This document shows, one piece after another, positions 1 through 17,265 of a DNA stretch of 17,265 nt; position 1 is the first letter of the stretch, and the number at the start of each line of letters is the position of its first letter. The notes under the pieces are model-generated. The model worked only from the letters and a program-made list of their open reading frames with translations. It did no database searches and was not told the origin of the DNA. The stretch is from a virus. Taxonomy: Duplodnaviria > Heunggongvirae > Uroviricota > Caudoviricetes. Location of the stretch: IMG/VR virus record IMGVR_UViG_2778261416_000002, positions 1 through 17,265 of that record. One strand, 5' to 3'. Made by a program: the position numbers and the translations under genes.

Positions 1-1362
1 ATGTTTAAACCGGAACTCCTTTCCCCGGCGGGAACGCTGAAAAATATGCGTTACGCTTTCGCTTATGGCGCAGATGCTGTTTATGCGGGCCAGCCGCGTT
101 ACTCCCTGCGTGTGCGCAACAACGAATTCAACCACGAAAATCTTCAGCTCGGCATCAATGAAGCCCACGCGCTGGGGAAAAAGTTTTATGTCGTGGTCAA
201 CATTGCACCGCACAACGCCAAGCTGAAAACCTTTATCCGTGACCTGAAACCGGTGGTGGAAATGGGGCCGGATGCGCTGATTATGTCCGATCCAGGGCTG
301 ATTATGCTGGTGCGTGAGCACTTCCCTGAAATGCCGATCCACCTTTCGGTGCAGGCTAACGCCGTGAACTGGGCGACGGTGAAATTCTGGCAGCAAATGG
401 GCCTGACCCGCGTGATCCTCTCTCGCGAGCTGTCGCTGGAAGAGATTGAAGAGATCCGCAATCAGGTGCCGGATATGGAGATCGAGATCTTCGTTCACGG
501 CGCGCTGTGCATGGCCTACTCCGGTCGCTGCCTGCTCTCTGGCTATATCAACAAGCGCGACCCGAACCAGGGCACCTGCACCAACGCCTGCCGCTGGGAG
601 TACAACGTCCAGGAAGGGAAAGAAGATGATGTTGGCAACATCGTACACAAGTACGAGCCGATTCCGGTGCAAAATGTTGAGCCGACGCTGGGTATCGGCG
701 CACCAACCGACAAAGTGTTTATGATCGAAGAGGCCCAGCGTCCGGGCGAGTATATGACCGCGTTTGAAGATGAGCACGGCACTTACATCATGAACTCGAA
801 AGATCTGCGCGCCATCGCCCATGTAGAACGCCTGACCAAAATGGGCGTGCATTCGCTGAAAATCGAAGGCCGTACTAAATCTTTCTACTATTGCGCACGC
901 ACCGCACAGGTTTACCGTAAAGCTATCGATGACGCCGCTGCGGGCAAACCGTTCGATACCAGCCTGCTGGAAACTCTGGAAGGTCTGGCGCATCGTGGCT
1001 ATACCGAAGGTTTCCTTCGTCGTCATACTCACGACGATTATCAGAACTACGAATACGGTTATTCAGTTTCTGACCGCCAGCAGTTTGTTGGTGAGTTTAC
1101 CGGTGAGCGCAAGGGGGACCTCGCAGCGGTAGCGGTGAAAAATAAATTCTCCGTTGGCGACAGCCTTGAGCTGATGACGCCGCAAGGCAACATTAACTTT
1201 ACCCTTGAGCACATGGAAAACGCCAAAGGTGAAGCGATGCCGGTCGCACCAGGCGATGGTTATACTGTGTGGCTCCCGGTCCCGCAGGATCTTGAGCTCA
1301 ATTACGCGCTGCTGATGCGTAATTTCTCCGGGGAAACCACGCGTAACCCCCACGGTAAGTGA
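1..1362 (+). CDS. yegQ: U32-family peptidase-like protein YegQ (TrhP, tRNA 5-hydroxyuridine synthesis)
   Basis: Complete 453-aa ORF starting at window position 1. The sequence matches my recollection of E. coli YegQ, and it sits in the expected position upstream of cyaR. Confidence 0.88.
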   Translation: MFKPELLSPAGTLKNMRYAFAYGADAVYAGQPRYSLRVRNNEFNHENLQLGINEAHALGKKFYVVVNIAPHNAKLKTFIRDLKPVVEMGPDALIMSDPGLIMLVREHFPEMPIHLSVQANAVNWATVKFWQQMGLTRVILSRELSLEEIEEIRNQVPDMEIEIFVHGALCMAYSGRCLLSGYINKRDPNQGTCTNACRWEYNVQEGKEDDVGNIVHKYEPIPVQNVEPTLGIGAPTDKVFMIEEAQRPGEYMTAFEDEHGTYIMNSKDLRAIAHVERLTKMGVHSLKIEGRTKSFYYCARTAQVYRKAIDDAAAGKPFDTSLLETLEGLAHRGYTEGFLRRHTHDDYQNYEYGYSVSDRQQFVGEFTGERKGDLAAVAVKNKFSVGDSLELMTPQGNINFTLEHMENAKGEAMPVAPGDGYTVWLPVPQDLELNYALLMRNFSGETTRNPHGK

Positions 1363-1396
1363 TTAATTTCGATTATTTTTCCCGGATGGAAAATTC

Positions 1397-1440
1397 TTAG
1401 AAACCGATCACATACAGCTGCATTTATTAAGGTTATCATC
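1397..1440 (+). promoter_or_regulatory. cyaR promoter: candidate class II CRP site (ttaga-N6-tcaca, 1397..1412) and -10 hexamer tatcat (1434..1439)
   Basis: The CRP half-site TCACA at 1408..1412 puts the site centre about 42 bp upstream of the predicted cyaR 5' end at 1447. A TATCAT -10 lies 8 nt upstream of that end. CyaR is known to be CRP-activated. Confidence 0.5.
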
Positions 1441-1446
1441 CGTTTC

Positions 1447-1533
1447 GCTGAAAAACATAACCCATAAAATGCTAGCTGTACCAGGAACCACCTCCTTAGC
1501 CTGTGTAATCTCCCTTACACGGGCTTATTTTTT
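1447..1533 (+). ncRNA. cyaR: CyaR (RyeE) Hfq-dependent small RNA
   Basis: The sequence gctgaaaaacataacccataaaatgctagctgtaccaggaaccacctccttagcctgtgtaatctcccttacacgggcttatttttt matches the CyaR sRNA as I recall it. It ends in an intrinsic terminator hairpin (cccttacacggg) plus a T-run. Location between yegQ and a P2-like ogr gene is the known context. Confidence 0.85.
1507..1533. repeat. attL: 27-bp P2 attachment core (aatctcccttacacgggcttatttttt) overlapping the 3' end of cyaR
   Basis: Exact 27-bp direct repeat of 16762..16788. It is the reverse complement of the P2 att core as I recall it (AAAAAATAAGCCCGTGTAAGGGAGATT). Confidence 0.8.
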
Positions 1534-1596
1534 ACGCGTAATACAATGAAATAAAAGGATTTATTTCTGGTCACGTCCACACATTGACCACATCGA

Positions 1597-1622
1597 CAAA
1601 AAAGCCCCTCGACTGAGGGGCT
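1597..1622 (-). terminator. Intrinsic terminator downstream of ogr
   Basis: Stem agcccctc/gaggggct (1603..1610 and 1615..1622, loop gact) followed on the minus strand by a T-run (A-run 1597..1602 on plus). Confidence 0.55.
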
Positions 1623-1634
1623 TCCTGTTTGTAA

Positions 1635-1853
1635 TTACATCCACATAATTTGCTGCCCTGACGGCAACGGGTGCGGCCTTACTGCGTGGACTTCTCCCGG
1701 CTTCACGATGTATCTCTGTACCGACTCATAAGTGATGAACGTGGCGCTGCAATTCACGTTCTGACACTGGTGATAACGCTCTTTTGTCGTGTCAGTGATA
1801 TAGCGGCTTGTACGCGCATGTGCGGCATGCTGGCATAAAGGACAATGAAACAT
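1635..1853 (-). CDS. ogr: Late gene transcriptional activator Ogr (zinc-finger)
   Basis: 72-aa product MFHCPLCQHAAHARTSRYITDTTKERYHQCQNVNCSATF... matches P2 Ogr including the Cys4 zinc-binding pattern. The supplied ORF has a 21-codon upstream extension that I trim to the canonical ATG at 1853. Confidence 0.88.
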   Translation of the reverse strand: MFHCPLCQHAAHARTSRYITDTTKERYHQCQNVNCSATFITYESVQRYIVKPGEVHAVRPHPLPSGQQIMWM

Positions 1854-1934
1854 CGCGAGCACCTCTTCCGGTTTTGTTGATGGTGCCATTTTAGTTAATT
1901 TATCCTTATAAAACAAACAGATAAAATAAAAACA

Positions 1935-3098
1935 TCACTCATCATCTTCTGTTTCGTACTCCACATCAGAAAGCCTGACCTCAAGCTCCAAGGACGTCGT
2001 GAAGCCGCTATTATTCAGAAAATGTGTCACCTTAGTGATTGTCCAGTCCTGCTCGTCTATGACGCGCTTAAAGCCTGACACTTTAACCGGTGTTTCCGTG
2101 TAAATATCAGCACGACCGGTAGCCAGACTGATGGAGAACTCCGCAACGCCCCGTTGCAGCTTATCCCACTTCGCCTGAGCGGCGCGCATGGCCTGTGCTT
2201 TCGTGGCATATACCGTGGTCAGTGCAAAAACGTTGTCAGCCTCACCGGCCATGTATTCACCTTCGCGCGCCTCCGGTACTTTTGGCGCTTTCTTCTGCGT
2301 GACTGGTTTCGCTTTCGGGTGCTCCAGTGCGCGCAGGTGTTTTTCTTTCTTTTTGCGTTTCAGTTTTACCTTCTGCTTTTGCGGCTTCGGGTCTTTGGTG
2401 TGTAACCACTTTGCCGTTACGCCGGTGTAAGCTCCACGGTCAGCAATCGCAAAATGATGACGGTCACCGTCGCTGCGGGTGATGGTAATCTGCGGGATTT
2501 TTTTACCGCTGGCCGTCACCCCCTGCCCCGCTTTGAGAAACAGCAGTTTTCCCATTTTTACCGACACCTCACCGCCGTTGCGTTCAGCAAGGCGGGTCAG
2601 GAATTTTGCATCAGACTCCTGCGACTGGTCGATGTGCGGGATTTTAATTCCGGCCAGTGACGGCGCGACACTGGCTTCCAGCCTGTTACGGGAGGCTATC
2701 GCCTCAACAATCGCACCGAGCGTGGTGTCATGCCATGAGCCTTCACGGCGGGAATTGAGCGTCCCGCGAAAATCTGCACTCCGGGCGCGGATGGTGACCA
2801 CATCCGGCGCGCCCCGGTGTTCAACCTCATCAACGGTGAATTTCCCTTTGCATACCAGGGCAAAACCTTTCCAGCCGATATACACCGTCAGGACAGCGCC
2901 ACGAACCGGCAGCCCGACCTGCCCGTCGGCATCGTTCAGTTCAATATCAAGCTGGTCAGCCTCAAAGCCCCGGTTATCCGTCAGGGTCATACTCATCAGA
3001 CGGTCGCTGATATTGCCGGTAATATCCCTGCTGTCGAGCATCAGCATGTAATCCGGCGTCAGCGTACTGCCTGCATCAAATGTCAGTGCATCCAGCAT
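1935..3098 (-). CDS. D: P2 tail protein D (late control gene D family)
   Basis: 387-aa ORF whose sequence and length match P2 gpD. Its ATG overlaps the U stop codon (TAATG) and it lies immediately upstream of ogr as in P2. Confidence 0.88.
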   Translation of the reverse strand: MLDALTFDAGSTLTPDYMLMLDSRDITGNISDRLMSMTLTDNRGFEADQLDIELNDADGQVGLPVRGAVLTVYIGWKGFALVCKGKFTVDEVEHRGAPDVVTIRARSADFRGTLNSRREGSWHDTTLGAIVEAIASRNRLEASVAPSLAGIKIPHIDQSQESDAKFLTRLAERNGGEVSVKMGKLLFLKAGQGVTASGKKIPQITITRSDGDRHHFAIADRGAYTGVTAKWLHTKDPKPQKQKVKLKRKKKEKHLRALEHPKAKPVTQKKAPKVPEAREGEYMAGEADNVFALTTVYATKAQAMRAAQAKWDKLQRGVAEFSISLATGRADIYTETPVKVSGFKRVIDEQDWTITKVTHFLNNSGFTTSLELEVRLSDVEYETEDDE

Positions 3099-3577
3099 TA
3101 TCCCGCCCCCGTCATACCCGTGAATCTGGTCGCCATACTGCCAGCTTTACCGATGAGCGATTCCGCCTGTTTACCGATATCGCCATAAAGCGCGGCCAGT
3201 GATTCATCAACGCGGGTGAGCGACAGCGTAAAATCAATTTTCCGGGGTGTGCCGTCTGCAAAGAAAATACTCCCTGTTTCACTCACCCTGCTGATGACAT
3301 ACATGCCGTAAATCATGCCGATGCCATCCAGCAACGGCCACGCCCGGCCTTCCTCTGCCATCAGCCTGAGCGTGGTCATCGTCAGCTTTCCGCCGGTCAG
3401 TTCGGGATAAAGCACACCGGCAAGCGTGATGTTTTCCTCGCCAACGCCGAGAAACTGGTAGGCATCCCGTTTACCGATACGGGAATTTGACGGCCAGCGA
3501 TAATCTGATTCACGCTGCATGGTCTGGTGTGGCAGCGTCTGGCGCATAAAAACAAACATACCTAACGCGAGCATCAT
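3098..3577 (-). CDS. U: P2 tail protein U
   Basis: 159-aa ORF between the T C-terminus and D, as in P2. Strong Shine-Dalgarno AGGAGGTGA 6 nt upstream of the ATG. Confidence 0.85.
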   Translation of the reverse strand: MMLALGMFVFMRQTLPHQTMQRESDYRWPSNSRIGKRDAYQFLGVGEENITLAGVLYPELTGGKLTMTTLRLMAEEGRAWPLLDGIGMIYGMYVISRVSETGSIFFADGTPRKIDFTLSLTRVDESLAALYGDIGKQAESLIGKAGSMATRFTGMTGAG

Positions 3578-3591
3578 TTTTCGTCACCTCC

Positions 3592-4911
3592 TTAACCGTC
3601 ATGCATCATGCTGGCACGGGCGCGCGCACGTTTATCCCGCTCGTATTTTTCGAGCGCATCCTGTAACTGGCGGTCAAGCTGTGTCCCCGGCGCAGTACCA
3701 CCCGTCAGGCTGATGTGATATTCGTTTTTACTCTGGTCCACATAAGAGCGGCCAGCCGGTGCCGTAACCGGCTGATAAGCCTGATAGTCTGCATAAGAGC
3801 TGGTCGCCGGAATATAACCACCGCTGCCATACGTGGCGGCTTGAGTTCTGGCGGCGGTCTGGTCAAGTGTGTCTGACTCTTTGTTGATAACACCGAGTTT
3901 TTCCAGTACCCAGTCAATTCCGCTGCGCAGTTTGTTGAACGCATTAAGCGGCAGCATCAGCGCGTCAGCCAGTGCCTGCCCGAACATGACGCCAGTATCA
4001 CGGCAACGGTTCAGGGTGTCCTGGGTGGCTTTGACCGGGGCAATCAGGTTTTTAAACCACTGCCACGCGGCCTGTAACTTTTCGCCCAGCCAGTCAAACA
4101 CCGGCTTAAGTGGCGTGAACAGTTCCCCCACCGGCGCAAATGCCGCTTTCAGCCCTTCCATCACACCGCCAAAGAATGCGCTGACAGGCTCCCAGTATTT
4201 ACGGATAAGCAACGCCCCGGCGACAATGGCGGCCACCACGGCCACAATCAGGTTGTTGGTCGCATCCATCACCAGTGCGTCAAGGCTGGCATAATCACCG
4301 CCCTTACCCACGCGGATAACCTCAGAGGTCGTGTGACCTTCCTCGTCAGTGACCTTGCTCATCACGCGCGCCGGGGCTTCATTGCGGTATTTCTGCAGCC
4401 AGCCGACCGCCACATCCTGCAGCATCGGATTGCTGCTGCGGTCAGAGGTTTCGGCACGCCTCACGCCGTTAAAACCGGCCATGATGAAATCAAGGGACTG
4501 GCGTTTGATAATGGCGTTACGGACACGGAGCTGGAAATCCTGATAACGCGCCCACAGGTCCAGCGTTTTGTAGCGGATATAAAAATCGAAGTTAATCTGG
4601 TCGCATTCGTACTTGTTTGACGCCAGCTTCGAGAAGTCCTTCGGCTGACGCTCGGTGCCACCGGCGGTGTCGGTGGTGCTGGCGATGGAGCCGGTGACAC
4701 CGATGCCAATTTTTTCCCCTTTCATTTCGCTGACCGGCACAATGTTGATGCGGGTCAGAAAGTCAGAGGACTCCTGCATGGTGTTCATCAGGGTCTGGGT
4801 GACCGACGGTTCAACGGTGAATTTTTTCGACACATCACCGGCGTCGATGCCGTTCAGTTCGGCAACACGGGACAGGTAGGCATTAAATTTAAAGCGGGTT
4901 TCCTGGCGCAT
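3592..4911 (-). CDS. Chimeric ORF: N-terminal ~222 aa of major capsid protein gpN fused in frame to C-terminal ~217 aa of tail tape measure protein gpT (deletion derivative)
   Basis: The N-terminus MRQETRFKFNAYLSRVAELNG... up to ...DALVMDATNNLI matches P2 gpN as I recall it, but the ORF is 439 aa where gpN is 357 aa. The C-terminal part has hydrophobic helices (VAVVAAIVAGALLI...) and ends immediately upstream of U, the position of the T 3' end. gpO lies directly upstream. The junction is near nt 4246. Confidence 0.7.
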   Translation of the reverse strand: MRQETRFKFNAYLSRVAELNGIDAGDVSKKFTVEPSVTQTLMNTMQESSDFLTRINIVPVSEMKGEKIGIGVTGSIASTTDTAGGTERQPKDFSKLASNKYECDQINFDFYIRYKTLDLWARYQDFQLRVRNAIIKRQSLDFIMAGFNGVRRAETSDRSSNPMLQDVAVGWLQKYRNEAPARVMSKVTDEEGHTTSEVIRVGKGGDYASLDALVMDATNNLIVAVVAAIVAGALLIRKYWEPVSAFFGGVMEGLKAAFAPVGELFTPLKPVFDWLGEKLQAAWQWFKNLIAPVKATQDTLNRCRDTGVMFGQALADALMLPLNAFNKLRSGIDWVLEKLGVINKESDTLDQTAARTQAATYGSGGYIPATSSYADYQAYQPVTAPAGRSYVDQSKNEYHISLTGGTAPGTQLDRQLQDALEKYERDKRARARASMMHDG

Positions 4912-4969
4912 AGTTTTTCCTGAAATTAAGGGTTAATCGTGAAGGTTTTCCCGGACTGACTGACGCCGG

Positions 4970-5824
4970 TCAGCAGTTCGTCATCAGGGCGTCACCGCCA
5001 CCACCGTTGGCCTTGCTGCGGCGCTGCTGGGTCAGACTTTCGGTGTGGTCGAGACTGTTTTTCAGGCGGGTGAATGCCTGGCTGGTTTCATCCGCCCTGT
5101 CAGTCACATCCTGCTTAAGGGCGGAAAAAGCGGTTTCCATCTCAGCGAGGCGCTGCTCAGTGGCGCTCAGTTTTTCCTGCACATGTTCAGCAACAGCGGT
5201 CACCGCTTCATGCACGTCATTCAGACGGGCGTCATCGCTGGCCTGTTTGCGGCCAAAAATGGACTTCACCTTTTCGGTCAGGGCGGTGAACACGGTTTCA
5301 GGCAGGTCTTCAAATTCCAGCTCAACGGGCGTTGCCACTGAAATCAGGTTTTCAGGGCTTAATTTGAAGCGGTTCAGGGGGTTGTGTTTTGCCGTGCGGC
5401 AGAATTCCAGGTATTCCGTGCCGAGGCTTGCCGGGTCATCGGTGACGGCCAGACCCACCAGATAACATTTGCCGGTATTGGCAAAGTTCGGCTGAATTTC
5501 CATTGAGGTATAGACCTTCTGCGCGGCCTTGTTCATCGCGATAAGGTCATCGGTCGGGGTGATTTTCGCAAACAGCGCCCATTTGCCTTTCAGCGCCGAA
5601 TCATCGTCAATCTTTTCGGCCTTCAGTTCGGCCACATCGCCATAACGCTTAAAAATACCGTCAGGCAGGATGCCTCGCAGATGTTCCAGGTTAATGCGGC
5701 AACCATAGACTCGCGGGTCAAAGGTTTCGGCCATTTCCTGAATATCCTGCGCACTGATGACACGCCCGTCACAGGTGTCACCCTCTACGCCGATACGAAA
5801 GAATTTTGAGACTTTTTTTGCCAT
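4970..5824 (-). CDS. O: Capsid scaffolding protein gpO
   Basis: 284-aa product beginning MAKKVSKFFRIGVEGDTCDGRV... matches P2 gpO. The supplied ORF extends 22 codons further upstream; I trim to the canonical ATG at 5824. Confidence 0.88.
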   Translation of the reverse strand: MAKKVSKFFRIGVEGDTCDGRVISAQDIQEMAETFDPRVYGCRINLEHLRGILPDGIFKRYGDVAELKAEKIDDDSALKGKWALFAKITPTDDLIAMNKAAQKVYTSMEIQPNFANTGKCYLVGLAVTDDPASLGTEYLEFCRTAKHNPLNRFKLSPENLISVATPVELEFEDLPETVFTALTEKVKSIFGRKQASDDARLNDVHEAVTAVAEHVQEKLSATEQRLAEMETAFSALKQDVTDRADETSQAFTRLKNSLDHTESLTQQRRSKANGGGGDALMTNC

Positions 5825-5997
5825 TGTCAGGAGTCCTGAATAGTGATTAGAGGAGTCACATGTCGGCATCAGTTTCCCGACGATGCGCATCCTCCGCCAT
5901 CAGTCCCGGATGGCTTATCACTGACACAACAGCACCTTAGCGAATCGCGGGGCGCGACTCAGTAGCCTTGCCGTGTATTCATCACGGCGAGGTATTC

Positions 5998-7770
5998 ATG
6001 ACCATCACCACAGACACCACTCTTTTACACGACCCGCGTCGTCAGGCGGCGCTGCTGTACTGGCAGGGATTTTCCGTGCCGCAGATTGCCGCCATGTTGC
6101 AGATGAAACGCCCGACGGTGCAGAGCTGGAAACAGCGCGACGGCTGGGACAGCGTTGCCCCCATCAGCCGTGTCGAAATGAGTCTGGAAGCGCGGCTGAC
6201 CCAGCTCATCATCAAACCGCAGAAAACCGGCGGTGACTTCAAGGAAATTGACCTGCTCGGACGCCAGATTGAACGACTGGCACGGGTCAACCGTTACAGT
6301 CAGACCGGCAACGAGGCAGACCTTAATCCGAACGTCGCTAACCGCAACAAAGGCGGGCGGCGCAAACCGAAAAAGAATTTTTTCAGTGACGAGGCCATCG
6401 AAAAGCTGGAGCAGATTTTCTTTGAGCAGTCTTTCGAATATCAGTTGCACTGGTATCGCGCCGGGCTTGAGCACCGCATCCGCGATATCCTGAAATCCCG
6501 CCAGATTGGCGCGACGTTTTATTTTTCCCGCGAGGCGCTGCTGCGCGCCCTGAAAACAGGTCATAACCAGATTTTTCTGTCGGCCAGTAAAACGCAGGCG
6601 TATGTGTTCCGCGAATACATCATCGCCTTTGCCCGGCTGGTTGACGTTGACCTGACCGGTGACCCGATTGTCCTGGGCAATAACGGCGCAAAACTGATTT
6701 TTCTCGGCACCAACTCCAACACCGCGCAGAGCCATAACGGCGACCTGTACGTCGATGAGATTTTCTGGATCCCGAATTTTCAGGTACTGCGTAAGGTGGC
6801 ATCAGGTATGGCCTCACAGAGTCACCTGCGCTCGACCTATTTCTCCACCCCGTCCACGCTGGCGCACGACGCCTACCCGTTCTGGTCGGGTGAACTGTTC
6901 AACCGGGGACGCGCCAGCGCCGCCGAACGCGTGGAAATCGACGTCAGTCATAATGCCCTTGCCGGTGGGCTTCTCTGTGCGGACGGTCAGTGGCGGCAGA
7001 TTGTCACCATTGAGGACGCCCTGAAAGGCGGCTGCACACTGTTCGACATTGAGCAGCTCAAACGCGAAAACAGCGCCGACGATTTTAAAAACCTGTTCAT
7101 GTGTGAATTTGTTGACGACAAGGCGTCGGTATTCCCGTTCGAGGAGCTGCAACGCTGCATGGTCGACACGCTGGAAGAATGGGAAGACTATGCGCCGTTT
7201 GCCGCCAATCCGTTCGGCTCCCGCCCGGTATGGATTGGTTACGACCCGTCACACCGTGGCGACAGCGCCGGATGCGTGGTGCTGGCACCGCCGGTGGTGG
7301 CCGGTGGCAAATTCAGAATACTTGAGCGTCACCAGTGGAAAGGCATGGACTTTGCCACCCAGGCGGAATCCATCCGCAAACTCACCGAAAAATACAACGT
7401 CGAATACATCGGAATTGATGCCACCGGCCTCGGTGTCGGCGTGTTCCAGCTCGTGCGCTCGTTCTATCCCGCCGCGCGCGACATCCGCTACACGCCGGAA
7501 ATGAAAACCGCAATGGTGCTCAAGGCAAAAGACGTTATCCGCCGTGGCTGTCTGGAATATGACGTCAGCGCCACCGACATCACCAGCTCGTTTATGGCTA
7601 TCCGCAAGACCATGACCAGCAGCGGACGCAGCGCCACCTATGAGGCCAGCCGCAGCGAGGAAGCCAGCCACGCCGACCTCGCATGGGCGACCATGCACGC
7701 CCTGTTAAATGAGCCACTCACCGCCGGTATCAGCACCCCGCTGACATCCACCATTCTGGAGTTTTACTGA
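5998..7770 (+). CDS. P: Terminase ATPase (large) subunit gpP
   Basis: 590-aa product beginning MTITTDTTLLHDPRRQAALLYWQGFSVPQIA... matches P2 gpP. The supplied ORF begins at a TTG at 5968; the ATG at 5998 has a GAGG Shine-Dalgarno 5 nt upstream. Divergent from O, as in P2. Confidence 0.88.
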   Translation: MTITTDTTLLHDPRRQAALLYWQGFSVPQIAAMLQMKRPTVQSWKQRDGWDSVAPISRVEMSLEARLTQLIIKPQKTGGDFKEIDLLGRQIERLARVNRYSQTGNEADLNPNVANRNKGGRRKPKKNFFSDEAIEKLEQIFFEQSFEYQLHWYRAGLEHRIRDILKSRQIGATFYFSREALLRALKTGHNQIFLSASKTQAYVFREYIIAFARLVDVDLTGDPIVLGNNGAKLIFLGTNSNTAQSHNGDLYVDEIFWIPNFQVLRKVASGMASQSHLRSTYFSTPSTLAHDAYPFWSGELFNRGRASAAERVEIDVSHNALAGGLLCADGQWRQIVTIEDALKGGCTLFDIEQLKRENSADDFKNLFMCEFVDDKASVFPFEELQRCMVDTLEEWEDYAPFAANPFGSRPVWIGYDPSHRGDSAGCVVLAPPVVAGGKFRILERHQWKGMDFATQAESIRKLTEKYNVEYIGIDATGLGVGVFQLVRSFYPAARDIRYTPEMKTAMVLKAKDVIRRGCLEYDVSATDITSSFMAIRKTMTSSGRSATYEASRSEEASHADLAWATMHALLNEPLTAGISTPLTSTILEFY

Positions 7771-8804
7771 TGAGCAAGAAAAAAGGGAAAACACCGCAAC
7801 CTGCGGCAAAAAAAATGACCGCCAGCGCCCTGAAAATGGAGGCATTCACCTTTGGTGAGCCGGTGCCGGTACTCGACCGCCGTGACATTCTGGATTACGT
7901 CGAGTGCATCAGTAACGGCAGATGGTATGAGCCACCGGTCAGCTTTACCGGTCTGGCAAAAAGCCTGCGTGCTGCCGTGCATCACAGCTCACCGATTTAC
8001 GTTAAACGCAATATTCTGGCCTCGACATTTATCCCGCATCCGTGGCTTTCTCAGCAGGATTTTAGCCGCTTTGTACTGGATTTTCTGGTGTTCGGTAATG
8101 CGTTTCTGGAAAAGCGTTACAGCACCACCGGTAAGGTCATCAGACTGGAAACCTCACCGGCAAAATATACCCGCCGTGGTGTGGAAGAGGATGTTTACTG
8201 GTGGGTGCCGTCCTTCAACGAGCCGACACCTTTCACGCCCGGCTCCGTGTTTCACCTGCTGGAGCCGGATATTAATCAGGAGCTGTACGGCCTGCCGGAA
8301 TATCTCAGCGCCCTTAATTCTGCCTGGCTGAATGAGTCGGCCACGCTGTTCCGCCGCAAGTATTACGAAAACGGCGCACATGCCGGATACATCATGTACG
8401 TCACTGATGCCGTGCAGGATCGCAACGATATCGAAATGCTTCGCGAAAACATGGTTAAGTCGAAAGGCCGCAACAACTTTAAAAACCTGTTTCTCTATGC
8501 CCCGCAGGGGAAAGCTGACGGCATTAAAATTATCCCGCTCAGTGAAGTGGCAACGAAGGACGATTTTTTTAATATCAAAAAAGCCAGCGCCGCTGACCTG
8601 CTGGACGCACACCGCATCCCCTTTCAGTTGATGGGCGGCAAGCCGGAGAACGTCGGGTCGCTGGGTGATATTGAGAAAGTGGCAAAGGTCTTTGTCCGCA
8701 ATGAGCTTATCCCGTTACAGGACAGGATCCGCGAGATAAACGGCTGGCTCGGTCAGGAGGTCATCCGCTTTAAAAACTACTCACTGGACACTGACAACGG
8801 CTGA
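7770..8804 (+). CDS. Q: Portal (capsid portal vertex) protein gpQ
   Basis: 344-aa product matching P2 gpQ in sequence and length. Its start overlaps the P stop (TGATG). It is transcribed toward cos, as in P2. Confidence 0.88.
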   Translation: MSKKKGKTPQPAAKKMTASALKMEAFTFGEPVPVLDRRDILDYVECISNGRWYEPPVSFTGLAKSLRAAVHHSSPIYVKRNILASTFIPHPWLSQQDFSRFVLDFLVFGNAFLEKRYSTTGKVIRLETSPAKYTRRGVEEDVYWWVPSFNEPTPFTPGSVFHLLEPDINQELYGLPEYLSALNSAWLNESATLFRRKYYENGAHAGYIMYVTDAVQDRNDIEMLRENMVKSKGRNNFKNLFLYAPQGKADGIKIIPLSEVATKDDFFNIKKASAADLLDAHRIPFQLMGGKPENVGSLGDIEKVAKVFVRNELIPLQDRIREINGWLGQEVIRFKNYSLDTDNG

Positions 8805-8808
8805 ACAT

Positions 8809-8830
8809 CGCCGCCTGCGGGCGGCTTTTT
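8809..8830 (+). terminator. Intrinsic terminator downstream of Q
   Basis: GC stem gccgcc/ggcggc with loop tgcg, followed by tttttt (8825..8830). Confidence 0.6.
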
Positions 8831-8965
8831 TACACCCCGCCCTCACACGCTCACCACCGCACAAAACATCCCGCAGACACACCAACGCCCCGGCGAACAA
8901 TCTAAACGCCATCACGACGCGCTCAGACGCTGAAAAAATAAAATCAGCACTACCGCCAGCGCGCA

Positions 8966-8984
8966 GTGCTTTCCCCGCCTCGCC
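8966..8984. other. cos site: 19-nt cohesive-end sequence of P2 (gtgctttccccgcctcgcc, reverse complement of GGCGAGGCGGGGAAAGCAC)
   Basis: Exact match to the P2 19-nt cohesive end as I recall it, in the expected position just past the 3' end of Q. Confidence 0.8.
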
Positions 8985-9008
8985 CGCCCGCTTCATGAGA
9001 CGGTTTTA

Positions 9009-10721
9009 ATGCAGTTGCATTATGTCCCGCTCCTCAGTGCTGCGCTCCATCCTGATTACAAAAACCGTTATCAAAAACACATGCAAATAGACGCAGTCAA
9101 ATGCGCTACCGCCTCTCGCAATACCTTCAATTTCATGATAAAAAACATCATCCCTAACAAGAGCATTATCCTCATGAAAAAAGTATATGAACTAACCAGT
9201 GAAGAAGCACTGTCATATTTTCTTCGCCATGACTCCTACACAACCTTAGAATTACCGGCTTATATTAATTTCACCACATTATTAAATGATATTAATTCAT
9301 CTATCCATAACAAAAAAATTAAAATTGAACCAACCGCCAAGGAGCTGATGGGTAAAGATATCAATTATGAGGTGCTTGTCAGTAAAGATGGTCTATATAG
9401 CTGGCGTAGGATAACACTTATCAATCCCCTTTATTATGTCTACTTCTGTAGAAAAATCACAGCACCAGCAACCTGGGAAATCATAACAGAAAAATTCAAA
9501 TCTTTTGAATCAAACGACCTTTTTACATGTTCAAGCATCCCCGTCAGAAAAGACAACTCGTCAAACATTGCTGCATCTGTAATGAATTGGTGGGAAGATT
9601 TTGAACAAAAAAGCCTTGCCCTTGCTCTTGAATACGAATTCATGTTCAGCACTGACATCTCAAACTTCTACCCATCAATATATACTCATAGTTTTGAATG
9701 GGTATTCATATCAAAAGAAGAGGCAAAGAAGAAAAAAAGCAAAAATAACCCAGGAGGATTAATTGACAGCCACATTCAAATGATGATGAACAACCAGACA
9801 AATGGTATTCCACTCGGCAGCACATTGATGGATACATTTGCTGAGCTTATCTTGGGTCAAATCGATATAGAATTAAGAAAAAAAACTAACGAACTCAAAA
9901 TAATAAACTACAAGGTAGTACGCTATCGTGATGATTACCGGATCTTCTCTAATAGCAAAGATGATTTAGACATAATATCAAAATGTTTAGTCAATGTATT
10001 GGGCGATTTTGGTTTAGATCTAAACTCAAAAAAAACTGAACTATATGAAGACATCATACTTCATTCGTTGAAACAAGCTAAAAAAGACTACATCAAAGAA
10101 AAAAGACATAAGTCACTCCAGAAAATGCTCTATTCAATATATTTATTTTCACTTAAACATCCAAACTCGAAAACAACCGTTAGATATCTAAATGATTTTC
10201 TTAGGAATTTATTTAAGCGAAAGACAATTAAAGATAACGGCCAACAGGTTGATGCTATGCTTGGTATTATTTCAAGCATCATGGCAAAAAACCCTACAAC
10301 GTACCCAGTAGGAACGGCAATTTTCTCAAAACTCCTCAGTTTTCTTTATGGTGATGACACCCAAAAAAAATTAACAAAGCTAGAACAACTCCATAAAAAA
10401 CTGGATAAACAACCCAATACAGAAATGCTTGACATATGGTTTCAGCGAACTCAAGCAAAAATAAACCTAGAGTGGGATAAATCTTATAAGTCAGCTCTAT
10501 GCGTCCGTATAAATGATGAACTCACAAAAGAGAAAACATTTTCTGTAAATAATTTATGGAATATTGACTGGATCCAAGGAAAAGAAACAAGCCCCAATAA
10601 AGCCAAAATATTATCCTTGCTAAGAAAAACAAAAATCGTTGACACAGATAAATTTGATAAAATGGATGAAAATATAACACCTGAAGAAGTTAATCTATTC
10701 TTTAAAGAGCACAGCAATTAA
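9009..10721 (+). CDS. Reverse transcriptase, stand-alone defence-associated type (Abi-P2 / UG-Abi-like) with a C-terminal helical extension
   Basis: RT motif A FSTDISNFYPSI (about 9645..9680), motif B NGIPLGSTLMDTFAELIL (9801..9854) and motif C VRYRDDY (9918..9938). The ORF is strongly AT-rich compared with flanking phage genes and sits in the cos-to-A variable locus. The true start may be an internal ATG at 9135 or 9174; the latter has aagag about 10 nt upstream. Confidence 0.8.
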   Translation: MQLHYVPLLSAALHPDYKNRYQKHMQIDAVKCATASRNTFNFMIKNIIPNKSIILMKKVYELTSEEALSYFLRHDSYTTLELPAYINFTTLLNDINSSIHNKKIKIEPTAKELMGKDINYEVLVSKDGLYSWRRITLINPLYYVYFCRKITAPATWEIITEKFKSFESNDLFTCSSIPVRKDNSSNIAASVMNWWEDFEQKSLALALEYEFMFSTDISNFYPSIYTHSFEWVFISKEEAKKKKSKNNPGGLIDSHIQMMMNNQTNGIPLGSTLMDTFAELILGQIDIELRKKTNELKIINYKVVRYRDDYRIFSNSKDDLDIISKCLVNVLGDFGLDLNSKKTELYEDIILHSLKQAKKDYIKEKRHKSLQKMLYSIYLFSLKHPNSKTTVRYLNDFLRNLFKRKTIKDNGQQVDAMLGIISSIMAKNPTTYPVGTAIFSKLLSFLYGDDTQKKLTKLEQLHKKLDKQPNTEMLDIWFQRTQAKINLEWDKSYKSALCVRINDELTKEKTFSVNNLWNIDWIQGKETSPNKAKILSLLRKTKIVDTDKFDKMDENITPEEVNLFFKEHSN

Positions 10722-10730
10722 TATCCCAAA

Positions 10731-10760
10731 GCCATGTTAGTAACATAACATGGCTTTTTT
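10731..10760 (+). terminator. Intrinsic terminator downstream of the RT gene (possibly bidirectional with convergent gene A)
   Basis: Hairpin gccatgtt-agtaacat-aacatggc followed by tttttt (10755..10760), 10 nt after the RT stop codon. Confidence 0.6.
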
Positions 10761-10824
10761 AAATCACTCATTATCAGTTATCAAGAACGAACATAACATT
10801 CTATTCCGAGGAGTTAAATTATCA

Positions 10825-13110
10825 TTAGATCCACTTAATATCCGTTATATCCTCCAGCCACTCCTCATCTACCAGATAGGTGAATTTTTTCCCGTCATAA
10901 TTTACGGTTGCTCCACGCGCCAGCGCCTCAAGCTCCCATCGCTGCGGCCTGATACCGTTCTGAGCGAGGTCAACGCGGATACGGGTAATTTGCATTCGTT
11001 CCGACCGGGTCAGTCTGGCCGATGGTGCCATTTCATACTGTTTTAACGGGCTTCCGTTTCTCTGCTGACGATTTGGTGTTCTCAGTCCGCATTTTAATGC
11101 ACCTCTGAGCGCCCTCACAACCTCCGGGTCACTCCATTCGATAACACCGTCATCAACCAGATTAAGCACTGCTGCGGCGTGTTCAGAAGGTGTGGGAGCC
11201 GGTAACGAAGTATCACCACCGGTGAGCTTTCCACAGTTATTGACAGGACTCCGAGGCGCGGCGATGCCGCTTTTTAAAGTCAAAGGCTCAACGACCGGCA
11301 CTTTCGGAACAATGCGCCAGTCCGTCGTTCTGGTGATATGAATATGACGCGCGCCGAGATGCGGCGCGTAAATGCCGACCACTCTCTCGACTTCTTCCTC
11401 GTACTCGTTAACTTCATCCGACGGACTACGGGCGACCCTGACAGTCTGACAATCGCGCGGGACATTTGCCCCACCCTGCGCGCTGATATACAGCGCAAAA
11501 TCGCCACTGTCTGCGGCAGCGCGTGCAGCCTCGACGCGTTCGTCAAACTCATCAGCAATGCTGACGCCGCGAGGTAATTTGCGTAGTTCACGGTAAGCCC
11601 CCATTGTCGGCAGGCCAACCGTTTTAAATTGCGGAATGCGCCACGTTGACGCCCATGCGGTAACAGCCGCGGCAGTGTCTTTCAGCGGCCTGCCGGTGTC
11701 GTTATCGAGCTGACCATCCAGTGCATAGCCGTCGATGTTTTTTGAAATGTATTTCGCGATATACCCCGCAGCACCGCCCCGGTTAAGGTGTTTTGCCTGA
11801 AAACGGTTTCGCGCGGCTCCTCTTTCGTCGCCATCCTCTTTGAGCGCATAGCGACGCATGATTTCGATAATCTGGTTACGCTGGCGCGGATTACAAAAAA
11901 GCATCATATGCCAGTGCGGCGTTCCGTCGTGGTGTGGCTCGACGACACGCAAACCGTAGACCTGTAAATCATTATCCTTGAATGCCGTGCGCATCAGGCT
12001 CCAGATACGGCAGAGATAACGCTGCGCATCCTTTGGATTAAATGCCTCATCGTTCCAGCCGTGATTTAGCTGGACGGTTTTACTTTCGCCTTTTCTGACC
12101 TGACGTGTCGGGTGATACTTTGACGGCGCGGTCAGCGTGATAAACATCCCCACATCACCCTCTGCTGCGGCGTAACGCTCAATACCGGCAATGGTGTTCA
12201 TCAGCTCCATCCGGCGAATTTCAGGATTAGAAATACTGCCCATCACCTTACTGATAAGGTCGATGCGCTCGCCGGTTTCCCTGTTTTCAAGGTCACACGA
12301 TTTAAGAAATTCCAGATTTGCCTGGCGGCGCGCACGCACATCACGAATGGCATGTTTACTGGCATAAGGAGAACGGTCTTTATTGACCTCCCCGACAGCT
12401 ATCAGTAACGCTTCATGCCAGCGCATACGCTGGCCTTTAAGCTGATGAGTCCACCACTCATCGTTAAACAGACGGGCAATGGCAGAATATGCCTGCCTCG
12501 TGGTCATCTGTCCTTTACGGTATTTTTTCCAGTAGAGCGGGGAAATATTGAAAGCACGTGCAGCGCCAGCAACATGACCATACAGGTGAGCCTGCGCCTC
12601 ATCCGTAAACAGCGATTCTTTTTCACCATGCGCATCAACCCATGCATCACAGAGTTCCTCATACATCATGAAAAGCTGCGATGAGATACGGGCGGCAAAC
12701 TTTTTCAGCTCCTTGTCATTCATTCCCGGCAGGCGCGCATAGTGATCACGCTCTGCCAGAAACAGCAACGACGCGTCGGTGTTCATTTCATGGCGCTGAT
12801 TCACACGCTCAATGCGCGGCCATAAACGACGCTGAAAAGTAGATGTGAGGAAATAAAACCCGTGCACCGGGCTTTTATTGCGCCGGATGTAGTCATAGCG
12901 TGAAGTAAACAGCGAGCGCAAAAAGTAAGGCAGGCGGTTAATCGTGGATAAAACACCTTGCACCTGACGCATCTCGTCACGTGTAAGAGGTCTTTCGCGC
13001 CCGACAGCCTCGCGTGGCGCGTTCCATGCATAAGCACCGGTAAACGCCTTACCGGTGCCTGCGGTAAATGCTGACGGAGGGACAAAACGCCCGGAGGCTT
13101 TAACGGCCAT
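10825..13110 (-). CDS. A: Replication initiation protein gpA (rolling-circle endonuclease)
   Basis: 761-aa product beginning MAVKASGRFVPPSAFTAG... matches P2 gpA in length and N-terminus. It contains the HxH-type motif region (PHWHMMLF) and tyrosine-rich region typical of the family. The supplied ORF begins at an upstream TTG; I trim to the ATG at 13110. Confidence 0.88.
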   Translation of the reverse strand: MAVKASGRFVPPSAFTAGTGKAFTGAYAWNAPREAVGRERPLTRDEMRQVQGVLSTINRLPYFLRSLFTSRYDYIRRNKSPVHGFYFLTSTFQRRLWPRIERVNQRHEMNTDASLLFLAERDHYARLPGMNDKELKKFAARISSQLFMMYEELCDAWVDAHGEKESLFTDEAQAHLYGHVAGAARAFNISPLYWKKYRKGQMTTRQAYSAIARLFNDEWWTHQLKGQRMRWHEALLIAVGEVNKDRSPYASKHAIRDVRARRQANLEFLKSCDLENRETGERIDLISKVMGSISNPEIRRMELMNTIAGIERYAAAEGDVGMFITLTAPSKYHPTRQVRKGESKTVQLNHGWNDEAFNPKDAQRYLCRIWSLMRTAFKDNDLQVYGLRVVEPHHDGTPHWHMMLFCNPRQRNQIIEIMRRYALKEDGDERGAARNRFQAKHLNRGGAAGYIAKYISKNIDGYALDGQLDNDTGRPLKDTAAAVTAWASTWRIPQFKTVGLPTMGAYRELRKLPRGVSIADEFDERVEAARAAADSGDFALYISAQGGANVPRDCQTVRVARSPSDEVNEYEEEVERVVGIYAPHLGARHIHITRTTDWRIVPKVPVVEPLTLKSGIAAPRSPVNNCGKLTGGDTSLPAPTPSEHAAAVLNLVDDGVIEWSDPEVVRALRGALKCGLRTPNRQQRNGSPLKQYEMAPSARLTRSERMQITRIRVDLAQNGIRPQRWELEALARGATVNYDGKKFTYLVDEEWLEDITDIKWI

Positions 13111-13375
13111 ATGAGCCAAAAGCCTCTGAACAACGCTTGCTGAGTTGCTCAACCTGCGCGTTTAAATCAGCAAAAGATTTTGCGCTTCCGGTCAGAATAT
13201 CGTGATGCATCAGGCCGGAAACGAGCTGGCCTAATTTCGGGTAATAACCAACCACCGCCAGCCATTCCTGACCGGCGTTTTTACCGCTTTCCGCTCTCTT
13301 TTTCTCGTGGAGAATAAACTGAAAGCTGTCACTGGTAACGACATAACGTTCGCCAATTTCAATACGAATACTCAT
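13100..13375 (-). CDS. P2 Orf83-like small early protein (function unknown)
   Basis: 91-aa ORF in the orf83 position immediately upstream of A. Its ATG overlaps the preceding stop (ATGA), with a GGAGAA Shine-Dalgarno. Confidence 0.65.
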   Translation of the reverse strand: MSIRIEIGERYVVTSDSFQFILHEKKRAESGKNAGQEWLAVVGYYPKLGQLVSGLMHHDILTGSAKSFADLNAQVEQLSKRCSEAFGSYGR

Positions 13376-13596
13376 GCCGTTCTCCGGTAATGTTTGTTTT
13401 TTGCTTCAAAGACTGACTGACAGGAAACACAACGCGTGGCTGACGGATAAGCCGCACGACGGGCAGCAGGTATTGGCGCGTCACACTCTTCGCAAACCAG
13501 CGCAGAAACACCGCAATGTTTTACCCTTGCCGCGTTAATCTGGCGCTCCAGTAATTCAGCCTGTTGTTCCTGAATAAAATCCACGTTGTCCGGCAT
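13372..13596 (-). CDS. P2 Orf82-like C4 zinc-finger protein (TraR/DksA family)
   Basis: 74-aa ORF with a CxxC...CxxC pattern (CEECDAPIPAARR...CVSCQ) characteristic of TraR/DksA-type zinc fingers, in the orf82 position. Confidence 0.7.
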   Translation of the reverse strand: MPDNVDFIQEQQAELLERQINAARVKHCGVSALVCEECDAPIPAARRAAYPSATRCVSCQSVFEAKNKHYRRTA

Positions 13597-13898
13597 TACC
13601 AGCTCCTTTTGTCGTTCAGCTTCTTAAATTCATCAGCGCAATAACTGGCGAGTTCTGTCGTTAATTTTGTCAGTTCATCCACTGAGGAAATTTGCTTGTG
13701 GAATACAGCGCGTTTAACAAGTAAATTGACCACATCAGACAGGAGGTTTAATTCACTCTGATAAATCGCGATAACAGATTCAGTTATTTCGCGCTTCTCT
13801 TTATCAATACCAAGTTGAATAAGAGACAAATCACCATTTTTCATAACGGCGATTTTTAAGGCGTTATTCAGTAATACAACCGAACGAGAACAGGACAT
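13596..13898 (-). CDS. P2 Orf81-like small early protein (function unknown)
   Basis: 100-aa ORF from the ATG at 13898, which overlaps the orf80 stop (ATGA). The supplied ORF starts one codon earlier at a TTG. Confidence 0.65.
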   Translation of the reverse strand: MSCSRSVVLLNNALKIAVMKNGDLSLIQLGIDKEKREITESVIAIYQSELNLLSDVVNLLVKRAVFHKQISSVDELTKLTTELASYCADEFKKLNDKRSW

Positions 13899-14122
13899 CA
13901 AAGCACCTCCCCGCGAGACAATCCGATATTGTGAAATTTTTCCGACTCCTGACTGAGCAGCTCAACTATCTCCACGCGGGATAACTCCGCCTTTGTGATG
14001 TGGCGAATCATGGCGTCAAGATGAGAAGAAAAGCGCGTCGCAGCGTCGGCCTGTGCTTCGGTTCTGGCCTGTTGCAGCAGTAATGCGTATTTACCGCACT
14101 GATTTTCAGAAACTGTATGCAT
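13898..14122 (-). CDS. P2 Orf80-like small early protein (function unknown)
   Basis: 74-aa ORF with a GGAGAAAG Shine-Dalgarno upstream of the ATG, in the early operon between B and orf81. Confidence 0.65.
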
Positions 14123-14185
14123 GACTTTCTCCAGGCAAAAAGAAGCCCCGCACGATTAAGTGCGTTAAAAACTCTGGTTAATTAC

Positions 14186-14686
14186 TTAATGCAGATATTG
14201 CTCTGGTTTTACCGACGTCAGAATTGTCGGTGCATACTCAAACAGGCTGAATAATTCACGTAATGCACGGAATAAAGCATCACGCCAGTAACATGACTCT
14301 TCATTAATTCGCCAGTATGGCTGGTTAAATTCTTTTTCAGTCAATCCGGCATGCATAAATAAAGTACGACGCTGACTGACTGTTAAAAAACTAATATATG
14401 CATACTCACTTGCACCGACCTGACGACGTTTTGAGAATGCCCCACGCAATTCATCAATTGCACATACCAGTCGTTCACGTTCGACGTCGTTCATTTCTTC
14501 AAAACGCATCGTTGCGTGACGCTGTTTTAACTGCGCATGAAAGCAAACTGTTAGCCGTTCGCGCTCCATCATCTGATTATAATAATCACATGTATCCTGC
14601 CAGCGAGGAACGGCAAGATGCTTACCAATTATCCGGCGCATAGCTGCTGGCTGTTTTTCAACGAGATTGAGCGTCATCACTGTCAT
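14186..14686 (-). CDS. B: Replication protein gpB (helicase loader-like)
   Basis: 166-aa product MTVMTLNLVEKQPAAMRRIIGKHLAVPRWQDTCDYYNQMMERERL... matches P2 gpB. A GGAGGG Shine-Dalgarno is optimally spaced for the ATG at 14686 rather than the one at 14692. Confidence 0.85.
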   Translation of the reverse strand: MTVMTLNLVEKQPAAMRRIIGKHLAVPRWQDTCDYYNQMMERERLTVCFHAQLKQRHATMRFEEMNDVERERLVCAIDELRGAFSKRRQVGASEYAYISFLTVSQRRTLFMHAGLTEKEFNQPYWRINEESCYWRDALFRALRELFSLFEYAPTILTSVKPEQYLH

Positions 14687-14853
14687 TTCCATACCCTCCG
14701 GCTTTTCAGAAAGGTCAGAGCCTTTTTTAACGGACTCTGTTTTTTGGTGCGGATAATGATTCCCTTACGCCCCTTACCGTGGGTGATGGTGAAGTCAATC
14801 GCCCTGGGGCTTTCGTTACGCAGTAACTGAGCAATACAACGAGGCTCATTCAT
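14683..14853 (-). CDS. P2 Orf78-like small protein (function unknown)
   Basis: 56-aa ORF with a perfect AAGGAGA Shine-Dalgarno 5 nt upstream of the ATG at 14853. Its stop overlaps the B start (ATGA). The supplied ORF begins at an upstream GTG. Confidence 0.6.
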   Translation of the reverse strand: MNEPRCIAQLLRNESPRAIDFTITHGKGRKGIIIRTKKQSPLKKALTFLKSRRVWK

Positions 14854-14863
14854 ACGGTTCTCC

Positions 14864-15139
14864 TTAACGTGGTTCACCGAGACCTAACCACATCAACCAG
14901 CCGTCACGAATCTCTTTAGGTCGGCTTTCATAAGCCAGTTTTAGTCCGTTATTCCATGCCGGAAGGTATACCCAATATTCACCTGCACGACCTGAAGCTG
15001 ATTGTGGATCGGTCATATCAATTACAGGCAGCTTTCCTTTATCGATCATCCGACGAACCGCTCCTGTCGATTTTCCTATTAGTTTTGCGAACTCCTGATA
15101 AGGAATCGCATCAGTCATGAGTGTTACTTGCTTGCTCAT
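14864..15139 (-). CDS. cox: Cox protein (excisionase and repressor of Pc; directionality factor)
   Basis: 91-aa product MSKQVTLMTDAIPYQEFAKLIGKSTGAVRRMIDKGKLPVIDMTD... matches P2 Cox. It is divergent from C and first gene of the early operon. Confidence 0.88.
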   Translation of the reverse strand: MSKQVTLMTDAIPYQEFAKLIGKSTGAVRRMIDKGKLPVIDMTDPQSASGRAGEYWVYLPAWNNGLKLAYESRPKEIRDGWLMWLGLGEPR

Positions 15140-15149
15140 GTCGTCCTCT

Positions 15150-15260
15150 AGCCCTCATGAATTGCGTTTAATGTCTTATAATGCCTTTTAGTGCCCACAT
15201 CCAAGCACTAAACAATCTACATCTAAACTAAATACTATTGAGATCTAAACACCATGTCAA
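15150..15260. promoter_or_regulatory. Immunity switch region: candidate Pc (-10 tataat 15177..15182, plus strand), candidate Pe (-35 ttgaca and -10 tagtat on minus strand, plus-strand coordinates 15255..15260 and 15233..15238), and two 8-bp direct-repeat C operators atctaaac (15221..15228, 15243..15250)
   Basis: Hexamers are read directly from the sequence; the Pe spacer is 16 bp. The two direct repeats are 22 bp centre to centre and flank the Pe -10, as described for P2 C repressor operators O1/O2. Predicted Pe and Pc transcripts would converge and overlap. Confidence 0.55.
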
Positions 15261-15553
15261 ACACGATAAGCGAGAAGATAGTCTTAATGCGAAAATCAGA
15301 GTATTTGAGCAGACAACAACTTGCTGATTTAACAGGGGTTCCGTATGGCACGCTGAGTTACTATGAAAGTGGTCGTTCAACACCTCCAACAGATGTCATG
15401 ATGAACATCCTGCAGACCCCACAATTCACCAAATACACTTTATGGTTCATGACCAATCAGATCGCTCCTGAGTCCGGGCAAATTGCGCCCGCTCTCGCAC
15501 ACTTTGGGCAAAACGAAACAACGTCGCCCCACTCCGGTCAAAAGACTGGTTAA
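15254..15553 (+). CDS. C: Immunity repressor C
   Basis: 99-aa product MSNTISEKIVLMRKSEYLSRQQLADLTGVPYGTLSYYESGRSTPP... matches P2 C repressor, with the helix-turn-helix region QQLADLTGVPYGTLSYYE. Confidence 0.88.
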   Translation: MSNTISEKIVLMRKSEYLSRQQLADLTGVPYGTLSYYESGRSTPPTDVMMNILQTPQFTKYTLWFMTNQIAPESGQIAPALAHFGQNETTSPHSGQKTG

Positions 15554-15668
15554 CAATTCATCGTGAATATATTCATCACAAGTGCCTACTATTGGTGGCT
15601 AAATTTCAGCCACCACGAAAAAAGCGATTAGTAGTCGCAAAAAAACACACCACTCGGAGGGTTTTCTG

Positions 15669-16682
15669 ATGGCAATCAAAAAACTCGATGATGGTCGATA
15701 TGAAGTGGACATCCGCCCTACTGGACGTAATGGAAAACGCATCCGTAGGAAGTTTGATAAGAAAAGCGAAGCTGTCGCTTTCGAGAAATACACGTTGTAC
15801 AACCACCACAATAAAGAATGGCTATCAAAACCAACAGACAAGCGACGTCTGTCGGAGCTGACACAGATCTGGTGGGATTTAAAGGGTAAACACGAAGAGC
15901 ATGGGAAATCTAATCTTGGAAAAATTGAAATCTTCACAAAAATAACGAATGACCCATGCGCATTTCAAATTACGAAATCGCTTATCAGCCAGTACTGCGC
16001 CACCCGAAGAAGTCAGGGTATTAAACCTTCGAGTATCAATCGTGATTTAACATGTATTAGCGGCATGTTTACAGCCCTGATTGAAGCGGAGTTATTCTTT
16101 GGTGAGCACCCTATCAGAGGGACAAAAAGGCTTAAGGAGGAAAAACCAGACACAGGCTATCTCACGCAGGAAGAAATTGCCTTACTGCTTGCTGCTCTTG
16201 ACGGCGACAACAAAAAGATTGCGATTCTTTGCCTGAGTACTGGAGCACGTTGGGGAGAAGCAGCTCGTTTGAAAGCAGAAAATATCATCCATAACCGCGT
16301 CACGTTTGTTAAAACGAAAACAAACAAACCACGCACCGTCCCGATCTCAGAGGCTGTTGCCAAAATGATCGCGGATAACAAACGAGGTTTTTTATTCCCT
16401 GATGCTGATTACCCTCGCTTCAGACGAACAATGAAAGCAATAAAACCGGATTTGCCAATGGGGCAAGCCACACATGCACTAAGGCACAGCTTTGCCACTC
16501 ATTTCATGATTAATGGAGGAAGTATTATCACGCTACAACGGATACTAGGTCACACGCGGATTGAGCAAACTATGGTTTACGCTCATTTTGCGCCAGAGTA
16601 CCTTCAGGACGCCATTTCTCTTAATCCGCTAAGAGGTGGTACTGAGGCCGAGAGTGTCCACACAGTGTCCACAGTAGAGTAA
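15669..16682 (+). CDS. int: Tyrosine site-specific integrase
   Basis: 337-aa product matching P2 Int. The C-terminal catalytic region has HALRHSFATHF and LGHTRIEQTMVYAHF (R, H-x-x-R and Y). GGAGGG Shine-Dalgarno upstream. It lies adjacent to attR. Confidence 0.88.
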   Translation: MAIKKLDDGRYEVDIRPTGRNGKRIRRKFDKKSEAVAFEKYTLYNHHNKEWLSKPTDKRRLSELTQIWWDLKGKHEEHGKSNLGKIEIFTKITNDPCAFQITKSLISQYCATRRSQGIKPSSINRDLTCISGMFTALIEAELFFGEHPIRGTKRLKEEKPDTGYLTQEEIALLLAALDGDNKKIAILCLSTGARWGEAARLKAENIIHNRVTFVKTKTNKPRTVPISEAVAKMIADNKRGFLFPDADYPRFRRTMKAIKPDLPMGQATHALRHSFATHFMINGGSIITLQRILGHTRIEQTMVYAHFAPEYLQDAISLNPLRGGTEAESVHTVSTVE

Positions 16683-16761
16683 CGTTTAAGGGCTTTCAGT
16701 GGTAATTTATGCCGCTCAAACCCGCATTGTACCGTTGAAAGCCCCTACTGGTGACACCCTA

Positions 16762-16788
16762 AATCTCCCTTACACGGGCTTATTTTTT
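16762..16788. repeat. attR: second copy of the 27-bp P2 attachment core
   Basis: Exact repeat of 1507..1533; this copy is followed by one extra T. It lies 80 bp downstream of int. Confidence 0.8.
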
Positions 16789-16947
16789 TATGCATAAGCC
16801 CTATCTCTGGTAACCGTCTTCCATTGACCACATCGATAGAATCCTCCTTCATAGCACGATGCCTTTCACTTATCGGCATCGTGCTCCCACAGGTTCCGGC
16901 TACGCACAGCCAGAACGCGCATATTTGACGCTTACCAAAAAATATTC

Positions 16948-17265
16948 TCACTCTCCACATTTGAATGTCAGACGAGCGACACCATGTAATCCTACACCTT
17001 CTGTCTTCAGCTCAACTATTTGCATTTTTTTGCCCTGAGTAACACAGAAATGAGTTGCATCATTTTTTACTATATTTTCTGCACCAGATATTCTGCCCCT
17101 GGCTAAAGAAGCTTCGGCTTCGGTGTAGTATTGGTTATCGAGTTTACGCTGAATATTACTTTTATATGCAAGACCAAATTTACCGATACTTGTCTCATCA
17201 TTATGCACAGCACAACCAGACATAATAAAAATACTAATTAATGATATAGCAGCTATCTTTTTCAT
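16948..17265 (-). CDS. yegR: Small lipoprotein YegR-like (signal peptide with lipobox, function unknown)
   Basis: Complete 105-aa ORF whose ATG is the last three bases of the window. The N-terminus MKKIAAISLISIFIMSGC has a signal peptide and lipobox cysteine. Position after the cyaR-linked P2-like element matches E. coli yegR. Confidence 0.7.
   Translation of the reverse strand: MKKIAAISLISIFIMSGCAVHNDETSIGKFGLAYKSNIQRKLDNQYYTEAEASLARGRISGAENIVKNDATHFCVTQGKKMQIVELKTEGVGLHGVARLTFKCGE

Follow-up and report, generated by a model that had tools for sequence, protein, structure and literature searches.

The stretch of DNA that was analysed, hereafter the window, is 17,265 nucleotides long, and positions 1507-16788 of it are a P2-type, Peduovirus-like prophage in E. 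coli. The prophage is bounded by two identical att cores of 27 bp (AATCTCCCTTACACGGGCTTATTTTTT) at 1507-1533 and 16762-16788, which are spaced 15,255 bp apart and each match the P2 attP core at 27/27 positions. The insertion site is yegQ-yegR (yegQ/trhP to yegR). The ogr-side core is the 3' end and terminator of the cyaR sRNA gene, so integration regenerates cyaR. When the element is excised in silico, the rejoined site matches the empty site at 100% over 466 nt, and the empty site was found in 4,564 of the 5,426 complete E. coli genomes. The element is thus an att-bounded, site-specific insertion with a matching empty site elsewhere, as is expected of a P2-like prophage.

The gene order and sequence of the element are collinear with P2. 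Four collinear blocks with 96.5-97.9% nucleotide identity were aligned to P2 (NC_001895) by blastn, and 18 P2 proteins were matched at 95-100%. The blocks and the features of the locus are listed below, where values in brackets refer to P2 unless another source is named.

Window 1507-4247, blastn block 1, aligned to P2 24382-21642
Window 4235-8984, blastn block 2, aligned to P2 4755-1
Window 8966-9013, blastn block 3, aligned to P2 33593-33546
Window 10854-16788, blastn block 4, aligned to P2 30290-24356
1445..1530, plus strand, cyaR (ryeE) sRNA gene (Rfam RF00112, 100.7 bits, full model 1-85)
1507..1533, no strand, ogr-proximal att core (27/27 to attP, same as the other core)
1532-1565, minus strand, IHF site (5/34 mismatches)
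1569-1596, minus strand, Int P-arm sites (0/28 mismatches)
1635..1853, minus strand, late-gene activator ogr (72/72 aa identical to Ogr)
1935..3098, minus strand, tail gene D (387/387 aligned, 99.0%)
3098..3577, minus strand, tail gene U (159/159 aligned, 98.7%)
3592..4911, minus strand, in-frame N(1-~224)::T(~604-815) fusion ORF, 439 aa
4970..5824, minus strand, capsid scaffold/protease gene O (284/284 aligned, 99.3%)
5825..5997, no strand, PP/PO divergent Ogr-dependent late promoters with activator site (173/173 identical to 2994-3166)
5998..7770, plus strand, large terminase gene P (590/590 aligned, 99.8%)
7770..8804, plus strand, portal gene Q (344-aa ORF; 343/344 aligned, 98.5%)
8966..8984, minus strand, cos 19-nt cohesive-end sequence (exact match)
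9009..10721, plus strand, Abi-P2 RT-like defence gene, orf570 of P2-EC30 (PADLOC AbiP2, 1e-161)
10825..13110, minus strand, replication initiator gene A (760/761 aligned, 96.4%)
13100..14122, minus strand, orf83, orf82, orf81, and orf80 (all full length, 95-98.6%)
14186..14853, minus strand, B (166/166 aligned, 99.4%) and orf78 (100%)
14864..15139, minus strand, cox (91/91 aa identical to Cox)
15157..15260, no strand, Pe/Pc switch with operators O1 and O2 (six annotated elements, 0 mismatches)
15254..15553, plus strand, immunity repressor C (99/99 aa identical to C)
15669..16682, plus strand, integrase int (337/337 aligned, 99.7%)
16648..16745, minus strand, Int P' arm and Cox-binding boxes (0/27 and 0/74 mismatches)
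16762..16788, no strand, int-proximal att core (27/27 to attP, same as the other core)

Only two departures from collinearity with P2 were identified, namely a 16.9-kb deletion and a cargo swap at the A-Q hotspot. The ogr, D, U, O, P, Q, A, B, orf78, orf80-83, cox, C, and int genes are full length and gap-free against P2, and no frameshift or stop codon was found in the ~13.4 kb of retained P2 DNA. The annotated cis sites (cos, ori, Pe/Pc/O1/O2, PP/PO, Int arms, and Cox boxes) are essentially those of P2. The -35 and -10 elements of ogr at 1887-1916 are also the same as in P2. The ori is located inside A, where the equivalent of the nick site is at ~11252 and the surrounding 61 nt are identical to P2. 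The flanks of cos match those of a full-length sibling prophage, and the core that is common to P2 and P4 is kept. Inactivating mutations in int, A, cos, att, and the promoters were sought by alignment and none was found. Divergence of the IHF region was considered as a defect and rejected, with window 1507-1640 being 100% identical in the isolated phage vB_EcoM-720R8. A 98-aa ORF at 10750-11046 runs over the end of A; neither Pfam nor PADLOC gave a match for it, and it was treated as spurious.

The gene order of the element is shared with both P2 and P2-EC30 (AM157365, from E. coli ECOR30; Odegrip et al. 2006, as cited in PMC9508834 and PMC9122126). Its C, Cox, and Ogr proteins are identical to those of P2, with which it also has the att core, cos, ori, and promoters in common. 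The element differs from both phages in lacking ~16.9 kb of late genes, from the C-terminus of N through the N-terminus of T, and it differs from P2 itself in carrying an RT gene in place of orf91/tin/old.

The sole non-P2 DNA is found at 9014-10853 and holds the RT gene alone, in a cassette of low GC (0.33-0.37). The gene lies between cos/Q (8804/8984) and A (10825), as is expected of Abi-P2, at the variable cos-proximal A-Q hotspot of P2-like phages (PMC9122126). The RT is the top match to AbiP2 in PADLOC, the profile covers residues 56-568 of the protein, Pfam RVT_1 was also matched, and the catalytic YxDD is present as YRDD in the alignment to PDB 7R08. The RT is identical to 7R08 at 539/541 of the crystallised residues, with two conservative substitutions (N/D), and the cargo has 99.7% nucleotide identity to orf570/Abi-P2 of P2-EC30 (AM157365). 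It differs in nothing notable from Abi-P2 and the class 1 UG-Abi RTs (PDB 7R08; PMC9508834, PMC9226505). A non-coding RNA partner of the RT was sought by an Rfam scan, where cyaR was the sole match. Anti-T5 activity of orf570 of P2-EC30 is reported in a passage of PMC9508834 that cites Odegrip 2006. Abi-P2 has the same orientation as old and tin, and it should be expressed and give abortive-infection defence.

P2 4756-21641 is missing from the element. The genes lost are M, L, X, Y, K, lysABC, R, S, V, W, J, I, H, G, FI, FII, and E/E', such that the element does not have the complete virion, packaging, and lysis module of a viable phage, and the truncated N and T are joined into one ORF. The two sides of the deletion meet at the TTG at 4245-4247, which they have in common and which is located in unique sequence; the 13-nt overlap of the BLAST blocks at the joint is imperfect similarity and no repeat. 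By tblastn, the fusion consists of N residues 1-221 and T residues 608-815, and Pfam Phage_cap_P2 spans its residues 8-223. The earlier note on this DNA had described a defective P2 derivative carrying a defence gene and keeping int, cox, att, C with Pe/Pc, A, B, ogr, cos, P, Q, and O. Its inventory of kept and lost functions is correct by blastn, protein alignments, and the cos match, and the kept functions are intact by sequence. The defect is borne out by the 16.9-kb loss of capsid, tail, and lysis genes, and the RT is a bona fide Abi-P2 by its PADLOC, 7R08, and P2-EC30 matches.

The junction was absent from the 5,426 complete E. coli genomes, which were searched with 600 nt spanning the joint, and a junction 28-mer, the validity of which was checked against the window, had no match in IMG/VR, JGI metagenomes, and GTDB representatives. 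The fusion protein (WP_097508780.1) was looked up exactly among 153 billion gene positions and 15 billion proteins. It forms a singleton cluster and is found on one NCBI contig and one Logan assembly, and the Logan locus is 100% identical to the window over the 14,911 bases compared. Within the collections searched, one strain alone has this junction. The occurrence in one strain only would also agree with an assembly artefact, where the real genome would hold a complete prophage, but such an artefact is extremely improbable. The NCBI and Logan assemblies agree on the junction, though perhaps from the same reads, and comparable deletions are found in closed genomes. Misassembly was rejected since the sequence around the joint is unique and the perfect microhomology there is only 3 nt long; this is much shorter than the k-mer of any assembler, so no collapse of a repeat would be expected.

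The fusion might also be read as an anti-P2 weapon, where incoming Ogr would act on PO to drive O and the fusion, and a dominant-negative capsid/tape-measure protein would poison assembly. The 439-aa fusion is in frame and directly downstream of O under a 100% conserved PO, and ogr is intact. However, an in-frame joint arises by chance in 1 of 3 cases, the fusion is a singleton, the other decay products of the locus have different, out-of-frame or fragmentary joints, and the activity has neither experimental nor homologue support. We consider this reading barely credible.

Three examples of prophages at the yegQ-yegR locus were examined. Strain Combat13F7 has a full-length sibling at the same site, with the same RT and the same int, C, and cox proteins. 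The siblings of FT130 and isolateD at this site have other, independent internal deletions, which are P'::D' and M'::'FII, respectively. These differing deletions at one site fit ordinary decay. The K-12 ogrK/yegZ remnant sits at yegQ-yegR too. Defective P2-like elements with conserved defence genes have already been published (PMC13586616). The prophages of that study, K-12 ogrK/yegZ, Sakai Sp13, and the window element are all P2 backbones that have lost morphogenesis genes but keep accessory or defence genes intact. Compared to those defective prophages, the window element is minimally decayed, with one deletion and no pseudogenes among the kept genes. Sp13 of O157 Sakai, a defective P2-like prophage, excises, replicates, and is packaged, and it carries a P4 epsilon-like gene (PMC2669165) that the window element lacks.

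We conclude that the element is probably a recently inactivated prophage of the P2-EC30 type, which is an ordinary decay product and no distinct kind of element. A complete P2-like phage with Abi-P2 at the A-Q hotspot would have entered the 27-bp core at the 3' end of cyaR via Int. Later, a single illegitimate recombination at the 3-nt microhomology TTG would have cut out ~16.9 kb, a stretch that begins midway through the capsid gene N and ends within the last quarter of the tape-measure gene T. Lost in this event would have been the small terminase gene M, the PF promoter, and the genes for head completion, lysis, the baseplate, the fibre, the sheath, and the tube. The element is unable to make capsids or tails, to cut cos without M, or to lyse the cell. 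C expressed from Pc should hold Pe off and give immunity to P2-homoimmune phages, since C and the operators are 100% identical to P2. On the best reading of its sequence, the element would still give both P2 immunity and Abi-P2 defence. The excision and replication functions would look intact solely because the time for decay has been too short. Transfer would need derepression and a heteroimmune or immunity-insensitive P2-like helper, which would be possible in principle, but nothing points to a transfer having taken place.

The earlier note had also proposed satellite-like mobilisation by a helper. This proposal found no support, as the junction and fusion occur in one strain and satellite-specific genes are absent. 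Packaging in trans would nevertheless be plausible in principle because the P2 machinery packages cos-bearing circles and plasmids in trans (PMC9942202, PMC2231350), and Sp13 is a precedent (PMC2669165). The element may accordingly be pictured as a helper-dependent, satellite-like mini-P2 that spreads Abi-P2 and P2 immunity, being excised by Int and Cox, replicated by A and B, cut at cos by helper M/P, and packaged in helper capsids. Every gene and cis site required for this route is intact by sequence. Heteroimmune P2-like prophages that are complete and have near-identical late genes are known, such as that of SC477 beside pflA. A dimer of the 15,255-bp circle would by arithmetic be 30.5 kb, or 91% of the P2 genome. 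The 15.3-kb monomer amounts to only 45% of what a P2 head holds. The Cox of SC477 has 123 aa against 91 aa here, and it is improbable that the Cox of a heteroimmune helper would drive excision. The C repressor of P2 is neither cleaved in the SOS response nor SOS-inducible. The cox, B, and A genes of P2 lie behind the repressed Pe, and A is cis-acting. The element's own C would shut out a homoimmune helper. The genomes, IMG/VR, JGI metagenomes, and GTDB representatives show no population sign of spread. No helper-sensing, derepression/anti-repressor, or capsid-size gene is present, as the element is collinear with P2 throughout apart from the RT cassette. The differing deletions at the same locus also suggest random decay. 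We consider such a spreading mini-P2 unlikely.

Compared with known satellites, the element has its own integration and replication functions and a helper-compatible packaging signal (int, cox, A, B, ori, and cos). It resembles P4, PICI, and cf-PICI in its small size, own integrase and replication, defence cargo by cos, and dependence on a helper for virion proteins. The 19-nt cos of P4, which is recognised by the P2 terminase, is identical to that of the window element. In contrast to P4, PICI, and cf-PICI, the element has no epsilon, delta, sid, or psu analogues and no helper-triggered derepression, and its backbone is the helper's own genome. No dedicated helper-exploitation gene was found, including a satellite-type late transactivator. 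A conserved and recurrent lineage was likewise not found, with the junction in 0/5,426 genomes and the fusion on 2 contigs. It is very unlikely that a single deletion has made the element a nascent satellite of its own relatives. Such a 15.3-kb satellite would excise, replicate from its own A/ori, and trans-activate a co-resident heteroimmune P2-like prophage with its own Ogr. Packaging would then proceed via cos, probably with a 30.5-kb dimer filling the P2 head. If this were true, the element would be a snapshot of a satellite arising straight from a helper genome and carrying Abi-P2.

Several observations weigh on the other side of the decay reading. The ~13.4 kb that are free of frameshifts and stop codons could also reflect selection for the kept functions. 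The kept set of att, int, cox, A/ori, ogr, and cos is exactly what packaging in trans needs, and Sp13 is defective yet excised, replicated, and packaged (PMC2669165). Public collections are a sample, such that absence of the junction elsewhere is no proof that the element never moved.

The significance of the element beyond annotation is small. Defective P2-like elements with defence genes, complementation of defective prophages, and packaging of cos DNA in trans by P2 are already documented. The element cleanly illustrates prophage domestication at its earliest step, where one deletion has occurred and the rest is intact, and it shows Abi-P2 and P2 immunity being fixed in the chromosome at the cyaR/yegQ-yegR site. 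Should mobilisation of the element be demonstrated, it would offer a convenient natural system for the question of whether satellites can arise directly from helper genomes.

A 27-bp direct repeat (AATCTCCCTTACACGGGCTTATTTTTT) flanks the insert as two identical copies, at 1507-1533 and 16762-16788, with a spacing of 15,255 bp, and these are exactly the positions that the earlier note had given as the limits of the element. Both copies match the attP core of bacteriophage P2 at 27/27 positions each. The flanks joined in silico around a single core give a sequence of 466 nt. In many E. coli strains, the region between yegQ and yegR matches this sequence at 100% identity, hence the insert represents a precise site-specific integration. 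This empty-site sequence (at least 80% coverage) is present in 4,564 of the 5,426 complete E. coli genomes, and clean excision of the element would restore this common allele. The features that flank or overlap the insert are listed below; the positions of yegQ/trhP and yegR agree with the annotation in several closed E. coli genomes.

Flanking features
1-1362, + strand, yegQ/trhP, at the start of the window
1445-1530, + strand, complete CyaR/RyeE sRNA gene (Rfam RF00112, 100.7 bits)
16948-17265, - strand, yegR, at the end of the window

The 3' end of cyaR falls within the ogr-proximal att core (1507-1533). The att core thus corresponds to the 3' end and terminator of cyaR, and the core copy carried by the phage regenerates the gene. 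The use of the cyaR 3' end as a P2-type integration site was absent from the earlier note. The host flank just beyond the int-proximal core also contains 40 nt (16802-16841) that share 75% identity with the Int P-arm region of P2 type (window 1562-1601). Many E. coli strains have this stretch as part of their normal empty site. It resembles a scar that a far earlier P2-like insertion left at the yegQ-yegR locus.

The blastn comparison with P2 (NC_001895) resolved the insert into four collinear blocks that are inverted relative to the P2 map. The only insert DNA without a P2 counterpart in this comparison is 9014-10853, which has a GC content of 0.33-0.37 vs 0.43-0.59 in the P2-derived blocks.

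Blocks collinear with P2
1507-4247 = P2 24382-21642, attP core, ogr, D, U and 3' part of T, 96.5% identity
4235-8984 = P2 4755-1, 5' part of N, O, P, Q and cosL, 97.7% identity
8966-9013 = P2 33593-33546, cosR side
10854-16788 = P2 30290-24356, A through int to attP core, 97.9% identity

The first two blocks are joined by a deletion of ~16.9 kb (P2 positions about 4756-21641) that fuses the capsid gene N to the tape-measure gene T. In tblastn, the match to P2 N covers its residues 1-221 and that to T covers residues 608-815, and both segments lie in one frame.

N::T fusion
3592-4911, - strand, fusion ORF of 439 aa

The N-terminal half of this ORF matches Pfam Phage_cap_P2. When both P2 parental sequences were compared with the window, the joint was located at a TTG that both parents share (4245-4247), and the sequence across it reads ...CCTGATTG joined to TGGCCGTGG... 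The 13-nt overlap of the BLAST blocks at the joint was rejected as a repeat, as it is imperfect similarity only. Judged from the joint sequence, the deletion is an illegitimate, microhomology-level event. According to the P2 feature table, the deletion removed the N C-terminus, M, L, X, Y, K, lysA/B/C, R, S, orf30, V, W, J, I, H, G, Z/fun, FI, FII, E/E', the T N-terminus, and the PV and PF promoters. The element is therefore unable to form capsids or tails, and it is without the small terminase subunit, holin, and endolysin. Since PF is deleted, O and the N part now precede the T part of the fusion, U, and D in the PO operon (3592-5824, - strand). If Ogr were supplied, the cell would be predicted to make scaffold protein, the N'::'T fusion protein, gpU, and gpD.

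All retained P2 genes are full length and ungapped (tblastn with P2 proteins). The annotated P2 cis elements were also mapped onto the window and their mismatches were counted.

Retained genes (aligned residues, identity to P2) and cis sites
Q, 343/344, 98.5%
P, 590/590, 99.8%
O, 284/284, 99.3%
U, 159/159, 98.7%
D, 387/387, 99.0%
Ogr, 72/72, 100%
Int, 337/337, 99.7%
C, 99/99, 100%
Cox, 91/91, 100%
orf78, full length, 100%
B, 166/166, 99.4%
orf80-83, full length, 95-98.6%
A, 760/761, 96.4%
Int arms, P arm 0/28 mismatches, P' arm 0/27
Cox boxes, 0/74 mismatches
Pe -35/-10, O1, O2 and Pc -10/-35, 0 mismatches in every element
ogr promoter, 0 mismatches
ori nick site and surrounding 61 nt, 0 mismatches
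8966-8984, cos 19-nt sequence, exact match

The P-O intergenic region with the Ogr-dependent PP/PO promoters is identical to P2 at 173/173 bp. The cos flanks differ little from those in a full-length sibling prophage, and the core common to P2 and P4 is kept. The IHF region is the sole divergent cis site (5/34 mismatches). It was rejected as a lesion because the isolated phage vB_EcoM-720R8 has the surrounding stretch (1507-1640) at 100% identity, so the divergence is a natural variant. The earlier note had described the element as defective with integration/excision, immunity, replication, ogr, cos, P, Q, and O kept, and both parts of this description agree with the missing late genes and the intact sequences. 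The same note had named mutations that inactivate int, A, or cos as refuting; these were looked for by alignment and none were found. Between the Q stop codon and cos (8799-8965), a substitution cluster and a 7-bp deletion relative to P2 were observed. The best isolated-phage match to 8800-9020 in the collection has at most about 94% identity. The full-length prophage of Combat13F7 has the cos-proximal part of this variant almost exactly, with few positions that differ.

The DNA between A and Q carries an Abi-P2 reverse-transcriptase-like (RT) gene that is intact and has the same orientation as old/tin.

Cargo gene
9009-10721, RT ORF of 570 aa, top match the PADLOC AbiP2 model (1e-161, residues 56-568)

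The RT is identical at 539/541 residues to the crystallised Abi-P2 of prophage P2-EC30 (PDB 7R08) and has 99.7% nucleotide identity to GenBank AM157365, "Enterobacteria phage P2-EC30" from ECOR30. A passage of PMC9508834 (citing Odegrip et al. 2006) places P2-EC30 orf570 in a variable region and states that it gives T5 resistance, and the cos-proximal A-Q locus is a defence hotspot of P2-like phages (PMC9122126). The defence gene and its location are hence already characterised. The RT start codon is ambiguous (9009-9174). The first ATG gives 570 aa as in the literature orf570, the crystallised Abi-P2 begins at M25 with a full length of 546 aa (PMC9508834), and the RefSeq annotation of 515 aa starts at M56, the residue where the AbiP2 profile match also begins. 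The same cassette (99.4% identity) was identified in SC477 (NZ_LR778152, 20383-21930) within a complete P2-like prophage next to pflA; the integrase and repressor of this prophage are different, and its Cox has 123 aa. The Abi-P2 cassette is thus common to heteroimmune P2-like phages.

Other prophages were found at the yegQ-yegR site. Combat13F7 has a full-length prophage with the same RT, and its int, C, and cox protein accessions are identical to those in the decayed siblings. FT130 (NZ_CP040090) has a different, larger deletion that leaves only fragments of P and D beside Q, the same RT, and the same early region. In isolateD (NZ_CP135488), the internal deletion is M'::'FII and the hotspot cargo is different. 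These two cases indicate that late-gene loss from P2 prophages at this site is recurrent and different each time. The N::T junction was found in none of the 5,426 complete E. coli genomes. Among about 15 billion proteins, the fusion protein (WP_097508780.1) forms a singleton cluster at 90%, with one occurrence on an NCBI contig and one in a Logan assembly (SRR3971774), whose locus is 100% identical to the window over the 14,911 bases compared. A junction-spanning 28-mer, verified on the window sequence, was not found in IMG/VR, JGI metagenomes, or GTDB species representatives. Across the genomes, proteins, and metagenomes searched, the junction is found in the source strain only, and these collections hold no trace of its horizontal spread or presence in viral fractions.

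The immunity switch is intact, with C and operators identical to P2, and the excision and replication hardware is intact by sequence. From established P2 biology, C would repress Pe and exclude homoimmune P2-like phages, Abi-P2 would abort infection by T5-like phages, and the element alone would be immobile. We consider the helper-dependent mobilisation proposed in the earlier note to be improbable. P2 does package cos-bearing circles in trans (PMC9942202, PMC2231350), and in O157 Sakai the defective P2-like prophage Sp13 undergoes excision and replication and occurs in a DNase-resistant form (PMC2669165). Heteroimmune P2-like prophages that are complete, have almost identical late genes, and even carry this RT cassette also exist, one of them next to pflA in SC477. 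However, the Cox of such a helper differs (123 aa in SC477 vs 91 aa in the element), which makes excision of the element by it unlikely. By established P2 biology, cox, B, and A follow the repressed Pe promoter and A acts in cis, and the element's own C would block a homoimmune helper. The monomer of 15.26 kb is 45% of the P2 genome, and a P2 head would be filled only by the dimer (30.5 kb, 91%). Moreover, P2 C is not SOS-inducible (PMC2669165), and the element has no satellite-type gene, as all but the RT is collinear with P2. We take the intactness of the remaining genes to reflect a recent deletion and not selection for mobility.

Compared with known systems, the element has all that defines a P2-like prophage except completeness. 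It differs from phage satellites in two defining traits, as it lacks dedicated helper-exploitation genes and is not a recurrent lineage. It is a textbook carrier of Abi-P2. Earlier work described defective P2-like elements in which near-identical defence genes are conserved, and raised the question of domestication versus continued exchange (PMC13586616). The element is one more instance of these defective P2-like elements, minimally decayed.

Follow-up and report, generated by a model that had tools for sequence, protein, structure and literature searches.

The window, that is, the whole 17,265-nucleotide stretch of DNA that was analysed, opens on host sequence. Host yegQ/trhP lies to the left of the attL core, and the host CyaR (RyeE) small-RNA gene (positions 1445-1530, + strand; Rfam RF00112, 100.7 bits, E value 1.7e-19) overlaps with its 3' end the left copy of a 27-bp att core, AATCTCCCTTACACGGGCTTATTTTTT (attL, 1507-1533). 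The same core recurs as a perfect direct repeat at 16762-16788 (attR), with yegR to its right. The two att cores are spaced 15,255 bp apart, an element length in keeping with the 15.3 kb given by an earlier reading made from the letters alone (the sequence-only reading), and apart from one deletion the element is intact. Its colinear gene order (Q-P / O-N ... T-U-D-ogr; A-B-cox / C-int), an exact cos and the duplicated att core place it among the P2-like (Peduovirus) prophages.

Next to attL, three intact genes are read from the - strand: ogr, the late-gene activator (1635-1853; 72 aa; 100% identical to P2 Ogr residues 1-72 in tblastn; PF04606), D (1935-3098; 387 aa; a full-length match to P2 gpD at 98.5% identity; PF05954) and U (3098-3577; 159 aa; a full-length match to P2 gpU at 98.1% identity; PF06995). 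Beyond the ORF treated below come gene O for the scaffold/protease (4970-5824, - strand; 284 aa; 99.6% identical to P2 gpO), gene P for the large terminase (5998-7770, + strand; 590 aa; 99.7%) and gene Q for the portal (7770-8804, + strand; 344 aa; 99.4%), all three intact and matched over their full length. The 19-nt cohesive-end sequence of P2, GGCGAGGCGGGGAAAGCAC, has an exact match at 8966-8984 on the - strand (0.01 expected by chance), which is where the P2 record ends.

Between cos and A, in the variable locus, stands a full-length reverse-transcriptase-like defence gene, Abi-P2 (P2-EC30 orf570; 9009-10721, + strand), which covers positions 4-487 of the 489-position PADLOC AbiP2 profile (1e-161), is 99.7% identical in nucleotides to the P2-EC30 record AM157365, and encodes a protein that matches the solved P2-EC30 structure PDB 7r08 at 1202 bits (chain residues 1-541). 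This gene has been reported to give resistance to phage T5 (PMC9508834). Gene A, the replication endonuclease (10825-13110, - strand; 761 aa; 96.2% over residues 1-760; PF05840), and gene B (14186-14686, - strand; 166 aa; 100% to P2 gpB) are intact as well. Taken together, ogr, D, U, O, P, Q, A, four small early ORFs and B are kept at full length and uninterrupted, with 92-100% identity to P2 (tblastn).

The rightmost genes are heteroimmune variants or relatives of the P2 ones: cox (14864-15139, - strand; 91 aa; PF10743, 5.5e-48; 45% amino acid identity to P2 Cox), the C-type repressor (15254-15553, + strand; 99 aa; HTH_3; 46% to P2 C) and the integrase (15669-16682, + strand; 337 aa; PF24624 and PF00589; 52% to P2 Int). 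All three are intact, and at 45-52% identity they represent a different immunity and integration module; the same integrase module stands at yegR in 806 complete Escherichia coli genomes. Two small ORFs (10750-11046 and 16745-16960) had no Pfam match and were taken as spurious.

The interval between O, immediately upstream, and U, immediately downstream, is occupied by one ORF of 439 codons (3592-4911, - strand; 439 aa; RefSeq WP_097508780.1), uninterrupted from ATG to stop. The sequence-only reading had seen in it the start of the capsid protein gpN joined to the end of the tape-measure protein gpT, directly upstream of U, and BLASTP bears this out (gpN, 4e-166; gpT, 8e-159). The 5' part (4248-4911, - strand) encodes gpN residues 1-222, or 62% of the 357-aa capsid protein; the near-identical N-terminal match is lost past residue 222, gpN 1-221 is 99.5% identical to the window in tblastn, and the gpN structure PDB 7jw1 is matched at residues 1-224 only. 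The 3' part (3592-4244, - strand) encodes gpT residues 599-815 and the stop codon, begins within the gpT hydrophobic segment, and amounts to the last 27% of the tape measure; in BLASTP, residues 598-815 of the 815-aa gpT align with fusion residues 222/223-439 at 98% identity.

Domain content tells the same story. The capsid domain PF05125 (P2-family major capsid protein, HK97 fold) is incomplete in the fusion, with profile positions 1-210 of 327 present and 211-327 missing, and the Pfam search found there no tape-measure domain PF10145 (PhageMin_Tail), which P2 gpT has at residues 239-440; the protein keeps gpT 599-815 only. The ORF is a chimera of two parents, gpN and gpT, and not a member of any single family; it is colinear with no one known protein, a truncated PF05125 being its only domain. 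Because the PF05125 match is partial and identity to gpN ends at residue 222 of 357, the name that NCBI gives WP_097508780.1, "P2 family phage major capsid protein", is misleading. One detail of the sequence-only reading has to be moved: it had described the C-terminus as hydrophobic, whereas the most hydrophobic segment is at fusion residues ~218-236 (Kyte-Doolittle 19-residue mean, 2.24), at and just past the junction, and the true C-terminus is highly charged. Antisense to the fusion, on the + strand, two ORFs in the junction region (3869-4294 and 4333-4620) had no Pfam match and were likewise taken as spurious.

The junction was mapped by three-way alignments of the window with N and T of P2 and of E. 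coli Combat13F7, together with a mismatch scan. Identity to gene N holds through fusion nucleotide 667 and identity to gene T begins at nucleotide 665, so that the crossover falls at 4245-4247, a 3-bp microhomology (CAA on the + strand, TTG on the coding strand); an in-frame breakpoint near position 4246 had been predicted correctly. On the coding strand N reads ...AACCTGATTG-AGCCGTGGTATC..., T reads ...GGCCGGTTGTGGCCGTGGTGGC... and the window reads ...AACCTGATTGTGGCCGTGGTGGC... at this point. The ORF is made up of 664 N-specific, 3 shared and 653 T-specific nucleotides (1320 nt), and the fusion is in frame because the TTG occupies codon positions 2-3-1 in both N and T. Beside the junction on the T side, 1-2 bases after the TTG, lies the 8-mer GCCGTGGT (window 4235-4242), whose N copy is one base out of register. 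Chance alone would give a 3-bp match at a good share of random junctions, which weighs against inferring a mechanism from it.

Genes N and T have 88 exact 8-mers in common, where random sequence would give ~40; joining at 51 of these would preserve the frame, so that microhomology and a kept frame need no special explanation. The 10-mer AACCTGATTG, which in N ends exactly at the breakpoint and recurs in T 197 nt downstream, was considered as the mediator of the deletion and rejected, since the window retains the T sequence between both sites. Judging by the junction sequence, illegitimate recombination of a RecA-independent type, or replication slippage, may have taken place at the 3-bp TTG with the imperfect 8-bp match nearby. 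N codon 222 was joined to T codon 599 by one internal deletion of ~16 kb.

Comparison with P2 (NC_070904.1, 33,562 bp) by blastn gave three colinear blocks at 96-98% nucleotide identity: window 1547-4247 with P2 10150-12852 (ogr, D, U and the 3' end of T), window 4235-8984 with P2 28806-33562 (the 5' part of N, then O, P and Q, to cos) and window 10854-14854 with P2 4196-8196 (A to B). The 13-bp overlap between the first two blocks turned out to be an imperfect match on base-by-base comparison. The P2 segment without a counterpart, 12853-28817, is 15,965 bp long, and the corresponding segment of the prophage in Combat13F7, the closest full-length E. coli relative (locus L003, 14051-30640), is 16,590 bp; the earlier estimate of roughly 17 kb was thus somewhat too large.

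The missing genes are M, L, X, holin, endolysin, lysA/B/C, R, S, V, W, J, I, H, G, the Z/fun locus, FI, FII, E/E' and most of T, and with them the small terminase subunit, head completion, lysis, baseplate, fibre, sheath, tube and most tape-measure functions. The sequence-only reading had listed the genes that normally lie between N and T, in agreement with the annotation of P2 and of the full-length E. coli relative, and had declared them absent; in tblastn, P2 M, L, holin Y, endolysin K, V, J, H, FI and FII indeed found no match in the window, while the retained genes are full length. With the virion-assembly and lysis genes of its full-length relatives absent, the element is a defective prophage.

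The window comes from a draft assembly (a 350,541-bp contig), and the evidence on the junction consists of assemblies, so a misjoin or collapse in a genome that really carries a full-length prophage has to be weighed. The fusion protein is also present in the Logan assembly of run SRR3971774, where a 54.8-kb contig matches window 1-14911 at 100% identity, junction included; this assembly is separate, but both were probably built from the same read set. Both the 54.8-kb Logan contig and the 350,541-bp NCBI contig pass unbroken through the element, and both assemblies have the novel junction between non-homologous parental positions. Collapse by the assembler is not credible because the parental sites share only 3 bp and the out-of-register 8-mer, far below an assembler k-mer. 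The junction is moreover clean and in frame, and analogous deletions occur in finished genomes. We regard an assembly artefact as extremely unlikely. Deletion during laboratory passage, or a heterogeneous sequenced culture, may lie behind the junction.

We are highly confident that a P2-like prophage (Peduovirus, P2-EC30 type) sits at cyaR/yegQ-yegR, that it has suffered one ~16-kb deletion, and that the fusion is a by-product of that deletion. Gene content and established P2 genetics indicate that the element would be unable to make capsids or tails, package DNA or lyse the cell on its own.

P2 has four Ogr-dependent late operons, read from the promoters P_P, P_O, P_V and P_F. The O-P intergenic region (5825-5997), where P2 has its divergent late promoters P_O and P_P, is identical at 131 of 131 positions (window 5860-5990) to both P2 and Combat13F7, and it is by this 100% identity to P2 that promoter integrity was judged. 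The exact Ogr-site consensus TGT-N12-ACA does not occur in the O-P intergenic region and has fewer matches than chance overall, and a generic scan of 1400-6100 for sigma-70 promoters and terminators gave no enrichment over shuffles. By analogy with P2, the deletion would remove P_V and P_F and place N'-'T, U and D behind an unchanged P_O, in a predicted operon O - N'-'T - U - D, so that the fusion should be synthesised only upon Ogr-dependent late transcription. Assembly is unlikely for a capsid protein deprived of its C-terminal 38%, and the fragment of tape measure would have no tail in which to act; the 439-aa fusion is thus predicted to be a non-functional by-product of the deletion and not a designed protein.

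The exact deletion fits a recent, strain-specific event, because the fusion protein is a singleton: WP_097508780.1 is the sole member of its 90% identity cluster among ~15 billion proteins. No place covering the junction was found in 5,426 complete E. coli genomes. The kind of event, an internal deletion in a P2 prophage, is commonplace. At the same yegQ/yegR site, isolateD has an M'-'FII deletion, PE15 a P'-'FII deletion with a truncated A, and MB7671 an M'-'ogr deletion with an internal deletion in P. These three resemble the present element in site, early region and integrase module, in large internal deletions that remove lysis and tail genes and leave truncated or fused late genes, and in the defence or accessory locus kept between Q and A. 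They differ in their endpoints and, in some, by extra lesions (the truncated A and the internal P deletion), and RefSeq treats their remains as pseudogene fragments whereas ours is a continuous in-frame ORF.

Other fusions turned up among the proteins. About 20 of the 120 best protein matches are further singleton chimeras of P2 late proteins, such as gpO-T (P0113), gpL-T (P0017) and sheath-T. Besides these, P0002 (GCA_958318355.1) is an independent in-frame N'-'T fusion of 753 aa, with gpN to ~203 and gpT from ~265. It has in common with the present ORF the gpN N-terminus joined in frame to a C-terminal part of gpT and the arrangement O - N'T - U - D - ogr; it differs in its junction, in keeping the PF10145 domain, in its chromosomal site beside cation-efflux, pfkA and tpiA genes, and in a more divergent T segment (88% overall to P2 gpT).

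A second N'-'T fusion might suggest that such proteins have acquired a function, for example as a dominant-negative capsid subunit or a membrane-anchored protein directed against P2-like phages, and that the frame was selected. The preserved frame and intact ORF would agree with this, as would the retention of the gpN N-terminal part together with the gain of a strongly hydrophobic segment. Since a protein search detects in-frame fusions only, in-frame cases are no sign of selection for frame, and the P0002 case, whose junction (N ~203 / T ~265) is another, reflects this ascertainment bias. Both fusions are singletons, and 51 of the 88 N/T common 8-mers preserve the frame anyway. PADLOC matched the fusion to 0 defence families, and expression would require late-gene activation, which a quiescent prophage lacks. 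We give an acquired function almost no credence.

The deletion is best placed beside known relatives. Over window 4235-17265 the element matches, as a single block and at 98.6% identity, the prophage of Combat13F7, which occupies the same site and lies at 3382521-3416383 of NZ_CP019245.1; with P2-EC30 it has in common the Abi-P2 orf570 locus at 99.7% identity. The P2-EC30 and Combat13F7 elements differ from it in that their late region from N to T is complete (16,590 bp in Combat13F7). The remnant PR-X of E. coli K-12 MG1655 (cyaR - ogrK - yegZ - yegR) stems from the same phage lineage at the same chromosomal site, has an identical left junction (the cyaR 3' end and the att core) and has likewise lost internal P2 genes while ogr and part of D were kept beside attL. 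PR-X is a 629-bp end-stage remnant consisting of ogrK and the yegZ pseudogene, whereas the present element, at 15,255 bp and with one deletion, has all its other genes, cos and the two att cores intact, as befits an early stage of decay. It would be on the path to a PR-X-like remnant.

A P2-like prophage reduced to 15.3 kb could also be viewed as a mobile, satellite-like replicon that excises, replicates and is packaged from its cos by a co-infecting P2-like helper, and so spreads Abi-P2. In favour of this, att cores, int, cox, A, B and ogr are intact and cos is exact, and a dimer of 30.5 kb would come near the capacity of the P2 head. Help between prophages can bring about the release and transfer of defective E. 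coli prophages (PMC2669165). The junction and the fusion protein are singletons, so there is no sign of spread; Pfam matches include no capsid-size or helper-exploitation genes, and no helper is evident. Short-read contigs that stay unbroken where the sequence is 98-100% identical to that of other P2 phages would also argue against a second close P2 relative in that genome. We consider helper-dependent mobility very unlikely.

The comparison with satellite P4 points the same way. P4 too is small and integrative, bears a cos, relies on the late genes of P2 and responds to or uses Ogr-type late activation; sid, psu, delta and the alpha primase are absent here, all genes being ordinary P2 genes or Abi-P2. 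The element is simply the helper type itself after a deletion, its spread is not evident, and with junction and fusion both singletons it is not a P4-like satellite or phage-inducible chromosomal island. A satellite only just arisen, in which a heteroimmune helper would package the ~30.5-kb dimer with its Abi-P2 gene and the N'-'T fusion may hinder assembly of the helper's capsid, is very unlikely indeed. If true, it would offer a snapshot of a satellite or defence island born in one step from its own helper type.

We return to the deleted P2-like prophage as the reading to retain: the feature is real and its interpretation by the sequence-only reading was right, and what it records is ordinary prophage decay at an early stage. 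Loss of the lysis and virion genes with the defence gene kept would be neutral or beneficial to the host. Loss of killing functions beside a kept defence gene fits what is generally described as prophage domestication (Bobay et al. 2014, cited in PMC6379469). Prophage predictors would score the element as incomplete. The main practical value of the finding is that it flags the misleading RefSeq name of WP_097508780.1, a chimera predicted to be non-functional. The locus offers a clean, datable first step of prophage decay, the end state of which is seen at the same site in K-12. Together with the other singleton chimeras, it shows that deletions in phage late genes, by fusing them in frame, keep feeding protein databases with odd "new" ORFs.

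The 3' end of the host small RNA gene cyaR (RyeE; window 1445-1530, plus strand) overlaps the attL core (1507-1533) and falls within this 27-bp sequence; the CyaR 3' end and terminator are therefore supplied by the prophage end. PR-X, the cryptic P2 remnant in K-12, has an identical left junction. An imperfect direct repeat (40 nt, 75%), which includes ATTGACCACATCGA, lies just inside attL (1562-1601) and just outside attR (16802-16841), so homology between phage and host DNA reaches past the 27-bp core. This repeat could be extended attP/attB similarity or the trace of an older prophage. The cox/C/int module (14864-16682) has only 45-52% protein identity to its P2 counterparts, and the element that carries it still occupies the yegQ/yegR site via the 27-bp att core, which matches the core of P2. 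This module was also present at yegQ/yegR in 806 complete E. coli genomes.

The variable cos-to-A locus holds orf570 (9009-10721, plus strand), an Abi-P2 reverse-transcriptase-like abortive-infection gene with 99.7% DNA identity to phage P2-EC30 (AM157365) and a product matched by PDB 7r08. Its true start codon is ambiguous, because residues 25-565 of the 570-codon open reading frame are those aligned with the crystallised chain, and the counterpart in strain Combat13F7 is annotated in RefSeq as a 515-amino-acid version. At the same yegQ-yegR site, three finished E. coli genomes (isolateD, PE15, and MB7671) carry differently deleted P2-like prophages; each keeps the early region, and the accessory/defence cargo between Q and A differs among them, being a SIR2-family protein and an ATP-binding protein in MB7671.

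The 10-mer CAATCAGGTT, which reads AACCTGATTG in the coding orientation, is present in two copies (4041-4050 and 4245-4254), and the deletion breakpoint is the exact end of the N copy. It was rejected as the recombination site of the N-T deletion, as the second copy, 204 bp away, is inside the T segment retained in the window; the double occurrence, with one copy at the breakpoint, is probably a coincidence. The N region that holds this breakpoint is also roughly where P0003, a 414-amino-acid gpN variant from E. coli (NCBI), has an internal tandem duplication of approximately 57 residues, in which EEGRTTSEVIRV...LLADKY occurs twice.

A second in-frame gpN-gpT fusion (P0002, 753 amino acids; positions 2699-4960 of its locus, on contig CATSQQ010000015.1 of GCA_958318355.1) is independent of the one in the window. 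Both have the gene order O - N'T - U - D - ogr, but the second differs in its junction and in its chromosomal site, which is adjoined by cation-efflux, pfkA, and tpiA genes. Approximately 20 of the 120 best protein matches were singleton chimeras in which either the C-terminus of gpT or the N-terminus of gpN is joined to one of various P2 late proteins; examples among these 120 matches are gpO-T (P0113), gpL-T (P0017), sheath-T (P0011, P0018, and P0019), and T-Cox (P0071). Misassembly could be behind some of those singletons that come from short Logan contigs. In public assemblies, in-frame fusions arising from deletions in P2-like prophages seem to be frequent.

Follow-up and report, generated by a model that had tools for sequence, protein, structure and literature searches.

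Class 1 Abi polymerases and the P2 defence hotspot

Abi-P2 has been known since 2006, and a crystal structure is available for the protein from prophage P2-EC30 (PDB 7R08). The P2-EC30 protein has a reverse transcriptase (RT)-like palm and fingers, no thumb, and a C-terminal alpha-helical solenoid (Figiel et al., 2022; PMC9508834). It forms trimers, and in the crystal these are packed as dimers of trimers, potentially hexamers (PMC9508834). The protein makes single-stranded DNA (ssDNA) with neither a template nor a primer, giving products of ~40 nt and of >100 nt (PMC9508834). DNA synthesis is abolished by the Y61F substitution and unaffected by Y46F, and Tyr61 is therefore regarded as the priming residue and the synthesis as protein-primed (PMC9508834). 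Passages in two later papers that draw on Odegrip et al. (2006) state that the P2-EC30 gene, orf570, excludes phage T5 and confers >10^7-fold resistance in E. coli (PMC8632793; PMC9226505), and the first of these passages adds that deletion of the YRDD region abolishes T5 resistance (PMC8632793). The same passage states that Abi-P2 “has demonstrated reverse transcriptase activity”, and the title of the 2006 paper speaks of a “functional reverse transcriptase”. The term misdescribes the published in vitro activity, which is template-independent. AbiP2 is classed as a stand-alone class 1 protein (Mestre et al., 2022; PMC9226505). Unlike AbiP2, class 2 DRTs depend on a non-coding RNA (ncRNA).

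Several other systems share this chemistry. AbiK from Lactococcus and AbiA are, like Abi-P2, class 1 UG/Abi proteins in which an RT-like domain is combined with a helical one, and both produce protein-primed, untemplated ssDNA and act by abortive infection. They differ from Abi-P2 in that AbiK forms hexamers and is primed from Tyr44, AbiA forms dimers and has a HEPN domain, and the genes of both are found on plasmids of Gram-positive bacteria. DRT4 (UG15) and DRT6 (UG12), likewise class 1 systems with a single gene, produce random ssDNA by protein priming, and DRT4 acts on T5 by abortive infection. With DRT4, the protein-primed ssDNA is shortened by the host exonuclease ExoI; during T5 infection, the phage protein ORF55 binds the 3' ends and blocks ExoI, and toxic ssDNA accumulates. 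ORF55 also activates DRT6. The priming tyrosine of DRT4 is located in the palm, unlike that of Abi-P2, and the ORF55/ExoI trigger has been shown for DRT4 and DRT6 but not for Abi-P2.

In the reference phage P2, the gpA-gpQ locus is the position of old and tin, and it is a defence hotspot for which 1,650 gene arrangements have been described (Rousset et al., 2022; PMC9122126). The old/tin/orf91 cassette of P2 occupies the same gpA-gpQ/cos hotspot as abi-P2 and has the same role, the exclusion of other phages. Its proteins, the OLD ATPase-TOPRIM nuclease and Tin, are unrelated to Abi-P2, and their targets are lambda and the T-even phages. In a survey from 2026, AbiP2 is one of the systems present in P2 and absent from P4 (PMC13586616).

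Identification of the gene as abi-P2

The locus described here lies in a 17,265-nucleotide stretch of viral DNA (Caudoviricetes; IMG/VR record IMGVR_UViG_2778261416_000002, positions 1 to 17,265), which is referred to as the window. By its sequence, the gene is abi-P2, a stand-alone class 1 UG/Abi “reverse transcriptase” that was first described as P2-EC30 orf570. A search of solved structures matched PDB 7R08 at 539/541 residues (99.6% identity). At the DNA level, the P2-EC30 entry in GenBank (AM157365, “ORF570”, CAJ43154) is 99.7% identical over 1,897 bases, non-coding flanks included. In essence, then, both loci have one and the same gene, placed identically between cos and A and bordered by the same non-coding DNA. 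They differ by two substitutions in 546 residues, D490N and E554D (window vs EC30, ORF570 numbering), both of which fall in the C-terminal helical domain, and by an internal deletion in the prophage of the window.

In a profile search against the PADLOC defence library, the AbiP2 model came first (E = 1e-161, 537 bits), aligned over 484 positions (4-487 of 489). The runners-up were Drt6 (1e-44), UG14 (4e-42) and Drt4 (1e-39), while AbiK matched at 2e-29 only. DRT4 and DRT6, which give the next-best PADLOC matches, are distant in sequence (E = 1e-45 to 1e-37 vs 1e-161 for AbiP2). The Pfam model RVT_1 matched residues 197-355 with 40.8 bits, above its cutoff of 29.6. The original prediction of a single-gene RT of the Abi-P2/UG-Abi kind, as opposed to a retron or a group II intron, is borne out by the AbiP2 match and by the identity to 7R08.

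Tyr85, Tyr306 and the YRDD aspartates can all be read in the translation, all catalytic residues are kept, and the frame is fully intact. The YRDD motif fits the Y(R/V)DD active site given for the class (PMC8632793), and its Tyr306 corresponds to Tyr282 in the numbering of Figiel et al. (PMC9508834). The priming tyrosine of the fingers loop is present as Tyr85 of ORF570, which is Tyr61 in the 546-aa numbering of Figiel et al. and would be Tyr30 if translation starts at 9174. Replacement of the thumb by a C-terminal alpha-helical (alphaRep/solenoid) domain is expected from the 539/541 identity to 7R08. Among 5,426 complete E. coli genomes, 11 have the same gene (98.5-99.9% identity), and in each of them it is chromosomal.

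Taken with the published work on the near-identical protein, the sequence makes it very probable that the gene encodes an Abi-P2 that excludes T5 and acts as a protein-primed polymerase. The original prediction had treated the gene as a variant whose target range and mechanism could not be predicted. This does not hold, because the protein is close to the type member, for which the biochemistry has been published (PMC9508834) and T5 exclusion is stated in the passage cited above (PMC8632793). Gene, locus, phenotype, structure and in vitro chemistry are all already in print, and what the window encodes is not a variant but the known protein itself.

Position and composition of the gene

The coordinates of the features are summarized in Table 1.

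Table 1. Features of the abi-P2 locus and its neighbours, in window coordinates
Feature	Coordinates	Strand	Remarks
Terminase gene P	5968..7770
Portal gene Q	7770..8804	+	Own terminator hairpin, 8810-8825
Presumed P2 cos, 19-base cohesive-end sequence GTGCTTTCCCCGCCTCGCC	8966..8984	read on +	Direct reading
Maximal open frame, “ORF570” (historical P2-EC30 name)	9009..10721	+	570 codons
Variable cargo segment	9021..10853		~1.83 kb; left edge 9021-9027, right edge 10846-10853
Candidate extended -10 element TGATAAAAA	9136..9144	+	Putative; weak -35 at 9115-9121
Shine-Dalgarno-like AAGAG, weak	9159..9163	+	10 nt before ATG 9174
Likely abi-P2 coding sequence	9174..10721	+	515 aa, starts MKKVYELT
Priming-tyrosine codon	9261..9263	+	Within PAYINF, residues 83-88
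RT motif A region FSTDISNFYPSI	9645..9680	+	Residues 213-224; Asp is Asp216; inside RVT_1 match
RT motif B region NGIPLGSTLMDTFAELIL	9801..9854	+	Residues 265-282; read in translation
RT motif C VRYRDDY	9918..9938	+	Residues 304-310; YRDD at 306-309, Asp308/Asp309 catalytic
Intrinsic terminator	10728..10760	+	Perfect 12-bp stem AAAGCCATGTTA/TAACATGGCTTT, 6-nt loop, T run
Replication gene A (replication endonuclease)	10825..13110	-	Convergent with abi-P2; maximal ORF to 13152

Much of what had been read from the DNA of this locus at the outset stands. RT motifs A, B and C all occur in the ORF with the sequences that had been given for them. The gene had been described as AT-rich, and the composition of the window agrees, with 31-37% GC in the gene vs 51-58% on either side. 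By segment, GC is 0.43 at 9028-9173, 0.33 at 9174-10721 and 0.32 at 10722-10845, and the flanks have 0.53-0.58; by gene, Q and A both have 0.53 and abi-P2 has 0.33. An intact 1.7-kb frame at 33% GC is far beyond what chance could plausibly explain. The proposed convergence with A and the presence of a terminator belonging to the gene itself were also upheld, with A on the minus strand and a hairpin at 10728..10757, 7 nt past the stop codon. This hairpin has a dG of -16.2 kcal/mol (z = -6.4), which none of 200 shuffled sequences equalled. It was found by folding and with a repeat finder, and is absent from the list given by a simple consensus scan.

Start codon and leader

Three starts are in use for this frame: the maximal frame opens at 9009, while the protein begins at Met25 (9081, 546 aa) in GenBank and in the structural studies, and at Met56 (9174, 515 aa) in PGAP/RefSeq. 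The span 9009-10721 of the original prediction is correct as the maximal open frame and is probably too long as a coding sequence, whose true start is most likely the ATG at 9174, 165 nt downstream of 9009. This start is preferred because relatives align, and the crystal is ordered, only from there. In 7R08, residues 32-541 (546-aa numbering) are visible, and order begins exactly at the methionine of 9174. The alignment to the PADLOC AbiP2 profile begins at residue 56. PGAP/RefSeq places the start at 9174 in Combat13F7 and FT130, and chose the corresponding position in pro147. The pro147/P2-EC58 protein (70% identity) can be aligned only from MKK(I/V)YELT; upstream of MKK, the DNA of pro147 differs from that of the window by indels (3 and 14 nt), and the peptides it would encode there are unrelated to those of the window. 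In contigs of Entomohabitans and Martelella (72-77% identity), the frame ahead of the same ATGAAAAA is interrupted by stop codons at distances of 9 and 12 codons. The scan of genome contigs yielded three close relatives; the family-wide survey of gene context is that of Mestre et al. (2022; PMC9226505). A conserved coding extension at the N-terminus was considered on account of a tblastn alignment with pro147 that begins at residue 13, and was ruled out by the indels, the unrelated peptides and the stop codons of the relatives.

A weak Shine-Dalgarno-like sequence precedes the ATG at 9174 (Table 1), and the in-frame ATGs at 9081 and 9135 have none. In our own scan, TGATAAAAA was the top-scoring promoter-like element upstream of 9174, a match at the level of consensus only. 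It reads TGATAGAAA in pro147/P2-EC58 and is among the few conserved stretches of an otherwise diverged leader. No strong consensus promoter was found upstream of the gene. The simple consensus scan that did not list the terminator gave 7 promoter-like sites vs 6.8 in shuffled sequence. The native protein may begin at 9174, with Tyr30 as its native priming residue. If this start is true, the 31 N-terminal residues of the published constructs would be translated leader and promoter sequence.

The cos-proximal cargo

The 19-base sequence GTGCTTTCCCCGCCTCGCC, predicted earlier as cos, occurs at exactly the positions given for it, and we take it to be P2 cos (the reverse complement of the P2 cohesive end). 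This stretch is conserved in pro147. The match to other P2-like phages ends at ~9020-9027 and resumes at 10846. Comparison with isolateD, whose cargo is another one, places the edges at 9022 and 10854, and divergence from pro147 begins at 9021. Since homology breaks at these edges, the exchanged segment is taken to be ~1.83 kb in length. The cargo begins ~36 bases past cos and, at its other end, takes in the final ~7 codons of A. The claim that the ORF lies between cos and the 3' end of A, in the slot of old and tin in P2, was confirmed, and the slot is the gpA-gpQ hotspot (PMC9122126).

Within the cargo (9021-10853), abi-P2 is the sole gene. It had been suggested that the gene has neither a partner ORF nor a structured ncRNA, and the cargo indeed contains no other plausible ORF; the ncRNA part is taken up with the RNA-dependent readings below. 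An ORF at 10750..11046 (+) was considered as a partner and is not credible, as it runs antisense into gene A. A search for direct and inverted repeats as integration scars at the cargo edges gave only a 12-nt imperfect direct repeat (10715-10726/10832-10843), which lies near the two convergent stops and is too short to interpret.

The variant of the gene in P2-EC58 and pro147 (orf544) has ~70% protein identity to the present one throughout from the MKK start, and is found in the same hotspot with the same orientation to cos and A. These phages also have additional cargo: a small ORF separates the RT from A, and a type IV retron RT is encoded on the Q side of cos. Most of their leader differs from that of the window. 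In pro147, the retron RT (PADLOC RT_IV, 3e-163) is on the Q side of cos and the Abi-P2 variant on the A side.

The host prophage

The prophage is situated between yegQ/trhP (1..1362) and yegR (16948..17265). Its left end carries ogr, D and U, and its right end int, C and cox. Window positions 1..4247 match the tape-measure side of isolateD and positions 4235..9022 match the capsid side, with a 13-bp overlap at the junction. Because the isolateD matches meet at the junction with this overlap, the ORF at 3592..4911 (-) is read as a fused gene in which the ~225 N-terminal residues of capsid protein N continue in frame into the ~218 C-terminal residues of tape measure T. In this ORF, the Pfam capsid model is covered at positions 1-210 of 327 only. 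By the standard gene order of P2, the tail, baseplate, lysis and small-terminase genes between N and T are missing here. From its gene content, the prophage is judged to be defective and no longer able to make virions.

Other prophages at the same site show a range of states. In isolateD the internal deletion is FII'-M' and the hotspot is filled by another cargo; in FT130 the deletion is D'-P', with abi-P2 retained; and the prophage of Combat13F7 appears complete and includes abi-P2.

Proposed mode of action and alternative readings

In the scheme proposed here, abi-P2 would be transcribed in the prophage from a dedicated promoter within the cargo and translated from the ATG at 9174; expression is assumed, because the host prophage is defective. 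In the uninfected cell, the ssDNA adduct of Abi-P2 would stay short or harmless. On infection by T5, a phage factor would let the ssDNA product accumulate or act, and the outcome would be death of the infected cell or a block of the phage cycle (abortive infection), to the benefit of the lysogen population and the prophage. A candidate trigger, by analogy with Sak for AbiK and T5 ORF55 for DRT4/DRT6, would be a protein that binds ssDNA or ssDNA 3' ends. The full DRT4/DRT6-style switch, with ExoI trimming the product in healthy cells and ORF55 shielding it on T5 infection, is a tentative extension of the same analogy and somewhat doubtful.

A different view of the chemistry is that Abi-P2 is a genuine RNA-templated RT in vivo, which would copy host, phage or its own RNA into cDNA, with untemplated synthesis as an in vitro side activity. 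The intact RT motifs, the use of RNA templates by several related DRT systems and the RT activity credited to Abi-P2 in the passage cited above (PMC8632793) would agree with such a role, but it is improbable: the purified protein makes DNA without template or primer and requires its priming tyrosine to do so (PMC9508834), it has no thumb subdomain with which to hold a duplex (PMC9508834), no conserved structured RNA adjoins the gene, and none of its closest relatives (AbiK, AbiA, DRT4 and DRT6) uses a template.

The proposed scheme of protein-primed abortive infection also presupposes a working gene. The gene might instead be intact yet without function in a prophage undergoing decay, giving neither expression nor protection in its native strain, as the loss of about half of the late genes and the weak promoter signals could suggest. 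This is decidedly improbable, given that the frame is intact with all catalytic residues kept, that a 98.5-99.9% identical gene is retained in the 11 E. coli genomes, and that the FT130 prophage still has the gene despite a different internal deletion. The pattern of retention fits selection on the gene rather than on the phage.

A retron, a group II intron or an ncRNA-dependent DRT (DRT2/DRT9/DRT10-like) with an overlooked RNA partner is scarcely credible; the generic RVT_1 match, the only one from Pfam, and the ~150 nt of non-coding cargo before the likely start codon would allow for it, but a search of Rfam on both strands of 8500..11300 matched no family at E <= 1, folding of the leader (8985-9180) does not stand out from that of shuffled sequence (z = -1.59, with 16 of 200 shuffles as good), relatives with 72-77% protein identity do not share the sequence upstream of the gene, and the literature classes AbiP2 as stand-alone class 1 (PMC9226505). 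A retron was rejected, as neither an msr/msd RNA (Rfam, E <= 1) nor a retron-clade RT was found, the best 25 PADLOC matches listed being DRT/UG/Abi or generic RT models. A group II intron was also rejected: no intron RNA was matched in Rfam at E <= 1, the top maturase match in the PDB reached E = 0.045 only, and the 7R08 structure has no thumb.

Implications for the Abi-P2 family

With either the start at 9174 or ORF55-type switching, the locus would still belong to a known type of system, and the question that the family poses, how untemplated ssDNA stops T5, is not advanced by the sequence of this copy. The value of the result is a correct annotation: a near-exact copy of the type Abi-P2, its likely start codon, and its survival in a defective prophage. 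Abi-P2 intact inside such a prophage is one more case of a defence gene outliving its phage.

Translation start of abi-P2

The 55 codons at 9009..9173, from which the maximal reading frame of the stand-alone reverse transcriptase (RT)-like defence gene abi-P2 takes its name of "ORF570", are probably untranslated. The published structural construct, Abi-P2 of P2-EC30, begins at 9081 and includes 31 extra residues with no ordered structure in the crystal and no counterpart in homologues; the published numbers are therefore probably shifted, with Tyr61 and Tyr282 each being 31 off relative to the native protein.

Surroundings of Abi-P2 and its relatives

An Abi-P2 homologue with 72% identity is found in Entomohabitans teleogrylli where, as for abi-P2 in the window, it sits between a portal-sized ORF and an ORF of gene A size (756 aa). 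Two extra ORFs flank this homologue, and neither had a match in PADLOC. A further homologue, which shares 71-77% identity with the protein of E. coli, is divided between two contig ends (L007 and L008) of an assembly named as Martelella alba, an alphaproteobacterium, which could reflect either horizontal transfer or assembly contamination.

In phage pro147, two unrelated RT-based systems flank cos, since a retron RT lies on the portal side and a 70%-identical Abi-P2 variant lies on the gene A side. In both pro147 and P2-EC58, a small hypothetical ORF (ORF34 / ORF85) separates the Abi-P2 variant from gene A; the window has no such ORF. An imperfect 12-nt direct repeat (CAATTAATATCC at 10715..10726 and CACTTAATATCC at 10832..10843) brackets the terminator region in the window. 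Its first copy is at the abi-P2 stop codon, and its second falls just within gene A at the 3' end, near the point where the variable segment ends on the right. This repeat may have been left behind when recombination exchanged the cargo, or may have arisen by chance.

Features of the window prophage and the comparison loci
Feature	Location	Strand	Description
N::T fusion ORF	window 3592..4911	-	deletion junction at 4235..4247
Type IV retron RT, pro147	L005 1..1031	-	PADLOC RT_IV, E = 3e-163; portal side of cos
Extra ORF, 178 aa, E. teleogrylli	L009 2392..2928	+	flanks Abi-P2 homologue
Extra ORF, 160 aa, E. teleogrylli	L009 4591..5073	-	flanks Abi-P2 homologue
E. coli isolateD prophage			FII'-M' deletion; hotspot holds different cargo of four to five genes
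FT130 prophage			D'-P' deletion; abi-P2 still present
Combat13F7 prophage			looks complete; abi-P2 present

Prophage decay and retention of the cargo

The P2-like prophage of the window is defective. An internal deletion with 13-bp microhomology at its junction has joined, in frame, the N-terminal ~225 residues of the major capsid protein N to the C-terminal ~218 residues of the tape measure protein T, and the capsid model (Pfam) matches the fusion ORF over model positions 1-210 of 327 only. Judged by the usual order of genes in P2, the window lacks those that lie between N and T, namely the genes for tail, baseplate, lysis, head completion and small terminase.

The prophages of E. coli isolateD, FT130 and Combat13F7 all occupy the same chromosomal site, yegQ/trhP-yegR, and the pattern of decay differs between prophages there. 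The early region, cos and the cargo of the hotspot (the variable segment between portal gene Q/cos and replication gene A) are kept in every one of these three. Such retention is consistent with domestication of the defence gene.

Follow-up and report, generated by a model that had tools for sequence, protein, structure and literature searches.

We analysed a window of 17,265 nucleotides (the whole stretch of DNA under study, positions 1 to 17,265 of IMG/VR record IMGVR_UViG_2778261416_000002) and found that its reverse transcriptase (RT) gene is, judged by sequence identity, archetypal Abi-P2, essentially the orf570 allele of phage P2-EC30, and not a member of the Drt4, Drt3b or AbiK sister families. 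The long C-terminal extension of the encoded protein, which had been singled out in an initial annotation, is very probably best explained, taking the evidence as a whole, as the helical domain of Abi-P2, a single-gene abortive-infection polymerase, protein-primed and untemplated, that a P2-like prophage carries as lysogen-protecting cargo. The features that bear on this reading are collected in Table 1, with residues numbered from the first codon of the maximal ORF.

Table 1. Positions in the window of the Abi-P2 gene, of its functional elements and of neighbouring features.
Feature	Position	Strand	Basis or remark
Maximal ORF, 570 aa ('orf570'), Abi-P2 polymerase gene	9009..10721	+	ORF list
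Tyr85 (Tyr61 in published numbering), priming tyrosine, ELPAYINF, fingers alpha2-alpha3 loop	9261..9263	+	Published mutants; conservation
Asp216, motif A FSTDISNFYPSIYTHS	9654..9656	+	At least 95% conserved; within RVT_1 match
Motif C, Y-R-D-D, aa 306-309	9924..9935	+	Family signature RYRDDYRIF
Last palm helix and LDLNSKKTEL hairpin (motif D/E), aa 320-345	9966..10043	+	RVT_1 match runs to aa 355
C-terminal helical domain (alpha-solenoid, 'alphaRep'), aa 346-570	10044..10718	+	Residues 322-541 of 7R08 plus 5 more
Portal gene Q	7770-8804		
Exact 19-nt GGCGAGGCGGGGAAAGCAC	8966..8984	-	One match versus 0 expected
12-bp hairpin and T-run, likely intrinsic terminator of the RT gene	10728..10757	+	dG -16.2 kcal/mol
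Gene A	10825-13152	-	Convergent with the RT gene

A sequence search of the PDB matched aa 25-565 of the ORF to entry 7r08 ('Reverse transcriptase', 1202 bits) at 539 of 541 residues, an identity of 99.6% to the crystallised Abi-P2 protein of phage P2-EC30 (PDB 7R08; Figiel et al. 2022, PMC9508834), and at the DNA level the gene is 99.7% identical to AM157365.1, 'Bacteriophage P2-EC30 proviral ORF570 DNA for reverse transcriptase'. The initial annotation had placed the protein among the Abi-type RTs, in agreement with these matches and with the PADLOC AbiP2 HMM (1e-161), which spans aa 56-568 and positions 4-487 of the 489 in the model. The PADLOC runners-up (Drt6, RT_UG14, Drt4, Drt3b and AbiK) were all far weaker, and the NCBIfam equivalog models for Drt4 and Drt3b scored far under their own cut-offs. 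Drt4, among the closest HMM families behind Drt6 and RT_UG14 (PADLOC 1e-39, NCBIfam 3e-34), reached 118.8 bits against an NCBIfam cut-off of 450 bits, indicating a related protein and not a member of that family.

With the P2-EC30 gene (orf570; AM157365 / CAJ43154; 7R08) the window's copy shares its position in the P2 variable locus, the YRDD motif, Tyr61 and the helical domain; it differs at two positions of the helical domain, both with conservative replacements (D490, N there; E553, D there), and in that its host prophage is a deletion derivative. Nothing found in the analysis speaks against the identification as P2-EC30 Abi-P2. P2-EC58 orf544 and other enterobacterial homologues (P0002-P0054) have the same architecture in 514-544 aa at 70-81% identity, with RYRDDYRIF and Tyr85 invariant as in the window's ORF, and differ from the window's allele by 19-30%. 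An allele of about 75% identity is commoner in E. coli, with 258 member sequences (cluster P0037) versus 185 for the window's allele, and the latter is rare: at least 80% of segment 8805-10830 is present in 10 of 5,426 complete E. coli genomes, the backbone part of the same segment being matched in 2,156 of the 5,426.

The whole window corresponds to one P2-like prophage, deleted and defective, with the order trhP/yegQ, ogr, D, U, a fusion ORF, O, P, Q, the RT gene, A, early genes, int and yegR. The 19-nt element between Q and the RT gene (Table 1) is one that we take to be the P2 cohesive-end (cos) sequence, and it marks where the backbone ends just ahead of the RT cargo. From 8805 to about 9020 the DNA is 92-94% identical to that of many P2-like phages without an RT; the shared DNA ends at about 9020, where the GC content falls, and the RT gene itself has a GC content of 34%, compared to 50% for the whole window and 53-56% for the flanking genes. 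The RT gene resides in the stretch bounded by cos and the 3' end of gene A, a variable locus with other cargo in other P2 relatives, and Abi-P2 has been described within a hypervariable region (Figiel et al., PMC9508834; Mestre et al., PMC9226505). Inserted in this cos-to-gene-A locus, the low-GC cargo gene would be expressed as a lysogen-protecting gene. Downstream, the terminator hairpin (z -7.7; 0 of 200 shuffles equally stable) separates the RT gene from the convergent gene A. A plus-strand ORF at 10750-11046 was judged to be spurious, as its start falls within this hairpin, it overlaps with gene A and no family matches it. A promoter consensus scan returned 7 sites versus 6.6 in shuffled sequences, none of them usefully placed for the RT gene.

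Three start codons are in use for this gene: ATG 9009 (570 aa), the basis of the historical name orf570; ATG 9081 (M25, 546 aa), the start of the AM157365.1 CDS and of the crystallised construct; and ATG 9174 (M56, 515 aa), the PGAP call. A convincing Shine-Dalgarno sequence is absent at all three. ATG 9009 sits 25 nt from cos, within DNA common to RT-less phages, and is probably not the real start of the gene; M25 and M56 are the candidates, and M56 marks the position at which the family HMM begins, as do most homologues (514-518 aa). Published Abi-P2 numbering begins at M25 of the 570-aa ORF, Tyr46 and Tyr61 landing on tyrosines in that register alone. The choice of start shifts residue numbers and leaves the C-terminal domain unaffected.

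In the RT core, Asp216 of motif A is presumably the first catalytic aspartate, going by general knowledge of the RT family. The initial annotation had drawn attention to an unusual arginine in motif C, and this arginine is a fixed trait of the family: R307, D308 and D309 are each found in 114 of 114 homologues and Y306 in 113 of the 114. The observation is correct and not new, the conserved Arg of YxDD having been noted as a peculiarity of the Abi-P2 group by Simon & Zimmerly (2008, PMC2602772); among relatives, motif C reads YIDD in DRT4 and YVDD in DRT3b (the latter also in the 9wy8 alignment). The YRDD codons fall just upstream of the interval flagged in the initial annotation, 9966..10721. 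Residues 320-345, among which K342 and T343 are invariant in homologues, are still part of the palm even though they lie inside that interval.

[quoted passage not shown] By analogy with DRT3b, in which protein-templated synthesis via R241/E22 has been shown, R307 (R283 in 7R08) might even help to determine, from the protein side, which nucleotide is chosen; the products would then be compositionally biased or patterned ('protein-templated') and not random, a proposal that we regard as distinctly improbable. The text of Figiel et al. (PMC9508834) reports no product sequencing for Abi-P2, which leaves room for the arginine to bias nucleotide choice, and the sizes of Abi-P2 products are described there as discrete, about 40 nt and >100 nt, unlike those of AbiK.

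The flagged interval comprises aa 320-570 and the stop codon, and the peptides quoted from it in the initial annotation are present. It had been described as a Lys-rich extension of about 250 residues that follows the RT core and is helical by composition. The helical character was borne out, and the length and the Lys enrichment need to be qualified: with aa 320-345 in the palm, the extension proper is formed by approximately aa 346-570, about 225 residues and not 250, and while aa 320-570 do contain 14.3% Lys (K+R 17.1% versus D+E 12.7%), the Lys content is not significantly above the 9.1% of the N-terminal part (Fisher p = 0.06). Lys enrichment was therefore rejected as a domain-specific signal, and the excess largely reflects the AT-richness of the entire gene. 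An AlphaFold2 model of aa 340-570 (68 homologues), the kind of structure prediction that the initial annotation had proposed, yielded a confident, all-helical alpha-solenoid (mean pLDDT 88.6, pTM 0.84) of about 11 main helices, the first of which begins at approximately aa 342. Among the structural matches listed for this model, 7R08 came first, followed by HEAT/ARM-type repeats, and nearly all of the listed matches beyond 7r08 were helical-repeat or other alpha-helical scaffold proteins. The fusion of an RT domain to C-terminal HEAT-like alpha-helical repeats, a trait of class 1 UG/Abi RTs, is present in the window's protein.

When aa 346-570 were searched alone, 7r08 was the sole PDB match (1e-141) and AbiP2 the sole PADLOC match (2.5e-43), and NCBIfam returned no match. 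The comparison with the C-terminal domains of AbiK and Abi-P2 that had been suggested at the outset gave a match for Abi-P2 and not for AbiK, the PADLOC HMM of which (2e-29) covers aa 201-494 of the protein only and does not match the C-terminal fragment alone, arguing against AbiK membership. Since the region is the solved Abi-P2 helical domain, it aligns confidently to a characterised domain, an outcome that the initial annotation had itself counted against its proposal that the extension carries a priming residue or an effector function. Its view that the extension is not an RNase H, a maturase X domain or a canonical thumb was upheld. For an RNase H C-terminal to the polymerase, as in retroviral-type RTs, there was no family match and the model is without beta-sheet. 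A group II intron RT/maturase was rejected with TIGR04416 scoring 39.5 bits against a cut-off of 300; this match (residues 198-355 of the 515-aa query, corresponding to aa 253-410 of the ORF) runs about 65 residues past the palm. Likewise, for a maturase X/thumb or nuclease domain in the C-terminus, Pfam, NCBIfam and PADLOC gave no matches other than Abi-P2, and the all-helical model has helical repeats as its neighbours. Pfam recognised RVT_1 alone in the whole protein (aa 197-355), with no significant match after it.

The published structure shows what such a domain does in Abi-P2. The protein has RT-like fingers and palm and no thumb; an 11-helix alpha-solenoid starts where the palm ends and returns in the direction of the fingers, its first helices taking the place of the thumb. 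The solenoid and the RT lobe jointly shape a narrow, C-shaped channel, which fits single-stranded and not duplex nucleic acid (PMC9508834). Helices alpha1', alpha2', alpha4' and alpha6' make the contacts of a trimer, possibly arranged as a dimer of trimers, and a requirement for oligomerisation was probed by mutation in AbiK only (PMC9508834). Mestre et al. (PMC9226505) introduced the name alphaRep domain for this element of class 1 UG/Abi RTs and found that UG15 loses defence upon removal of 38 C-terminal residues; deleting 46 C-terminal residues of AbiK likewise abolishes defence (PMC9508834).

Conservation within the Abi-P2 family is lowest in the helical domain, with a mean identity of 32% versus 50% for the palm among 59 distant homologues, and K355, K358, N386, P429, W477, Q479, R480, C498, W517, W521 and E560 are near-invariant in it. 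The effector function that the initial annotation had entertained, with the domain acting as a separate nuclease or other toxin switched on by DNA synthesis, would find room in the fact that the step by which Abi-P2 kills or blocks is not settled in the literature, Figiel et al. themselves stating in their discussion that neither the trigger nor the killing step is known (PMC9508834). We nevertheless consider it very unlikely, as Pfam, NCBIfam and PADLOC hold nothing for the domain except Abi-P2 itself, its fold is a solenoid with almost exclusively helical scaffolds among the matches listed after 7r08, and the conserved Trp, Lys and Gln-Arg residues form no recognisable catalytic motif. Less improbable, but still unlikely in our estimation, is that the domain would, in addition to its structural role, sense or dock a protein of T5 or of the host by which the response is triggered or stabilised. 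The analogy comes from DRT4 and DRT6, which are activated through a phage DNA-binding protein, and the strong divergence of the domain would fit arms-race pressure; however, lower conservation may merely reflect weaker constraint on a scaffold, and the target of the phage protein in DRT4 is the ssDNA product and not the alphaRep domain.

As for the start of DNA synthesis, the initial annotation had suggested that the priming residue lies in the extension. The priming tyrosine of Abi-P2, Tyr85 in the window's ORF, precedes the helical domain by about 260 residues, which places it well upstream of the flagged region, and is retained by all 114 homologues, the most distant of which have 35% identity. 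Figiel et al. (PMC9508834) chose Y46 and Y61 from the region that matches the priming loop of AbiK and reported that Y61F makes no DNA and that Y46F has wild-type activity; the priming role of Tyr61 rests on this loss of activity, the 7R08 crystal being without DNA and no adduct having been observed. That a Tyr, Ser or Thr of the extension starts DNA synthesis instead is extremely unlikely. Class 1 relatives do prime at various sites (Tyr125 of the palm in DRT4, Tyr298 or Tyr303 of the RT-alphaRep linker in AbiA and Tyr666 of a C-terminal tail in DRT3b), a C-terminal priming residue had been proposed for AbiK in earlier literature, and the extension contains two conserved hydroxyl positions, S353 (95%) and position 471 (Ser, Thr or Tyr in 98% of homologues), and no others. 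By contrast, no tyrosine of aa 346-570 is more than 86% conserved, a covalent link to the equivalent fingers-loop residue, Tyr44, has been directly observed in AbiK, and the published Y61F result carries more weight than the conservation of a hydroxyl that might serve as another priming site within the extension. Given the varied priming sites among class 1 RTs the suggestion was a reasonable one, yet for Abi-P2 it is contradicted.

The original Abi-P2 paper of Odegrip et al. from 2006 reportedly termed the protein a 'functional reverse transcriptase' in its title, and several DRTs use a neighbouring ncRNA. On this basis the enzyme could be conceived as a template-dependent RT that copies an adjacent ncRNA, as DRT2, DRT9 and DRT10 do, with a C-terminal domain that binds RNA. 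We give this hardly any credence, as purified Abi-P2 is free of nucleic acid and synthesises DNA without a template or nucleic-acid primer, requiring the hydroxyl of Tyr61, and its channel is too narrow for a duplex (PMC9508834). An associated ncRNA was also rejected for the window, in which an E-value scan of 8600-11000 detected no Rfam family and in which cos and backbone DNA fill the upstream spacer and the terminator the downstream one.

That the helical domain supports protein-primed, untemplated DNA synthesis, as the initial annotation had surmised for Abi-type RTs, has thus been shown for a protein 99.6% identical to that of the window (PMC9508834), and orf570 is known to confer resistance to phage T5 (PMC9508834; PMC2602772). 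For the Abi-P2 of the window we envisage that the Lys/Arg-rich helical domain may help to retain the nascent ssDNA in the channel and that, upon T5 infection, the protein-linked ssDNA would become toxic or block replication. In DRT4, host exonucleases are kept off the product by a phage DNA-binding protein (PMC12783706) and, by analogy, such a protein may stabilise the ssDNA product of Abi-P2.

Comparison with related systems places these properties in context. AbiK of Lactococcus lactis (7R06/7R07) likewise combines RT-like fingers and palm, no thumb and a C-terminal alpha-solenoid, forms three-fold oligomers and conducts protein-primed, untemplated ssDNA synthesis that starts on a Tyr of the alpha2-alpha3 loop of the fingers; unlike Abi-P2, it has 16 helices versus 11 and is a stable hexamer. 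DRT4, a UG15-related class 1 UG/Abi RT that assembles as a hexamer, is also a single-gene, template-independent and protein-primed system, with an alphaRep domain instead of a thumb and with activity against T5, but it differs from Abi-P2 in priming from the palm and in its YIDD motif. DRT3b, another protein-primed, hexameric class 1 RT with an alphaRep domain, differs from Abi-P2 in its priming residue (Tyr666), in its protein-templated poly(dC-dA) product, in its YVDD motif and in having a second RT and an ncRNA as partners.

The gene, the structure, the priming residue, the helical domain and the YRDD peculiarity are all already published, and with the crystal structure, the priming tyrosine and YRDD in the literature the finding is an ordinary one as a discovery. 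Its value is one of annotation, in that the Abi-P2 allele of known structure, a rare one, is recognised almost unchanged in a deleted P2 remnant.

The P2-like prophage is defective. Matches to P2-phage DNA are interrupted at ~4235-4247, inside an ORF on the minus strand whose 5' part corresponds to N, the major capsid protein of P2, over its first ~223 residues (Pfam model Phage_cap_P2, matched at positions 1-210 of its 327) and whose 3' part, joined in frame to N, is the C-terminal portion of the tape-measure protein T (phrog_28). Missing from the prophage by deletion are the genes for terminase subunit M and head completion protein L, along with the lysis, baseplate and tail genes. The prophage lies between two host flanks (see table), and at the same locus E. 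coli K-12 presumably retains only ogrK/yegZ as a P2 remnant.

Coordinates of the prophage features and of the flanking host genes
Feature	Position	Strand	Remarks
trhP/yegQ	1-1362	+	U32 peptidase family; one flank of prophage
ogr	1635-1853	-	adjoins left prophage junction
N-T fusion ORF	3592-4911	-	junction about 4235-4247
cos-like sequence GGCGAGGCGGGGAAAGCAC	8966-8984	-	exact copy, 0 expected by chance
Hairpin with T-run	10728-10757		12-bp, strong; dG -16.2, z -7.7
yegR	16948-17265	-	other flank of prophage

The cargo gene encodes the Abi-P2 polymerase (RT), whose allele in the window is rare among complete E. coli genomes: at least 80% of the segment 8805-10830 is covered in 10 of 5,426. In the comparison with E. 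coli genomes, the whole window, with RT and N-T deletion together, was found in no complete genome. Sequence variation was also seen within the helical domain (the C-terminal residues 346-570), as residue 490 (10476-10478), which varies among near-identical copies, is D in the window, N in 7R08 (the crystal structure of Abi-P2 from P2-EC30) and S in P0001, the representative of one cluster of RT homologues, while residue 553 (10665-10667), in the same domain, is E in the window versus D in 7R08.

The start of the RT is ambiguous, with three annotations giving 570 aa (from 9009), 546 aa (from 9081; used in GenBank and for the crystallised construct) and 515 aa (from 9174; PGAP). The ATG at 9009, 25 nt away from cos, belongs to backbone DNA common to P2 phages that lack the RT, and the third of these starts, Met 56 of the 570-aa ORF, is the point at which the family HMM and most RT homologues begin. 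The cos-like sequence, which we take to be the 19-nt P2 cohesive end, has the portal-gene terminator (8810-8825) on one side and the RT on the other.

At the other end, the RT and gene A converge and are separated by the hairpin. An ORF on the plus strand (10750-11046, 98 aa) that begins within this hairpin, overlaps gene A and matches no family looks spurious. The RT cargo is coextensive with a sharply edged island of low GC content (~9020-10800; 29-40% versus 53-61% in the flanking DNA), which is what one would expect of horizontally acquired DNA in the variable locus of P2.

Follow-up and report, generated by a model that had tools for sequence, protein, structure and literature searches.

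A probable vestige of an ancient P2-type attachment arm beside the cyaR terminator core of Escherichia coli

The host DNA that borders a defective P2-like prophage at the cyaR locus of Escherichia coli carries, directly beyond the attR core, a short sequence that resembles the attachment arm of the phage. With a probability of roughly three in four, this sequence (16789 to ~16839 of the window, by which is meant the whole 17,265-nucleotide stretch of DNA that was analysed) was left behind, as a vestige of its ogr-proximal att arm, by an ancient P2-type element that inserted in the cyaR terminator of an E. coli ancestor. The reading is built on direct observations: the similarity to the phage arm, its presence throughout the species, an insertion specific to the E. 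coli lineage, a second copy of the core at the far end of that insertion, and the recurrence of comparable arrangements in other taxa.

At its left end the window opens with yegQ (1-1362), and at its right it reaches the start of yegR (16948-17265, on the minus strand). The terminator of cyaR is the 27-bp P2 core, which in the window is identical to the annotated attP core of P2 (NC_001895), and two copies of this core flank a 15.2-kb P2-like prophage with ogr at its left end and int at its right. The relevant features are the following.

1445-1530, plus strand: cyaR (RyeE) sRNA gene (Rfam RF00112, 100.7 bits, full length)
1507-1533, plus strand: attL copy of the 27-bp P2 core, AATCTCCCTTACACGGGCTTATTTTTT (exact direct repeat of 16762-16788)
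1532-1565, no strand: IHF site of the resident phage P arm (position from the P2 RefSeq annotation)
1569-1596, no strand: Int arm-type binding site of the resident phage P arm, GGTCACGTCCACACATTGACCACATCGA (P2 annotation 'Int, P arm')
1602-1623, minus strand: ogr / F-operon intrinsic terminator hairpin (P2 annotation carried over; sequence located)
1635-1853, minus strand: ogr late-gene activator of the resident defective P2-like prophage (ORF list, P2 annotation, translation)
15669-16682, plus strand: P2-type integrase gene, int (ORF list; colinear with P2 int)
16648-16674, no strand: Int arm-type sites of the int-side arm, called the P' arm in the P2 record (P2 annotation carried over)
16762-16788, plus strand: attR copy of the 27-bp core (exact direct repeat of 1507-1533)
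16789-16839, no strand: probable vestigial P arm in the host flank (alignment statistics, P-arm multiple alignment, species-wide presence, invariant block)
16853-16885, no strand: host hairpin, AGCACGATGCC / GGCATCGTGCT (from the sequence)
16948-17265, minus strand: yegR, orphan gene for a lipoprotein of 105 aa, within the insert specific to E. coli (matching genomes carry the annotation YegR)

The resident prophage (1534-16761) is defective. Its genes from the left are ogr, D, U, a 439-aa fusion ORF (3592-4911, with the junction near 4235), O, P (terminase) and Q (portal); between U and N, the prophage lacks every tail, baseplate, lysis and head-completion gene. The N-terminal half of the fusion ORF is the P2 major capsid protein, matching positions 1-210 of the 327 in the Pfam profile Phage_cap_P2. 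The deletion junction of the prophage was found in none of 5426 complete E. coli genomes. The variable hotspot that separates Q from the replication gene A contains a 570-aa reverse transcriptase (9009-10721, plus strand) that matches the AbiP2 (DRT-class) defence model with E = 1e-161.

On the ogr side of attP, the P2 RefSeq record lists, in order, the core, an IHF site, the 'Int, P arm' site, the ogr terminator and ogr. Since P2 and the window align without indels here, these features can be transferred directly to 1532-1565, 1569-1596 and 1602-1623 of the window. The Int site of the P arm contains two direct repeats, CGTCCACA at 1574 and TGACCACA at 1585, while the int-side arm has its own motif, TGTCCACA, at 16655 and 16666. 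The arm consensus of P2-type phages has been given as tgTGGaCa (PMC3448106).

The sequence-only reading of this DNA had drawn attention to an identical 15-mer inside and outside the prophage. The 15-mer, CATTGACCACATCGA, does occur in both places, at 1582-1596 in the phage and at 16822-16836 in the host flank, the latter one base below the originally reported 16823-16837. The phage copy lies within the annotated Int site, so that the similarity of the host flank covers the arm-binding site of the integrase. The proposed pairwise alignment of the regions beyond the two cores was run as a local alignment of 1534-1700 against 16789-16960, and it gave a score of 38, as compared with 15.8 +/- 2.2 in 2000 shuffles (maximum 27). 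The match is gapped and 36 nt long, with TATTTCTGGTCA-CGTCCACACATTGACCACATCGA in the phage facing TATCTCTGGTAACCGTCTTC-CATTGACCACATCGA in the host. It is colinear with the core, and the host copy sits 15 nt nearer to it, with a spacer of 33 nt versus 48 nt in the phage. Even when the 15-mer is left out, the host spacer remains above shuffled sequence in its likeness to the phage (P ~0.01-0.02 for the window and other short alleles).

The shortness of the match, and nothing else, could lead one to regard the resemblance as fortuitous, or to suppose that the phage captured its P arm from the E. coli flank. Such an explanation is barely credible, however, given that none of the 2000 shuffles reached the observed score, that P2-like prophages of genera lacking the E. 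coli flank have a conserved P arm, complete with IHF site and paired repeats, and that it is the host copy that is degenerate.

The likeness to the phage is confined to 16789 to ~16839. The interval originally proposed as an arm copy, 16789-16947, was therefore too long, for 16840-16947 consists of the host hairpin and the 3' flank of yegR and has no phage similarity. The putative vestige was included in a multiple alignment together with P arms from 9 other taxa that have P2-like prophages at cyaR. It begins at 16789, directly beside the core at 16762-16788, just as a P2 P arm would, and its first bases beyond the core are TATGCATAAGCC, where the phage has ACGCGTAATACA. The segment corresponding to the 15-mer is the best-conserved part of the P arms in cyaR-site P2-like prophages of Citrobacter, Trabulsiella, Enterobacter, Scandinavium and others. 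The second repeat of the vestige, TGACCACA, is intact at 16825-16832, while the first, CGTCTTCC at 16815-16822, is degenerate and agrees with tgTGGaCa at 4/8 positions; a P2 P arm has two repeats, and only one is intact here. Also missing from the allele in the window is the GAAATAAAAGGATTTATTTC block of the IHF site, part of which is kept in rare long alleles. With the IHF site missing and one repeat dead, the vestige is probably no longer functional.

Beyond the vestige, the host hairpin at 16853-16885 occupies the position that the ogr terminator has in the phage arm. It has no T-run and was not scored as an intrinsic terminator, its polymorphisms among E. coli are not compensatory, and it may fall within the 3' end of yegR. 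A 71-aa ORF (16745-16960, minus strand) runs across the attR core, the vestige and the hairpin; it is almost certainly no gene, since its 3' end passes through the core into prophage DNA and is missing at unoccupied sites. The junction of core and host flank, 16775-16802, contains an inverted repeat, GGGCTTAT...ATAAGCCC, that encloses the palindrome TTATGCATAA; it is made up of the rightmost core bases and the first bases of the host, and could be a B' core-type site or a footprint of recombination. A variant allele of this repeat, TTACGCGTAA (seen in KTa008 and in 4/114 attR flanks), has two bases altered with the palindrome kept, and then matches the post-core sequence of the phage, ACGCGTAA.

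The distribution of the flank bears directly on its age. Of 5426 complete E. coli genomes, 5402 contain 16789-17265, with identities of 90-100%. When 1234-1533 was fused to 16789-17088 to imitate an empty site, the resulting sequence proved contiguous in most genomes, and one of them (NZ_CP024127) matched it at 100%. Comparison with such empty-site strains, which had been suggested at the outset, thus places the vestige directly after cyaR, at unoccupied sites, in most of the genomes, and for this reason the arm-like sequence must be considered part of the ordinary E. coli attB rather than a peculiarity of one strain.

According to the sequence-only reading, a P2-like prophage had occupied the site earlier and shrunk to a short arm before the present phage integrated into a regenerated core. 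The outgroups described below support a relic, so the proposal holds in kind; in age and extent it does not. A recent occupant of this strain's lineage would fit the geometry, and K-12 provides an example of such decay at this very site. Nevertheless, a near-identical or identical flank in 5402 of the 5426 genomes, at thousands of unoccupied sites and with a perfect empty-site match in one, makes a recent, strain-level leftover highly improbable. The presence of the flank unchanged in strains that lack a P2-like element had been named beforehand as a finding that would count against the proposal. Formally, this is what was found, yet the observation cannot separate an ancient, species-wide relic from host DNA.

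Allelic variation within the species provides a second line of evidence. In ~150 genomes, unoccupied sites included, a long allele carries 12 extra bases, GTGCATAAACCATAGAGACGGATTGATCCCAGGTGA, and a second long form, ATGCATAAGCTGTAAATACGGATTGATCCCTGGTCA, comes from the flanks of IMG/VR prophages. With the 15-mer excluded, the spacer of the first long allele resembles the phage P arm with P = 0.0004, while the second does so with P <5e-5 (z = 5.1, 33 identities), its 44-nt host spacer being set against the 48-nt phage spacer. The long-allele spacers align with the phage P arm including the region of the IHF site, and such homology across the whole arm argues for descent rather than for a convergent binding motif. 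To judge from these sequences, the common allele appears to have lost ~12 nt.

Another means by which the likeness could have been preserved is selection, with the arm-like sequence serving as a functional host-side Int arm-type site that, for example, aids the preference of P2 for locI or modulates excision at attR. The block ACCGTCTTCCATTGACCACATCGATAGAAT, which contains the one intact repeat, is invariant in 10 diverse E. coli while both sides of it vary, and its 15/15 identity to the phage stands within an otherwise diverged arm. The invariance cannot be taken as evidence of selection, however, because the same intergenic alignment has other invariant runs of similar length close by. Moreover, the partner repeat has degenerated and the common allele has lost its IHF site. 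Nothing of the kind is present in the outgroup attB sites that P2-like prophages use, and identity in the most conserved part of the P arm would be expected from descent alone. A maintained host site therefore seems unlikely. The sequence-only reading had offered Int arm-type sites as an alternative to a relic; its observation stands insofar as the 15-mer lies within the annotated Int site of P2, but the host sequence would then be arm-type by descent, and the two proposals are not true rivals.

Alternatively, the host flank might be unrelated to the phage and have acquired, in B', P-arm bases copied by gene conversion or by imprecise excision, as footprints of modern phages. Some E. coli do have TTACGCGTAAGCCC in place of TTATGCATAAGCCC, and these are the first 8 post-core bases of the phage (locus L100; 4/114 attR flanks). 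As a general explanation this is very unlikely, since the vestige differs from all sampled modern P arms, having a characteristic degenerate repeat and indels of its own, the long and short alleles make up a host-specific series, and both the second core and the insertion relative to outgroups would be left unexplained.

The insertion became apparent when outgroup loci from 80 other species were anchored on YegQ. In ~50/79 other Enterobacteriaceae species, yegS begins 75-118 nt after the core and yegR is absent, and in Escherichia sp. E1V33 the core is followed by GCCTCACGACTTTCATCCTGTTCTGAC and then yegS, again with no yegR. In E. coli, by contrast, the distance from cyaR to yegS is ~880 nt, and the B' sequence CGACTTTCATCCTGTTCTGAC resumes only ~0.8 kb beyond the core. 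The E. coli block is therefore an insertion, given the short, yegR-less interval in E1V33 and so many other species. Its timing is loosely bounded by an outgroup sample without E. fergusonii and the named cryptic clades. The insert is AT-rich (GC 30-37% versus ~52% in yegQ and yegS) and consists of the arm vestige, the hairpin, yegR and a spacer, with a degenerate second core at its end. The remnant is thus more than the short arm first envisaged, as the vestige forms only the left end of an E. coli-specific block that includes yegR and a second core.

The second core, AATCCTCCATACTTGAACTGACTTTTT, lies just before CGACTTTCATCCTGTTCTGAC and ends the insert ~290 nt past the end of the window. 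It matches the core at 18/27 positions (19/27 in some strains), so that the insert has core direct repeats at both ends, the left one perfect (27/27) and the right one degenerate (18-19/27). It is the top match in the 408-nt spacer, where a match that good would arise anywhere with P = 0.013. Its similarity starts exactly at the left edge of the core and runs on into B', and it stands 87 nt before yegS, as compared with 86 nt for the true core in E1V33. Considering that an 18/27 match to the core also occurs by chance elsewhere in the 17-kb window, it is this exact register that carries the evidence for the second core.

No phage genes or pseudogenes are recognisable in the insert, and the arm vestige is its only recognisably phage-derived part. 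A local alignment of the yegR-yegS spacer to 16600-16761, in search of remains of int or of the int-side arm, was not significant (P = 0.24), and blastn of the spacer against 50,697 phage records returned a single record, which contains the host flank. Similarly, a vestige-like arm was found in no extant phage, as all 114 IMG/VR matches are E. coli attR flanks. YegR is essentially limited to E. coli and Shigella at this locus. Among phages it is found only in records that include the E. coli host flank (ON470606, AY639599), and the PHROG match of YegR most likely shares this origin. A role for yegR as P2 cargo draws no support from its diverged homologues, which at 46-83% identity occur in unrelated chromosomal or IS-rich contexts and not beside P2-like att sites.

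The region around yegR has also changed in individual strains. In some E. coli (for example ERP001 and Nissle-type genomes), an AT-rich insertion of ~170 bp separates CCAAAAAA from TATTCTCAC just downstream of the yegR stop, corresponding to ~16937/16938 of the window and to 1000-1230 of the ERP001 locus (L096). In E. coli FDAARGOS_1077 (L095, 2500-2660), most of yegR is deleted, from the post-hairpin region into the 5' end of the gene, and the arm vestige and the degenerate second core are retained.

An insert with a second core 78-88 nt before yegS recurs in other genera and in E. albertii. Second core copies of 23/27 occur in Enterobacter nematophilus and E. pasteurii, and one of 19/27, together with a P arm, in strain BS0013; in another Enterobacter and in a Citrobacter, inserts of 1.6-2.7 kb are preceded by P arms with no ogr. 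In E. albertii NBRC 107761 (L004, 5534-8902), there is an independent remnant at the same site, with a 25/27 second core 88 nt before yegS; its P arm stops after the first arm-type repeat and gives way to ~3.3 kb of very AT-rich DNA with transposase-like (IS-like) fragments. Loci assigned to Enterobacter spp. (L002, L062, L067, L070, L075 and L077) have in common a ~550-nt insert between cyaR and yegS, and at least one of them has a weak second core (16/27) 79 nt before yegS. One of these, L002, is oddly labelled Enterobacter hormaechei, even though both its YegQ and its cyaR match E. coli with 100% identity.

On the preferred reading of an ancient relic, the history of the locus would have begun with the entry of a P2-type element into the cyaR terminator of an E. 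coli ancestor. This element would then have decayed to the ~0.8-kb AT-rich block of arm vestige, hairpin, yegR, spacer and decayed attR core that became fixed in the species. That it was P2-like is suggested by the arm vestige and the core repeats; yegR may have arrived with it or at a later time. The left (attL) core would have stayed intact because it is the CyaR terminator and is needed by CyaR, and would now serve as the P2 attB ('locI'). Rather than being regenerated, as had been supposed, the left copy was thus simply retained. Later P2-like phages, including the defective one in the window, would have integrated in the retained core, and recombination within it would yield an attR of the form P'-core-(old vestigial P arm). 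The earlier suggestion that the present phage integrated at the core of an older, decayed element agrees with what is seen, namely an attR flanked by the old arm vestige.

If this history is correct, the textbook P2 attB in E. coli would not be pristine host DNA but the retained end of an older element, and at least three generations of P2-type occupancy would be layered at one locus: the vestige with yegR, the K-12 ogrK remnant and the defective prophage of the window. The orphan gene yegR would gain a plausible horizontal origin. The cyaR terminator proves to be a recurrent, layered integration hotspot across the Enterobacteriaceae. For prophage-boundary tools and annotators, the lesson is that similarity beyond an attR core does not mark the end of a prophage. 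It is also conceivable, although doubtful on the sequences at hand, that locI as the attL of an ancient P2-type element still has a B' arm-type site that binds Int and tunes locI. Were this so, the B' arm site might add to the strong preference for locI, or might turn attR into a weakly attP-like partner, with effects on excision or tandem lysogeny. Taken as a series, the natural alleles (the clean E1V33-type site, the short allele, the long alleles and the K-12 site with a full P arm) would then act as a graded test of the amount of arm DNA that an attB can bear. In any event, natural attB variants offer a test of how core-adjacent arm sites affect site choice by tyrosine integrases.

The vestige shares with the P arm of P2 its core-adjacent position and orientation, the intact TGACCACA, the flanking TCTGGT.AC and CATCGA, and a hairpin at the place of the ogr terminator. 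It differs in its degenerate first repeat, in a spacer shorter by 15 nt, in the lack of an IHF site in the common allele, and in being followed by yegR, whereas the P2 arm is followed by ogr.

Much like the locus in the window, the K-12 locI remnant (ogrK and a truncated D, yegZ) involves the same cyaR terminator core, in the same orientation, and an inside-out decay of the prophage. The K-12 remnant itself has an intact attL core with its P arm and a partial attR core at its end. It is young and strain-restricted, with a P arm and ogr nearly identical to those of the prophage in the window. The comparison with K-12 that had been proposed gave the order cyaR-core, full P arm, ogrK, truncated D, partial core, vestige and yegR, such that the ogrK-D' remnant ends in the partial core and the vestige follows directly. 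The vestige is therefore separate from the K-12 remnant and to its right, and is older, species-fixed and without a phage gene; likewise, the flank in the window has neither ogrK nor the truncated D gene. Both the K-12 ogrK remnant and the defective 15-kb prophage of the window are later layers. In E. coli C, locI is the site that P2 prefers, yet P2 avoids its K-12 counterpart, in which a full P arm lies beside the core. If this is right, the vestige is evidently tolerated.

In a search of the full-text literature, no paper was found to connect yegR or the attB flank with a P2 arm, and the vestige is an apparently undescribed, new example of a familiar phenomenon, that of layered att-site remnants. 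In tandem or nested prophages and islands that share one att site, a new element likewise uses the kept core of an older one, and its attR comes to be flanked by old arm DNA. Unlike those nested systems, the older element here has shrunk to a species-wide block of ~0.8 kb, and the 'hybrid' site is effectively the wild-type E. coli attB.
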